In this document: positions 1 through 64,000 of the stretch, one piece after another
How the letters are laid out: each line of letters starts with the position of its first letter
Position numbering within the stretch: the first letter of the stretch is position 1
From: a virus
Lineage: Duplodnaviria; Caudoviricetes
Direction: 5' to 3' (one strand)
DNA: 64,000 nucleotides
Virus record (IMG/VR): IMGVR_UViG_3300049794_000047
Notes under the pieces: model-generated
The model's database searches: none
What the model was told of the DNA's origin: nothing
What the model saw: only the letters and a program-made list of their open reading frames with translations
Translations under genes and position numbers: made by a program

Positions 1-54
1 AAAAGGAGTAGACCGCGGCTCGGATCGTGTCTGCGGTGAGTTCCTTGCCCATGG

Positions 55-407
55 CTACATGTTCTCCTTGTCGTTGAGGTCGATCCCAAGGTTGCCTGTT
101 CCGTTGACCTTGAGCGTGCGGAGTGCGGAGTCGGACAGGCTTGGTGAGTTCACTGGCGCGGATCCCGGCTCTGGCCTTTGGTGACCACGAGATCCTCCGC
201 GGAGTTGATGACATCGGCGCAGTGCTGGCGGGCCTCTTTGGGCGTCAAACCAGAAAATGCGATCTCGTTCCCGTCGTCGTCGACGATGTCATCGGTCAGC
301 GCCCGGTTGCACAGGTCGACCGTGGTCCAGTCGGCCGGCCTAAGACCCAGAGCGGCGATGCGGACCTGGCGGATCTGATGATCTGAGATCGTATCTGCAG
401 TCAGCAT
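55..407 (-). pseudogene. Frameshifted gene: TADTISDxQI-type N-terminal domain plus a C-terminal module shared with the FHA protein at 51506
   Basis: ORF 150..407 stops early. Correcting a +1 shift near 170 and a 7-bp duplication (CTCCGCA x2, about 116-130) gives DLVVTKG..GIRASELTKPVRLRTLKVNGTGNLGIDLNDKENM*, similar to DLHVTDGAIGIRTSQIAKPVHLRTLTVSGKGNVGIDLDDGDAK. Confidence 0.6.
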
Positions 408-421
408 GATGACCTTTTACT

Positions 422-488
422 ACAAAATACGGGCCAAGAAAAGCGGGTGGTAAGACTGCAATATCCTTCCGTAGGTAGCAGGCTACTC
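422..488 (-). promoter_or_regulatory. Degenerate sigma54 promoter module
   Basis: Minus strand: GAGT-N8-ACCT, 37-nt gap containing CTTAC, GG-N10-GT, ATG (407) 14 nt later. Confidence 0.55.
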
Positions 489-601
489 GTGTCGGAACAC
501 GGAGCCGTGACGTCACACGCCACAACGCCGGCTCCGCGTTCCCCGTGGAGTGACTGGTGGTGCGGGGGTTATCGAGCTTGCAAGCTTCGCCTCGTGGCGC
601 C

Positions 602-1141
602 TCACCAATGTCCCTCGATTTGCGGGCCAAGGGCGGGCGCGGTTAGCGAGCAATCGGAGGCGTGCAAGCCATCGCCGAATGTCTTCCGCGCACAGCACTC
701 GACGACCGGATGGCTCCGCTTTTGCCATGTCCCACCAGAGAAGACGCGGCATCGACACCCGGTGTAACCCGGCCGGTAGCAACCCTCGTCAGTCGCAATG
801 ACACGTGACGGCTTGCCTGTTACACCAAAGGTCATCCCCTCAGTACGAATGCCAACTGTCTCTACCCACGCAGAGAAGCAGCCGGGCACCTGCTTCTCCA
901 CGAAGCACCACTCCTCCGGCGGATTCCAAGGCTCTCCGCGCGTGAGCCCCTTGCGAGTCACGAAGTCTCCTTGCGGAACACCAAGTCCGCGGCCACGTGA
1001 GCGTACTTCGAAACGTAGTCGCTGTTCATCGGGCAAGAGCGAATCCGAGAATTGTCGCCATGGCATCCGACGCGCGCGCTCCGCAAGCTTTGACCTCAGT
1101 TCGTCGCCGGTCAGCTTCGTCTTGGCTTTCTTTTTCGTCAT
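602..1141 (-). CDS. Hypothetical protein
   Basis: GGAGG SD before the ATG and a TATGAT -10 box upstream; no family recognised. Confidence 0.4.
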   Translation of the reverse strand: MTKKKAKTKLTGDELRSKLAERARRMPWRQFSDSLLPDEQRLRFEVRSRGRGLGVPQGDFVTRKGLTRGEPWNPPEEWCFVEKQVPGCFSAWVETVGIRTEGMTFGVTGKPSRVIATDEGCYRPGYTGCRCRVFSGGTWQKRSHPVVECCARKTFGDGLHASDCSLTAPALGPQIEGHW

Positions 1142-1176
1142 CAGGCTTGCCTCCGCCTGAGCGTATCATAGAGCGT

Positions 1177-1210
1177 ACGAAACTGAGGCAACGACTTGAT
1201 TTCGTTACCT
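1177..1210. promoter_or_regulatory. Inverted repeat ACGAAA-N17-TTTCGT (operator-like, family of 3)
   Basis: Related sites at 18335-18372 and 31811-31845. Confidence 0.5.
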
Positions 1211-1214
1211 TGCT

Positions 1215-1511
1215 TTACTCGACGCCCGTCTCCTCGTCCACGAAGTCGTCCGGCGGGTGGCCGCAGTGGGGGCACACCCGCGGCGAGAGCCACTGGCCGG
1301 CGAGCAACTCGTCCATGGTCACGCCCGCGAGCCGCGCCACCCGCAGCGCGAGCGCTGGCGTCACCGCACGCTTCCCGGTCGCCACCTTCTGGATCGAGTC
1401 CCACTCGTACCGGAGGGCCTTCGCCAGCGGACCCCAGGCACCGACGCGCAGCCGCAGGAAGCGAAGCGCCGTGCGCACGGCCTTCTGCTCCTTGGTGGTC
1501 AGGTCGTTCAC
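1215..1511 (-). CDS. XRE-like HTH regulator with C-terminal CPHCG knuckle
   Basis: LAKALRYEWDSIQKVATGKRAVTPALALRVARLAGVTMDELL is an XRE pattern; GTG overlaps the upstream TGA. Confidence 0.7.
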   Translation of the reverse strand: MNDLTTKEQKAVRTALRFLRLRVGAWGPLAKALRYEWDSIQKVATGKRAVTPALALRVARLAGVTMDELLAGQWLSPRVCPHCGHPPDDFVDEETGVE

Positions 1512-1610
1512 GACGCGCCCCCTGCCGGCACGAGCGCATCTGGCCAGGACGTCGGCGCCAACCCCGCAGTGAAGATCGCCTTCACGACGCAGCACAGGTT
1601 GTGGGCGACG
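1508..1610 (-). pseudogene. Possible C-terminal remnant of a DDE (IS4/IS5-like) transposase
   Basis: VAHNLCCVVKAIFTAGLAPTSW resembles the HNLCC..I...G..P.FW tail recalled from some DDE transposases; no catalytic core is present. Confidence 0.35.
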
Positions 1611-1642
1611 CACGAGGTTCCGAACGTCAATGCCGAGGCTAA

Positions 1643-1728
1643 GGGGCTGGAACGAAATAACCTGGTCATTTCTGGTGGATCTTCGTCGGGGAATCGTTCA
1701 AATGACCAAGTTAATAAAGTCCAGCCCC
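1643..1728 (+). mobile_element. 86-bp MITE copy 1 (core type A)
   Basis: GGGGCTGG...CCAGCCCC, 29-bp imperfect TIRs, TAA on both sides. Confidence 0.92.
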
Positions 1729-1881
1729 TAAGCGCCGGCTGCGCCACGCTGCGGCGACGCTTTGAGACGTTCGTCGTACGCGCCGACGGTTCTGATCCAA
1801 ACAATCACGATGGGATATCTACAAAACAGGTCGATCGGAAGAAAGTTCCCGGGAAGGACGATCTATCGGACTGAAAAACCG

Positions 1882-1910
1882 TTGGCCCTTGGTAAAACAG
1901 GCGTTATACT
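1882..1910 (+). promoter_or_regulatory. Sigma70-type promoter, probably leaderless
   Basis: TTGGCC-N17-TATACT with GTG at 1918. Confidence 0.55.
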
Positions 1911-1917
1911 GTCCGCC

Positions 1918-2174
1918 GTGTCTTCCTTGCATCTAGTAGCTGTAAAGCTCACAAAGAGACAACTAAGCGCGCTTGACGATGAAGTCAAGAGGCAGCGAAG
2001 AGACACCTTCAAAACAAGCGCCTCGCGCTCGAGCGTGCTTCGCGAGGCCCTCGAAAAAATGGTGAAGCGTGCCCAGGCTAAGGGGCTGGACTTTATTAAC
2101 TTGGTCATTTGAACGATTCCCCGACGAAGATCCACCAGAAATGACCAGGTTATTTCGTTCCAGCCCCTAAGTAG
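1918..2174 (+). CDS. Ribbon-helix-helix (CopG-like) regulator; last codon hit by MITE
   Basis: VAVKLTKRQLSALD..SRSSVLREALE RHH pattern; the empty site reads ..RAQAK-TAG. Confidence 0.65.
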
Positions 2175-2445
2175 TTTTTTCGGAATTGTGATCTACATGT
2201 ATTTCAAGGATCATGGACCTCCACATTTTCATGCAGTTTTTAACGGGCACGAAGCTGAAATCAGTATCCGCACGATGAAGGTGCTGGCAGGCTCACTTCC
2301 CCGCCAACAGCTTGCTTTCGTAATTACGTGGGCCAGCCTGTATCAGGCAGAGTTGTTCAGGGCTTGGGAAGCTGCTTCAGCGCATAAGGATCCCGCGAAA
2401 ATCCCGCCGCTTGCCAAGCAGTCACGGCAGAAAGCAAAGAAATAA
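2069..2445 (+). pseudogene. DUF4160 family protein interrupted by MITE at codon 4
   Basis: Empty-site reconstruction gives MPRLSSFFGIVIYMYFKDHGPPHFHA, the typical DUF4160 N-terminus. Confidence 0.85.
2082..2167 (-). mobile_element. 86-bp MITE copy 2 (type A)
   Basis: TIRs plus TAA duplication. Confidence 0.92.
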
Positions 2446-2753
2446 TGCGGGTAATTTCAGCCCGTGTTCAAGGTCAAAGCGTGATCCTTTGCCTTGCCGA
2501 TGGTTCCTGCATCGAGCGCGATTTTTCCTTCGTGCGGGGGGGCGCGCTCGATAGTATCCACGGCAAAGACGGTCTTGATCGGCGCGTGCGCATTGCACAC
2601 AATGCGCTCGTGTGGCCTGGCGAAATCGATTTTGGTCTTGACACAGTTGTATGGGGGTTTCCACGGGGGCGACGGCGACGCCCCCTCAGACATGCAATGA
2701 TCGGAGCACAAGGATCGCTAATCCCCTCACCTCTTGTGCGCGAGTTGAGATAA
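2445..2753 (+). CDS. DUF2442-like protein (partner of DUF4160)
   Basis: RVISARV..LCLADG..LVWPGEIDF pattern; directly follows the DUF4160 gene (TAATG overlap). Confidence 0.7.
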   Translation: MRVISARVQGQSVILCLADGSCIERDFSFVRGGALDSIHGKDGLDRRVRIAHNALVWPGEIDFGLDTVVWGFPRGRRRRPLRHAMIGAQGSLIPSPLVRELR

Positions 2754-2884
2754 ATTATGAGAGGCCAAGTCAGGGGGCCATGAAAAAGCCTCGCGCGCCG
2801 TCACAAGCAAGGCGAAAGTTCACCGCACCACGGACCGCCGATCGCTGCACCGCGAACGTCGTGCTCCGCGACGGATCTGGCGCC

Positions 2885-2969
2885 GGGCTGGAACGAAATA
2901 ACCTGGTCATTTCGGGTGGATCTTCGTCCGAAAATCGGGCAAATGACCAAGTTAATAAAGTCCAGCCCC
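2885..2969 (+). mobile_element. MITE copy 3 (type B); left end lacks the first G and the TSD
   Basis: CGCC|GGGCTGG on the left, CCAGCCCC-TAA on the right; truncates the ORF starting at 2780. Confidence 0.9.
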
Positions 2970-2975
2970 TAACGC

Positions 2976-3004
2976 TTGACGAATCGTTAAACGATTGCTA
3001 GGTT
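2976..3004 (+). promoter_or_regulatory. Leaderless sigma70 promoter with palindromic operator
   Basis: TTGACG-AATCGTTAAACGATTGC-TAGGTT (17-nt spacer), ATG at 3012. Confidence 0.8.
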
Positions 3005-3011
3005 GAGGGAC

Positions 3012-3407
3012 ATGACGATCCACTGCCCCGACCCGCAGTCCAATCCGCCCGACCTCATCGTCCGGTCCGGCCGCGAGAGCCTACCGCTGGAGGATCGTAT
3101 CGCGCTGATGGAGGCTAACTGCGTCCAACTCGAGGCCGACGCCGGACGCAACCCGAACTGGCGCGGCGCTGCGTGCGGCATCTTGTTCTCCGAGTGGGAT
3201 CGCCAAGACCACACCGATCACGGCTCGAAGGCCCACGCGTTCAACAGCATGCTCGGGCGCCTCCGTGGCCTGACCCAGACCTACCGCAAGGAGATCGGCA
3301 TCCGCGAGGGCTGGCTGTCGCGTTACGAGTGCGAGATCCTGGCGTGGCGCCGCGGTGGTTTCTTCGAGTGGCGTCAGATCAGGCACGAGGCCGACCAGCG
3401 CCCATGA
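3012..3407 (+). CDS. Hypothetical protein
   Basis: Follows the promoter; ATGA overlap with the next gene; its 5' part is duplicated at 9437. Confidence 0.65.
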   Translation: MTIHCPDPQSNPPDLIVRSGRESLPLEDRIALMEANCVQLEADAGRNPNWRGAACGILFSEWDRQDHTDHGSKAHAFNSMLGRLRGLTQTYRKEIGIREGWLSRYECEILAWRRGGFFEWRQIRHEADQRP

Positions 3408-3586
3408 GCCGCGCATCCCGGACCGGCGAGCCCGGCAAGCTGGTCGGCGTCCGCGCCGCCCCAGCCGAGCGCGATCAGTGGGAGCGTGCCGCGAAGCAGG
3501 CCGGCCACCCAACGCTCAGCGCCGCGGTCGTCAAGGTCATGAACGCGTGGGCCCGGCGGGTCCTGCAAGGAGGCAAAGGTCGATGA
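3404..3586 (+). CDS. Small RHH-like DNA-binding protein (copy 1)
   Basis: LVGVRAAPAERDQWERAAKQAG..TLSAAV; near-identical copy at 11442. Confidence 0.7.
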   Translation: MSRASRTGEPGKLVGVRAAPAERDQWERAAKQAGHPTLSAAVVKVMNAWARRVLQGGKGR

Positions 3587-3672
3587 GCTGGCGCGACGCT
3601 GCCGTTGACCAGCCCTGGGCGTAGACCATAGCTTCCTGAGGCCGCGGTGATGCGGGCAAGAAAGGAGCCGCC

Positions 3673-4059
3673 ATGAGCGACAGGAGATTGCAGATGATCA
3701 AGATCGATATCCCGCTAGATCTCGCCGGGTCGGTCGCTGCGGCGATCTACTCGCACGCCGACATGTACCGCCGCGACAAGGGCCACAGCCCAGAAGACAT
3801 CGCGCTGATCTGTGCAGACGCCGATCGGATGGAGGTGATCGCGGAGGAGCTCGACACACGAGCCGGTCGTATGGAGGATGATCGACGGAGCGCGGGCCAC
3901 TCTGATGCGGGCCCGGGGTGGGCTGTGAGTGCCACGTGCCCGAGGTGCGGCGCGCTTCACGACATGTCGCCAGGGTGGTGCTTGTGGTGCGCGTGGGGAT
4001 GGGGCCGGAACCCGAGCCTGCCATCTCCCCCGCGTCTACCCAAGCCGGATCCTCTTTGA
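3673..4059 (+). CDS. Hypothetical protein with C-terminal CxxC..CxxC
   Basis: AAGGAG SD; ORF track. Confidence 0.55.
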   Translation: MSDRRLQMIKIDIPLDLAGSVAAAIYSHADMYRRDKGHSPEDIALICADADRMEVIAEELDTRAGRMEDDRRSAGHSDAGPGWAVSATCPRCGALHDMSPGWCLWCAWGWGRNPSLPSPPRLPKPDPL

Positions 4060-4220
4060 CGTTGTCAGCGTTGCCCGCGTTGTGAAACCGTAGCGATGTT
4101 AACAGCATAGCACTAGTTTCCGAAGAACATCGTAGAGGATCCGGTGCCGGTTACCGACGGAGCGCACCGCGTCAAACCGAGGCGTATCCCGTCTGTCTAC
4201 ACAAAGTGAAGGAACCGAAA

Positions 4221-4856
4221 ATGCCAGCAAAGCCCCGCTTCAAGAAGCGACCCGTGCCCGCCCCGATCGAGACGCCGACCGGTAGTCTCCGCGTCTGGTG
4301 GATCCCACAGGTCCCCGGCCAGCCGTTCCGCGTGCCGGTTGCTGACATCTCGCAGGCCAAGTTCCTGCTGACGACGCTCGCCAATTACGACCTGTTCCAG
4401 TTCGAGCAGCGAATCAAGGGCGACTACGCGAACATCGGCGGTTTGGAGGTGTTCGAGGACGGCGAGTGGTTCGAGTGGAACAACGAAGACGGCGAGGATA
4501 GCGTAGCCATGGGCGTAGAGCACAGCGCGTTCGTCGCCTACGGGGCCAAGGTCACCCTGAAGGATGACGCGTCAATCGATGACCTCGATCAGTGGATGAG
4601 CAAGACCGGGAAGGAGTTCGGCTTGGGCTACGTCGAGTGGGGGGCTCTCAGCTACGGTGGCGACGGTGGCTTCGTGGTCGGCGATCGCCGGTTCATGAGG
4701 ACGCACGACTTCGGCGACGCCGGGGTCGGTTCGCTGTCGGTGACCAGCCCGCCGACCGATACCGAGAGCCGGCTCGCGCAGGCCATGGAGCGCGGTGCGC
4801 CGTTCAGGCTCGACGGCGATGGCGTCCGGTGGTGGGTCGGAGGTTGCACGTGGTGA
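4221..4856 (+). CDS. Phage protein of the LRVWWIPQVP family (often annotated superinfection exclusion / P22 gp17-like), fused to a second gene
   Basis: LRVWWIPQVP..LLTTLANYDLFQFE..DYANIGGLEVF..EW; an internal TAG-CC-ATG at 4504-4511 suggests two ancestral genes. Confidence 0.6.
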   Translation: MPAKPRFKKRPVPAPIETPTGSLRVWWIPQVPGQPFRVPVADISQAKFLLTTLANYDLFQFEQRIKGDYANIGGLEVFEDGEWFEWNNEDGEDSVAMGVEHSAFVAYGAKVTLKDDASIDDLDQWMSKTGKEFGLGYVEWGALSYGGDGGFVVGDRRFMRTHDFGDAGVGSLSVTSPPTDTESRLAQAMERGAPFRLDGDGVRWWVGGCTW

Positions 4857-5669
4857 CCACCAACCACGACCCTGGAGACGAGGACCGCTCGGTCGTCACC
4901 TACTGCTCGAACTGCGGCGACCCGTTCGACATGCCACCGGCCGACGATCCGACATTCGCTGCGACGTTCCGCCGCTGGAGACCCTGTCCGAACCCCTCGC
5001 CGGGCCGCCCGTTGGTCGACTGCGGCGTGGGCGGTCACATGTACGAGGAGAGGGTGCCGAGATGCAGTTGAAGGAAGGAACGAAGACATGAGCGACGAGA
5101 ACAATAGGGGACCATTCGTGCTGGCGCTGACACTCGAATGTCAGGCAACAGAGAAGCAGCGCAAGCGAAACTTCGCGCTCTACCAGCGGCTCAAGGACGG
5201 CGACCCGACGGCGCGCGGCAATGGCGTTGGGCTCTCTGCGTTCTCGTACGACGTTCCGATCGAACGTCTGAACATCGGGCCCGATGGTAAGTCGTTTTCG
5301 TTCAGGCTCAGCGGGCGGCGGTCAGTGCCGGGCCTGACATCCGACCGTCCGCGCATCGACGATGATCGGCTGCTGGCCCGAGGTGCAGAAGATCCTCGAC
5401 TCCAGGACGCCATCCGACTGCACGCTGCGCTCCGGCCTCTGCCAGGTGCCGTCGTAGTCCGGATCGCCGATCGGCGTTGGCCAGCACTCGAAGTGGCCCG
5501 AGCGGCGGATCCCGGTGCGCAGGTCGTACCCTACAGGACAGCTCGCGGTCACCGGCGGATCGCGAAACTGAGGGCGAGGAGTAGGAGGCCGACGAGCCAG
5601 TAGAGCATGCCGCCGAGCGTTGCTGCGATGACGCGAGAGGTCGAAATGCCGAGCGTTGACGTTTCCGTG

Positions 5670-5698
5670 TTGACAAACAAGCAGGCTGGTACTACTCT
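5670..5698 (+). promoter_or_regulatory. Leaderless sigma70 promoter
   Basis: TTGACA-N17-TACTCT, ATG at 5705. Confidence 0.7.
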
Positions 5699-5704
5699 GT
5701 TCTC

Positions 5705-5902
5705 ATGACGAACACGAACCGCATCCCGAACGGAACCACGGTACAGCTCGACGACGGCACGACGGCCTTCGCCTACGCCGACGTCGACGGCACCTACCGC
5801 ACCGCCCAGCGCAACCCCGTCACCGGCGGAACCCGGGTTGATCTGGGCTGGCGCCGCGAGCAGCTCCGGGCCCTGCCCGGGTACCCGACCCCGCAGCTGT
5901 AG
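5705..5902 (+). CDS. Hypothetical protein
   Basis: Directly after the promoter. Confidence 0.55.
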   Translation: MTNTNRIPNGTTVQLDDGTTAFAYADVDGTYRTAQRNPVTGGTRVDLGWRREQLRALPGYPTPQL

Positions 5903-5995
5903 AGGTTCACGTCCGCATCACCACCGCGTTCCATCAGGCCGAGCTCGCCGATCTGCGGCAGGCGTACATGGCCGAGCGCGTCGCATAGTGATCTC

Positions 5996-6181
5996 ATGAT
6001 CAAGGCAACCATCGAGCACACCCTGACGGAACTCAGCGCACGCAACGATCTGAGCGTCGCGGAGCGAAACCTGATGCGCGACTGCGAGATCGCCCTTGGG
6101 ATGACCGACGCCAAGCCGCAGACCGTCGCCGCGGCGTGGAAGCGCTGCAAGCGCGTCGTGCTGAACGACATCCGTGGCTAA
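5996..6181 (+). CDS. Hypothetical protein
   Basis: ORF track; overlaps the next start. Confidence 0.5.
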   Translation: MIKATIEHTLTELSARNDLSVAERNLMRDCEIALGMTDAKPQTVAAAWKRCKRVVLNDIRG

Positions 6182-6488
6182 GCCGCCCATGACTCGCCTC
6201 ACCCTCCTCGAAGCCGCCTCCGCCTCTGGCCTCAGCTACCGCCAGGTCTACCGCCGGGTCGTGCAGCAGTCCGTGGTGCCCAGCGAGCGCGAGGGCCAGA
6301 GCTACACGATCGCCGCAGCGGACGTCGCGCTGCTGGTGCCGCGGGCGCCTGCGAAGGATCCCAGGCCGGGGATCACGCTGCGTCCGTCGGTAGAGCAGGC
6401 GCGGGCGTGGAAGCGCGCCGCGGGGCGCAGGACGATGAGCGGGTGGCTGTTGGCGCTGGCCAACGCGGCGTCAGGGTGGGATGGGTAG
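6174..6488 (+). CDS. Excisionase-like HTH fused to an RHH-like domain
   Basis: LTLLEAASASGLSYRQVYRRV, then ITLRPSVEQARAWKRAAG..MSGWLLALAN. Confidence 0.6.
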   Translation: MAKPPMTRLTLLEAASASGLSYRQVYRRVVQQSVVPSEREGQSYTIAAADVALLVPRAPAKDPRPGITLRPSVEQARAWKRAAGRRTMSGWLLALANAASGWDG

Positions 6489-7037
6489 CCGGACCGCGCG
6501 TGAGCGGCGCCGTCACCACCGCGTGCCATCCGGTCGCCGCGTCGTGTGCTTGGCCAGCCAAATACCGAGCATCACAAAGCCGATCGGCATCAGCATCGAC
6601 GTCGCGGCCCAGAGCCAAGCGAGCACGCCGCTTGACCAGGAGAGCCGCCGGAGCGGACGTCGCCGATCGCTGCCCCGACTGCGATCTCCCGTTGGCCACA
6701 GCGGCCGACTACGCTGCGATCCCAGAGGGCCAAGGCGGTCACCTCTGCTGGCGCGCGTGGAACGTGGACATCTGCATGCACCCACCCGTCGACTGGCGAG
6801 CGCGGGCGCTGAAGGCGGAGGCGGATGCCGACCGGCAGCGTCAGGCTGACCGGGAGCGGATCACCGCGGCCGACGCGGTCCGTGCATTGCTCGACGCACT
6901 GGCGCATCCCGATGGCCGGTGCGTTCGCAAGGCTTGGGACGACGTCGTGTTGCTGTACGGCCGGTTCGGCAGTTCGGCAGCGTCATGAAGCGGTCCGCGT
7001 TCGAGGCGTATCTGGATGACCTCGCCGGAGTGGCCCG

Positions 7038-7331
7038 ATGACCACCCCGCTCCACATCGGGTTTACGGGGACCCGCGGTGGCATGTCGCTGTCGCAGTTC
7101 ACCGCCGTCGAAACCCTGCTTCGTCAGCACCGGGCCGCGAGCAGCATCATCGGCCATCACGGCTGCTGCGTAGGGGCCGACGCCGAGTTCCATCGACTGC
7201 TCCGTCGAATCGACGCATTCATCGTCGGACACCCGGGACAGAGCTGGCCCAACGGTCCGCTCCGAGTCACTTTGGCCCGGCGAGAGCGACGTGGACGTGT
7301 TGCTTGCGAGCGAGCGCTGTCGCTTCCGTGA
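7038..7331 (+). pseudogene. Truncated SLOG-family (DprA/YspA-like) protein
   Basis: IGFTGTRGGM and HHGCCVGAD motifs; the C-terminal half is missing. Confidence 0.5.
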
Positions 7332-7435
7332 TCGCCTCTGTGATCTGAGACGCGTCGAGGAACTTCTTTCGTCGCGGGCCCGTCAAGCGTTCACCATCCG
7401 ACACAGTTCCTCCAGATGTTTGACTGCACAGGTAC

Positions 7436-7574
7436 CCAATTCCTGTTCCACAAGATCTCGGAGGCGCGCATAGCGCGCCTTTGACTTGCACAGCGACAAG
7501 TCTGCACCCGTTTCCACACTGTCGCGGAGCCGACAGGAAGCCGTGGTGCGCAAGATACGGGTAACGGAGTACCC
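7436..7574 (-). promoter_or_regulatory. Degenerate sigma54 promoter module
   Basis: Minus strand: GGGT-N8-ACCCGTATC, a second half-matching site 65 nt away, GG-N10-GG. Confidence 0.45.
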
Positions 7575-7725
7575 GGGGAGCAGCCCACGCGTTGCCTGGG
7601 TTCAAGTTGCAGGTATGGCTCACGAAGCTTCCTTCAGCGTGGATCGCCTCGTCCGTCCCTTTGGGGGGCAGTTCGGTCTCGCGGACGGATGCACTGCTCT
7701 TGAGGCTTGTTTGGCCTGCCAGTGT

Positions 7726-7757
7726 TTTTGTACAAAACCGTCGCCACATGGTACAAT
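7726..7757 (+). promoter_or_regulatory. TA promoter/operator
   Basis: Palindrome TTTTGTACAAAA and extended -10 TGGTACAAT; ATG at 7763. Confidence 0.6.
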
Positions 7758-7762
7758 GAAAC

Positions 7763-8212
7763 ATGCAGAAGATTGAGGTGTCAAGGCTGCGCGGCAACCT
7801 TCTCAGCGTGCTGACCGAGGTCTCGGCCAGAGGCCCGGTTGCGATCACGCGCCATGGCCGCGTGATCGCGACGCTGTCAGGGCCTCCTGAAGAAGAGTCC
7901 TCCACGAAGTTCGTGGTCGATCGTCGCCGTCTGCGCCGACTTTGTAGACAGCATCATATCCACCGCCTGGCCTTGTTCGGATCGATCCTGCGCGATGACT
8001 TCGGGCCAGACAGCGATATCGATGTTCTCGTCGATCCCGAACCTGGATGCCTACGGACGCTCATCGAGCGCGCAGCTGCAGAAGATGCACTGTCCAAACT
8101 GTTCGGGCGCCCGATCGACTTCGTCAAGCGCCATGTGATTGAAGCAAGTTCCAACGAGATTCGCAAGCGCGCGATCCTGAGCACGGCGCGGGTGATCTAT
8201 GAAGCCTCGTAG
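7763..8212 (+). CDS. Phd/YefM-like domain fused to a minimal nucleotidyltransferase (MntA-like antitoxin)
   Basis: N-terminal GPVAITRHGRVIATL; MNT motif LFGS..RDDF..DSDIDVLV and LFGRPIDFV. Confidence 0.85.
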   Translation: MQKIEVSRLRGNLLSVLTEVSARGPVAITRHGRVIATLSGPPEEESSTKFVVDRRRLRRLCRQHHIHRLALFGSILRDDFGPDSDIDVLVDPEPGCLRTLIERAAAEDALSKLFGRPIDFVKRHVIEASSNEIRKRAILSTARVIYEAS

Positions 8213-8630
8213 CGCTCTGACGGAGTTCGAGTGTGACGAGGCCCGACGACTCGACATGCTGCAGGCTGCAGACACGATCCGTGGTTATCTCCGCGCGGTC
8301 ACGCGGGCGAAGTTCACGGGGATGGTTCTCGACGCAGTGCTCCGGCAACTCGGGATCTTCGGAGAGGCCGCCGCAGGATTCTCTGGGGCTTCCCGTCGGC
8401 AATATCCAGACATCCCGTGGGGATCCGTCGTGCGCCAGCGTCAGTACGTGATCCACCAATACTTCGACGTCGACCTGGACGAGGTGTGGGACGCGGCAGC
8501 GCACACGGTGCCTGAATACGCGCGGATGCTGCGTGCAAGGTCGCTCAAACGGTCGTCGGCCCAGCTGGAAGCTGAGGTCGTGCTTGCTCTTAAAAACGCG
8601 AAGAAGAACAAACTCCGGTCGAAGAAGTAA
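8199..8630 (+). CDS. HEPN / DUF86 (HepT-like) RNase toxin
   Basis: DAVLRQLGIFGEAA, YPDIPW, RQYVIHQY (RX4HXY), FDVDLDEVW; downstream of MNT. Confidence 0.85.
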   Translation: MKPRSALTEFECDEARRLDMLQAADTIRGYLRAVTRAKFTGMVLDAVLRQLGIFGEAAAGFSGASRRQYPDIPWGSVVRQRQYVIHQYFDVDLDEVWDAAAHTVPEYARMLRARSLKRSSAQLEAEVVLALKNAKKNKLRSKK

Positions 8631-8991
8631 CCGTGGATTCTACCTGCGCGACGCGAGCGCTGCTCGCCTGCTCGTCCAGGTGTTCCACATGTTCGAGCAG
8701 CCGCGAAACAACGTGGGAGGCTTCCCGTTGGTCGGGGGCTTCACGAGCGACAGCGCTCGCGACACGGCGATGACCGATGCTTCGGACGCGGACGTCGCGT
8801 GGGTGCACCCGGGTCGCGACGGCGGTGGAACCGCGGCGAATCTCGCGCGGCGCTACTTCAAGAAGACCTGAGCCTTCACGAGCCATCCTCGCCGTAGGCT
8901 TCGAGCGCGCAGTGGTGACAGCAGGAGTGCATCGCCTCGTGATAGCCCCATCAGGTCGAACAACGCTCTGGACGCGATCACCGCGCAGCCT

Positions 8992-9195
8992 TCAAGCAGG
9001 TTGTCGCTTGGCTCCATGAAGTCGTTGGTCCGAGCAACGACACCGGCTTGGTTCCGACGCCTCGACTTCGAGACCGTACCGGCCGTTGCGCGCGGCAGCG
9101 GCGAGCCACCTAACGCGGCCGGTATTGAGAAGCGCCTCCACGAGGTTACCCTGGTCACCTGTCGTCACCACCACGAAAACTCGGCTGCTGTCCAC
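8992..9195 (-). CDS. Hypothetical protein after a sigma54 module
   Basis: GTG lies 14 nt downstream of the -12 GC of the module at 9210-9343. Confidence 0.4.
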   Translation of the reverse strand: MDSSRVFVVVTTGDQGNLVEALLNTGRVRWLAAAARNGRYGLEVEASEPSRCRCSDQRLHGAKRQPA

Positions 9196-9209
9196 GTCTT
9201 GAAAGTTGA

Positions 9210-9343
9210 GCATCTCGCGTGCCGGGGCTGGTCCTGCGGGGCAAGCTGTTGAAAGTCGTGATCCGGGCAGGTACTTACCGGGACTGCGTTTCACAGGTCC
9301 CAGATCGCACCGTCGTGGCGGAGATACGGGTGGTGAATTGCCC
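9210..9343 (-). promoter_or_regulatory. Sigma54 promoter module
   Basis: Minus strand: GGGC-N8-ACCCGTATCTC, second site 63 nt away, GGCACGCGAGATGC. Confidence 0.75.
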
Positions 9344-9400
9344 AGGCAACGAAAAACAGGGACGTCTCGGCGATAGACGAACCCTCTGCCTCGGGGACGC

Positions 9401-9429
9401 TTGACGAATCGTTTAACGATCGCTAGGTT
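9401..9429 (+). promoter_or_regulatory. Leaderless sigma70 promoter/operator copy 2
   Basis: TTGACG-AATCGTTTAACGATCGC-TAGGTT. Confidence 0.8.
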
Positions 9430-9436
9430 GAGGGAC

Positions 9437-9547
9437 ATGGCGATCCACTATCCCGACCTGCAGTCTAATCCGCCCGACCTCATCGTCCGGTCCGGCCGCG
9501 AGAGCCTACCGCTGGAGGTGTTTTTGCGGGGCCGGGAGCGGGGATAG
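9437..9547 (+). pseudogene. Truncated duplicate of the 5' end of gene 3012
   Basis: About 80 nt nearly identical to 3012-3092, then diverges to a TAG. Confidence 0.7.
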
Positions 9548-9567
9548 CGAAGCGCTTAACAAAGCCC

Positions 9568-9596
9568 TTGACGTTTCGTTAAACGATTGCTAGGTT
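9568..9596 (+). promoter_or_regulatory. Leaderless sigma70 promoter/operator copy 3
   Basis: TTGACG-TTTCGTTAAACGATTGC-TAGGTT, ATG at 9604. Confidence 0.8.
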
Positions 9597-9603
9597 GATG
9601 GGT

Positions 9604-11445
9604 ATGACGATGACTCGGATCGAAGCGGAAGAACGCGCCGCTCTGCTCTGGTCGAGCGGTGACGCGATCGGTCAAGTCCGATGGCGACGCTACCGGACTC
9701 CGCGCTTCTGGGTCGGGGTGTGCTTCTCCGATGGACGCAAACCGCAGACCAAGGGATCCAGCAACGTCGATTGGGAATCGGCGTTCGCGATCGCCACCGG
9801 AGCGCTGCAATGAGCTTCGTGTCTCACCTTGACGACGAGACGTGTCAGCACGTCGCTGACGGGACCGGACGCTGCGATCGGCCGGCGCTGTGGCAGGTGT
9901 TCGTGAGCAATGGCTCCCGCTCGTACTTCGCCTGCGACATTCATCTGACGAAGATTTCGCAAGCCATGCACGACGACAACGCGCGGCGTGTGACCGGCGG
10001 ATGCATGAACCTCAAGCGACTGAAGGACAGATATTCATGACCGACTGGATCAGAAACCCGCAACTCGGGTACGCGAGACGCATCGTGACCATGCTGGACG
10101 ACAAGGCGTGGGAGGTCGACTACCTGGTCAGCAAAGACGAGTTGCTGACCAAGCACTCCGTCCCGCGGGTCTCGCGCTCCACCCGCGCATGGGCGAATGC
10201 GCATCGTTGGCGCCTCACTGCCCGGGTGACGCGCGATGCTCTCGGCAGCGGTCACCCAGACAAGTATACGTACCTGATGCGCACCGACGACAGCGAGGGG
10301 TACTCCACCATGGCCGCAGCGCAGGCTGCAGCGGAGTGGACCGCCGTACACGGGTTCCACCACGTCCCAGCGAGGGGGTGGACGCCGAACGGAGAGGGTA
10401 TGTACGCCGCGCAGCGCGAGAGCCTCGGGCTTCCGGTCAAGGACCGCGTGAGGGACCTGCCATGAAAATCGACATCTGGGTTGCGAAGGTTCGGCTCGTT
10501 CGCGATGCCGCTGGGCCGCTCGCCCACAAGCCGAGCTGCAGCTACGCCGTGCTGGCCACGAGCGGTGTCCGAGCCGCGACGGTCATCTGCGATCACCTGA
10601 CATCGATCTGGACGACCGCCGGCGTCGTGTTCGAGGTCACCGAGCTGCGGTGCCGAGGCGACATCCTGCAGATCGACTCGTACGATAACGTCAAGAAGCC
10701 GCACGAGGCGTCGGCGATCGCGACGCTCAACCTCGATCGGCCGGTGGTGTCATGAGCAAACCCGCGGTCAATCTCTCATGGCTCGCCTCGCGTTCCGGTC
10801 CGGTTACCGACCAGCAGCTCAAGCAAATCCAGGAATGGCTCGATGCCGACTGGGAATCGCACGACGTCGAACGTGACGCGGTCCGGCTGATCGGTCGGCT
10901 GGTCGCTACTCTTGACGAGGAGCGCAAGCCGGAGCGCGAGCGCGATGCACGTTACGATGATGCGGCTGCTCGGAGGCCCAAGCCGTGAAACACAGACCTC
11001 TCACGCGCCGTCAGCACCAGATGCTCGGGGACGCGTACGACCACATGATATCCAACGGCGGGAAGACCGACTGGTCTGCCTTGATGGCACCGTGTCCTTG
11101 CATCGGTGATCTCCGCGTCCTCGGCGGCCTGGCGTTGCGTGGGCTGATGACCGACGGCGATCACGGTAACGAACCGCCCGCGATCACGGTGTGGTTGCGC
11201 TGGATCCGGATAACGCCGGCCGGCGTGGTCGAGTGGGAGCGGATCTTCGCCAAGCGCCAGTCGGAAGTAACTACGCCATGACGCCAATCGTCGCTTACCT
11301 CGTCATGGTCGTCTGGGGCATCGTGCTCCTGATCGCGGTCCAGCACACTAACGACACATGGAGTGACCTCTGGCGCGTGCTTCGTCAGCCGTTGCCCTGG
11401 CATGGTGTTCCGCGCATGATCGCCCGATGGAGATCTGCTCGATGA
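9604..11445 (+). other. Seven translationally coupled small hypothetical genes (9604-9813, 9810-10040, 10037-10465, 10462-10755, 10752-10988, 10985-11281, 11278-11445)
   Basis: Each stop overlaps the next start (ATGA/GTGA). Confidence 0.7.
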
Positions 11446-11624
11446 GCCGCGCATCCCGGACCGGTGAACCCGGCAAGCTGGTCGGAGTCCGCGCTGCGCC
11501 AGCTGAGCGCGATCAGTGGGAGCGTGCCGCGAAGCAGGGCGGGCACGCAACGCTCAGCGCCGCGGTCATCAAGGTCATGAACGCGTGGGCCCGGCGGGTC
11601 CTGCAAGCAGGCAAGGGTCGATGA
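11442..11624 (+). CDS. Small RHH-like DNA-binding protein (copy 2)
   Basis: Near-identical to 3404-3586. Confidence 0.7.
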   Translation: MSRASRTGEPGKLVGVRAAPAERDQWERAAKQGGHATLSAAVIKVMNAWARRVLQAGKGR

Positions 11625-11962
11625 GCTGGCGCGACGCTGCCGTGACAAGGGCCGCGGAGGCGAACACCGATTTGTTGTTCGCCGAGCTCCACGGTGACTT
11701 GCGCGACGCCGGCTACAAAGACGAGGTGGCGGCCGAGATCGTCGCGCTCGTCAGGGCCGCGCCATTGCTTCTGGAAATCACCGCAGCCGCGCTGGCCGTA
11801 GTCAACGCCGACGCGAGGCATGGCGTCAACATCCGAGGGATGCATACGGCGAAGAACTCCGCGGAGTACATGGACGCCAGCCGCTCATCGGTCGACACCA
11901 AGAAGGCGGCAGACGAATGCTACGCAGCGCTGCATGACGCCATCCTGAAGGTCCGCCAGTGA
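11621..11962 (+). CDS. Hypothetical protein (MSWRDAAV...)
   Basis: ATGA overlap; a truncated copy follows RHH copy 1. Confidence 0.6.
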   Translation: MSWRDAAVTRAAEANTDLLFAELHGDLRDAGYKDEVAAEIVALVRAAPLLLEITAAALAVVNADARHGVNIRGMHTAKNSAEYMDASRSSVDTKKAADECYAALHDAILKVRQ

Positions 11963-12392
11963 TCGCCGCTCCGCCACCCGCCGACCACGACCCCGGCCCC
12001 GGCGACGAGGACCGCTCCGGTGGGACTGTGCCCGCTAAGGGGCTGGACTTTATTAACTTGGTCATTTGAACGATTTCCCGACGAAGATCCACCAGAAATG
12101 ACCAGGTTATTTCGTTCCAGCCCCTAAGCGTTTCTTCATGGTCGACGACGATGGCCACATCCAATACAGCTTGGTCGCCCGCGATGTCGAGCACGTCAAG
12201 GAGTTGTTCCGCGCCGCGGGAACGCTGTTCGGCCCGTACGAGGTCGGTGTTGACGCCGCGACTACGCTCGAGTGGTCGGAGCTGACTCACCAAGAAGCGG
12301 CGCTCAAGACGCGCTGTCATACCGAGGATGACCGCGGAGTTATCGCGCCAGCCGATGCGAATATCGGGGACTGGTTTTGTAGCGAATGGTGA
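11959..12392 (+). pseudogene. Hypothetical gene interrupted by MITE copy 4
   Basis: The empty site reads in frame: ..GTVPAK-RFFMVDDDG. Confidence 0.7.
12039..12124 (-). mobile_element. 86-bp MITE copy 4 (type A, 1 substitution)
   Basis: TIRs plus TAA duplication. Confidence 0.92.
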
Positions 12393-12715
12393 CCCTTGAC
12401 GAATGGCGAGCTAGGGCTGCCGAGTTGTTCGGCCCTGACAAGATGGGGTGGCGGTTCGTATGCCCGGCGTGTTGCCACGTGGCCGCTATCCGGGACTGGA
12501 AGGATGCCGGAGCTCCGGCGACCGCCGTCGCGTTCTCGTGCGTTGGCCGCTGGTCGGGCGCCAACCGAGAGGCGTTCGGTAAAGGCAGGGGGCCGTGCAA
12601 CTACGCCGGTGGTGGCCTATTCGGACTGAATCCGGTTGCCGTCGTGGATCCTGACGGACATGTGATCCGGGCCTTCGCATTCGCGGCGCCTGCCGTCGGT
12701 GCGCCCTCGGGATGA
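12386..12715 (+). CDS. VVA0879-like phage protein
   Basis: W..RAAELFG.D...WRFVCPAC.H..SCVGRW..GPCNYAGGGLFGLNPV. Confidence 0.65.
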   Translation: MVTLDEWRARAAELFGPDKMGWRFVCPACCHVAAIRDWKDAGAPATAVAFSCVGRWSGANREAFGKGRGPCNYAGGGLFGLNPVAVVDPDGHVIRAFAFAAPAVGAPSG

Positions 12716-13082
12716 CCACGATGAGAATCCTGCTCCGCTACTGGTGGCGCCTCCGCGCGAGGGGGCACGCGAACCTCTATCACCCGGCCGATGTCACGCC
12801 GACCGTCGACGGGTTCTTGGTTGAGTGCTCGTGCGGTGGGCATGGTCAGGTCCAGAGCAACGGCGACCGGACTTCCACGGTGACCGATACGACCTGTCCG
12901 CTGTGGGCTTGGCGATGGCGATGCCTCCTGGTTTCGATGCCGGCCGCGCGGACGATCGCGAGGCTAAGGGGCTGGAACGAAATAACCTGGTCATTTCTGG
13001 TGGATCTTCGTCGGGGAATCGTTCAAATGACCAAGTTAATAAAGTCCAGCCCCTAACCAGATCGAAAGGACCGACGAGATGA
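12712..13082 (+). pseudogene. Hypothetical gene with its C-terminus replaced by MITE copy 5
   Basis: The empty site gives ..TIARLTRSKGPTR* and restores the ATGA overlap at 13079. Confidence 0.65.
12968..13053 (+). mobile_element. 86-bp MITE copy 5 (type A)
   Basis: TIRs plus TAA duplication. Confidence 0.92.
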
Positions 13083-13477
13083 GCCTGATGGATGCCAAGC
13101 GATTGCTGCAATGGAACGTCGTTACCGAAGCGCTCGCCGATGCGGAGGTCGACCCCGAGACGATCGCGATCGTCGAAAGCGCTCGCATTGTCAGCGAGAT
13201 AGTCCACAGCATGGCGGGTATGCTCATGGGCGGTGCTGACACCAAGCAGGCGAAGAACTACGTCAAGATCGAGATGATCGGGTTGATCCCGCCGTTCGAG
13301 CGTGCGTACATCGAGCTGGTCAGGCCGGGCGGGAAAACCAGTCACGAGTTGCGCGAGCTGCTTCGTGACAGGCTGGCGCACGTCAGGAAGCTCCTCTCCG
13401 AGGGCTGTCCGAAGGACGCGCTCCGCGAGGGCATCATCCAGGGGATCGACGAGGATCTTGCGAGCGAGTCGCCATGA
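13079..13477 (+). CDS. Hypothetical protein
   Basis: Coupled at both ends. Confidence 0.65.
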   Translation: MSLMDAKRLLQWNVVTEALADAEVDPETIAIVESARIVSEIVHSMAGMLMGGADTKQAKNYVKIEMIGLIPPFERAYIELVRPGGKTSHELRELLRDRLAHVRKLLSEGCPKDALREGIIQGIDEDLASESP

Positions 13478-13806
13478 GCGGCACCGACCAGCGCGGCATC
13501 CATGCCAAGTTTCACGTCGAGCGAACCGATGGATCGTCCAAGCCGGGCGGCGCGCACGAGGGCTGCTCGTACTTCGTGCTCAACCTGGAACATGACCCGT
13601 TCGCGCGCGCGGCGTTGAAGGTGTACGCGACCGCATGCGCCGAAGTGCAGCCCAGGCTCTCACGCGACCTGACCAGGATCGCGATGGCCGAACGGAGCAA
13701 GCCTGCGGAATGCGGTTGCCGCGAAGCGATGTGCCCGCACACGGGCGTCGCGCTTGGTCCGTCGGAGACCGCCGACCTTCTGATGAAGATGACGAGGAAA
13801 ACATGA
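13474..13806 (+). CDS. Conserved phage hypothetical protein
   Basis: KFHVERTDG..H.GC.YFVL.L.HDPFARAAL..YA pattern. Confidence 0.65.
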   Translation: MSGTDQRGIHAKFHVERTDGSSKPGGAHEGCSYFVLNLEHDPFARAALKVYATACAEVQPRLSRDLTRIAMAERSKPAECGCREAMCPHTGVALGPSETADLLMKMTRKT

Positions 13807-13933
13807 CCGAGCTGGACTACATCATCGACGTTCACCGCCGCGAGGACCGCCGAGCGCAGGCCGTGTTTGACCTGACGGTCGCTGCGCTGATCGCAATTGC
13901 GTACGGCGTGTACCGCCTGATCGGATGGCTCGC

Positions 13934-14629
13934 ATGACCGCCACCACCGAAGCCTGCGCCTTGATCGCGGAGGCCCGCAAGCACGACGAGGCGATGACGA
14001 GGGCTCCATGGACCCCGCTACGGAGTCCCAACGGGAACGGCACACTCGTGAACGACGTTCGGCACCGAACAGTGGCCGATTGCGATCAGCCGTACGACGA
14101 CGAATCGCCGGGGAACCCTTCCTTGATCGCCAACGCAGAGGGAGTTGCCTGGCTTCGCACCAATCTTCGCGCGCTGCTCGACGGCTACGCCACGGCGCTG
14201 GAGGAGAACGAGCGGCTGGCTCGCTGGAAAGTCGAGCTGCAGGCTGAAGTCGAGACCGAGGCGCATAACAGGTCACGCGAGATTGCTGCCGCCGACGTCC
14301 TCCGCGCCGACGTCCAGCGCCTGGCCGAGACCGCGCGAGCGGCCTCCGAGAACTGGATGGCGGCGTGCCGGCAGAGGGACGAGGCGAGGACGGATAACGA
14401 GCGATACCGAGTACGTGACGTGATTGCGTCCCTGTCCGGGCTCTTGCTCGAACTCCGCGAAACTACCGTATGGGACGATCCAGACGGCGACGTGCTCGAT
14501 AGGCTGCTCGGCCTTGGTGGAGATCCTCCTGATACCGCGTGGTGTCTCGAGCGTTTGCGCTCCATGGTCGATCTCACCGATCCTGACTGCCCGATCGGGG
14601 TCGCGCTGACCAAGGCAGGCCTGACATGA
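13934..14629 (+). CDS. Ead/Ea22-like phage protein with coiled coil
   Basis: AMTRAPW...NAEGVAWLRTNLRALLD pattern. Confidence 0.45.
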   Translation: MTATTEACALIAEARKHDEAMTRAPWTPLRSPNGNGTLVNDVRHRTVADCDQPYDDESPGNPSLIANAEGVAWLRTNLRALLDGYATALEENERLARWKVELQAEVETEAHNRSREIAAADVLRADVQRLAETARAASENWMAACRQRDEARTDNERYRVRDVIASLSGLLLELRETTVWDDPDGDVLDRLLGLGGDPPDTAWCLERLRSMVDLTDPDCPIGVALTKAGLT

Positions 14630-15372
14630 CCACCAAGCCCATCGACGCGGCGCGCTTGAGCGAAATCGTGGCGCTGTGCGCGAGGATGCGGTGTTGGCAC
14701 GACGAGGATCTGGCCAGCGCGCAAGCCTGCGTGTCGTGTGAGTCTAGTGTGCATACACCGTCGGACCTCGAACCGACGCCGCTCTGCGACTTATGCGCGC
14801 AACGGCTGGTCAACGACGTTCCCGATCTCCTCGCCGAGATCGCGCGCCTCCAGTTTGACCTCGGCCACGCGACGTCCCACGAAGGTGACCATCTGAGCAA
14901 GGCCTCGCGCCGCATGGTCGATACCGTGATGGGCGATCGCGATGCGCTCCGGGCCGCGGTCGCCCGCCTCCGCACCGAGGTCGAACAGTTGAGCAAGCGT
15001 CCGCTACGGACCTTCGATCACATCGGCGGAGACCGGCTCGCCGATGAGGTGGCAGTGCTGATCAGGCGCAAGGCGATCGATGCGCGCTCGCCGGCCGGGG
15101 ATGCATTGCTCGACTACCGAGAGCCGCCTTCGACCGAGCGCGCCGATCGGATGGCCGTGCTCGAAGCAGAGAACGAGCGCCTCGCCGCCGACGTCCTTCG
15201 CCTGACCGAGACCGCGCGCTCCGCGGCCGAGAACTGGATGGCGGCGTGCCGGCAGCGTGACGAGGCGAGAGCGGAGAGCGAGCAGCTGCGGCAACGGGTG
15301 CGTGATCAGGATGAGGAGCTCCAAGCCCATGCACAGCGCGGCTGGCGCGAACTGCTGGAGGAGAAGCCATGA
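14626..15372 (+). CDS. Hypothetical CxxC/coiled-coil protein
   Basis: N-terminus paralogous to 15369-15704; C-terminal segment duplicated from about 14290-14390. Confidence 0.6.
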   Translation: MTTKPIDAARLSEIVALCARMRCWHDEDLASAQACVSCESSVHTPSDLEPTPLCDLCAQRLVNDVPDLLAEIARLQFDLGHATSHEGDHLSKASRRMVDTVMGDRDALRAAVARLRTEVEQLSKRPLRTFDHIGGDRLADEVAVLIRRKAIDARSPAGDALLDYREPPSTERADRMAVLEAENERLAADVLRLTETARSAAENWMAACRQRDEARAESEQLRQRVRDQDEELQAHAQRGWRELLEEKP

Positions 15373-15704
15373 CCGCCAAGCCAATCCCCGTCGTCCGCTT
15401 GAGCGAGATCGCGACGCTGTGCGAACTGATGCAGCACTGGTACAACGACGAGCTGGCCAGCGAGCAAGCCTGCGTGTCGTGCGAGTCGAGCATGCACACG
15501 CCGTCGGATCTCGAACCGACGGCGCTTTACGACCTGTGCGCGCAGCGGCTGGTCGGCGACGTTCCGGAGCTTCTCGCCGAGCGCGCCCGTCTCCACGTCG
15601 ACCTCGGCGAGACCCGGCTCGTGCTCGAGCAGCAGGACCGCGATCTGACGAAGGCCCGCGCGCGTATCGCCGCGCTGGAGGCCGGGCTGCGCGAGATCCT
15701 GTAG
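15369..15704 (+). CDS. Paralog of the N-terminus of 14626
   Basis: RLSEI..LC..M..W..E.LAS.QACVSCESS.HTPSDLEPT is shared. Confidence 0.6.
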   Translation: MTAKPIPVVRLSEIATLCELMQHWYNDELASEQACVSCESSMHTPSDLEPTALYDLCAQRLVGDVPELLAERARLHVDLGETRLVLEQQDRDLTKARARIAALEAGLREIL

Positions 15705-15721
15705 AAAGTAAGCGCGCAGTT

Positions 15722-16717
15722 TCACTTCGCTTGTAGATCTTCGTAGCGAAGTGCGATCGGGAGCTTCTCAACCGCGGCCCGTTTGCCCTTTTCGCCGCGG
15801 CGATCGTAGATGGCTGTTGTCTTGACGTCTGCGTGGCCCATGAGCCTTTGCACCATGAGGATGTCGGCGCCGTTCTCGAGCAAATCCGTTGCGAACGTGC
15901 GGCGCAGGTCATGCGGAGTCAGGGAAGGGACGCCGGCCAGTGTGACGAGCTCGCCGAGCACGTAGTCAACTCCCGCGCGACCGAGGCGCCTCGTCGACGG
16001 TCCTCTGTCACGATTCCAGCTCACGAAGAGCGGTGCGCACCCCCGGCCTTGTTGGAACTCGAACCACGGCAAGAGCCAGGGTCGATATCCCTCAGCAAGG
16101 TAGGTTGTGCGGAACTTGCCCCGCTTGCCGCGTTGTACCTGGATCGCTCCCGTGGTTGGTTCATACTGGGCGGTGTCAAGAGCAGAGACTTCCTGTCGAC
16201 GAAGCCCGCCTGCAAACATGGTGATGAAGAGCGCCTGGTCTCGCCAGCCCCAGGGAGGATCCTGACTGGCCGCCGTACGCAGGAGCGTGCAGACTTCCTC
16301 GATCGAGACCGCCCGCCCCGCAGGCGGCAGATCTGCCGTCTTCATACTCTTGAAGTCGAGTGCACGATGGTAGTCCTCTGTCACGATTTGCCCGAGCTGC
16401 CAGGCAGCCTTGAGCACACCGCGTAGCGCGGACAGCATACGGTTGACGGTACGCTCGCTGTAGCTCGAGACAAGTGAGGCCCGTAGGGCCAACGTGTGCT
16501 GAATGCGGAGCTGATGCCAGGGTAGTGACCACAGGGTGGCTCGACGATCGATCCGTTCCGCGATCTTGGCAAGCCCGGATCTCATCGCTGGACGCGAGTC
16601 TTCGCCGAGCTGAGCAAGGTACACAGCCACTGGATGCTCGGCCAGGTTAATCCCAATCGGGACAATTAGGCCTGTAGTATCGCGCGGCTGGTGGATGAGG
16701 GCGTCGTGTTTGGTCAT
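15722..16717 (-). CDS. Tyrosine recombinase/integrase (XerC/D-like)
   Basis: GLRRQE, GK, HDLRR, MGH and TAIY catalytic motifs; ATG at 16717 overlaps the upstream TGA. Confidence 0.93.
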   Translation of the reverse strand: MTKHDALIHQPRDTTGLIVPIGINLAEHPVAVYLAQLGEDSRPAMRSGLAKIAERIDRRATLWSLPWHQLRIQHTLALRASLVSSYSERTVNRMLSALRGVLKAAWQLGQIVTEDYHRALDFKSMKTADLPPAGRAVSIEEVCTLLRTAASQDPPWGWRDQALFITMFAGGLRRQEVSALDTAQYEPTTGAIQVQRGKRGKFRTTYLAEGYRPWLLPWFEFQQGRGCAPLFVSWNRDRGPSTRRLGRAGVDYVLGELVTLAGVPSLTPHDLRRTFATDLLENGADILMVQRLMGHADVKTTAIYDRRGEKGKRAAVEKLPIALRYEDLQAK

Positions 16718-17391
16718 GTGTCGACCCCACGCGCCCGAAGTTTTGCAAGCAGTTTGTCTGCTACCGTTACTGGAATGGAGCCCCCGCGCTCCTGTCGAAT
16801 CGCGAATGCGATATCTTCTAGTCGCTCGGTCTGCGGCCGTCGCGCTGCGAGAACGTCCTGTGCGTAGCACTCCCTGGGGGCCAACGGCTCGTTGGAGGCG
16901 CCCTGCCCCCGAAGCGTCCGCATCCTGCGCACGCCTTCCATCACGTAAGCGCCAACCTCTTGCTCCCCAAATCCGTAGTCCCGCATCGCGTTCTCCCACA
17001 CTGAGAGATCGTTGAGAGTTCCGAAGTGACGGAAGGCGTCGAGCCCGTGCCGCGGATCGAACACGTATGCGGGGCGAGGCACATCACTGTCTAAGTTGTG
17101 ACTTACTGAAACCCACGGCCTTGTGTGGACTCGCCATAGGCGGCATTGGCTCTTGGCTGCGGCTTCCTGGATCATCTGTAGCGTGTACCAGTCGCCAATT
17201 GTGCATCCCACTTCGACGGCGATGAGTTGGCCGTACTCGATGCGGTCCTCGCCAAAGCACGGGATCTCTCGATTCCAGGGCAGGAACGGCATGGGCCTTG
17301 GGAGCCCCGACGACTCACAGGCGGTTGCTTGCTCTGAGTCTGGATACTTCGACCCGCAGATCTCGCATTGGTACAGCTTGATCTCACGCAT
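16714..17391 (-). CDS. Hypothetical protein with N-terminal zinc knuckle (YQCEICG..ACE)
   Basis: ORF track; coupled to the integrase. Confidence 0.55.
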   Translation of the reverse strand: MREIKLYQCEICGSKYPDSEQATACESSGLPRPMPFLPWNREIPCFGEDRIEYGQLIAVEVGCTIGDWYTLQMIQEAAAKSQCRLWRVHTRPWVSVSHNLDSDVPRPAYVFDPRHGLDAFRHFGTLNDLSVWENAMRDYGFGEQEVGAYVMEGVRRMRTLRGQGASNEPLAPRECYAQDVLAARRPQTERLEDIAFAIRQERGGSIPVTVADKLLAKLRARGVDT

Positions 17392-17874
17392 CTCACTCTG
17401 CTCCGTAGCGGTCGTAGTCTCCGACGATCGGTACATCATCATCATCATCGAGGGTCCCAGTGACCCATGCGGGGCTCGCTGGTGGTGGACACGGGAACTC
17501 GTCAGGTACCACGACAAAGCCCCGATCGTTGACCACGACAGGGGCCCCTGCACGCAAGATCTTGGCCGGCGAGTAGTGAAATGCGGGGGTCATGTCCCTG
17601 CGGCAACCTCACGTGACGGATCAGTTCGATCTCGGCACGTCTCCACCGACGCCACATCTCAAGAACTCCGCGGCCGATGATTCCCCAGCCCAGCATGTCT
17701 AATGGGTAGCGCCGCCACTCGCGACACAGGTGAGACACCTCAACGAGGAAAATAGCCGAGAGAATTAGTGCTCTTGGCATGACCCACTTCCAGATGACCT
17801 GCTTCTTGTTCTTCTTCATGACGACTCCCTGCCTCCTGAGTTCTTGTCGCAAGTTACGTGCTGTAATGGGACCG

Positions 17875-18111
17875 TCACGTACTCCATGGCAGGTTGTCCA
17901 GCAGCAAGTGCACGCGCTCTACTGCGAGCTTCTGGTTGCGCTCCCGACTGGATTCGCTGCTGACAACGACCGCGGTGCCGGTCGGCACGTGGTGCGCGAT
18001 TACGCCCCTGGCCGTTCCGACTGCACCGGGAGGCCAGGTACGGATTTCGATGTCCAAACGATTCATGGGCAGGAACTCATTTTTCCAAATGCCTTTATAA
18101 GATTGTGACAT
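17875..18111 (-). CDS. Small peptide-chain-release-factor-like protein lacking GGQ
   Basis: GVIAHHVPTGTAVVVSSESSRERNQKLAV resembles the RF-1 domain motif V.ITH.PTG..V.....RSQ..N...A. Confidence 0.55.
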   Translation of the reverse strand: MSQSYKGIWKNEFLPMNRLDIEIRTWPPGAVGTARGVIAHHVPTGTAVVVSSESSRERNQKLAVERVHLLLDNLPWST

Positions 18112-18334
18112 TCCGTGCAGTCGCAGATCCGCGCGCAGACCAGGCAAGCCCTGTTATCCGCGTCCACGAACCTGTGATGCGGCACTTGGCTGCCGCGCTC
18201 TCCTCGCTTGCACGGGGCTTCTTCCAGATGGATCTTTGTCGCACGAAACGGTGTTGTTCGAGTCGTGCTTGTCTGGTTGTCACCCATTGATTGGATTTCC
18301 GGCGGATGGGCAGGCGTAGCATCCTGACATGCTC

Positions 18335-18372
18335 AGGTAACGAAATGATCGATGACATGAATTTCGTTACCT
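18335..18372. promoter_or_regulatory. Perfect inverted repeat AGGTAACGAAAT-N14-ATTTCGTTACCT
   Basis: Directly visible; adjacent to a relic of the HTH gene 3' end (CPHCDHPPENFADEETGVE). Confidence 0.6.
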
Positions 18373-18711
18373 TCACCTGCTCGACCCCCGTCTCCTCGTC
18401 TGCGAAGTTCTCAGGCGGGTGGTCGCAGTGGGGGCACACGCGGCTCGTGTGCCTCCGCTGCGGCCTGCGGCCTTGATAACAGCAACAGTTCGCGCTCACG
18501 AAGGCGCGGGCTCCGCAAGCATGTCGAGGTCTGGGTCATCACCGACCGTGAGCCAACAATCTTCGAAGCTCGCCCCAACGCTCCCACCGCCCTCTCCGTC
18601 GATGAACGCGGATCATTGCGCGCAGAACACACTTGACGAGCTAGCCCTTGCAGTGCATTTTTACTGGGATGTTGGCGAGTTTGATTTGCGGTACCTGAAA
18701 GGAACTCCGAC

Positions 18712-19011
18712 ATGGCTTCTCGAAAAGCACGACTCGATCGCGAAATTGCCGAGATTCTGACGCAATCCTTCCATGACCCTGACGAGCGTCTGGTTCGAGC
18801 TGAGGCCGATGGCGTCGTCTATCGGGGGCGACGCAGCATTCACCAAAGTGGCGGTCGTGTATGGATCGACGGCAAGCTGGTCGGTGTTGAGGTTGACAAT
18901 GACGGGAATCCGCTCGCTGCGCATGTGCCTACATCGCGCGCAGCCCCCCTGCCTTCAGCGCGCGTCGTTCGGCCCTCGTGGTGGACCAAATTTCGGCGAA
19001 AGACGACTTGA
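18712..19011 (+). CDS. Hypothetical protein sharing a domain with 45500
   Basis: DGVVYRGRRSIHQSGGRVWIDGKLVGVEVDNDG. Confidence 0.65.
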   Translation: MASRKARLDREIAEILTQSFHDPDERLVRAEADGVVYRGRRSIHQSGGRVWIDGKLVGVEVDNDGNPLAAHVPTSRAAPLPSARVVRPSWWTKFRRKTT

Positions 19012-19065
19012 GGATCGGGCGTCGAGGCTCGTCCACGAGGTACTTCAGCACTCGCACGTCGCCGA

Positions 19066-19608
19066 TCACAGGTCTCCCTTGAGCGCGGCATCAAAGTGCG
19101 TGCCCCACAGTAATGGCGGATTGAGCGGCGTGAACACGAAACCGTAGCCGCACTTTCCGCCAGGAACAAGCATCCAATCATTTCCTGTCGTCCCAAGGTT
19201 GAAAACAAACTTGGCAGGCGCACACGTGCCAAATTCTACGAAGAGTCCTAGACCATCATCATCGTAATTAACCAGCATGTCGCCGCGGCCCATGGCGCCG
19301 TGAGGTTCGCGCTCGAAGGTGCCGTTGCCGAGGCTGCCGACAAACTGCCACGCCTCATCACCAGGTTTTTGATACGCTCTTGGCAACTCAACATGTCGAA
19401 TAGTGACAGCATCCTTCATGATCCAGGCGTGCAGCGTGCGCCAGGCCCAGTGATCTGAAGATCGTCGTGACCAGCCTTGCAAGACTTGTTGTGGGGTCCA
19501 GATCTTCCCGTCGGGTGTTTGCCATGTAGCCAGGGGCATCGGCATTTCGATGAAGGCTGCAATGTGCCGTGCGCTACGTGCTTCAAAGTCGTCTAAGGAT
19601 CTTGTCAT
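19066..19608 (-). CDS. Hypothetical protein
   Basis: Coupled to the upstream recombinase. Confidence 0.6.
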   Translation of the reverse strand: MTRSLDDFEARSARHIAAFIEMPMPLATWQTPDGKIWTPQQVLQGWSRRSSDHWAWRTLHAWIMKDAVTIRHVELPRAYQKPGDEAWQFVGSLGNGTFEREPHGAMGRGDMLVNYDDDGLGLFVEFGTCAPAKFVFNLGTTGNDWMLVPGGKCGYGFVFTPLNPPLLWGTHFDAALKGDL

Positions 19609-20474
19609 TGTGTCCTCTTGAACAACGACGGTAACGCGTTGCCCACGGCGTCGCTGTTCCGTGAATGTGAGTAGATATTCTCGATCGTACGCTCGGTCTG
19701 GCCGGTGAGTTGCCGGACATCCATGGGTGACTTTCCTTCTTCACGCAGCCACGTCACCGTTGAGTGACGCGCAAGGTGAGGAAACACGTGTCGGATCTGC
19801 GCTTGCTTTGCGCGCCGGTCAAACACGCTCCAGATCTGAAATGCAGACATCACTCCACGGATCTTGTTCTTGCGCACGTCCAGGAACACATGCCCAGTCG
19901 TGACGCCGAGAGAGCGTAGCCGCTCGATCCAGGTGCCGAGTGCCGCGAGCGTTTCAACATCGGCGTTGAACGAAATGCGGTCACCTCCCTTGTTGATCGT
20001 CGTGATCTTTGGTGACTTCACGCCGGCCATTTCGAGAGCGCGGAGACCACCGCGGCGGAGCCCTGTTCGCAGTGCTAGGACGAGGAGTGCACGATCACGT
20101 ACGTCGACAAGCTCGTCGCTGGCACAGGTCGCCAGGAGCAACGCTGCCTCCTCGTACGTGAGCGGCACACGCTCCTCGGGGTCTTGGGCCTTCACCTTCT
20201 CGACGTCGGCCGCGAAGTCTCTCCCATTGGCAACGTGCTTGGCGAACCGCTTCGACGCGTAACGGACGGCCTTGCGGTAGACATTCACCGTCTGTGGCTT
20301 TCTCTTCTTGAGGAGCTCAAAGAGCCAGCACTCAACGAGCGCCGGTGTGTAGACGCTGGGGTCGTCGCCGGCGAACGCGACGAACGCCGCTACGCACTCA
20401 CGGTAAAGCGCTTTCGTACGCGCCTGCAAATTCAGGCTCGTCTCGATGAGTTCGTCGAGTTTCGAGGTGCCCAT
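19605..20474 (-). CDS. Tyrosine recombinase (second, divergent)
   Basis: TGLRR, NKGG, HLARH, LTGQ..IY; SAM-like N-terminus. Confidence 0.9.
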   Translation of the reverse strand: MGTSKLDELIETSLNLQARTKALYRECVAAFVAFAGDDPSVYTPALVECWLFELLKKRKPQTVNVYRKAVRYASKRFAKHVANGRDFAADVEKVKAQDPEERVPLTYEEAALLLATCASDELVDVRDRALLVLALRTGLRRGGLRALEMAGVKSPKITTINKGGDRISFNADVETLAALGTWIERLRSLGVTTGHVFLDVRKNKIRGVMSAFQIWSVFDRRAKQAQIRHVFPHLARHSTVTWLREEGKSPMDVRQLTGQTERTIENIYSHSRNSDAVGNALPSLFKRTQ

Positions 20475-20657
20475 CTGTCGAACGCTACTGGACCCCGACC
20501 TAAAACGCAACACTCCAGCGGGAGTGTTGCGTGGCACTGATTTCAACAGCTTGGACTATGCAAACTGTGGCAACACGGACCCTGTTGTCACGGAGAATCA
20601 ATAAGTTAAGGCGGCCTAATTGCGAGTTATGTAGCCGCCCTGCTAGGATGCGCCCCG

Positions 20658-21935
20658 ATGGCATCCCAGCCCGTCTCCCAGCCCGTTTCCGCCGAGGCCC
20701 CCGTGCAGGCCGTTGTCCTTCGCGAGCGTGCGAACACCCTCCTGCGAGAAGCCTTGGATGCGGCCGACGCCGACCTTTGGGGAAACACGATCCGTCACGC
20801 GATGGTCGATGCAGCGCTGGCTCTCTACACCGAAGCCGCGCAGCTCGAGGGACCGCCGCTCGAACCGCATGACGTCACGAGCTGGGCTGCGTTCTTGCCG
20901 ATGAACCCTTCGTGGCTGTTCACCCAGAACTCGACGCCGCCCTCGGCCTGTCCGCACACGCAGATTGTGCTGGGGAATGACGAGACGCCAACCCTGCAAC
21001 TGCCAATCGTGCGGTAAGCGGTGGACCTTCGTGCCAGCGGGCGCGACCCCACGGTACTGCGCCGATGACGATCCGACGTATCCAGGCATGCTCGACAACC
21101 GCGGCTGGTCGAAGTCCGCGCGCGTGGCAATGCTGGACGATCATAACCACAGCGCGGCGATCGCGCGAGATATCCAGCTCGGGCGCACCAGCTTGCAGAT
21201 TCGAGACGAGATCATCCAGAAGGTCGGGATGATGGCAGATGCCCGCACGCCCGAGATGCAGGCCCGCTACGACGCGGCCATCGCCCGTGAAAGTGAGGGT
21301 CCAGGCACGGGATCCATGATCGTTACGATCACGGGACCACACGGCGAAGATGCGACGACGATCGCGCGCGCGGTCTGCGAAATGCTGTCGGAGGCCGACA
21401 TCGACAACTCGATGCCCGAGGAGTCCGATAACCCGTACGCCGGAGATTCGACCGAGCAGCTTTACAGCCTTCGCCGCCGCGCCGGTCTTCGTGTGGTTGT
21501 TCAAACGGACACGAAAAGGATGCTGGCGCGTCCATGACCAAGACGACCTACGCGCGCCAGTTGTCGGCCGACGAATTGGCGGAAGAGACGAAGGACATGT
21601 CGCCCGAGGCGCGCGAGGAGTTCCGCATCGAGAACGCGACCAGTCCCTTGTTCGACATGGGGCTTCGCTTCGAGGGCGCCTTCGGTGATCGCGCGATCGA
21701 TCGTCTCGACATCTCGGACGAGGACGCAGAGGCTGCGGCGATGCGGATGGAGGCCGGTAGAACCGAGGCGGGCCGCGCGTTCGCGCACCTCCTGCGCAGC
21801 ATCACGAATCGCCGCCGTCTTCGCGTGATCTCGCACAAGGTGACCGCGGGCGGGGAAGCCAGCGGCACACGCGAGTCGATGTCGATCCCGGAGATCCACG
21901 AGCGTTACGCGAAGCTGCCTAAGGGGGATGCATGA
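20658..21935 (+). other. Three hypothetical genes (20658-21017, about 21088-21537, 21534-21935)
   Basis: ORF track; TTGCGA/TAGGAT promoter-like boxes at 20620-20649. Confidence 0.5.
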
Positions 21936-22054
21936 CTCGTCGCGCGAGCCGCGATTCTTCCAAAACCGTGCGTGGTGCCCGCACACCGCTGGATCGACGA
22001 GGTCGTACATCGCAAAGCCGCGCACGCGCTGCACAGCGACTGTAGGGAAGTCCA

Positions 22055-22465
22055 TTGGACCTCACTAACGAAAAGATTGCTGCCGCCAGCGCTGAAGAAC
22101 TGCGCGAAGTCTGCCGCCAGCTCCTCGCTGAAAACCAGGCCCTGCGCGCGCTGATCAGCGACCGCACGTCCGCGGCGGTTAATAAACTCCGTGAGCAGGG
22201 GTTGAAGTTCAATGGAAATCTTCCCTACGGTCTGGGAAGTAACAAAGTCACCAAGAAGCTCGAGCCCTCACAATACGAGGAGCGGTTGATCACTGAGATC
22301 AAGCAACTGCATACCCAAAAACTCTCCCTGCGCGCTATAGCTCGCACGCTCACCGAACATAACCTTCTCAACCGGGACGGGAAACCCATTGACGCAAAGC
22401 AGGTGGCGCGTATTCTCGACGCTGCAGGCATCGTGAGAAAGCGTCGATCGGCCCCGTCAGTGTAA
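22055..22465 (+). CDS. Stand-alone recombinase (DNA-binding) domain of large-serine-recombinase type
   Basis: NLPYG..E...I..I......SLRAIARTL....NRDGK.....V.RIL; no resolvase catalytic domain. Confidence 0.7.
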   Translation: MDLTNEKIAAASAEELREVCRQLLAENQALRALISDRTSAAVNKLREQGLKFNGNLPYGLGSNKVTKKLEPSQYEERLITEIKQLHTQKLSLRAIARTLTEHNLLNRDGKPIDAKQVARILDAAGIVRKRRSAPSV

Positions 22466-23483
22466 ATTCTTACGCCGGATCAAAGCAGCTGAGACCAGCA
22501 TTCTGCCCGAGGGCTGTCCACGGGCGGATGGCTACTTCGATCCTGACATGATCGGGCGGGCTTCCACCCTTTGGATCGCCAACCACAAACTAACGGCCAC
22601 GCGCCAGGAGAATTTGCCGATGGCGACACATGAAATTCTTGGAATAGACCCTTACCGCGAGGGCGCTTCCATCGCGTTTGGAGTTCCCTACAACCGAGTC
22701 ACAAATAGCCAGCGGACCCTCTTCAAGGAGGGCTTCGCCTTGTTCGCCTGCGGGCTTGAAATGAGCAGGCAAATGGGCCAGGAGAACATCCGAGCACAGG
22801 TCAAGCGCGTGGCCCGCATGATGCGTCTACGCGGGGGGGTCTAGCAAGTGCTGGACGTCCCCATGTGCCCGACCCCTGAACCGAGGATCAAGCCGTGAGC
22901 AGCGGACATCCGGTCGAGCAGGCGATCCGTCGATCCCACTGCGCGCATGCGGACAGTTCCGACCCCCGGCACCCGTGTGTCGGCAGTTGCCACATCACTC
23001 CTCAGGGTGTGACGCTCACCTGCAAGGCGTGCGGTGACGACGAGCGGGCGATCGCGCCGGCAGAGACCTTGCCCGAGGCCCGGCTTGTTCGCGAAATCCT
23101 TGATGTGATCGGTATCGAATTCGACGCCCTCGCACCCGAGCGCAGGATACGTGCCGCGGAGGCCGCGAAGCGCTGGATGATGACGAGGCGCCACTGAATG
23201 CGCCGTGATCTACACGGACTCGACGCCGCAGGTGCTGGCGACCTTGGCACTGTCGACGATGGCGCGCTGTTTGGGCTGTGTCCGAGCTGCGGCGCTGAAC
23301 TGCGCGTCGTGTACGCGGAAGATCCGTACACCCGACGCAGCTGTCGCGCCATCACGCACCCAGTGCCGTTCTGCACGTATTTTGGAGAGACCGATCCCTC
23401 CGTGATTGAGTGTGACATCCAGCACGCGAAGAAACCTCTATCGTCATGACCGCCGCTCGCATGGAGCACACAACGCGAGCACC

Positions 23484-23613
23484 GGGTGTTCGGCTACCCG
23501 TGTCTCGAGCACAACGCAAAGGCTCGTTCTGCAGTCATCCAGAGACGGGTATAGATCTACCCAGAGCTGCATGACAACCATTTGCGCCGATGCACCTACG
23601 GCACGTTAACTGC
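23484..23613 (+). promoter_or_regulatory. Sigma54 promoter module
   Basis: GGGT-N8-ACCC at 23484 and 23547, 37-nt gap, GGCACGTTAACTGC, ATG at 23628. Confidence 0.8.
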
Positions 23614-24082
23614 TCTAGTCATCCAACATGTCGATCCAGAGCCGACACCTTTACGCAGCCTACAAGCGAATCGAAGCCTTCGTTGGCAAGGCGGGTGCGC
23701 TAGTGCTCGCTACCGTCTGGACGACGTGCGAGGTGAACCACGGCCCGGAAGTGAATGGCATCGGACCGCTCGGGATTCAAGAGTAGGTCCAAGGAGCGTT
23801 GCCCATGCCGAGCAAGAGGAAAGCGCGCGTAAGGTTGAGCATGGTGCCCGCTGCAGCCGGTCAGTTGCAAGATGTTAAGGACATGCGCGCAGCCGCTCTC
23901 AAGACGTCAATCGATCTCCGCATGAGAGCGGACGAAATCGAGGATGCTGCTCGTACGATCGCGAGCATCGCCTACGATGAGGGTCGCAGCGATGAGATCG
24001 ATGGACCGGCGTGGGATCGTGCAGAGAAGATCCTGCGCGCAGCAGGGATCCCGGTGCCGAACTCCGGCCTACTGGTGTGGTC

Positions 24083-24514
24083 GTGACGATCGGCGATCCG
24101 AAGTCGTTTACATGCTCGAAGTGTGGCGCCAAGCCTGGCGTGTCGTGCCTGTCCTATCGCGGCAAGATCCAGACACTCACGCGATTTCACCATGCGCGTG
24201 TGGATGGTGCGCGCGGGTTCTTCATCGATCCTGACGGCAAGGCGCGTCCCACCCTGGCAGCCGGCATTCACATGGAGTGCGGGATCTGCGGTGCACAGCC
24301 CGGCCACGTCTGCATCTCGATGGCCAAGCGTTACTCGGGTGACTACGGCTGTCGTGGACGCGCAATCTCACTTCCCTCATGGACGCGTGATCGCAAGACG
24401 TTCCACAAAGAACGCGTGCTGGCTGCCGTCGCTGAGAGCGATCGCCGCAAGACTGCAGCGGCCGAGTACAACACGCACCAGTTGCGCCCTGAACGAAAGG
24501 ATGGCGGTCCATGA
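24083..24514 (+). CDS. Double zinc-finger protein
   Basis: Two CxxCGA.PG..C....H..R units. Confidence 0.6.
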   Translation: MTIGDPKSFTCSKCGAKPGVSCLSYRGKIQTLTRFHHARVDGARGFFIDPDGKARPTLAAGIHMECGICGAQPGHVCISMAKRYSGDYGCRGRAISLPSWTRDRKTFHKERVLAAVAESDRRKTAAAEYNTHQLRPERKDGGP

Positions 24515-24921
24515 TTCCGACGCAGATCACCGACGAGCGTGTCTGGAACGCGCTGCGTCACCACATTGTGCTTGGCACCGACGCGCACCTGTCACGTTAC
24601 GATCTGGCCAAGCGAAGCGGTCCGCACGCTACGCTGGCGTGTGTCGAATGCGGACGTGCACGGTGGATGCATGCAACGCGGCACGACACCTGCGGGCAAT
24701 TCAGTTGGGTTGCAGCCGCGACGATCTCCGATGAGCTGATCACGATCTTCCGACTCGTGGCAGGCCTCGATCATGACATCGCTGTGGAGTGTTCTAGGGC
24801 GCTTAATGACTTCGGCTTGGCTCCTGGACCGCAGCGTGACAGCAAGCGAACCGTCGCGGCTGCGATCAACGCGGCACTGCACCGCTACGCCGGTGCCCTC
24901 AACGCCGAGGTCAAGCCGTGA
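24511..24921 (+). CDS. Hypothetical protein with a TISDE.I-type domain
   Basis: C-terminal half similar to the N-terminus of gene 407(-). Confidence 0.55.
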   Translation: MIPTQITDERVWNALRHHIVLGTDAHLSRYDLAKRSGPHATLACVECGRARWMHATRHDTCGQFSWVAAATISDELITIFRLVAGLDHDIAVECSRALNDFGLAPGPQRDSKRTVAAAINAALHRYAGALNAEVKP

Positions 24922-25097
24922 GCTACACCCCGAAGACCCGCGGTCCAGATCTGTCTGATCCAGAGCGGGGGCCGTTCCGAAACGTGACGAGGATTGCTCG
25001 CGCGATGCTCGCGATGCGCGCGGTGAGGCGCGGAGAATGATCTACCAACTCGACATTTTCGACCCGCTCAAGATCATGTTACAAGGAGCACCGGCCG

Positions 25098-25478
25098 ATG
25101 AGCGAAGTCGTCGTTGAAACCCAGGAACAACTGCTCGCCGTGCTTGACCAGATCTCGTTTGCCCCGTCGTGCGTGAACATGGGCTGGCAGTGGCAAATCG
25201 AGGAACTGCAGTCGCCGTCCGGTGATCTGCGTGGCTGGCTCGTCAACACCACGTTCCGTCGTCCCGACACGCACACCGGCGAGATTGGAATCGGCTCGGG
25301 GCGCAAGGAGCTGATCGCCTACGGGGCGAGCGAAACCGCCGTAGTGAAGACGGCGTGGCTGCTCGCGGAGTTGATCGTGCGCCACGAATTGATGGAGGCG
25401 TTTCTCTATCGTGGCGTGCGCATCTTCAACCCCCACCACACCGTCGATGAGCTGTCCATGCCAGCGAGGTTTTCCTAG
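25098..25478 (+). CDS. Hypothetical phage protein
   Basis: AAGGAG SD; ORF track. Confidence 0.6.
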   Translation: MSEVVVETQEQLLAVLDQISFAPSCVNMGWQWQIEELQSPSGDLRGWLVNTTFRRPDTHTGEIGIGSGRKELIAYGASETAVVKTAWLLAELIVRHELMEAFLYRGVRIFNPHHTVDELSMPARFS

Positions 25479-25526
25479 CTTGCCGAACCTGGCGGCAGTC
25501 TCTCGTATCCAACGTCGCCGGTCCAG

Positions 25527-25823
25527 ATGAAGACGATTGAACTGATCGGTTGGCCCCACACCCGATCGCCGCTCGTGCCTCCATCGAGCCCCCCGATGGC
25601 GGACACGGTGTGCCCGGCGTGCGGTGAGCAGTCCAGCGTCACGTTCACCCTTGAGGAAGAGCGGTTCCCCTACGGGATCGCCCCGCACACGGTGGAACTC
25701 GCCACAATGATGGACAAAGGTCGCTGCGCTGCCTGCACGCTCGAGTTCACTGACTGGCGCGCGGAGGAAGCACATGATCGGGCTGTCCAGATCTACCTCG
25801 CTGATCACAAGGATCTACCCTGA
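25527..25823 (+). CDS. YgiT/MqsA-type zinc-ribbon protein
   Basis: CPACG...F.YG....V......RCAAC..EF. Confidence 0.55.
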   Translation: MKTIELIGWPHTRSPLVPPSSPPMADTVCPACGEQSSVTFTLEEERFPYGIAPHTVELATMMDKGRCAACTLEFTDWRAEEAHDRAVQIYLADHKDLP

Positions 25824-26354
25824 TGTCATCTGTGGCAGCGGCGAAGCCTCCCGCACGTCGCAAGCGCGACCCCCTCACCGGGCCGAGACGCGAGGTGATC
25901 TACATCTTCGAGCGCGAGGGCTCGTGCGGCGGCCCGTACTGGTTGCTCGTGCTGTCATGCGGGCACGCCGTCTCTCGCAGGCGGCATGACCCCAGTAACT
26001 TCGCCCAGATGCTGTTTCGACCCCTCAGCGAGAAGCTCGCACCCCGGCACGTACAGTGTCACTATTGCGGGATGGGTGCGGAGCAGCGCGATCCGTGGAT
26101 CCTGATCCAGGTCTTGGAGCAGCAGAAATGATGATCCCACAAGACTACATGCTCTCCCTGGCTGAGCTGGCTGATGTTCACCGCGACCTGCCGGTGGGTA
26201 CGTTGGTGCGACACGTTGGGGGTGCTGTGGCGCGGGTGACGTCAATGCGGGGGGACTTCGCGGAATGTCACCGCATCAAGCGCGACGGGACACGTGATCG
26301 AAGGTTGTTTGGGTGGTCTGGATCACTACCCAAAGCACTCTGGACCGTGCTGCC

Positions 26355-26927
26355 GTGAGCAACGAGAAAATCTGGCAGGTGCTCCTGCCCGATGGCTCGG
26401 CCTGGGTCCCTGCGGACTCGCGTCCCGATGATCCCCGGCGCTCGTGGATCTACTCGCGATCCATCGCTGACATGTTCGCGCGCGACGTCGGTGGAGAGGT
26501 CGTTGAGGTGAGCCGTCACCAGCGAGAGAAGCTGCTCGATCAAGAGATCGCCACGGTGCTCACGGAACCGAAGACGCGCCCGGTGAAGACGCGTGCCCGC
26601 CCTTTTCCCCGGACTGCTCGAGAAGCACTCGCAACAGCGATCCTGGAGAGCGTGCCACTGACCTACGCTGCACGCTCCGCACTCGACACGACGCGCGAAA
26701 CTGCGGATGAGGGTGAGCACAGGGCAGCGCTTGGCGCTCTCAAGAAGGGGCTGCCCGCCACGTTGTGGATCGGCTACGATCCGAAGAGCACCCGGGGCTT
26801 TGCCCAGGAAGCCGAGCCCGTCTGGAACACGGATGATCCCCAAGGTGAAGCTCCGGGGCAGTGGCGCCAGATCGTGCGCGATGAGATCGTGGACCTCCTC
26901 ATCGGCGCCCCCCCCAAGAGGGGCTAG
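26355..26927 (+). CDS. Hypothetical protein
   Basis: GTGA-coupled; relic paralog at 33940-34071(-). Confidence 0.6.
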   Translation: MSNEKIWQVLLPDGSAWVPADSRPDDPRRSWIYSRSIADMFARDVGGEVVEVSRHQREKLLDQEIATVLTEPKTRPVKTRARPFPRTAREALATAILESVPLTYAARSALDTTRETADEGEHRAALGALKKGLPATLWIGYDPKSTRGFAQEAEPVWNTDDPQGEAPGQWRQIVRDEIVDLLIGAPPKRG

Positions 26928-26979
26928 GGAACCACGAGCGGCAGACAGCATGCTCTCAGCTACTTGCTGGCAAAGGACA

Positions 26980-27101
26980 GGGTATCTCCTCACCCGTATC
27001 TCAGGCACCACGGCCCCCGCACTCTCACAGAGACGGGTGCTTTTCTACCCACGCATACGCGCCGGATACTTACGCCAATGCGCGCTCGGCACGCAAGCTG
27101 C
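26980..27101 (+). promoter_or_regulatory. Sigma54 promoter module upstream of the radical SAM gene
   Basis: GGGT-N8-ACCC at 26980 and 27035, CTTAC, 37-nt gap, GGCACGCAAGCTGC. Confidence 0.8.
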
Positions 27102-27182
27102 TCCAAACGTTTTGTCGAGGGAATCGTCGACTTCGACATCCCCCCACATTTCAGGTCTCGTTGCGCTTGTCGAAGGTCACGC

Positions 27183-27980
27183 GTGCTGATCAAAATCACA
27201 AATTTTTGTTCCATGGGCTGTTCGCACTGCATGGAAAATTCAACCGTCGCCGGGCAGCACATGACTCGCGAGACGTTTCTGGCAGCCCTGGGGCTCACCG
27301 AGCGCCTCGAAGGGCTCGCATGGCAACGTGGCATCCCAAAGCTCCTCTTGACCAGCGGGGGCGAGGCCACCGAGCACCCAGACATCGAGTGGTTCCTGGA
27401 GACCGCTCTTGCAGCTGGCTACCAGCGCTTTCTCATCACCAACGGCATGTGGCTCGATAACCCCGAGCTGCGCGCGAAGATCCTCCGACCAGACTGGATG
27501 GATCTGATGGTCCAGGTGACCAACGATCCGAGGTTCTATCCATCAGCCCCCAGGGCCGTACCGACCGACGATCCTCGCGTCGTGTTCGTGCCGTCCTTGA
27601 CCGTGCTCGTAACACTCGGGAGGCTCAAGCGGACGCGGCTGCCCGCGACTCCCCCTGTCCGCAAGGGGCCCACCTCGTTCAACTTCCGGTCGCTGACTCG
27701 ATCATTTCGCGATGTGCGCGAGGCTATCTTCATGCTCCGTGCGCGGGCGGCGATGGGCCTGTCAGGGCACTGCTCGCCGAGCATCTCGAGCGACGGTTCG
27801 ATCGTCGCGGGTGAGACCTCGAATTGCTTTTCAGTCGGCGACGTGCATTCCAGCGCCGAGGAGATCACCCGCGCACTGCTCGCCATGCAGTGCAACAGGT
27901 GCGGACTGGTCGACAACCTCAGCCAGCAGGAGAAGCTCGCGATCGGCGAAGCGCGCGTCCTCACCCCGGAGTCCCCGTGA
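27183..27980 (+). CDS. Radical SAM protein
   Basis: ITNFCSMGCSHC (CxxxCxxC), SGGEATEHP, TNG. Confidence 0.88.
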   Translation: MLIKITNFCSMGCSHCMENSTVAGQHMTRETFLAALGLTERLEGLAWQRGIPKLLLTSGGEATEHPDIEWFLETALAAGYQRFLITNGMWLDNPELRAKILRPDWMDLMVQVTNDPRFYPSAPRAVPTDDPRVVFVPSLTVLVTLGRLKRTRLPATPPVRKGPTSFNFRSLTRSFRDVREAIFMLRARAAMGLSGHCSPSISSDGSIVAGETSNCFSVGDVHSSAEEITRALLAMQCNRCGLVDNLSQQEKLAIGEARVLTPESP

Positions 27981-28230
27981 AGGGTCTCGACACGTTGGTC
28001 ACGCGCTGTACACAGATCGCCGACAGGGTCGTCCCAGAGTATCGAGCCAGGAACAAGAGCTACTCATGCACTGGAGGCGTGGCGAAGCGTTGGCAGGCCG
28101 CGTGGGACGGCGCGTGTATAGCTCTTGGTAACGACCCCAAGGAAGTCGGTGATGCTGAGCGGCGAGTTCGAGTTCACGGTCGAGGCAAACGTCAGCCCGG
28201 GGTGCTTACAAAGAAGGAAGGCAAAGCAAC

Positions 28231-28689
28231 ATGACTGCGATTGAATTCGTAATGGTCGGGACCTGCCTGGCAGCGATTGGGATCTGCCTGTGGCAATCTT
28301 GCCGTGTGCGTGGGAGATCGGACAAACAGCATGGAGACTTCGGGGATACTGCCAAAGGAGACCTGCCACGATCTGCCCCCGGCATCGCGGTCGAACTTGA
28401 CTGCCGTGCGTGCGGCCGTCAAAATCGAGTTCCGAGCGAGCGCCTGCGCGACCGGCCGAAGTGTGGCGGATGTAAAAAAACATTGATGCCGGGGAAGCGC
28501 CTCACGATCTGCCACGCCAACTTGATAGAGGGCGCGCTGCGCGAGAGCCTGAATGCTGCCTGGATGGACTCCGACCACTTTTGGAGCTGCCTCCCGCCGC
28601 CACGGCCTCCCGCGGAGCGCCATGTCACTCCCGTCGGTGCAGCGATGGCGAGCCATGCAACGACAGCAGGGAGACATGCCCATGACTGA
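28231..28689 (+). CDS. Membrane-anchored protein with a thioredoxin-2-type zinc finger
   Basis: N-terminal hydrophobic segment; CRACGRQNRVP..RL..RPKCGGCK. Confidence 0.6.
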   Translation: MTAIEFVMVGTCLAAIGICLWQSCRVRGRSDKQHGDFGDTAKGDLPRSAPGIAVELDCRACGRQNRVPSERLRDRPKCGGCKKTLMPGKRLTICHANLIEGALRESLNAAWMDSDHFWSCLPPPRPPAERHVTPVGAAMASHATTAGRHAHD

Positions 28690-29100
28690 TAGCCCCCGAG
28701 AGACTGTATCTGACTACATCGCACTGGACTGGTACGACGGCCCCCTCCTCGAGATCGCGCGTGTTGACTTCACGGATCGCGACCGTATGGTGCAGGTGTG
28801 CTCGCTGTGCGACGTCCACGAGATCGAGCAGCCCCCGGGCGAGCGCCTCCGCGGGACAATCAGCGGCAAGGAGCCGTGGACACGAACCGTCATCCGGCTG
28901 ACTCGAGATGATCTGCAGGCGATGCTCAATTTGCTGGACGACAAGCCAGTGAGAGGATTTCACGATCGATGATGACCCCGCCGCCACTCACCTGCCGCAA
29001 CTGTGGTGATCTGTTCACCGATCCCGAGCGCCCCTGCCCCCACCCGTCACCTGGCCGTGAGTACAAGGAGACCGGGCGCGGCGGCCATATGTTCGTGGCG
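28620..29100 (+). repeat. About 480-bp segment duplicated at about 43372-43850
   Basis: Genes 28682-28972 and 43428-43718 are near-identical; the following gene 5' ends also match. Confidence 0.85.
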
Positions 29101-30418
29101 CCTCCCCCAGCCCTGTTGGGAGAGCCGCTCTCCGCTATCCGACTCCAGGCCATTGGTGATCTGTCCAAGATCCGCGGACCGCATGCGGGCTCTGGTTGCA
29201 AGTGCGACGGATGTCTACAGGCTGCAGCACTAACGGATCTGCACGGGGAGTACGAGCGAATGCGCGCCGAGTGCAAGCGCTTACGTCGCGCGGCACTGGA
29301 AACTGCGCGGGTGTTCACGCCAGAGCAGATCGAGCGCTTGATGGAAGTTGAGCCCTGAGACGATGAGCGACACGACCCTACAAGACGAAGACGGCGTGCG
29401 GTACTCGTATGACAACCTGCGGACACAGGGTTGGTTGGACGGCCACGCAAGCGGCCTCGATGTCGCATTCGGATTCTTGGTCGAGCGCGCCGTGGCGCTG
29501 TTCCGCGACCGGAAGGATGAAGACGCCACGCGTCTGCGCCGCCTCGCAGACGAGATGGTCCAGGCGCTCCGTCCCCAGATGGAGGAGCGCTCCCGAGAAC
29601 ACGCCCAGAACTTCCCTGTTGTGGTTGCCGCGGCGTCGCCACCGGAAGATGCGAAGGACGAGGGCGAGGGCGGCAGTGACAGCAAGCGCACGTGGCTGGA
29701 CGACGATGACGAGCCATGACAGCGCGTATGAAACCATCTATGCGGAGATGCCGATGAGCAAGCTGGATTGCCTGCCGCAGAACAATGCAGGCTGGGACCC
29801 GGGTAAGGATCCGTCGTGAGTGAACACGTCACCTGCGAGCACTGCAGCAAGCCCGGCCAGAGGCGTACCGGTCACGTGGCACCCGAGGGCTGGTGGTTTG
29901 GATCGTTCACGCTGGAACCGGATGGCGATCACGATCCAGGAGACACACTGGTCGTGCATGCATGCTCGAACGAATGTCGCGACGCTCTGTGGACCAGGCA
30001 AGAGGGCCACAAGTGGGACGTACTTGAACGCCGAATCGACGTAGCATCAGAGATCCGCCGCTACGCCGCACACGCCATTGCCGGTCTTCGCGAGCACGTT
30101 AGGCGCATCAGGATGGGAACGTGGGAGAGTGTTGCGAATTCAGAGTCGTTCGCCGGATCGAAGGTTGCCGCACTGCTAGAGGACGCGGCAGACCACCTTG
30201 AATCAAGAGCCGAAAACGAAGTCGAAGCGCTGCAGCCCCAATGCGGAACAGCTGAAACATGAACAAACCAATCTGGCCCAAGGTGAGCGCTGAGCGCGAC
30301 CGTGTGACGATCATGATCGGAGGTGTCGGCGTATCCATTACCACAGAGGACAGTCGACAGCTCCGGAAGAAGCTAATCGCTGCGGAACTAGAGGCCGACC
30401 GTCATCCGCGGAGAACCC

Positions 30419-30973
30419 ATGAACCTTCAGCGCCTCATTGATTATATCCCGTCGACCGTACTCCGACGAGTCGCCGATCGTCCGACTTTCCTGGACGACA
30501 TCACCCGCTACGTCGCGATGGACGACAGCGACCTCCTTCATGCCACCGAGGGCTGTCTAAAGAACCTAAAGCGCCTTGACGATGACAGCCCCGGTCCAGA
30601 CAGCGACCTCCAGCTCATCCTCATACCTGAGATCTGGGAGCGGATCCGTCCGGGCACCAGAGATAAGCTCCGCCGTATCTCGTCCACCCTGGCAGAGTAC
30701 AGTCCCGATCCTGAGCGCCCGTCGATCTTCGCGCGACTGCTGGGACCAGAGACAATGGCGCGCCTGCGTGAGAGCGCTGACGCGTTACGCCAGCGCATCT
30801 TGCATGTGTCAAGCGTCGATGTCGAAACTCTCGTCGAGCAGGTGCGTTTTGCGATCGCGGGCTCTCGTGTAACCGACCGCTAGTCCCCGGCCGACTGCGT
30901 GTACGAGCCCGGGTTCGTCTACCGGCTGGTGCCCGTGGTCGCGTGCCGTGCATTATCCCGACAGGACCCTTAG
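30419..30973 (+). pseudogene. Hypothetical gene with a probable premature TAG at 30881
   Basis: The frame stays open 29 more codons, to a TAG at the MITE target site. Confidence 0.4.
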
Positions 30974-31058
30974 GGGCTGGACTTTATTAACTTGGTCATT
31001 TGCCCGATTTTCGGACGAAGATCCACCCGAAATGACCAGGTTATTTCGTTCCAGCCCC
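30973..31058 (-). mobile_element. 86-bp MITE copy 6 (type B)
   Basis: TIRs plus TTA duplication. Confidence 0.92.
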
Positions 31059-31108
31059 TTAGCGGGCCTTTGGCGCGCCAGAGCACACGGAACACAGCAT
31101 CTTCCTCT

Positions 31109-31542
31109 TCACTTCTTCACGTCGACTACGGCCCTCACGAGCTTCTCGAAGTGAGGGTTCGACAGCGCCCACGCGCCACGGGCACTCCGAAGACGGGTAA
31201 CGATCTCATCCGCTTCCATGCCGAAGACGTCGTGCATCGCGAGTGCCGCGATGAGCGCTGATCGATTGAGCCCCATCGCGCACGTCACGAGCACGCGCCG
31301 ACCAGCACGCAGACGACGGGCAACACGGCCGGCGGTCTTCACGGCAAGAGCGATCTCGTCCTCGCGCAGCTGCCGACTCGGATCATCGTCGAGCGGTGCG
31401 TGAAGCACCTCCGTGCCCGGAAACAGATCAGCGGGAGGCTGGTACTCCAGCGCTGCAAGAACGATTGCGTCAACGCAGCGTATCGTCCAGGCGCCGGCTT
31501 GGAGCCGACGAAGAGACCAGGCGCAACTTTGTTCTGTGACAT
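31109..31542 (-). pseudogene. Dual-specificity protein phosphatase, frameshifted
   Basis: VAPGLFVGS in one frame; VDAIVL..PLDD..VLVTCAMGLNRS (CX5R) in another; shift near 31477. Confidence 0.75.
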
Positions 31543-31810
31543 CAACAACATCTCCTGGGCTTCATGGCAACGGCATCTCCGTGACCCTGACCAGTGTAGT
31601 CCTGGAGAGCGCGTAGCGCCGCGTAGCGCCGCGTAGTCCGTGATCGAGATCTCCTCGTCAGTGAAGTTGTCGGGCGACCTCCCACAGCGCAAGCACGTCC
31701 GCGGGGACAGCAGCTGTCTACGCAGCATGCTTCGACCTGACGCGGAAGGACTGGTGGATTCCGGTGGCTGAATTCCCGAGGCGCTGATCACTCGAGGGCC
31801 AAGCAGGTGA

Positions 31811-31861
31811 AGGTAACGAAACGACAGCAGACATTCATTTCGTTGTCTAGGGTGTTAGGAT
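31811..31861 (+). promoter_or_regulatory. ACGAAA-N16-TTTCGT site plus extended -10 TGTTAGGAT
   Basis: Third member of the IR family; ATG at 31868. Confidence 0.5.
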
Positions 31862-32572
31862 GAACCTATGACCACCCACGAACATGCCTACGCCGAGGGA
31901 TCCGCTGCACAATGTGATCATTGCGGTGGTGGCGGTCGACGTTGGTATATTCCGCTAACGGACGAAACGCTGTGTCATTCGTGTTACGAGTGGCTGCTCG
32001 GTCGACTGAGCCCAGAGGAACAAACCTTTCTTCGTTCGACCAGCCCAGATTCCGCTAAGATCGCTAGTGCTCTGTGGCAAAAGCCGCAACTTAATAGTCC
32101 ATGGCGCAGATCGTCTCCGCACGATCCGCGGAGCTGAATCGCGGCGCCCGGCTTCCCTTCGACGTCACGCGCTTGCGCAAGCGCACGCAACACGCAACCA
32201 GCGGCCAGGGCTCCCGAAAAATAGTTCCCAGTGCTACAATTTTCCTCAAGATCATGACGCCCTTGATCATCTCGAACTGCCACGGCCGCCTGCTCGGCGT
32301 TCTCGAGCCTAGACCAGGCGGCTACGTCCTCTGGCTTTGCCTTCCCCCGGTAGGTGTCCTGCCTCCGGTAGGTGTCCTGCCTCGTGAGGCTCCTGACGTC
32401 TGGGACGTAACACCTGGCTGGAGCCCTGAATGGGAGGGAAGCCCTGGTCCCTACTGGGACACGTCCTTGGCGGGGGAGCCGTATGGCTGCCTCGGGACGC
32501 CCGTGGGGAGCTTCTTCGACGACATCGCCGACGCCGCCAAGAGCGTCTACGGCTCCGCAAAGAGGGCGGTTA

Positions 32573-32658
32573 GGGGCTGGACTTTATTAACTTGGTCATT
32601 TGAACGATTCCCCGACGAAGATCCACCAGAAATGACCAGGTTATTTCGTTCCAGCCCC
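32573..32658 (-). mobile_element. MITE copy 7 (type A) with mismatched flanks TTA/TAA
   Basis: Flanks are not a duplication. Confidence 0.9.
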
Positions 32659-32670
32659 TAAGAGGCTTTC

Positions 32671-33165
32671 ATGCGCATCTTCACGCTCTGGCACGAGGAT
32701 GATGACGATGGCGAAATGCCGTGGATCATCAACGCTGTGGATCAATACACTCTCGACTCCAACGGCGAGTTTCCACCGCCGTATCTCAAACACCGTGCCA
32801 ATATGCACGTGCGCGAACTGATCATCGACATCCCCGAGAACGCCGTGCGGGCGCTGTTCAGGGCTCCCAGCATCGCGGGCGCCGTCATCAAGGATGACCA
32901 GCGGACGGTGCACGAGATCCCCACCGCGCCCGCGTCCGACGAGATCCCCACCATGCCCGCGTCCGACAAGAGTCCCGAGCCTGTCGCTAAGGGGCTAGAC
33001 TTTATTAACTTGGTCATTTGCCCGATTTTCGGACGAAGATCCACCCGAAATGACCAGGTTATTTCGTTCCAGTCCCTAAACGCAAGTGTGTCGCCCGTTA
33101 CATTACCGGCCGAGATCTGCAAGGAACAACAGTGTTCGCCCTTTTCAAGTAGAATCGGCGCATGA
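32671..33165 (+). CDS. Hypothetical protein reading through MITE copy 8
   Basis: ORF track; contains MITE-derived GLDFINLVIC... Confidence 0.5.
   Translation: MRIFTLWHEDDDDGEMPWIINAVDQYTLDSNGEFPPPYLKHRANMHVRELIIDIPENAVRALFRAPSIAGAVIKDDQRTVHEIPTAPASDEIPTMPASDKSPEPVAKGLDFINLVICPIFGRRSTRNDQVISFQSLNASVSPVTLPAEICKEQQCSPFSSRIGA
32991..33076 (-). mobile_element. MITE copy 8 (type B, one substitution in each TIR)
   Basis: GGGGCTAG...CCAGTCCC, TAA duplication. Confidence 0.9.
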
Positions 33166-33674
33166 CCAGCCAAAAACGCCCGCTCATGGGACGTATCTTC
33201 CGCGCGTACAGGGCCTTTTTCGAACCGCTCCATCGAGGAATTCTGCCGTTGAGCAACGGCGACGTAAAGGTCATGCCGAGCCAGTTATGTTGCATCACTG
33301 GTCGCGTGCAGTCCGACGGCTTCTGGCCCGATCATCTGACGATCTCTAACGGATGCACCCCAGGCGGTGCGGCGGACTGGATCGTAAATGACATCAAGAT
33401 CGCCGGCAGATCGCAGTTCCTTCAGCCCGGCGACCTCCCAGGCGACATGTTCGCGACGAACGCGGCAGACTCGTTAATACGCTTCGAGGTTGCCAAAACG
33501 GCAATGGAGGTCGAGATCGTCGTGACGTACATCGGCACGAACGAGAAGGGCTGCCGGTTCGTCGGGGCGATCACGGGCATGGAGTACGATCCTGGCCTGC
33601 TCGACATCGTGCGCGAGGCAATCTCGCAGGCGCTCACATCGGCGTCTCGGGGTTTAAGCACCCGCCCGCACTAA
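33162..33674 (+). CDS. Beta-rich hypothetical protein, possibly jelly-roll/structural
   Basis: Alternating beta-strand pattern (WIVNDIKIAGRSQF, MEVEIVVTYIG); the fold is inferred. Confidence 0.5.
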   Translation: MTSQKRPLMGRIFRAYRAFFEPLHRGILPLSNGDVKVMPSQLCCITGRVQSDGFWPDHLTISNGCTPGGAADWIVNDIKIAGRSQFLQPGDLPGDMFATNAADSLIRFEVAKTAMEVEIVVTYIGTNEKGCRFVGAITGMEYDPGLLDIVREAISQALTSASRGLSTRPH

Positions 33675-33760
33675 GGGGCTGGACTTTATTAACTTGGACA
33701 TCTGAACGATTTTCCGACGAAGATCCCTCCGAAATGGCCAGGTTATTTCGTTCCAGCCCC
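33675..33760 (-). mobile_element. MITE copy 9 (divergent type C), inserted at a TAA stop codon
   Basis: TIRs plus TAA duplication. Confidence 0.9.
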
Positions 33761-33939
33761 TAAGCGCTGTGAAACTGCGACGGTGCACTTGATCGCATCA
33801 TAGACGCGCAATGCCGTACTCAGGCTCGTGAAGTGTGCCGGGACAGGGCACCCTTTCTGTCGTTCCCGACCTAGTCGGTCGAGATCGTGGGCTCGGCGCT
33901 GTCGGCTGCCGCGCGCCTTGTGGATCTACGCCCGATCAA

Positions 33940-34071
33940 CTGCCGACATGTCCTACTCGACGACCGTCCCGCATCGGGGCCATGAGTCCGGTGGGATCCA
34001 GACAGATCCGTCCGGAAGACGCGCCTACCAGATCTTCTCCGCGATCGTCATCACCGCCGCCGTACCTCGTC
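33940..34071 (-). pseudogene. Relic paralog of gene 26355
   Basis: MTIAEKIW*ARLPDGSVWIPPDS versus NEKIWQVLLPDGSAWVPADS. Confidence 0.55.
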
Positions 34072-34230
34072 ACGCTTCTTCCAGGTCTCGTGAAGGTGCG
34101 GCTGACGACCGAACTTCCGCGCTTTATGCAATAGGTCAATAGGTCGTCACCGTGTGGTGACGATCAGATCCGAAGCTTCTCGTAGGCTTGACAGTTTTCC
34201 GCCCCTTGTGCTATGCAACGCACATCCGAC

Positions 34231-34419
34231 ATGGGCGCAACGAAAGCAAGCGACGCCAAAGGGCGCACCAAGAAGCACCGCAAGGCGCACAAGCTTGTGC
34301 AGGCCTGGGTGAGCCACGAGCTGCGAAAAGCCCTCGACGCGAAAGCCAAGAGCGAGGATCGCACGCTCGCGAACTATGTGCGCCGCGAGCTTGGCAAGCT
34401 CGTCGGGATCACGGCGTAA
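34231..34419 (+). CDS. Ribbon-helix-helix (Arc/CopG-like) regulator
   Basis: LVQAWVSHELRKALDAKAKSEDRTLANYVRREL; TTGACA at 34188. Confidence 0.7.
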   Translation: MGATKASDAKGRTKKHRKAHKLVQAWVSHELRKALDAKAKSEDRTLANYVRRELGKLVGITA

Positions 34420-34543
34420 TCCGCGTACACGCGATGTGCGAAACCTAAGTGACACCCTATATCGAAGACTTGCTTGCCAAGACGCGCTGGCAACAAGCGA
34501 TCAACAAGCGATCAACAAGCGCGGTTACGAAGGAAGGTTACCC

Positions 34544-37285
34544 GTGGCATCTGAGCGTCTTACAGAGGCACTTCGTACGGAACTCCGCGCGATTCTCGAC
34601 AACGACGGCAAGCCGTTCGACCTTCAGGTCGCACGGTACGTGTACGACTTCGCGATCGCTGCGAAGGACCTGCTCACGGTGTCCGTGAAGAGCGTCGAAG
34701 ACGTGATGCGGGTGATCGCGGACAACAACGGCGCGATCGAGTCCTTGACCGGACCCAACGACCCGCAGCCACCCGAGCTTGTCAGCGAGACGTTCGGGGC
34801 GCGCATGCTGCGCGAGCTTCTCGCAACGCTGCCGGCGATCCTCCGCAAGAGCCAAGAAGATCCCCTTGCAGTCGTTGCCGCGATCGCCGATGCCCGCGCA
34901 CGGGGGCTGCTCGACCTGGCGGCCAAGCTCGAGCAGAAGCTGATCGGCACGTCGCTCGAGCCGCCGAAGATCACGAGGGCCGAGGTCGTGGAGGATAGCT
35001 ACGAGCACGGCTTCCTGGACGGATCGATGCAGGACAACTTCGAGCGCGGGACCGTTGACGGCCACCTGGCCCGCGACCGGCAGCATGCGTCGCCGGCCTA
35101 CCGGCTGGGCTTCGAGGCCGGCCACGCGCGTCGCCTGCACACGAGCGAGGCTCCGGCGCTGCCGGAGGTCGTACTGCCCGTGCTGCCCGCGCTGCCCGTG
35201 CTGTCCGCGCTGTCTGCGCTGCCCGCGCTGCCGGACGCCTCGGAGTCGAACAGCGTGCCGAGCGGAGTCGAGGCGTGAGGGCGTGGTACGTACCGTCCTG
35301 GAACGGCGACTTCCGCCTCACGCCCGGGGACGACGACTCGACGTCCAAGCTCCTCATCATGGGGCCGACGCCGCACGAGGTACAACTCCTCGCGGCGTTC
35401 ATGGCGACGGCGCGCAAGAGGAAGTGGACGAAGGAGCCACTGGCCAAGGACGAGACGATCGACACGCGAACGATCGTCCTCGGCGCTTCGCTTACGAAGG
35501 TTGGCCCGGTGCTCGTCAAGATCACGAAGCCCGCCGATCGCACGCTGACGGCGGTTTCGTTCAAGAACGGCCAGCTTGAGGTCGCCGAGACGGGAGTGAT
35601 CGAGACGGTCATCGCGAAGGCCGAAGGCGACTCGGAGGCGAAGGCGGTAAGCGTCGCCCGGCCGACGCCATGCTGCCCGTCGTGCGTGCCAGGATCCGTC
35701 GCGGCTGCCAGCGACGTATTGCTGTCGTTTCTGAACGAGCAAGAGCACGCGGACTGGGCGAAGCACCGCGCAATCATGGTGACGGGCGGCCGGTCAGGAC
35801 ACCGCTACCTGGTCGCGCACCGCCACTCGCGGACAGCAGTGCTCAACCGCAAGATCTGCTATGACGTCGACGACCGCTGCGTGCTGCATTTCCACGACTG
35901 GACGGTACCGCCCGAAGAGGAGGTCCTTGCAACGAAGCTCATCCTCGAGCATCGTGAAGCATGGCTGCGCAACGAGGCGACCGTCTTGCAGCAAGATAGC
36001 AAGGGCGCCTGGCACGATCTCGGCGTCATGCGCTACAAGAACCCGTTCGGCGACGCGAGCGACGGGCGTGCCGACGCTGCGCTAACGGTGGCGTTCGGCG
36101 AGGTCCTGACGGCGGTCCTCCGCGGAGGAGGCGCCGCCGCATGAAACCCAAAGCTAAGAAGCTTCCCCAGCACACGGAATCTGTGGACATCGGGCCTATC
36201 GCTGAGTACCACGAGCGAAAAATAGCGGAAGCCCGGGAGGCCAAGACCAAGAAACTGCCTCAGCCCGCGGAACCTATGGACATCGGGCCCAAGAAACTGC
36301 CTCAGCCCGCGGAACCTATGGACATCGGGCCCATCGTTGGGTACTCCGAGAGCGTAAGAGCGACGAGACCGTGGCCGAATTACTTGAGGGGTGCGATCGA
36401 AGCGCGCAACTGCCGCCACTGTGGTGCACTGAAGGGACGTTTGTGTATTGATCCGCGTGCGATGGCTGTATTTGTGACCGTCAACTTTGACGACGCCACA
36501 TGCGCCTTCTGTTACGAGCGCGTTTTCGACTATTTTGAAAGCCATCGTCCCGTGGTCCCCGAGGCAACACAATGAAGCACGCGATCCCCTTGCCCTACGG
36601 TGCGCTGGAGATCCAGCGCCTGACCGCCTTTATCGAAGCCGATGCCCCCGCCTCGGAGTTGGGGCGGGCGGTGCAGAGCCTCCTTTTGGCACATGACTTC
36701 GGCGCTTCCCTGATCGGTCCCGAGCGCGCGATCCTCAAAACGTACGCGAACGCGTGCGGGGCCACGTACGGGGACCCGGAGATCGGGAACGCGATTCACT
36801 CCCTCCTAGCGGTCGTGGACCGCGAGGGGGTCTGCCTGGACAAGGTCTCCGTGGCGAGAGAGCACGTCGTAGAAGGGTCTCGAGACGCGGTTCGCGTAGA
36901 TCTCCACGTCCTCCAGAAGTCCTGCACGGAGGCTATCGCGAATCGACCTCGCGATGGGTCGATTCCGCGGGTTGTAATCAGCGCGGACGTCCTAAGAGCC
37001 GTCGCTTCGTATGCTCGTGAACTGGCAATGGAGGTGGAGCGCGCACTCGTCGGGCGAGCTCTCTCATCAGAGCTCTTTGACCTCGTAGGCTTCGCCACGC
37101 GCGGACCTGTCGTCGACGGCCCCGGTGCGGCCGATGCGTGGGGCGAGGTAGTCCAGCCCTTCGCCGTAGAGGGCGCTCCGAGCAACGACGCAGCAGAGGC
37201 GCCGACGGCCCTTTCACCCACCGTCCTGGATCCGGACTCCGTGGATCCCGTGGACCCCGTGGATACGATCCTCGCGCCAGATTAG
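34544..37285 (+). other. Four coupled hypothetical genes (34544-35278, 35275-36144, 36141-36575, 36572-37285)
   Basis: GTGA/ATGA overlaps. Confidence 0.65.
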
Positions 37286-37336
37286 CGTCTCGTCCTCCTT
37301 CAGATACTCAAAGAGCGTGCCTACGGAAACGAGCTC

Positions 37337-38800
37337 GTGACGGCGATCCAATCAGGCCTCAACGCCCTTCTGGGAGGTGAGATCCAACCCAGTTGGCTCG
37401 AGGTGCTGGAGCGATTCCCCGCGATCGCTTGGAGGCCGCTCCCCGGCAGTGCAGTTCGGGCACTCCTCCGAGCACTGAACGTCGCGACGGGCAGAGCAGT
37501 GACTCCTTGGACAAAGGAACGCTACCAGTCACTCGACAGATGGTTCTGGACAGAAGCCGATTGGGCTTTCATCGGCAATGGTGTTCGCGACGCCCTCGCC
37601 AGAGCTCTGAATGCTGTCCGTGAGGGCGGTGAGCTGATCGACATCGCACGAGGGGTGTTGGAGCGCTGGCTCTCAGAACTTCCCGTCCCCGCCTCACGGC
37701 AGATCGCGGCAACAAACGTCCGCTCCCTGCTCGCGGCGATCCCGCAGCGATCAGACGCCGAGCGCCGCGCGCGCCTGTTCACGCCTTCTCGATTCAGCCG
37801 CGTCCGACCAGGTAGTGACCTCTGCGCGTTGTGCGGTCAAGGCGTTGGTCACCATTACTCGCTGCTGAGTGAACAGCGTTGTCGGCCAATCGATGCCGAC
37901 GTTCCAGCTGTCGATCTGCAGGCCGCCGCGACGCTCGGTCGGATTCCAGCGCTATTGCGCGTGGTGTTGTGGCGGATCGCAGCAGAGTCCTCAAGCCTGG
38001 CGAGCCTGGTGTGCGACATCAATGCTGCCGTCCGTAGACGAGATCCGCGCGTGTCCTTCCAAGAAGGCGGGTGCTTGATGAGCGCAAAGCCGTCCGGGAC
38101 ACGCATGGCCAAAGCGCCTGAGATCATGCGTGTCCCGGAGGTGGTGGCGCTGCTCGGCGTCGATCGGAAGACCGTCTACGACGCCGTCACGCGCAACGAG
38201 ATCCCGCACCGCTGGATCGGAGCCGGCAGAGGCGACGGCAGAGGCGGTGTAATCCTGTTCCTGCGTTCAGCGATCATGCGCTGGCTGTCCGGTATCGACG
38301 AATATCCACAGAGGAAGGTAGCCATGTTCGGCAACTACGTCACGAAGCGTGCCCAAGAGTTCGGCATTCCCGTCATAGAAGCGCGCGTTCCGGTTCACAT
38401 CACCGTGACCCCTCGGGACGTTGCGAGTGCGATGAAAAAATCCTCGAAGCAGTGCCCGCTCGCCCGCGCCTCCGCGCGTCTACCCGAAGTTCAGGCGGGG
38501 CACTTCTTCCGGACGACGGCCTACCTGGAGTATCGTGACAAAATGGTCCGCTACTCGCTGCCCACATCGATCCAGAAGGAAATCGTCTCGTTTGACCGGG
38601 CCCGGATGTTCGCCCCGGGGGCCTACCAGTTGTCGCCGACAGCAACACCAACCCGCCAGGCACGTGCGCTGCTGAAGGACAAGGCGGGGGCACGCAGAAA
38701 CATTAGGATCGGAGCGAAAGCTGGAAAGCGCCAGCCAACACGTAAGCCGGCGGTGGTCCATCGCACGCAGCACATTCGTCGCGTGGGCGCGAGCCAGTGA
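37337..38800 (+). CDS. Composite ORF containing an excisionase-type HTH (from 38078) and a third domain (from 38324)
   Basis: IMRVPEVVALLGVDRKTVYDAV..EIP; internal SD+ATG at 38311-38326. Confidence 0.6.
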   Translation: MTAIQSGLNALLGGEIQPSWLEVLERFPAIAWRPLPGSAVRALLRALNVATGRAVTPWTKERYQSLDRWFWTEADWAFIGNGVRDALARALNAVREGGELIDIARGVLERWLSELPVPASRQIAATNVRSLLAAIPQRSDAERRARLFTPSRFSRVRPGSDLCALCGQGVGHHYSLLSEQRCRPIDADVPAVDLQAAATLGRIPALLRVVLWRIAAESSSLASLVCDINAAVRRRDPRVSFQEGGCLMSAKPSGTRMAKAPEIMRVPEVVALLGVDRKTVYDAVTRNEIPHRWIGAGRGDGRGGVILFLRSAIMRWLSGIDEYPQRKVAMFGNYVTKRAQEFGIPVIEARVPVHITVTPRDVASAMKKSSKQCPLARASARLPEVQAGHFFRTTAYLEYRDKMVRYSLPTSIQKEIVSFDRARMFAPGAYQLSPTATPTRQARALLKDKAGARRNIRIGAKAGKRQPTRKPAVVHRTQHIRRVGASQ

Positions 38801-38824
38801 CCGCTGTACAGAAGGTGTTCCACC

Positions 38825-39478
38825 ATGAAAAGCTATCCATCCATTCCACGCGCTACAGGAATGGCGTTTCAGGAAATCCCGAACGCCTACGTCTTCAACA
38901 AGCTCGACGGATCGAATCTGCGCTACGAGTGGAGTCGCAAGCACAAGCAGTGGACGAAGTTTGGCACACGCACGAGGCTCTTCGACGAGAGTGACTGGCA
39001 GTTTGGGCGCGCGATCAAGATCTTCATGGACACGCTCGCGGAGCCCGTCGCGAAGGTTGCTTTCGATCAGCGCTGGGAGAGTGTCGTCGTGTTTACGGAG
39101 CATTGGGGGCCGAGCAGCTTCGCAGGCTGCCACCATGACTCACAGAACCAGCCTCTCGATCCAGATGACCAAATGCACGTCGACCTGATCGACGTCGCGC
39201 CGTATAAGCAAGGGATGCTCGGTCCCGCAGAGTACCTGAAGCTGTTCGAGGGGCTGCCCATGGCGCTGTGCCTCGCACGCCTTAACTGGACACGCGGTTT
39301 CGTCGAGCGCGTCTGGAACAGCGATGTCGAGGGCGTGACCTGCGAGGGCGCCGTGGGCAAAGCAGGTCACGGCAAGACACACGACATCGTCATGGCGAAG
39401 GCCAAGACGCGCGCGTGGGTTGACAAGGTGAAAGCGCGCTACACGACCGACGAGGCCGAGAAGCTGATCAACTCGTGA
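38825..39478 (+). CDS. RNA-ligase-like ATP-dependent nucleotidyltransferase
   Basis: YPSI, KLDGSN (motif I), FGTR, EGAV, KAK. Confidence 0.7.
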   Translation: MKSYPSIPRATGMAFQEIPNAYVFNKLDGSNLRYEWSRKHKQWTKFGTRTRLFDESDWQFGRAIKIFMDTLAEPVAKVAFDQRWESVVVFTEHWGPSSFAGCHHDSQNQPLDPDDQMHVDLIDVAPYKQGMLGPAEYLKLFEGLPMALCLARLNWTRGFVERVWNSDVEGVTCEGAVGKAGHGKTHDIVMAKAKTRAWVDKVKARYTTDEAEKLINS

Positions 39479-39569
39479 ATGAGTGCATCGAGACACGCAT
39501 TCACGGCGTTGGAGTATCGCCCGACCGGCGCTGCAAGAACGACAGTTGTGCCCGAGCACTGGACCCGCA

Positions 39570-40238
39570 ATGACCAGAGATCTATTGCTGCAACGAAGAC
39601 ACACTGGAGGATGGGCGATCAAACCGGAGCTTGCTGCTCGCTGCACACAGATTGCCGACACGGTCGTGCCAAAGTTCCGCGACGGGAAAAAGAGTTACTC
39701 TTGCACTGGAAGCGTGGCAAAACGTTGGCAGACCGCGTGGGACGCTGCGTGTATAGCACTTGGTTACGACCCCAAGGACAAGCATCGCCACCGAGAACGA
39801 GAGGCTCTACCTGTCGCTCACCGGAATCCCGACGACGCTCTTGAAGTGTCACCATCGGCGCTTCAAGAAAGCTCGACGGCACCTTCTGAAATGACGACCG
39901 CCCTCGCCTGGCAGCGCACCCTCAGCAGAGTGACCTTGCATCCAGCCTTTCCACTGAAGATCCAACTGGATGTGAAGCCTAAATCCCCCGACGAAATGGA
40001 CTTGACTTGCACGATCCTGACGACGGACGCGAGAATACCGCCCGAAATATGCAAGGAGCCCCCGTACGACCAACCGACAACCGGGGTCCGTCATCGCGTC
40101 AGCGTGCCAACTAGCACATCCAGCTACGAGCTCGTCAGCCGTGTCGTGAATCTGGTCCGACATGGGCTGCTGCACGAAGTCGACGAGTGTATACTCATCG
40201 ACGGCAGCCCGGCCAAAGATCCTCACAGCAACGACTAG
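39570..40238 (+). CDS. Chimeric hypothetical protein; N-terminal domain shared with 27977-28234
   Basis: CTQIAD.VVP..R...KSYSCTG.VAKRWQ.AWD.ACIALG.DPK occurs in both. Confidence 0.55.
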   Translation: MTRDLLLQRRHTGGWAIKPELAARCTQIADTVVPKFRDGKKSYSCTGSVAKRWQTAWDAACIALGYDPKDKHRHREREALPVAHRNPDDALEVSPSALQESSTAPSEMTTALAWQRTLSRVTLHPAFPLKIQLDVKPKSPDEMDLTCTILTTDARIPPEICKEPPYDQPTTGVRHRVSVPTSTSSYELVSRVVNLVRHGLLHEVDECILIDGSPAKDPHSND

Positions 40239-40242
40239 ACCC

Positions 40243-40917
40243 ATGCTGATTACCATCGAAAACCTGATCGACCAAGCAACAGTCACCCGCCTCCGCGATT
40301 GGCTCGCCACCGCAACCTTCGAAGATGGCCGTGTCACTGCGGGTGGCAATGCACGCCTGATCAAGCGCAACGAGCAGGTCAGCAGCGCCCCGGACCGCTG
40401 TGACCCCAGGCTCGAGGAGATGCAGGACCTCATCAAGGGACTATTGTGGAACCACGAACTATTCATGGTCGCGGCCCAGCCCAGCAAGATCAAGCCTCCG
40501 CTGTTCAGCCGCTACCTGCCTGGCATGAGCTACGGCACGCACATAGACAACGCGCTCATGGGCGCGATGCGCAGTGACCTGTCCCTCACGCTGTTCCTCT
40601 CTGACCCCGTCGACTACGAGGGCGGTGAACTGATCATTGATTTTTCAACGGGCGAACGCGCGTTCAAACTTCCGGCCGGTAGCGCGATCCTCTACGCGAC
40701 GACCGCACCGCACCGGGTCGCCGAAGTCTCGCGGGGGCAGCGCCTGGCAGCGGTCACCTGGATACGGAGCCTCGTGCGCGATCCCGCGGCCCGTGAGATC
40801 CTGCTTGATCTCAAGACAGCGCAACGCAGGCTGTCCGCGCAACTCGGCAAGACGCCCGAGATTGACCTCCTCGGCAAGACGTACACGAACCTGCTGCGGA
40901 GATGGATCGAGGACTAG
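40243..40917 (+). CDS. PKHD-type Fe(II)/2-oxoglutarate dioxygenase (YbiX/PiuC family)
   Basis: DGRVTAG, PPLFSRY, HID, RSDLSLTLFLSDP..YEGGEL, HRV..V..G.R, NLLRRW. Confidence 0.92.
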   Translation: MLITIENLIDQATVTRLRDWLATATFEDGRVTAGGNARLIKRNEQVSSAPDRCDPRLEEMQDLIKGLLWNHELFMVAAQPSKIKPPLFSRYLPGMSYGTHIDNALMGAMRSDLSLTLFLSDPVDYEGGELIIDFSTGERAFKLPAGSAILYATTAPHRVAEVSRGQRLAAVTWIRSLVRDPAAREILLDLKTAQRRLSAQLGKTPEIDLLGKTYTNLLRRWIED

Positions 40918-43371
40918 AGGAAATGATCAAAAGGCGAATGGCCCCCGAAGAATGTCAACGTCTCTACGGCACAGACGTGCACCCCCATGCCGACAAATGG
41001 CGTTGTGCGCGCTGTGATCACATCTATGATCCCCCTGCCAAGCTCAAACGCAACCACCTCGCGAAGTGCCCCCGTTGTAGCGAAACTGAAGACGTGTTCC
41101 CAGCGGACGATGGAGGCTGGGAGCGTGCGAAAGAAGAGTGCGCGAAAAAAGAAGAAAGCAAAGCACTTCAGTCGCCAACAACACAACTTCGAGACGAAGT
41201 ACGAAGCCCTGCGATGCAAAACACGCGGTCGGGTCTTCAACAAGATCCACAGAGCAAGGAAAACCGAGTCGCACTTATCCGGCTATCCCCCGGAAATGCA
41301 AGGACCCTCTTGGATCTTGTGATCGAGCGTCTTTGCGAACTCAATAAGAACTGGAGTCGCAAGGTCAACGCAGAACGCAAACGACTCAAGACTCTACGCG
41401 GAGAGCTTGAAGATGCACTCATCAAGTGCCTATATGGCGACGATGTCTGAGGACAACCAGATAGGCAGGCGTCGAACTATGTCACCTGACACTACCACTA
41501 ATCCCATCCTAGCGAGCCTTGCCTGGTGCCCCGACGACTGCGACCTCGACGAGGACCGCAAATATGTCGGTGCCGCCCCGGGCGACGTAGCCGCTCAGCA
41601 CGCTGAATGGATGCACAGACAGGGCGACCCGCAAGAGAAGTACAACAGCCGCGTGCGCGCGTCCCATGAGGGTATTGTCCACGACTGGGACGTGTGCGTT
41701 TACGTTGAAATTGGGGTGTCGTTTCACGCATCGAGGCATGCTTATCCGGATAGCACCCAGAGCAAGAGTCGGTCCTCTGGTGAACCATTTGGAATTCCTC
41801 GGGATCGACGATCGGCAAAATCCGCACAGGGGCGACAACCGGATAAGCACGCATCGAGGGTCTTCCCTGTGAAGCCGAGCGTATCCACCGGGACAGTGCA
41901 ATCCGAGAGGATAACGGGGGTGAGTGCCGACACCGTTCACTATTCGCACGAGGCCTACCAGCCCGACGTGCATCTGCGCTGCGGGCGCTGGACGACGCCC
42001 TCATGGCGACCGCGCGCTGGGCTGCCCGATCTCGTCTACCAGACGGATGAGGGTGACCTATACACGTTCGAGCGCGTTGAGCTTGTGACGTGCGAGGAGT
42101 GCCGGAGCGCCATGGCGGTGACGGCTGCCGAGCCGGGAGCCCAGCTATGAGGCGCGGCGCTCGCATCTCAGACGAGGGCTCGCCCATGACCCGTCGCTCC
42201 AAGTACGAGCCCGGGGATCGCGTGATCGCCCTTCGCTGGCCGCGCGGAGGCGCGGGCGTCATCGTCAAGTTTGCACCCGTTCGCTCTCTGGTCCGCTGGG
42301 ATGGCCTCAAAGAGGACAAGCGCACGAGTACCGCTGATATCCGGCCCGAGACTGAAGAGGACGTCGCGCGGCAGGGCCACGAGCAATCGATGCGCGCTTG
42401 GCAGGCCCGGCAGCCAAAGACTTCACACATCTCGATCAGCAGCCCAGCGCTGTGGGGAAGCACGTTGTCGGACGGCGCGCAACTCTACAGCGTACTGCGC
42501 TCGCCAGAGACGATGCGTGAGGCAGCCGCCGAGTTACTTCAACTCGCAGACTGGTTCGCGGAGAGGCCGGTGAAGCTGTGAGCCGCAGAGTACCGTGACC
42601 ACTCGACTTTCACATCGGCCTTGCGGGCTGGCAATGCACAGAGGCGGGAGGGACGATCTTGACCGAGTCGCCCACCAACCGCCTCCTCACGATCAAAGCG
42701 CTGCGGCTCATCCTATGCGGCCGGATCGCGGAACACGACGACCCCCACGGGGATGAAGAACGATGACCAACGAAGCTTTTCAGAAGGCCGTGACCGCGAC
42801 GTACCGCATCGACAGCACGGGTGGAAACATGGCCCGCCGGATGTCGTCGATCCCAGCAGCGAAAGAGCGCTATCTCGAGGCTGTCCGCTTCTGACTCGGT
42901 GAAGGAGAGCCGATACCAGAGGTCGAATTCCGCGTGACGACCGAGAATCCCGATGGAATGGACAGAAAGTCCGACCCCCACATCGAGTGCGTTGAGAGTG
43001 GTGCCATCAAGGCCTGTATCTGGCGCGAGACGCCGTGTTGGCCTGAGATATCGACGCTAATCCGACCGCACAAGTGTGCCGAGTTGGCGATGCTGGCGGT
43101 TGCCAGTAGCGTTGAGTTATCGTGTCGCCACGCTCGGCTGATCTGTAGCGATGTTGATATCGACAACTCGTGGCCGCGGCCTGGTGTTACGTGTGCTGAC
43201 TGCGGCCAGAAGTGGTCGCCGGCACCGCTGGTCGATTCCGATCCAGCAGACCGCGAGCTCCTCGCCAGCGTGGTGCTCGGTACTTGATGAAGCGAAGCGC
43301 AGGGATGCTGCCGGGACGCGCGGAACCGTGCCCATGACCCGCCACAAGGTCCACCTCGCTACCGCGGCGGG

Positions 43372-43850
43372 CCGTGTCACACCCGTCGGTACAGCAATGG
43401 TGCGCCGTGCAACGACAGCAGGGAAACATGACCATGACCAACGACATCCACGAAACCGTATCCGACTACATCGCGCTGGACTGGTACGACGGGCCACTTC
43501 TCGAGATCGCGCGCGTGGACTTCGCGGATGGCGACCGCATGGTGCAGGTATGCTCGCTGTGCCACGAGATCGAGCAGCCACCAAGCGAGCGGCTCCGCGG
43601 GACAATCAGCGGCGAGGAACCGTGGACGCGAACCGTCCTCCGGCTGACACGAGATGACCTGCAGGCAATGCTCGACTTGCTGGACGGCAAGCCGGTGAAA
43701 GGGGTCCACGATCGATGACGACCGCGCAGCCCCTCACCTGCCGCAACTGCGGCGATCTGTTCATCGCATCTGAGCGACCCTGCCCGCATCCGTCACCCGG
43801 TCCTGAGTACAAAGAGACCGGACGCGGCGGACACATGTTCTACCCCCCGC
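43372..43850 (+). repeat. Second copy of the duplicated segment
   Basis: See 28620-29100. Confidence 0.85.
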
Positions 43851-43970
43851 CACCATCGCTGCCGCGCGAACCTGTGACCAAGGAGCGGCTACAGGAGATC
43901 GAAGCGCTTGCGCTCGACGCGCTCAACGCAAGAACAGGCCAGCGGGGAAGCTGCTGCCGAAAGGACGCCG

Positions 43971-44771
43971 ATGACAGCTTACGACCCCACCGCGATTGAA
44001 CGGCTGATCGCCGAGGCACGCGAGGACGTCGCACGAATGCTCGGTGGCAGGTGGTCCACGGTCGGCAGCGGCTCGATCCTGGAGATCGAATCCTCGGAAT
44101 TGCACCCCGATGGTGACAACATCGGCGTCGCCGAGGATCTGCGCTCCGAGGACGCGCTTGGCATCGCCCGCACCCGCAACAACCTTGCGGCCATGGCCGA
44201 CCAACTCGAGGCCGCGCACGCGGAGGTCACGCATCTGAAACGACGCGATCTGTTTCGTCGCGACTGCGAGTGGTTCATCGCCACGGATCCGCAACCGTGG
44301 CGCTTCGGTCAGCTGGACTTTCCAAGGTGCGCGAATCGCGCGAATTGCGTCGGGGAGACGCTGCCGCGGCGCTCCCAGTACATCCTGTGTCGTGAACATG
44401 CTGAGCAATGGGACGGCGACCTCGTGGCGATGTCGGGTGAGCCCGTGGCAATTCCGAAGCAGGTGCACGACGCTGCCGCTGCTGCCGCTGCCGCTGCCGC
44501 TGCCGCTGCTGCCGCTGCCGCTGCCGCCGCTGCTGCCGCTGCCGCCGCCGCTACCGCCGCCGCCGCTCGCGACGCAACGGAGCTCCGCATCGCGGCTAAA
44601 CTCGGGCTATCGCCAACCGCGACACAGGGCGAGATCGCGGAGGCTGTGGAAGCGGTGGTGGCGGAACGGAATGCCGCGCAAACGTACATCTCCGAGCTAC
44701 AACACGCCGCCAAGACGGTGATTGACAACTCGCTCGGTTGTGTGGCCACACGCGTGTCAAAGGGCGGGTGA
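43971..44771 (+). CDS. Ead/Ea22-like protein with a poly-Ala tract
   Basis: LIAEAREDV..W..DALGIARTRNNL..MADQLE. Confidence 0.5.
   Translation: MTAYDPTAIERLIAEAREDVARMLGGRWSTVGSGSILEIESSELHPDGDNIGVAEDLRSEDALGIARTRNNLAAMADQLEAAHAEVTHLKRRDLFRRDCEWFIATDPQPWRFGQLDFPRCANRANCVGETLPRRSQYILCREHAEQWDGDLVAMSGEPVAIPKQVHDAAAAAAAAAAAAAAAAAAAAAAAAAAATAAAARDATELRIAAKLGLSPTATQGEIAEAVEAVVAERNAAQTYISELQHAAKTVIDNSLGCVATRVSKGG
44472..44567 (+). repeat. GCT/GCC trinucleotide tract (31 Ala + 1 Thr)
   Basis: Directly visible. Confidence 0.95.
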
Positions 44772-44853
44772 CCGGCTACCCGTATCGGGTGTCGACCTAC
44801 CCAGGAACGAAAAATGTCCCCTTGCACCACCGTGCCGGTGGCGTGCAAGATGC
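44766..44853 (+). promoter_or_regulatory. Sigma54 promoter module (short form)
   Basis: GGGT-N8-ACCC at 44766 and 44787, 37-nt gap, GGCGTGCAAGATGC, ATG at 44868. Confidence 0.8.
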
Positions 44854-45156
44854 ATTCATCAGCCGTGATGAAGATCAACGTGCACGTCCGATGGGAAGTC
44901 TGGATTGGGGAGTGGAAATACCTCATGGAGAGCCTCATGGAGAGCCCTCGCGACGCAAATAGCCTCAATGAGCTCCCGCAACTCCGCTGGCGCTTCAATG
45001 CCTGCTTTGACGAGCGCAGCAAGGCAGAGTCCGAGAGCCACTGGTATCGAAAGCAGGGCTACTCAAATGTCGACATTCGCTGTCGGACCACGCAGTACCA
45101 GGCGCGACGTCACGTCACGTCACCACGGGCTAGCATGACCTATCAAGGCACGTCCT

Positions 45157-45288
45157 GGGTACCCTGGCACCCGTGTCTCAAGAGAAACACACGGACGTAC
45201 GATCCGTGGACGGCCAGAGACGGGTGGTGGCTTACCCAGGGACGAAAGACGGCCCCTTACATCACTGAGCCTGTGGCGTGAAAGATGC
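45157..45288 (+). promoter_or_regulatory. Sigma54 promoter module
   Basis: Sites at 45157 and 45222, CTTAC, 37-nt gap, GGCGTGAAAGATGC, ATG at 45303. Confidence 0.8.
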
Positions 45289-45499
45289 ACTGTTTGTCAG
45301 ACATGCTAAGGATCAACTGGACCGGGGGAGGCGCTCTCTTGCGCCTAACCTCTGGGGACCATTGCGACTGGGCCTATTGCGGTGGTGGTCCGAGCTTCCG
45401 GAACGTCAAGCGAACGCACTTCGTTGCGGCGATCGAGTCACTGCTTGGGTGGGATCATCCGGCCGCGCAGGAGGCCCGTGACTTCTGTAAGCGTGCCAA

Positions 45500-46051
45500 A
45501 TGAGTGACGTACGAAAGGTTCACACGGAGGTTGACGGCGTCATCTATCGTGGACGGCGATCTGTTCACATGTCTGGCAACAGGGTCTGGATCGATGGACA
45601 AGAGGTCGGTGTCGAGGTCGACAACAACGGCGAGGGCACGCCCTGCACGATTCGCTACCTCACGGGTGTTGAGATTCCTTCCCCGCCCGATCACGCGACC
45701 GAGGCCGAGCACATCCGTGACAACTTCGAGGGCTCTCTCGATAAGTACAAGGCGAAGGCGCGCACGTACCGCAAGAAGATCGAGGATCTCACAAGCAAGC
45801 TCTCGGATAAGGCCCGGAAGGAGATCCAAAGCGCGCTCGACGTCATCGAAGATCAGCTCGCGAATAACGTACCGTTCGTGGTGAAACAGTTCCAGGAAGC
45901 CACGTCACGAATCACCAGTGCTGCCAAGGCTGAGGTCGACGCGTTCGTCACGGGAGTGGTGCGTGCCGCAGGTCTTGAAGCGATCGCAGGGGGCAAGCTG
46001 CCGTCGCTCTTGTCAAGTGGCGAGAGCAACGATCACAACGTCAAGCCGTGA
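45500..46051 (+). CDS. Chimeric phage protein
   Basis: N-terminus shared with 18712; a relic of its 3' end lies at about 49000-49050. Confidence 0.65.
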   Translation: MSDVRKVHTEVDGVIYRGRRSVHMSGNRVWIDGQEVGVEVDNNGEGTPCTIRYLTGVEIPSPPDHATEAEHIRDNFEGSLDKYKAKARTYRKKIEDLTSKLSDKARKEIQSALDVIEDQLANNVPFVVKQFQEATSRITSAAKAEVDAFVTGVVRAAGLEAIAGGKLPSLLSSGESNDHNVKP

Positions 46052-48222
46052 ACCGCAAGCTCGCGAGCCCCGCGCGCCACACTTGCTGAAGTCAAGGAGC
46101 GCGTGAAGCAACAAACGCCTCGATGAGGTAACTTCCATGCAGAAAAAGCAGACCAATAGCCAGAGCGCAACGAGGCTCTCTCATGCACTCGCCCTCAAGG
46201 CGGCCGGTCCTATCGTGGACAACGCACTAGCGCGCTCTGCCGCGAAGCCTGAGGCGTTCGCCGATTCGTTCACCACACTCGACGCAGGCTTCTCCGTCGA
46301 GGTCAAGGACCCTTGGGGTGAGGTGACCGAGGACATTGAGGTCAAGATCGATTGCGGCGGCATGATCCACGGCGACGAAGACCTGATCGACGTCCTGATC
46401 GAGATGCTCGAAAAGGCAAAGGAAAATCTCATCGCGAGGCGCGGCCCACTAACACGCAAGCGCTTGGATGCGCTGTGAGGCGTGCGCCAAAACGCGCCGG
46501 CACTGGTGTGCACGTCAGCGCGCCTTCCCGTGCGACGATCCCGCCGTCCCGTGCGACGATCCCGCGCATCGACGACGTCACCTACAAGTTGCTCAAGGCC
46601 TCGCCGGAGGCGGTGGCGGTGCGCACTCGCGCGATCGAGTGGAAGGAGGCGGCCGACAAGGATGGCCCAGACCACTCACCGGGATGTAGCCACGAGCGTG
46701 AGGCAGCACGTGCGCATCGACGTTTCATGCAGGCTGCCTACGAATATGGTCTCGCCGTGCAACGCCGTGGCAAGGAGCACATGCACCTGTGGGCGCGTCC
46801 CGGCGAGTTGGTTGACTTCATGCCGCTGTCCCGCGAAGCGCAGGCTTGGATTCGTGAACACGGATGGGAGGGCAAGGCGATCATGGTCCAGTTCTGGTGC
46901 GAGCGACTCACGGTGCGGTCACCGCGCGATCGTCGTCGGAAACGTACGTTCGGTCCGCGCGAGGCCACCTGGGCCTCAATCGACAGCGAAACGGAAAAAG
47001 TCCGGTACGAGCGAGCGATCGGTCTGCGCCGAGACACGTGGAGCAAGGCCGAGTAGCCTGTGGTGCTGGACCGACAGCTTTTCCGAAGCCCCGACCCACG
47101 ACGTCGTGATACAGGTCTACACGGCGCTATCAGAGCAGCGCGCGTCAACCAATATCGAAAAGACAGACCGCCGGCAAGGATCGTCTGCACGAAGTTACGC
47201 TCAACAAAACAGGAAACAAACCGCATGAATGACATTGCAACGGCCGACATGACTTTGTTTGACAGCCGCCCTACTAGAGCCGAGGCATGTCCTCAATGTC
47301 GCGGGCATGGAAGCGTCAGTGTCGGATACGCGCTCCACCCGTCAAGCGACCCAATCAATGGGACCCCCAAGGGCGCCATCCATGCGTTTGTGGGTGGATC
47401 GTTCGACGTGTTCTATGCGGCCAGGGAGGCCGCGAAGCTTGCCGTGCGAGCCCGCCGACCCGTGGCCTTCCAATGCCTCGACTACGTCGTCGTCATCAAC
47501 CCAGGCAACGATCCCGATCAGGTGGCTCGTGCCTGGTGGCTCCAGCAATACGGTGAGACACCCGAGGCGACGTGGGCTCGACGATGACACGGCACCCCTG
47601 CTTAACGGTGCACGACGTCGATCGCAACGCTGGACAGCCGCGTGCTGTCGGAGGGGGGCCGTGCGCGATGACTGCGAGCTACTTCGCGCTGGACAACCGG
47701 GCACACCGCGGTCATCTGTGCTGGCATTGCTGGAGAGAGTTGCCGCCCCCAGAGCGAGATCTATACAGCGGACGTGCGTAGCCTCGGACAACCGTGTGAT
47801 GAAAAGCAAAACGGTAACTTCAAGTAAGACCTCGGCCAGGAAACTCCAGCAACACCGCCGTGTCCTGAGCCGCTCGATGGCTGCCAAGATCATCCTCGAT
47901 CTGGAGCCGCAGTATGCAGACACGGTCACCGCGCGGACCCTGCGAGCTGCCCGTGTGCTGACGACGAACTTCGCCGTCAAGCGCGATATCTGCGACGCGC
48001 TCAGTACAGTGATCGTGGCTGAGCAAACGGGTCACTGGGGGTCGCCCAATGACCAGGCTCCAAAGTGTGTGTGGCAGGCCTGCATCGCCATCTGGAGGCT
48101 GCAGCGGGACCTCACGACAGACCCTCCTGATTCAAGGGTGGCCAAGGCGCCACGCTACTCTACCCCGAAGGCCAGCCCCCACTGATCCATCTCTCCAGCA
48201 CGATCCGCGCCCGTGCAGAGAC

Positions 48223-48290
48223 GGGTGCCGACCTACCCAGGAAAGTCCCCAGAGCACTTACGCGAAGGGCACAATCGGCACACACATTGC
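48223..48290 (+). promoter_or_regulatory. Sigma54 promoter module (proximal site only)
   Basis: GGGT-N8-ACCC, CTTAC, 38-nt gap, GGCACACACATTGC, ATG at 48305. Confidence 0.8.
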
Positions 48291-49535
48291 TTTTACCTCG
48301 GAGCATGAAGGAACCTGTCATGATGAATATTCCGCCGCGCATCGGCCAGCGCGTCGGCTTCACGCGCCACGATCATCCAAATGTACCCCCAGGCCGCGGC
48401 GGTATGATTGACCAGGTTGGATCGGACAATCAGTTCGTGGTCATGATCGACGGTGGTGGATTCTTTGGCTGGACCGCATTCGACAGCTGGGAGTTCACTG
48501 GTGAGCCTGATGTGGTTCTCAATCCCGAATACGTCGTCATGCGGACGCAGGCGCTGTGCGACGACAGTACGATTAAGCCGATCGGGCGGAAGCCAGGATG
48601 AGCCCTGCAGAAGACCGCCTGCTCAGCTTCGTGGCCACGCGCCTCGAAAGCATGCTGCGCCGGCCTGCCATCTGGGGCTCGCTATTCTCCGTGGAAGAAC
48701 GGATCCTGCAACTCTTGGAGTTGCGGCGAGTGCTCCTGGCCCCTTCATTTTCAGCGGACGATACGCACCAGCTCCTGCGGTCGTACTCGCGGTTCATCTC
48801 CGAAACCCTGGAGGATGCCACCGTGGAACCCCTCGCCACGCAACTCGAACAGCGAGGGCGGGCAGCCGAATTTCCCGCGCTCATGAAGAAGTTCATCGAG
48901 CGCGAGCGCGCAGAGTTCCTTGCCGACGCGGTGACCTTGCCGACGCGGTGACCAAAAACCAACCAATGCCCCAGGAACAAAGAAAAGGTTCGTGAGCGCC
49001 GCAGGTCTCGAAGCCACTCATAGCGGGCAAGCTGCCGTCACTGTTGTCGAACGCCCCGTGCACTGTTCAAAATTCCAACCGTAGCCCCAAGGAGAAACAG
49101 CCTTTATGAGTATAGACTGGAGCGCCTACGCCGTCATCGGCTGCGAGGTCACCGGAAAGCTGATCCAGAAGATCCGCAGCCCTGGTTGCAAGCATAACAA
49201 ACCCAGCGGCTCGCCCTTCTGTGCACAGTGCGGCCTGCCCTCGAGCGTGATCGAGGAAATTCCAATCGCGGGATACGATCGGGACGCAGCCAAGATCGGC
49301 ACTTTCTCCGTCGTTGGCACGTCTGACGATCGCCGTCAGTTCGTAGGCTTCATGGTTGGTGCTGGTGATTTTGACCAGGCCCGCATGCGTCCTCTCCCCG
49401 ACTTCACCGAGATCAAGACCGCCCTGTGCGCTGTCCTTGAACCGCTGGGGCTCTGGACCGAAGAGTCCTTCGGCCTGTGGTCTATCCTCTGCTGCTTATG
49501 TTAAGGACACCCAGTGATCATCGACGCTCAAGCCC

Positions 49536-49667
49536 GAGTGATCTGATACCCCGTGTCCCGAGCACCACGTTCCCAGCTTGACCTGCGCCCGTGCGGAGAC
49601 GGGTGACACCCTACCCAGGAGCGACCCTCAAGCACTTACATGAATGCGCGCCCGGCACACGAGTTGC
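49536..49667 (+). promoter_or_regulatory. Sigma54 promoter module
   Basis: Sites at 49536 (GAGT) and 49601, CTTAC, 37-nt gap, GGCACACGAGTTGC, ATG at 49682. Confidence 0.8.
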
Positions 49668-49681
49668 TTTAGCCTAGGAAC

Positions 49682-50287
49682 ATGAAGGAACCTGTTGTGC
49701 TGACGACCTGTACCGAGACCTCGCTCGTGCTCGTCATGTTCAAGTTCTCGTCCGATGACGACCAGTTCCGCGCGCGCCTGTTCGACGCAATCCTCAGCGA
49801 CAGGTGCCCGGACTTCGAGTGCTCTCTGGGCAGCCCGAGCGGGACTGGGCACAGCTGCACCGCCCTGTGGCGACCGGAGCACGCGGACGCGGTCCGCGCC
49901 TGGGCGCGATCCATCGGCATCCACGTCACCAGCGACGCCCCCAGCGACAGCACCCCCGGCGTTCCCCATTTCCAGGGAGGACCCCGCAACGTCTCTGCCG
50001 GCGCTACCCGTATCCAGGGAGGACCCCGCGACGTCACCGCCGACGCTACCCGTATCCAGGGAAGACCCCGCGACGTCTCCGTCGGCGCTCCCCGTATCCA
50101 GGGAGGACCCAGCAATGTCACCGCCGACGCTACCCGTATCCAGGGAGAACCCCACGGTCGTGAGGGGGTCGCAACCCACATCAAACTGCCCGACATCGGC
50201 GACATCGCACCCGGAGGCGTGGTCGCCCCGTGTATCGCCGACGTCGAGCGCATGCTCGTCGACCGGCGCGCGAAGGGGACACTGTAG
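49682..50287 (+). CDS. Hypothetical protein with 14-aa tandem repeats
   Basis: IQGGPRDVTADATR-like units. Confidence 0.55.
   Translation: MKEPVVLTTCTETSLVLVMFKFSSDDDQFRARLFDAILSDRCPDFECSLGSPSGTGHSCTALWRPEHADAVRAWARSIGIHVTSDAPSDSTPGVPHFQGGPRNVSAGATRIQGGPRDVTADATRIQGRPRDVSVGAPRIQGGPSNVTADATRIQGEPHGREGVATHIKLPDIGDIAPGGVVAPCIADVERMLVDRRAKGTL
49958..50155 (+). repeat. 42-bp tandem repeat, about 4.5 copies
   Basis: CCAGGGA recurs at 49972, 50014, 50056, 50098 and 50140. Confidence 0.9.
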
Positions 50288-50289
50288 CC

Positions 50290-51075
50290 ATGATCACCGC
50301 ATTCAAAGTATTTACCCACGACCTTCGCCTCCCCGTTCAGGGCGGCGGGGCGCCTATCTGGTCGGGCACACTACCCTATGTGCTGCCCCGTGACGAGGCT
50401 GGGTGGCTTGCATGCGGAACGCCCCAGGACGCGCTATGCTTCTCGGGACTCTGGCCCAACGGTCGGCCTTCGCGACTGTTCGTCGTCGAGACCAGCGCGC
50501 CGATCATCAAGCACGACGACAGGTTGCGCGCAGATACGTGGACGCTCATTGATGAAATGGTGGTCGACGACACGGTCCGCGCGCTGTCCCGGAAATGGCT
50601 CGGCGTACACGCGGACGTCATGGCACGCGAGCAATTGGCGTGGCACGCTGCGCTACTGCGGCCGACCCGCAACGTCACGGCCGTCGAGCAGGGCCTCAGA
50701 CAGGCACTCGAGACACGCGGGCTGCCCTGGCAGTTGAAGCTCTTCAATACCACCAGGGACGCTTGGAACGCCAGGACCGGCTGGAACACCTGGGCCGCCT
50801 GGAACGCCTCGGCCGCCAAAATTACCTGGGCCACCAGGACCACCAGGGCCACCAGGGACGCCTGGGGCGCCTGGGACGCCTGGCACGTCACGGCCGCCTG
50901 GGACGCCTCGGCCGCCTGGGACGCACTGATCCACTACTACGCGGCGACGATGAGCTGGGTACCAGGACCCACGGACCTGTTCACCGTTGGGCTTCGTGAG
51001 GCCTACACCGCGGGCCTCGCCGTCGCGTTGCCCACGAGACCGAATGAGCTCGGTTGGGCGATGGAGGGCGTGTAG
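50290..51075 (+). CDS. Phage hypothetical protein with AWDA 9-bp repeats
   Basis: Low-complexity Ala/Trp region at about 50750-50925. Confidence 0.6.
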   Translation: MITAFKVFTHDLRLPVQGGGAPIWSGTLPYVLPRDEAGWLACGTPQDALCFSGLWPNGRPSRLFVVETSAPIIKHDDRLRADTWTLIDEMVVDDTVRALSRKWLGVHADVMAREQLAWHAALLRPTRNVTAVEQGLRQALETRGLPWQLKLFNTTRDAWNARTGWNTWAAWNASAAKITWATRTTRATRDAWGAWDAWHVTAAWDASAAWDALIHYYAATMSWVPGPTDLFTVGLREAYTAGLAVALPTRPNELGWAMEGV

Positions 51076-51505
51076 TGCGCCCGCCCTACCGAATCACCGA
51101 AGTCGTGTCCGGCACGTCGCGGCACGCGAACTGGCGAGACATCCTCACCAAGCACGGCACGCGCTTCATCGACGAGGCGCTCCGCGACAATCCCGACGGC
51201 CCGGTCGCGATGGTCACGACCCGGTACGCGACCGAGATCGACTACCGGGTCATCGTCGGCGAGCTGACCGATGGTGACCACGGTAAGGCGCGTGTCATCT
51301 GGGATCGCTCGGTCTCGTTCGGCGCGACAGATGCACGCGTGGCCGGAGGCTCGGACTTCGTTGCCGCGGCACGGGCGCAGGATGAGGTGGCGTTTGCGGC
51401 ACATGCACTGTTGAATGCTGTGGAGGTCGATGGTGAGTTACCCGAGGCACCACGCGAACTACAGGCGCTGGCCGACTGGTTCGAGGGCGCACGCCAGGAA
51501 AAGCC

Positions 51506-52033
51506 ATGACCACCCGACCGATCACAAGTGCTCCACTGGAGAAGATTATGGTCAGCACCGAGGTTCCTCTCACGTTTCGCATCTTCAAAGACAACCAACT
51601 ACTCCGCGAGGAGCGGTTATCGCTGCGTGTGATCAAGCTCGGCAAGGTCGCCTCGGCACACCTCAAGTTCGACGACGAGGCCGTGAACCGAATGCACGCG
51701 TTCATCGAGGTCAACGGTCCTGGTGACATTACCATCATCGACCTCGGCTCGACCAAGGGCACGTTCGTCAACGGCCAGAAGGTCATCAAGGCCAAACTGC
51801 GGTCGGGCGACATGATCAGGATCGGCGAGACCTGGATCGAGCTCGTGATCGACACCGGCGAGGAATTGTCGAGAGAAGCCGCAACCATTGCTGGATTCCC
51901 CGACCTCCATGTCACCGACGGAGCAATCGGCATCCGCACGAGTCAGATCGCCAAGCCCGTCCACCTCCGCACGCTCACGGTCAGTGGGAAGGGCAACGTG
52001 GGCATCGACCTCGACGACGGAGACGCCAAGTGA
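51506..52033 (+). CDS. FHA-domain protein (resembles the N-terminus of myxobacterial GltG-type proteins)
   Basis: IKLGK..HL..DD..V.RMHA.IEV...IIDLGSTKGTFVNGQK...L.SGD.I.IG. Confidence 0.85.
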   Translation: MTTRPITSAPLEKIMVSTEVPLTFRIFKDNQLLREERLSLRVIKLGKVASAHLKFDDEAVNRMHAFIEVNGPGDITIIDLGSTKGTFVNGQKVIKAKLRSGDMIRIGETWIELVIDTGEELSREAATIAGFPDLHVTDGAIGIRTSQIAKPVHLRTLTVSGKGNVGIDLDDGDAK

Positions 52034-52131
52034 ACAAGCGCGGAGCAGCCTGCGGCTGCGGCTGCGGCTGCGGCTGCGGCTGCGGCTGCGGCTGCGGCTG
52101 GGAGGCCATTCCCACGGCGAGGTCGTCGTGA
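52030..52131 (+). CDS. 33-aa peptide with (Cys-Gly)8 encoded by a TGCGGC x8 repeat
   Basis: GTGA overlap at both ends. Confidence 0.45.
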   Translation: MNKRGAACGCGCGCGCGCGCGCGWEAIPTARSS

Positions 52132-52693
52132 TCGCCACAGGCCAAATCTGCCGCGACCTTGCGCGCAAGACGTACAAGATCGCCATCGTACTCGGACCCT
52201 CGCGCAAGGGAGACAAACTCCGCGTCTGCCGTTGGCAGCCGTCGTTGGGCGAGTCAGCTGATGGTCGCTGGAGCGCGCCCCTCGCGCTATTCGAGCACCT
52301 GCTCGAGCCGCTTCCACCGGACTTCGACCTGACCTCACGCCGTGGACTTGTCGTCGCTGCAGCGAAGCGGTCGATCGTCAACGGCCTCGTGCGCTGGCAA
52401 GTAGGTTCACGCTTCAGCGGCGCCAAGCTGACCGAGGTGCACGACGTCGGGACGGTGCGCCCGTGACGACTTACCAGGCCAACGGTAACGCTCCCAAGGT
52501 GATCACCGCCGTAACGATCACGAACGAACAGATCCACTGCGTTCGCAAGACCATGCTGGGCGTGCCGCGAAAACCTCGTTTCACCGCGCGATTCTCAAGA
52601 ACTGCGGTCCAGAGCAACGGGCGTGGCCGCCCCCCCCCCCGACCATCGCTGCAACAACGCCCTGATCCTCTTCACCTCGAGTCAAACCTCACC

Positions 52694-53808
52694 ATGCGCA
52701 AAACGACACACGACAAGATCCCGATCCATCCAGCCGAGGATGTTCCTACGACAGTTCTCAAGATGCTCGCCAACATGGCCATCAAGCGTGCGACAGAGCT
52801 GGGTGAGGGCAGGAAGCACATGGCCGAGTTTCATCCGGACGGCTGGAAAATTGCAATCGAGACGCCCCGCGGGGCCATCGGCCTCTGGTCCTGCTGGCTC
52901 GGGAACCAATTTCACCTGGGATATCCCGGCCCGATGATGACGTCTGTGTCCTCAGCTCCGGTCAGCGCCCTCATCAAGGAGCATCTTGGGGTCGAGCTTG
53001 CAAAGCCTGTACTTCAGGTCAATGCAACGGCCGTCCAGACCGACTACGCGGGAGAGTACAAAGACACAGACAAACCGCTTGAGGTCAACGCCTTGGGGCA
53101 GGTCATTGCCTACCAGACGCAGGGCCCAAGGTTGTGGGCGCCCTACTGCGGCCCACGTGTTTCCAGTGGTGCGCAGGAGCCGGGAAGGGTCTGGATCGAG
53201 CACGCGTGCTCCTCCTCAACCGCCACAGATTTCCGTTTCATCACGCCAGACGCCCCGGAGGCGCTCTCTACCATCTGGTACGGGCATGATAGCGGCTGGA
53301 CCATCTACACGTACCCCCACACGTTTGCCAACCGCTACGCACCGGATGGTCCCACAGCAACCCCTGCGTGCGTTCAGGTGTACCGAGACAGGTTCCTGGC
53401 ACTCGCGTGCTCCCTCGCCCAGGCCCTTGGGGGAGCACGGGCGGTCAATATGGACTACGGCTTTGTCATGACCCCGGCGCAACTCAAAACCCTTGGGTAT
53501 GAGAACATCCATTGGATCAAGGGGTCTCCAGACAGTTAGGGGCTGGAACGAAATAACCTGGTCATTTCGGGTGAATCCTCGTCGGAAAATCGGTCAAATG
53601 GCCAAGTTAATAAAGTCCAGCCCCTTACCGGGGCTGGGGAAACGAGGTCGTTCTTGCGAGCCGGAGCCTCGCTGAAAGTCGGACTGAGCATCTCCTGCTG
53701 CGAAGCGTCAACCAAATGGTGCCTTGGTCCACGATCCGTCGAATCCCCATAGAAGCGGCGCACGGAGCACTCACGGCTCGAACACTCCTTGACTTCCTGA
53801 CCTTTTAA
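52694..53808 (+). pseudogene. Hypothetical gene truncated by MITE copy 10
   Basis: The empty site extends the frame 60 codons, to TAA 53806-53808. Confidence 0.7.
53539..53624 (+). mobile_element. MITE copy 10 (divergent type D)
   Basis: TIRs plus TTA duplication. Confidence 0.92.
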
Positions 53809-54809
53809 ACCTGCGCTTTTGCCTGACGAATCCAAACAATGAGAGTGTCCTCTCCATGACCCCCATCAAGGCCCACGAGACTCTTCAGCGCTTCGCGAAG
53901 GAAAACAACACCGACGTCGCACACGCTGCTGGCATCGTGCTCGACACAGTGAAGCACCTGGCTCAACTTCTCCTCGACCTCGTTGACTTTGACATCGGCG
54001 AAGTGCCGGAACTCGACGCCCTCGACGCGGCGGAAGGAGCGCAGCAGATCGAGCGCCACGATCTGGCGTGGCAGCGAGCGATCGCCGAGGTCGGAGCACC
54101 CCCTCGACATTTCGCTGGAGACACGATAGCCCCCAGCAACGACAGCAATGAGCACAACCCCCAAGGCGTAGCCCCCATGGCAACCGAGCTTTGGAACCAC
54201 CCTGAGAGATTGGCGCGTCTGAAGGCGAGGGCGGTACGCCTGGAGGCTCCCCAAGACATCGACACCACGCTTGGTCATGTTGCCGAAGAGCTCCGCGATC
54301 TGATCGAGGAACGCCTGCCGTGACAGCTTTGGCCCCAGCCGGGGAGCGTCAGCCCGCCGGCACTGCCTCATCTCCCCATACAGCAACGGATGGGTGGCGT
54401 ACGGCTGGGGCCGCCTTTCTTTTTCAGGAAACGGTGTGCACGCCACCACCCAAGGTCAGCCACAACCCTGCCCCGCGACGCTTCGCCGAAGACACCGCCG
54501 CACCCCGCACCGCTTTGCCGGAGACCCCATGAAGACATTCCCCGAAATTCTCCACGACGTGGTGCTTCTCCTCAACGAAGGCCGCGAAAACGTCGTGATC
54601 GCGCGCGGCGATCATGAACCTCTCGACGGCCGCAGCTCAGCGTACCAGCTACGCTTCTGGCCCTGCAATGAAGGGCTGTCAGAGTACAGGTGCGAGGATC
54701 GCGGATGGCTCGGCGGACAGTGGTCGCGTTGGAGCGAACACCGCGGCTGGAGCGGCGGCGCAGGCTTCGACATGCTCGACGTGCTCGCGACCGACTGGAA
54801 GATCGCCTC

Positions 54810-55132
54810 GTGAAAGGCACCCTGATCCGACTCGGCGCGCAACTCGCTGAAGAGAACAACGCCGCGGCGGACCTGTGGTCGTGGCTGCCCTCTCACCAAG
54901 TCGCTGAGAAGCACCACGGTGTCTACACTTCAGAACACGTCCCATGCAACCGAGACGTGCTGCAGGAGGCCGTGATGTACCTGATCTATCTGAAACACCC
55001 AGAAGCGTTCCGCGAACTGCTAAGGGGCTGGAACGAAATAACCTGGTCATTTCGGGTGGATCTTCGTCCGAAAATCGGGCAAATGACCAAGTTAATAAAG
55101 TCCAGCCCCTAAGTCCAGAGAAACAGAAGTGA
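54810..55132 (+). pseudogene. Hypothetical gene with its C-terminus replaced by MITE copy 11
   Basis: The empty site gives ..FRELLSPEKQK* and restores the GTGA overlap at 55129. Confidence 0.7.
55024..55109 (+). mobile_element. MITE copy 11 (type B)
   Basis: TIRs plus TAA duplication. Confidence 0.92.
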
Positions 55133-56282
55133 TTCACGAATTGTCCGTGCGGTGCGGACCATACAGGAGACGCCTCGTGACGCAGACACTGCGCGACTTC
55201 GCGGCGGCAGAATTCGACACGTGCTCTAACGAATACGGCCAGCCCGTCGACGGTCGAGATCAGGCAGTCCGGGGCGCTGGCGAATTAAGAGACTACCCCA
55301 TGGTAAGCCGATCAGCGGCGTCATCTCGAACAAGCGTCAGTTGCGCACGGCGCTGCTGGAATGGCGCGCCGAGGAAGAGTATGTCCTCGGCCGCAACCGC
55401 GCGACGGCTATACGGTCTATGCCCATGACAACAGCGTTCGTACCGCCATCGGCATGGTCAACGCGATCGTCTGGAGCTATCGCAAACGAAGGACATCGCC
55501 ATGACCATTGGGTGTCAACCGGATAAGCATGGAATGCACTGGAAGGGAACGACCGAAATGTGTGAGCCGCCACTGTCCCCTGACATTCTACGTCAAATCA
55601 CCGAACTCCGCACTTCACGGCCTTACGACGGCAGGCAAGTGACGCTGCGAGAATCACGCGGTGGCTGGAAGTTCACGGGCATCAGCGGAATTTGTGCGCA
55701 TCTCGCCGCAGACCATCGCCGCATGGTCCTCGTGGTTGAGAACGACCCCGACGGCTACTGGCCCGTCGGCATGCTGATCTTAGCCGAGCTCGACAATGAG
55801 ACCGTTCCCATGTTCAGTATCGAAGGGGCCTGATCATGCACTGCATCGACGACAAGCCGAACGGGATCTGCCTCAACCATGACGGTGACTGGAAGGGCGA
55901 CGTGCGCATCGCCTGGTACATCGCAGGAGAGTCTGGACCCCTACCTCCATCGTTGCACGAATGCTGGTGCAGCGCCCCCGATCTCATCGCCGGGCGTTTC
56001 TCACCCACGAACGGTCCACCCTGCGCGCAGACGTCCTCCGAACCGCCGGTCCACGTGCTCACACGTGCCGTCGCACTCGCCGTCGAGGACTACCTGCGCT
56101 TCAAGATGTTACGTGCCGTCGACAACCTCTCCATCAGACGGGACAAGCTGTGACGGCCTGTCGATGCGTCTGGGCGTACACGGGGGATCACCTCTACCAC
56201 CGCTGCGGCAAGGCGCTTGGCCAACGGAAAACTCCGTGACCGCTGGACTTCCGCCTACAAATCAGCAGAAATAACCGCCCTG

Positions 56283-56690
56283 ATGCCAGTTTCGAGACTC
56301 GCCCGCATCTATGCCGCGCTGATGATTGTCGAAAACGATCGCAACCTGTTCAACAGCATATCCACAATGCGTCACGGAAAGCTGGGTGCCGTAGAAGGAA
56401 TTGCCCACGAATTGGCGCACCATCTCGAAGCAGGCCGAAACTTCGATCATCGTCTTGACTCAAAGAACATCGACGAGCCTACCGCCAACAAGCACGAAGC
56501 TTCAGCGCTCCTTATCGAGGTAACTGCGTTGCGTGAACTCGGAGTGCGCCTCTCCCTTCGAAATCTGTGGCGCTCTGCGGGCTGGCGAGGCGACCCGCCA
56601 CCTCTAACAAAACGGCCACTGACCGTCCGCGAACGCAAGTGCGTTGCAGCCTTCGTGAGGATCGTAGACCGCGTAATGCGGGCTCCATGA
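56283..56690 (+). CDS. HEXXH-motif protein (possible zinc metallopeptidase)
   Basis: IAHELAHH plus a downstream E. Confidence 0.45.
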   Translation: MPVSRLARIYAALMIVENDRNLFNSISTMRHGKLGAVEGIAHELAHHLEAGRNFDHRLDSKNIDEPTANKHEASALLIEVTALRELGVRLSLRNLWRSAGWRGDPPPLTKRPLTVRERKCVAAFVRIVDRVMRAP

Positions 56691-56766
56691 GCCCCCGTGG
56701 TGGATACAATCGCTTCCACACGCGTGCGAAGCCAGGTACGATCCGTCCATACGCACCGAAGCCGAA

Positions 56767-57167
56767 GCGTTGCCCGTACCGCCCGGCGTTGGCCGTATTG
56801 CCCGTATCGCCCGGCGTTGCCGTACCGCCCGGCGTTGCCGTGCCGCCCAGCGTTGCCCGTATCGCCCGGCGTTGGCCGTATTGCCCGTATCGCCCGGCGT
56901 TGCCGTACCGCCCGGCGTTGCCGTGCCGCCCAGCGTTGCCCGTATCGCCCGGCGTTGGCCGTATTGCCCGTATCGCCCGTATCGCCCGGCGTTCCCCGTA
57001 TCGCCCAGCGTTGGCCGTATTGCCCGTATCGCCCGCATCGCCCGGCGTTGGCCGTATTGCCCGTATCGCCCGTATCGCCCGGCGTTGGCCGTATTGGCCG
57101 TATTGCCCGTATCGCCCGTATCGCCCGGCATTCCCCGTCTCGCCCGGCGTTGCCGTACCGCCCGGCG
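56767..57167. repeat. Hierarchical satellite of 8-10-nt units (GCCCGTATC, GCCCGGCGTT, GGCCGTATT) with an 83-bp higher-order period
   Basis: The GTTGGCCG block recurs at 56788, 56871 and 56954. Confidence 0.9.
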
Positions 57168-57227
57168 GGGGCTCCCCCAATCAAGTGGATGAGTTGCAAA
57201 CCGAACTTCAAGGCCGAGGAACAAAAC

Positions 57228-58535
57228 ATGATCCCACCACAGCCCCTCATCCTGGTCTCGACCTCGACGCCCGCAACCTACCGCTTCGAGACCACCGGCG
57301 ACGGGTTTCGATCGTGGGCACTATGCACGGTCAACGACACCACCGGCGAACTGTGTATCACGAGTGACTGGGGCAACTGGTCGTATCGCTGGAGCGCTGA
57401 CCCCGGGCACCTCGGTTTCCCCACGCTAGCCGCGTTCATTGGCACGCGCGGCGGTGTCGACTACCTCGCACGCAAGCTGCAGCGCGGGGGTCGCGACGGC
57501 CACCGCTGGTCAGCCGAGAAGACCGTCGTCACACTGCGCCGCCGGCTCTGTACACGCCGGCTCGAGGAGGGCCGTACCCAACTCGAGAACCGCCTCGAGC
57601 CCGATGACATGCCGGATGGCAAGCCCCTGCAACACTTGATCGAGCCGGTGGGCAATTACACGGCGGACGGCTTACCAATCTACAGCGGCCGTATGCCCGC
57701 CGAGTACCGCAACGGTCGGCCCTGGAAGCTCAACGGTGAGCCGTACGAGCCCCTGCCATTCCTGACGCGCGACGCGGCCCGGCGGCTCTGGGACGAGATC
57801 GGCGAGCTAACCGCCTTCGCGGGCAGCTCAGACCTGTTCTACGTGAACGCCTGGGAGATCGAAGGCTTCTCGGAATACGTCACCGACAACATCTCGGAGT
57901 ACGTCGAGACCGAGCAGACGCCGGAGGATAAGGCGTTGCGCGACCTCGTGCTGCCAGCACTGATCGAGGCGTGCCGGGCGCGGATCACTGCCGGATCGAC
58001 TCCGGCGACCGCCGCTTCGACGGCTCGAGACGATCGGCAGGCCCAGATCTTCGCCTGGCCCCAGGCCGCGTTTACCGTGGAGCAAGCGACCAGCCTGCCG
58101 CAGCGCGGGCTCCGGCTACTCGAGGAATCGATCGAAGCATTCCAGGCAGTGGGTGGCGATCCGGCTCAGGCTCACAAGCTTGTCGACTACGTGTTCTCGA
58201 GGCCGGTTGGCGTCCTGCATCAGGGGCTCGGTGGCGTCAACAGCGGTTTGCTCGCGCTGTCCGCCGCGGCCGGGCTGTCGGCCGAGGCTGAGGAGCAGCG
58301 CGAGGTGACGCGCGTCCTAGCGAAGCCGATCGAAGAGTTCACGCGGCGGAACGAGGCAAAGAACGCAGCAGGGTTCCTGGCGCAGGAGCCGCGCCCTACG
58401 TGCGCGAACATGTCGCCACCGTGGTTCGCCGGCCGGTGGTTGGACTGGCACCGTGGCCACGGCTGCGACAAGGACGACGGCAAGCCGCGCACGCCGGAGG
58501 GTGAGGCCGAGATCGCGGCTGGAGGTTCCCGGTGA
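57228..58535 (+). CDS. Phage protein fused to a MazG-like NTP pyrophosphohydrolase domain
   Basis: C-terminal QRGLRLLEESIEAFQA..LVDYVFSRPVG..Q.LGGV; GAGGA SD. Confidence 0.6.
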   Translation: MIPPQPLILVSTSTPATYRFETTGDGFRSWALCTVNDTTGELCITSDWGNWSYRWSADPGHLGFPTLAAFIGTRGGVDYLARKLQRGGRDGHRWSAEKTVVTLRRRLCTRRLEEGRTQLENRLEPDDMPDGKPLQHLIEPVGNYTADGLPIYSGRMPAEYRNGRPWKLNGEPYEPLPFLTRDAARRLWDEIGELTAFAGSSDLFYVNAWEIEGFSEYVTDNISEYVETEQTPEDKALRDLVLPALIEACRARITAGSTPATAASTARDDRQAQIFAWPQAAFTVEQATSLPQRGLRLLEESIEAFQAVGGDPAQAHKLVDYVFSRPVGVLHQGLGGVNSGLLALSAAAGLSAEAEEQREVTRVLAKPIEEFTRRNEAKNAAGFLAQEPRPTCANMSPPWFAGRWLDWHRGHGCDKDDGKPRTPEGEAEIAAGGSR

Positions 58536-58618
58536 AGGCTGACGAGCGCCGAGCTGCTGGCTGGGAGCAGCCTCGAGCTCGGTGAGAGGTCGTGGAGCCA
58601 GAGCTCGGGAGCAGCCCT

Positions 58619-58739
58619 GGGTGTACAAATACCCGTGTATCAAGTACCTCGGGCCGTGTCCCACAACGACCGGCTGCAACGTTACCCAGAGCTCGCATCC
58701 ATGTACTTACAAACGCCCAGCTACAGGCACGCAAACTGC
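58619..58739 (+). promoter_or_regulatory. Sigma54 promoter module
   Basis: Sites at 58619 and 58672 (GGCT), CTTAC, 38-nt gap, GGCACGCAAACTGC, ATG at 58758. Confidence 0.8.
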
Positions 58740-60042
58740 TCTACGGAGAGGTTGTCCATGCCTAAGACACACCGCAGCCTAAAGACCGTACGAGTCCTTG
58801 TGCGATCGACAACCTCGCGCAAACCGTTTCGCCCCGGGACCTACAGCGCACTACTGGGCACGTCGCGCGGACACGACACCTGGGCGCGAGCGGCGGGAGC
58901 CGCGTTGAAGCTCGCCGACCGGCGCGGCTACCTCGTGACGAACCGAGAGCTCGTCGAACGCAGGATCGCCTCGGAGGCTTCATGATTCGGAGCTGGCACA
59001 CACCCCGCGAGGCAATCCAGTACCGCGGGTACTGCACGGGTCCCGTGGACGGTGGCCCGGCGCCGGGTGAAGTCGGCCCTGACTACAAGGCCGCTTGTTG
59101 CACGTGCCATCGGCGGGTCCGGGTCACCACCCGTGGACGCTACGCGCACCACAAGGCGTCCGTCGAGTCACAACGCTCTGCGGCCACGGCTCTCCTACCA
59201 AAGCTCACCAAGATCCAGATCGACGGCCTTCGCAGATACGCCAAGAGCGGATCATGGCACCGCGTGCACCATGTCCACGGTCACACGATTCACAGTCTAG
59301 AGGCCCGCAGCCTGATCGCCCGCCGCGGTCGCCACGTTACGCCGCTCGGTCACGCGGTGCTCAGGGCTGACTTCGCACGGGTCCCTGACATCTTTGATGA
59401 TTTGTTTCCCAGTAACCGAAAGACGGTCAAGTAATGCAGCTCGTCTGGTACCAGCGCGCGGACGGCTTGTGGAACGCGGCATGTGCGTGCAACGCAACGG
59501 TCGTCGGTATACCGTTGGAGGGCCGCGCCACAGCTGAAACGGCTCACTTCGATCTCACGCGCATGGAGCGCGTCTTTCGTGCCGGACACCCAAGGCGCTT
59601 CGCGGGGGACCAACTTCCCGCCTGCGGCCCGAAGCTCCCCGAGCACAACCCAAACGTCTCCGGCCCATTCGTGTCCCCCTGATGAAGGTAGCAATATGCC
59701 CCGAGGTAGTCGCAATGTGGATCATTTTCTCATGAAAGCGCCTCACCCGCGTACGCCCCCGCCGCTGATCAAAGACGCCGCGACCGCCGGGCTTGTCACG
59801 TGCGGTTACTGCAACCGGGGCGACGGGGCACTCGGAACGGCAGTTGCTGTTGCCGTATCCGCCGTGCGCGTGGGACGCAGCGATGCTTGCGAAGCAGACC
59901 CAGGCCAACGGCACTTCCTATAGAATGCGCTGTGGAGGCGCACGAGCCTGCCGGTAAGCTTCATAGGCGCGGCAGGCCGACCACGGTTCGGTAACGGACA
60001 ACAGTCTCTTTGGCAGCAGCAGCGGTGAGCGTAGCCGGCCAA

Positions 60043-60146
60043 GCGGATGTAGCTCACTGCTCCTACGGGTGGTTCTATGGTAAAGCAGCGGTCAGCCAAG
60101 GTCGATGCACCGCTGAAGCCTGGTTCAACTCCAGGGATTGCCCCCG
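60043..60146 (+). ncRNA. tRNA-like element with expanded D and anticodon loops
   Basis: TAGCTCA..GGTAAAGCA, stem GCGGT/ACCGC, perfect T-arm CCTGG-TTCAACT-CCAGG; poor acceptor stem, no clear anticodon. Confidence 0.5.
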
Positions 60147-60536
60147 AATGGATCTCCTCCGACAACCACCAAGGATGCGCGCGTGACTGACAATCCTCGC
60201 TGGATCTCATGGGCTCAGCACGGCGACGCCGCGCACGATCCCGACTGCCGTCCCGTCGCTTGGCCGCCCCCACCGGAGGTGCTGGCCTTCTGGGCGACGA
60301 GCTTCGGCGGTGACGAGGGCACGGACGCCTACTGCACAATCGTCGTGCTCGTTCGCGCCCCAAACGAAAACGCCGCGGCAGCCCTCATCAAGAAAGCGTG
60401 GACACCGGGCATCGGCGAGTGGCGCTTCAACCGCGAGTACGACGGCAGTCGAGCCCCTGGTGACCGCTTCCCGCCGCCGGAGTGGTCGCTCAAAATGGGC
60501 CGTTGGCCCTGGAAGGTGTCGAAGACATGACCGACC

Positions 60537-60668
60537 GGGTATTCCATTACCCGTGTCTCGAGCACCACGAGAGCCGCACGTGCGTCCACAAGCAGAGACT
60601 GGGTAAGTATCTACCCACGCTGAGTCTGCAACCACTTACGTGCCACAGCAAACAGGCACGCGAGCTGC
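60537..60668 (+). promoter_or_regulatory. Sigma54 promoter module
   Basis: Sites at 60537 and 60601, CTTAC, 38-nt gap, GGCACGCGAGCTGC, ATG at 60682. Confidence 0.8.
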
Positions 60669-60681
60669 TCTATCTGTAGCC

Positions 60682-61371
60682 ATGCGCAAACGCAACAAGC
60701 CGTCCCGCGGGACCGTCGATCGCGCAGCCACCACCGACGTCGTCACGCAACTCGAGGTTGCCATCCACAACCCACAGGCGGCGGCGATCGGCGCCGTGCT
60801 CGGCGGGCTGGTCCCCTGGTTCGGCCGCACGCTCGCGCACGGTGAGATCCAGAGCGCCTGGTCTGCGGGCAACCGTCCGCTCGCACTGGCGATCGTGGCG
60901 GTGGTGCTGGGATGCGGCTATTTCAGCGGACGCAGCGTCTACAAGTTCGGTCAAGCCGCGTTCGGCGACGCGCGCAAGGCCCTCGGCTTCGTGCTCGCCC
61001 TGGAGGGTGTCATGCTGGTCTCGCACGGGGTCACGAGCGCGGTGGCCCTCATCGGCCTGATCTTGATCAACGCCGTCGCGAACGGCTCGGTGATCGCCCT
61101 CGCCCGCGACACGACACGTCGACGCTGCGAGGCAGATGCACGTCGCGCGGCGACCCGCGCTCGGACCCACGCTGGACGTAATGCTCCCCAGGACGCTGCC
61201 GCGCCGCGGCCGGTCCCTGTCGCTCCACCCCCCGAAGCTCCCCGTCCCGTTCGCGCTCCCCGCGCACACCAGACCCCGGGCAGCGCGCTCGTTGCGCCCG
61301 TGTGGCGCCGCGCGACGCTCGATGACGTCATCGACGCCGAGATCGTCTCGGAGGAAAGGCTCCCGTCATGA
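60682..61371 (+). CDS. Multi-pass membrane protein
   Basis: 3-4 hydrophobic segments and a Pro-rich tail. Confidence 0.65.
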   Translation: MRKRNKPSRGTVDRAATTDVVTQLEVAIHNPQAAAIGAVLGGLVPWFGRTLAHGEIQSAWSAGNRPLALAIVAVVLGCGYFSGRSVYKFGQAAFGDARKALGFVLALEGVMLVSHGVTSAVALIGLILINAVANGSVIALARDTTRRRCEADARRAATRARTHAGRNAPQDAAAPRPVPVAPPPEAPRPVRAPRAHQTPGSALVAPVWRRATLDDVIDAEIVSEERLPS

Positions 61372-61763
61372 GCGAAAACAGCCTGCCGATCCAGCGCGGC
61401 TTCCGCTACGAAGTCAGCCGGTACGTGTCGATCCCGCTCGCGTGGGCCACCTTGCTCAAGGAGGCCGCCAAGCACCACTACGATCACCGCTGCAACGAAG
61501 CAGGGCATCACGGCGTGATCAACGGCCTCTACAACACGGCGTGCGACAGCGAGTTTCCGAGCATCTACCCCGTGACCTGGTCCGATCTCGATCTCACCAC
61601 GAAGGTCGCCGAGCAGCTCGAATACCACATCGCCGATCACGCATGTATCCGCGAGATCCGCGCGTGGCTTCGCGAAACCATGAACGCGATCGCGCAGCAG
61701 CGCAACGTGTGCATGGAGCTGCCAGAAGCCCACCGGCCCTCCAATGACAAGGAGTCGCCGTGA
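61368..61763 (+). CDS. Hypothetical protein
   Basis: ATGA-coupled. Confidence 0.6.
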   Translation: MSENSLPIQRGFRYEVSRYVSIPLAWATLLKEAAKHHYDHRCNEAGHHGVINGLYNTACDSEFPSIYPVTWSDLDLTTKVAEQLEYHIADHACIREIRAWLRETMNAIAQQRNVCMELPEAHRPSNDKESP

Positions 61764-61855
61764 TGCAGGTGCTCTACACACGAAAGTTCAATGTGCGGCG
61801 ACGCGGTCTGGGAACTCCTGGGTCCTCCCCAACACGAAAAGTGGACGCCCACTAA

Positions 61856-61941
61856 GGGGCTGGACTTTATTAACTTGGTCATTTGAACGATTCCCCGACG
61901 AAGATCCACCAGAAATGACCAGGTTATTTCGTTCCAGCCCC
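61856..61941 (-). mobile_element. MITE copy 12 (type A)
   Basis: TIRs plus TAA duplication. Confidence 0.92.
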
Positions 61942-62002
61942 TAAAACAGCACCTCCAGTGAGACTGGTGGCTCCAACGTAAACAGCCGCTCAAGAGTCCC
62001 GC

Positions 62003-62491
62003 ATGAGCAAGCAGATCGCCCAAATGACGACAATCGCGCGTGATGTCCGCGCGCAATTGTTGAGTGACGCCACGACGCCCCGCGATCTCCACGGCCGGTG
62101 GGGCCTCGCCGCCCTGGCTCTGGCCGCAGCCCTCGGCAAAGCACAGGTCCTCCGCACAGGTTTCTACATGAAACGCGAGAGGCTCCTCGGCAAATGTGCA
62201 AGCTTCCCGTACCGCCACGCCTGGTGCCGTGTCGGCATGTCGATCATCGACGTTACCGCGACGCAGTTCGATCAGCGAAACAAGGCCGTGCTCGTAGCGC
62301 GCTTTAACGAGGACGCACGCTACATCGAAACGGCGCGCGGCCTCGATGCAATCGACGACATCATGATCAACTGGAGGGCATGCGGGCTGCCCGCGTACGA
62401 GCAACTCGCCAAGATCCTACGCCAACTTGATCCGCAGCCACACGACGCGCCAAGTACCGTACGACCTGTCACGCGACGAGCAGGCGCGTGA
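62003..62491 (+). CDS. Hypothetical protein (HAW....IIDVTATQF, transglutaminase-like strand motif)
   Basis: ORF track; motif recognition only. Confidence 0.5.
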   Translation: MSKQIAQMTTIARDVRAQLLSDATTPRDLHGRWGLAALALAAALGKAQVLRTGFYMKRERLLGKCASFPYRHAWCRVGMSIIDVTATQFDQRNKAVLVARFNEDARYIETARGLDAIDDIMINWRACGLPAYEQLAKILRQLDPQPHDAPSTVRPVTRRAGA

Positions 62492-63178
62492 GGCTAAGCC
62501 GTACGTTGCGTCATGCGACGAACAACCCAACGTGCAAGAACCAATTGTCGTGCCGCGCGACGCGCGACGAACAACAGTACGCCAATGAAGGAGCCCCCAT
62601 GACCTCGCTATCCCCCTCCAAACGCGTCTTGACCACGACGAGCGACCAACACGGCGGCGCGTGGTTCCGACTCGCGCGCACGAGCGACGGAATTCTCTGT
62701 CTGGAGTCGATCTCCGAGACGGCGTTGAACCGATCCGGGTTGCTCGCGGCCTGGGCTTTCAGCGGCGACGTGCCACCCCACATCGCGAATCAGCTCGCCG
62801 ACGATGGCGCCCCCGATCAGGTCGCGAGAGTCCTCGACTGTGCCCTTCGCGCCCTCAGGTACACATGAACATCCATGAGGAGAACGCCTGGAAGCTCCTG
62901 ATCAAACTGGGAGCACGAGAGTTCGAGCTCGGCGGAAAGCACGCACTCAACCTGTCCCCGATCCGGGTCACGAGCAGGGACAAATGCTGCCTCTTCGTCC
63001 AAGCCGTCCTCAACGTCGTCGGGCGCAGCGGTGCGAACCGCCGTCACGTCGACCGCCGAGGCTGTCCCATGTATGTCGTCACCGACTACTACACGATCGG
63101 GCAGAACTCCTCCGACCGTCACGATCCTGAACGAAAAGCACTCATCGCACGCACCCGCGCTCGGAGGGACGACCGCCC

Positions 63179-64000
63179 ATGATCTACAAGCTCAGCATCA
63201 AGGATCCTGCCAAAACCCCGGTGAAGTGGCTGGCCCAAGTCGCCGCGTTCAAGCAGCCCCGCATGTTCGAGTTCAAACCAGGCCTCAACATCCTCTGGGG
63301 ACGCAACGGCTCCGGGAAAACGACCTTGACCAAGGTCCTCGCGCGCCTGTTTCACTGTGAGCAGGGCAATCAACCCCTCGTGACCACAGAGTCACTACGC
63401 GCGCTGGTCGGCGATGGCGCCCTGGAGGCCGCTGACATTCGGAAGGGTCTCAAGGTCGTACACGACGGCCAGGGAGTCCGGCATTTCGACCCCGGTCACG
63501 CCGTCGGGCTGATAGGGCTGATAGGCGGAGGAGCCGCGTTCGACAGGGACTTCGGGACCGAGGGCATCGCCAACACGATGTTCAGAGGGTCGGCGGGCCA
63601 GACAACGATGTTCCGGTCCGACCGCCTCATCACCGAGATCGTCGCGGGTGAGGTGCCGGAGGCAGCGTGGAAGTTCTCCCGTGAGCCCACGAGTAACGAC
63701 GCCTGGGGACAACGTGCAAAGCTCGCCGCGCACTTCCTCGAAGGCAATGCCAAAAAGGGTCAACCCACCCTCTTGCTCGACGAGCCCGAGCGCAGCTTCG
63801 ACCTGAACTCTCAGGTTGGCGTCTGGCGCTTCTTGCGCGCCTACGCAGATCAGGTCCAGTTCATCGTGGCGTCGCACTCACTGTTCGCGCTCAAAATCCC
63901 CGAGGCCCACTACATCAAGTTGTCGCCGCGCTACCTCGCAGGTTCCGAGGCCGTGCTGGAGATCCTCCAGAAATGGCCGGGGGAGAAGCCGGCGAAAATC
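63179..64000 (+). CDS. ABC/AAA-type ATPase (runs off the window)
   Basis: Walker A GRNGSGKT, signature-like SAGQ, Walker B LLLDEPE, IVASHS. Confidence 0.88.
   Translation, partial: MIYKLSIKDPAKTPVKWLAQVAAFKQPRMFEFKPGLNILWGRNGSGKTTLTKVLARLFHCEQGNQPLVTTESLRALVGDGALEAADIRKGLKVVHDGQGVRHFDPGHAVGLIGLIGGGAAFDRDFGTEGIANTMFRGSAGQTTMFRSDRLITEIVAGEVPEAAWKFSREPTSNDAWGQRAKLAAHFLEGNAKKGQPTLLLDEPERSFDLNSQVGVWRFLRAYADQVQFIVASHSLFALKIPEAHYIKLSPRYLAGSEAVLEILQKWPGEKPAKI

Follow-up and report, generated by a model that had tools for sequence, protein, structure and literature searches.

Why does one dyad, GGGT-N8-ACCC, recur ahead of so many genes of a phage-like element? We asked this of the window (the whole 64,000-nt stretch that was analysed), which holds 15 such sites, whereas 0.75 ± 0.85 are expected from dinucleotide shuffles and none of 100 shuffles reached 15. 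When a perfect palindrome 34–41 nt upstream of a GGYRYR-N5-TGC core was counted as one composite, seven were found in the window compared with a mean of 0.003 in 300 shuffles. The frequency is thus not at chance level, the outcome on which a first-pass annotation of this DNA had said that its reading would fall.

The modules and their core

Nine modules, all within intergenic gaps according to our gene calls (9/9), share a common order: distal palindrome, proximal palindrome, ACTTRC box, GGCACG-N4-CTGCTC core and start codon. The GG of the core lies at 23600, 27088, 44840, 45275, 48277, 49654, 58726 and 60655 on the plus strand and at 9223 on the minus strand. The modules and two weaker regions are as follows (fractions are palindrome positions matched).

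23484–23630, plus strand: module 1; distal palindrome 23484–23499, then GTGTCTCGAGCAC; proximal 23547–23562, preceded by GAGAC; box variant ATTTGC 23580–23585; core GG-N10-GC 23600–23613; ATG 23628, 14 nt after the GC, starting a 52-aa ORF.
26980–27101, plus strand: module 2; distal 26980–26995; proximal 27035–27050; ACTTAC 27068–27073; core 27088–27101; no start codon at the canonical distance; radical-SAM gene downstream (about 27231–27980).
44766–44870, plus strand: module 3; distal 44766–44781 and proximal 44787–44802, just 21 nt apart; box CCTTGC; core variant GGCGTG-N4-ATGC 44840–44853; ATG 44868, 14 nt after the GC.
45157–45305, plus strand: module 4, paralogue of module 3; distal 45157–45172 and proximal 45222–45237, 65 nt apart; box CCTTAC; core GGCGTG-N4-ATGC 45275–45288; ATG 45303, 14 nt after the GC.
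48223–48307, plus strand: module 5; proximal 48223–48238, no distal site; ACTTAC 48256–48261; core 48277–48290; ATG 48305, 14 nt after the GC.
49536–49684, plus strand: module 6, paralogue of module 5; distal 49536–49551 (7/8); proximal 49601–49616; ACTTAC; core 49654–49667; ATG 49682, 14 nt after the GC.
58619–58760, plus strand: module 7; distal 58619–58634; proximal 58672–58687 (7/8); ACTTAC 58705–58710; core 58726–58739; ATG 58758, 18 nt after the GC.
60537–60684, plus strand: module 8; distal 60537–60552; proximal 60601–60616; ACTTAC 60634–60639; core 60655–60668; ATG 60682, 13 nt after the GC.
9193–9343, minus strand: module 9; distal 9328–9343 (7/8); degenerate proximal 9265–9280 (6/8), at 41 nt; excellent core 9210–9223; GTG 9195, 14 nt after the GC.
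7436–7574, minus strand: remnant; perfect distal-type site 7559–7574 with GTATCTTGCGCACCACG tail; half a proximal site; no credible −24/−12 core.
400–470, minus strand: weak look-alike, not counted as a module; CTTACC box and TGGCCCG-N-TTTGTA (GG-N10-GT) before an ATG; no palindromes.

The first-pass annotation had described nine clear modules and two degenerate ones. All nine cores and the order of the elements stood, although the minus-strand module at 9223 has degenerate palindromes; of the two degenerate modules, the one near 7436 kept its distal site but not a core, and the one near 422 lost its palindromes and ends in GT. Some modules are paralogous duplicates (48277 with 49654, and 44840 with 45275), so the nine do not amount to nine independent instances. 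The 229-aa product of module 8 has the identical ATG start called on an independent JGI contig.

The GG and GC dinucleotides are 10 nt apart, as in RpoN promoters, in all nine window modules and in 59 of 59 non-redundant modules. Set against the RpoN form TGGCACG-N4-TTGCW, the core consensus reads GGCACGc.a.CTGCTc and carries much information at GGCAC and TGCT; the T 5′ of the GG is not conserved, and the base before TGC is usually C, unlike the first T of TTGC in classical sigma-54 promoters. Between the motifs, pairwise spacer identity is ∼30% (near-random), which bears out the earlier remark that only motifs and geometry are kept. This divergence bears on whether the modules are promoters at all, or instead derive from a mobile or recombination element of MITE, attC-like or REP-like type, as their dispersed, intergenic placement and inverted repeats might suggest. 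Such dispersed repeats would have whole-length likeness, a stable hairpin and a position independent of genes; here, in addition to the dissimilar spacers, repeat finding grouped a true 98-nt repeat but not the modules, the 4-bp stem is too weak for a hairpin, and module orientation always agrees with the downstream gene, at a position fixed relative to its start codon. We find a mobile-element origin hardly credible.

Geometry and start codons

In all eight plus-strand modules the proximal palindrome lies 37 or 38 nt from the GG, as the earlier description had it, although its extension of this rule to region 422 did not survive the lack of a palindrome there. Among the 59 non-redundant modules the gap is 37 nt in 32, 38 nt in 24 and 39 nt in 3. 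The distal and proximal palindromes of the plus-strand window modules are 63, 55, 21, 65, 65, 53 and 64 nt apart (48277 lacks a distal palindrome), in agreement with the proposed classes of 21, 53–55 and 63–65 nt, and in the 59 modules the distances cluster at 21, 43, 51–56, 62–66 and 73 nt. The two sites are helically phased (resultant vector 0.77 at a period of 10.5–11 bp), placing both dyads on the same face as in the upstream activating sequence of an enhancer-binding activator (bEBP). The CTTAC box had been placed about 15 nt before the −24 element; ACTTAC or a variant indeed ends 14 nt before the GG.

The proximal dyad is centred near −70 and the distal dyad at about −92 to −136. Both positions fall in the range of known bEBP sites, and the earlier statement that the activator binds unusually close to the promoter was overstated. 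The unusual feature is the invariant 37–39 nt spacing, not closeness.

A start codon follows the GC by exactly 14 nt in six window modules (one of them a GTG), so that the seven counted previously were slightly too many; the others have it at 13 nt (60655), at 18 nt (58726) or not at all (27088). In 34 of 42 non-redundant metagenome modules an ATG lies 13–16 nt after the GC, which leaves no room for a Shine-Dalgarno leader. If transcription starts 12 nt after the C of the GC, leaderless mRNAs (leader ≤5 nt) would follow, and the distance from core to start codon would fit leaders of 2–3 nt. This distance is consistent with the start 11–13 nt after the GC that is expected of sigma-54 promoters; among runs recorded as RNA, none was found to contain this DNA.

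Conservation and a candidate activator on related contigs

The strict search pattern fixed only GAGACGGGT-N8-ACCC-N37/38-GGCRYR-N5-TGC. With it, the same cassette was found on 46 soil-metagenome stretches, among them contigs of 128 to 461 kb, and features that the pattern does not constrain recur there: C before TGC, TC after it, the ACTTRC box, a distal site with a GTGTCTC tail and an ATG 13–16 nt after the GC. Five orthologous upstream regions vary everywhere except in both dyads, the box, the core and the ATG. The strict composite had 0 matches in 185,579 species genomes, and the strict cassette had no match in IMG/VR. In 401 Myxococcota genomes the composite was at control level (2 matches versus 1), and at 80 bacterial loci with homologous bEBPs (841 kb) the palindrome density equalled chance; thus no host regulon with this site is seen.

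A gene search of the window found neither a bEBP nor an RpoN gene, as had been stated at the outset, and the case for an activator of the element's own therefore rests on its relatives. Related contigs encode a sensor-less bEBP that combines an AAA+ domain (with GAFTGA or GAFSGA) and a Fis-type HTH. Two such proteins, P0004 (326 aa) from a contig of 128 kb and P0006 (323 aa) from one of 428 kb, match Sigma54_activat (PF00158; E 1e-60 to 5e-62), AAA_lid_14 (PF25601) and HTH_8 (PF02954), without an N-terminal domain. Both carry the motif ESELFGHERGAF(S/T)GA, and they have the Walker A sequence (GETGCGKE), the loop (ESELFGHERGAFTGA or GAFSGA) and the HTH that together define a bEBP. Their nearest named homologues are Kofleriaceae and Myxococcales proteins, sensor-containing and sensor-less (62–67% identity), and this Kofleriaceae-like character may be a clue to the host.

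Four phage-like contigs (L049, L053, L134 and L136) have a bEBP with at least 64% identity, and all four carry modules ≤10 kb from its gene. In L053 one module heads a co-directional gene run that contains the bEBP gene, and another module follows. No such modules occur in L052, a related phage-like contig whose bEBP is 57% identical. The co-occurrence in the four contigs, with half-site centres 12 bp apart that fit a Fis-type HTH dimer, would suit binding of the palindromes by the bEBP.

The palindromes could instead be operators of another phage regulator that gates sigma-54 promoters, with the bEBP bound elsewhere or acting from solution. The candidate would be a small Cro/CI-like HTH protein encoded at 1215–1511 of the window, or a repressor; in L053/L036 an HTH gene 94% identical to the window copy lies divergently beside the module of the bEBP operon, and a simple bEBP dimer leaves the asymmetric arms and the tail unexplained. 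We regard this as improbable, because not only the half-site spacing but also the phased dyads at about −70 and −92 to −136 follow the classical layout of an upstream activating sequence. Moreover, a sigma-54 promoter stays off unless an activator acts on it, which makes an operator superfluous.

Phage bEBPs and their bacterial homologues in Kofleriaceae have almost the same HTH_8 recognition helix; the DNA-binding domain alone thus does not explain a phage-specific site, and a host paralogue could read it. Together with the window's lack of a bEBP gene, this would suit a genome without its own activator whose sigma-54 promoters have palindromes bound by a host bEBP. Such a hijack is unlikely, as relatives encode a sensor-less bEBP beside the modules and no host regulon emerged from the Myxococcota genomes or the bacterial bEBP loci.

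Could the core be read by a phage-encoded factor or polymerase and resemble an RpoN promoter by convergence? Huge phages often bring their own transcription parts, and L053 has an RNAP alpha-CTD-like gene at a distance of 6 kb from its bEBP gene. Nevertheless, the GG-N10-GC core with GGCACG and TGCT agrees with the RpoN consensus wherever that is informative, a search of ∼330 kb of loci plus the window gave no match to an RpoN-like protein or another polymerase, and we know of no partner of a GAFTGA bEBP except sigma-54. We consider convergence very unlikely.

Proposed mechanism and known systems

With the cassette conserved in 46 stretches and a bEBP beside modules in relatives, a co-ordinated sigma-54 programme with an enhancer-binding activator, as originally suggested, is the best fit. 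We think it probable that a huge phage-like soil element uses each module as an enhancer-dependent sigma-54 promoter, through the steps proposed here; the element looks to start many operons from a fixed two-palindrome and sigma-54 cassette. The motifs, their geometry and conservation and the activator gene of relatives are what we observe, whereas RpoN dependence, the transcription start site, the identity of the binders and an activator in this genome are what we infer. Host RNA polymerase with sigma-54 would wait on GGCACG-N4-CTGCTC in the closed state. The phage lineage itself would supply a PspF-like bEBP, presumably always active because it has no sensor domain, and two dimers of it would bind both GGGT(A)-N6-(T)ACCC dyads. 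With these on one helix face and their asymmetric GTCTC arms pointing towards each other, the dimers would nucleate an ATPase ring at a set distance, with the centre of the proximal site near −70, and the ACTTRC box (∼−45 to −40) may be there for a bending protein or some other contact. The open complex would yield an mRNA with its AUG 1–5 nt from the 5′ end, so that ribosomes would read the first gene from an mRNA with no leader or almost none; in myxobacteria, sigma-A promoters have been proposed to give leaderless mRNAs (PMC12754779). The regulon would switch on according to when the activator is produced and would not wait for a signal. To a wider scenario we give an even chance: huge soil phages, probably on Myxococcota, may have captured a host bEBP, removed its sensor and rewired much of the genome onto host sigma-54 through a rigid, stereospecific enhancer–promoter cassette that yields leaderless mRNAs.

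Classical tandem-site sigma-54 promoters are served by NtrC at glnAp2, NifA at nifH and PspF with IHF at pspA. The modules resemble these in the GG-N10-GC core, in two dyads on one helical face at about −70 to −140, in a conserved element separating the enhancer from the core, the usual place of IHF, and in a predicted dependence on an AAA+ activator with GAFTGA. They differ in the invariant distance from proximal site to −24 (37–39 nt, 59 modules), in sites with inward-facing asymmetric GTCTC arms, in a start codon 13–16 nt after the GC, and in serving a phage-like element and not a cellular pathway. P0004 and P0006, like PspF-type bEBPs, consist only of the sigma-54 AAA+ domain, lid and C-terminal Fis-type HTH, and with this sensor-less, PspF-like architecture they are expected to be active as made; unlike those proteins, they come from phage-like contigs of 128 to 428 kb, and no PspA-like antagonist was identified for them.

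Among phage proteins, Htm (Gp204) of Mosigvirus AV110 is a structurally bEBP-like AAA+ protein proposed to act on the sigma-54 holoenzyme; it lacks GAFTGA and an HTH domain and binds ssDNA (bioRxiv 10.64898/2026.10.06.757011). P0004 and P0006, in contrast, have a GAFTGA-type motif and an HTH, with matching enhancer and promoter sites on the phage genome. The middle and late programmes of T4 depend on phage-encoded activators or sigma factors (PMC2988020) and would resemble the modules in that a phage product turns on a set of scattered promoters specific to the phage, but they use sigma-70-family factors or appropriators. Our literature search found no paper on a phage regulon or transcription programme built on sigma-54.

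What is new here is a predicted sensor-less activator encoded on related contigs beside the modules. Sigma-54 is regarded as a means by which cells keep signal-dependent genes under tight control. If the wider scenario is true, sigma-54 would here govern a virus-wide regulon for the first time, and its initiation would for the first time be paired systematically with leaderless translation. An activator that is encoded by the virus, lacks a sensor and has an enhancer code of its own would represent a new takeover strategy, in which promoters would show no activity at all before one phage protein is made and would be out of reach of host sigma-70 control. With its invariant geometry and missing leader, the cassette would be compact, portable and without basal activity, which could interest synthetic biology, and it would allow the handover of sigma-54 open complexes to ribosomes on leaderless mRNA to be probed directly. 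It is also a cheap sequence marker of this phage lineage in soil metagenomes.

Architecture of the modules in the window

The palindrome GGGT-N8-ACCC was observed 15 times in the window, compared with 0.75 expected. By anchoring on the sigma-54-like core GGYRYR-N5-TGC, we recovered nine places with an identical order of parts, in agreement with the nine ordered modules claimed in the first-pass annotation; all of them (9/9) are intergenic and oriented toward the next gene. The composite also held up against shuffled sequence, as seven copies with a perfect proximal palindrome were present in the window versus 0.003 in 300 dinucleotide shuffles.

Order of parts in a module
First: distal palindrome, followed by GT(G/A)TCTC
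Second: proximal palindrome, preceded by GAGAC
Third: ACTTAC or a variant, ending 14 nt before GG
Fourth: core, GGCACG-N4-CTGCTC

The two palindromes (dyads) of a module repeat a single asymmetric unit, CCTGGGT-N8-ACCCGT(GT)CTC, in inverted orientation, with their GTCTC arms facing each other. A start codon lies exactly 14 nt after the GC in six modules (seven had initially been counted), at 13 nt in one and at 18 nt in another, and is absent from the ninth. Two additional modules, annotated as degenerate, are weak: one is a GG-N10-GT without a palindrome, the other a distal site without a core. The activator site had also been called unusually close to the promoter. This was overstated; at about -70, the proximal site falls inside the range of known sites for bacterial enhancer-binding proteins (bEBPs), the activators of sigma-54.

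Two pairs of modules are paralogous (48276-48326 with 49653-49703, and 44787-44880 with 45222-45315). In both pairs the core, the leader and the first codons were duplicated together (MKEPV... and M(K/L)(I/R)IN...), a pattern suggesting that operon heads have been propagated as units of promoter plus N-terminus. At 27088, in the window as in the related locus L037, the core continues directly into CAAACGTT (window 27088-27130). Orthologous modules in L004 and L028 have ∼20 extra nt after the core, including the ATG, so that in the window this operon appears to have lost the start of its first small gene. Tandem arrays at 56766-57181 and 49940-50156 are rich in CCCGTATC, which corresponds to the distal site's right half together with its arm. 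One array has 9-nt sub-units and lies inside or upstream of a 612-aa ORF, the other has a 42-nt period and lies inside the gene driven by module 6 (core at 49654); the arrays may be repeats within coding sequence or may act as decoy half-sites for the activator.

Conservation and distribution of the modules

We searched with the strict pattern GAGACGGGT-N8-ACCC-N37/38-GGCRYR-N5-TGC. It was found neither in IMG/VR nor in 185,579 species (one genome each), and it matched 46 stretches on soil and sediment metagenome contigs, including contigs of 128, 202, 231, 333 and 461 kb. Features that the pattern does not fix recurred in these stretches: the C before TGC and the TC after it, the ACTTRC box, and the distal site with its tail. 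In 34 of the 42 non-redundant metagenome modules an ATG follows 13-16 nt after the GC. The geometry is equally constrained when 59 non-redundant modules are pooled: the gap from the proximal site to GG is 37 nt in 32 modules, 38 nt in 24 and 39 nt in three, and the site-to-site distances (21, 43, 51-56, 62-66 and 73 nt) correspond to whole helical turns, with a phase vector of 0.77 at a period of 10.5-11 bp.

Pairwise identity of the spacers and of the N8 centre is ∼30%, close to random. When the upstream regions of five orthologues of the gene at 60682 are compared, conservation is limited to both dyads, the box, the core and the ATG. A repeat finder clustered a genuine 98-nt repeat of the window and left the modules ungrouped. 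Together, these three observations rule out the alternative that the modules are copies of a mobile repeat. The first genes behind 49 modules matched no Pfam or PHROG family beyond two marginal single matches, and the regulon is therefore not labelled early or late.

Modules were absent beside the bEBP of L051, which lies in a bacterial context, from the phage-like contig L052 with a 57% identical bEBP, and from a Kofleriaceae contig (L135) encoding the bacterial bEBP P0011. None was found at 80 bacterial loci with 37-57% identical bEBPs, where six palindromes in 841 kb amount to chance density. In 401 Myxococcota genomes the composite occurred twice, versus once for the reversed control.

A candidate activator and its putative origin

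The first-pass annotation saw no activator or RpoN gene in the window, and we likewise found neither a GAFTGA protein there nor any match with NtrC, RpoN or the phage bEBP. A tblastn search with E. coli NtrC reached the extreme edge of locus L036, on a 128-kb contig, and this lead gave two bEBPs, P0004 (326 aa, on the 128-kb JGI contig) and P0006 (323 aa, on a 428-kb ENA contig). Both have a sigma-54 interaction AAA+ domain (E 1e-60 to 5e-62), an AAA lid and a Fis-type HTH, with GETGCGKE and ESELFGHERGAF(T/S)GA present and the N-terminal sensor domain absent. This architecture (AAA+, lid and HTH without a sensor) is PspF-like. Their genes are surrounded by dozens of tiny family-less ORFs.

Modules accompany such genes. 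On L053, in the 128-kb relative, small genes in one direction form a run with a module at its head (8226) and the bEBP as its last gene; a second module follows the bEBP gene at 11099; on L049, modules are located just downstream of the bEBP gene. P0008 (L134) and P0016 (L136) are sensor-less bEBPs, 64-66% identical, from two further phage-like contigs with modules. Synteny with the bEBP regions of L049, L053, L134 and L136 is too patchy to predict the position that the gene would have in the genome from which the window derives. L053 also encodes, 6 kb upstream of its bEBP, a 153-aa protein with an RNA polymerase alpha C-terminal domain (PF03118; L053:3338-3799), which may belong to the same transcription takeover. 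When GenBank phages were searched with P0006 (tblastn), 66 records matched, none above 60% identity; judged by organism names and annotated features, most of them appear to be contigs of bacteria or transduced fragments deposited as phage, and no close homolog was found among genuine cultured phages.

Kofleriaceae and other Myxococcales MAGs supply the nearest named homologs of the phage bEBP, with 62-67% identity across 97% of the length; many of these homologs carry FHA sensor domains. Among species genomes the best match was Corallococcus (52%), with other Myxococcota next. The alignment of P0008 and of P0010 with Kofleriaceae P0011 begins just before the AAA+ domain, suggesting that the phage bEBP is a captured host gene that lost its sensor. 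As phage and bacterial bEBPs have nearly the same recognition helix, their sequences do not reveal site specificity, and cross-talk with host bEBPs may occur. On the Kofleriaceae MAG contig DASSMO010000200.1, a GGCACG-N4-TTGCTC core (L135:776-805) lies ∼0.9 kb upstream of the P0011 gene, with an ATG 13 nt after the GC that opens a called 55-aa gene. From this single case, the near-leaderless sigma-54 layout may also exist in the presumed host lineage.

Individually, the parts of the module are textbook sigma-54 biology. The system departs from described sigma-54 systems in its presumably viral setting, in a sensor-less bEBP carried by the virus with a putative enhancer code of its own, in the invariant spacing, in the asymmetric arms facing inward, and in a leader that is predicted to be systematically lacking. 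Full-text searches found no phage sigma-54 regulon in the literature; the nearest described item, Htm, an AAA+ protein of Mosigvirus AV110 likened to bEBPs in a preprint, has neither GAFTGA nor HTH. What the present analysis contributes is the activator with its affinity to myxobacterial proteins, the controls for co-occurrence and for host genomes, and the geometry of the pooled modules.

Proposed mechanism and nature of the element

The most likely mechanism, which we regard as probable, combines host sigma-54, bEBP dimers on phased dyads and a near-leaderless transcript. The host sigma-54 holoenzyme would occupy the core, while two bEBP dimers on the phased dyads would seed the ATPase ring at a fixed distance; the ACTTRC box (∼-45 to -40) may be there for a bending protein or some other contact. 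Transcription would start ∼12 nt after the C of GC, placing the AUG at about +3 to +6, and the message would therefore be leaderless or nearly so. With no sensor on the activator, the timing of the regulon would depend on when the activator is made, and in the 128-kb relative positive feedback would operate as well.

Leaderless messages look like a general habit of the element. Sigma-70-like promoters in the left part of the window (sequences TTGACG-N17-TAGGTT, TTGACA-N17-TACTCT and TTGTAC-N18-TACAAT) abut start codons, ending 5-7 nt before them. They were read by eye and from a repeat-finder family, a strict sigma-70 scan giving two sites only. Leaderless mRNAs thus seem to arise in the left part too, though from another class of promoter. 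Leaderless sigma-A transcripts have been proposed in myxobacteria (PMC12754779).

Sigma-70-like promoters
2975-3014
∼5665-5704
∼7725-7762
9400-9439
9567-9606

The window has a G+C content of 62% and is crowded with ∼118 short, mostly plus-strand genes. Few are recognisable: two tyrosine integrases, an HTH_17 protein, a radical-SAM enzyme and an ABC/AAA fragment. The window contains no tRNA genes. The window and ten large ORFs from related loci showed no virion hallmark gene; they yielded only a primase-helicase and proteins that belong to phage families but have no known function. Indirect support for the element being a phage comes from the 128-461 kb relatives with dense unknown ORFs, the primase-helicase and strong PHROG matches. 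The DNA was present in seven DNA runs of soil and freshwater metagenomes and in no RNA run. An 18-kb megablast query found no match among GenBank phages.

The window has 12 copies of an imperfect 98-nt palindrome (TAAGGGGCTGGA...TCCAGCCCCTAA) in both orientations; they are 85-100% identical, and most of them sit where a gene ends. The palindrome appears to be either an element of the MITE or REP kind or a bidirectional terminator, and it is unrelated to the sigma-54 modules.

Copies of the 98-nt palindrome
1634-1731
2073-2170
2875-2972
12030-12127
12959-13056
30964-31061
32564-32661
32982-33079
33666-33763
53530-53627
55015-55112
61847-61944

A 9-nt periodic repeat at 50732-50934 encodes a collagen-like P-G-x tract within a 261-aa gene (50290-51075). 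A small Cro/CI-like HTH gene (1215-1511, minus strand) is 94% identical to L036:1986-2312; in this 128-kb relative it is divergent from the module of the bEBP operon. Over L036:1-2400, the bEBP end had no read cover in the likely source run, and reads of four soil runs covered the small HTH gene only. Because many different contigs cover the HTH gene in these runs, it is widespread and multi-variant.
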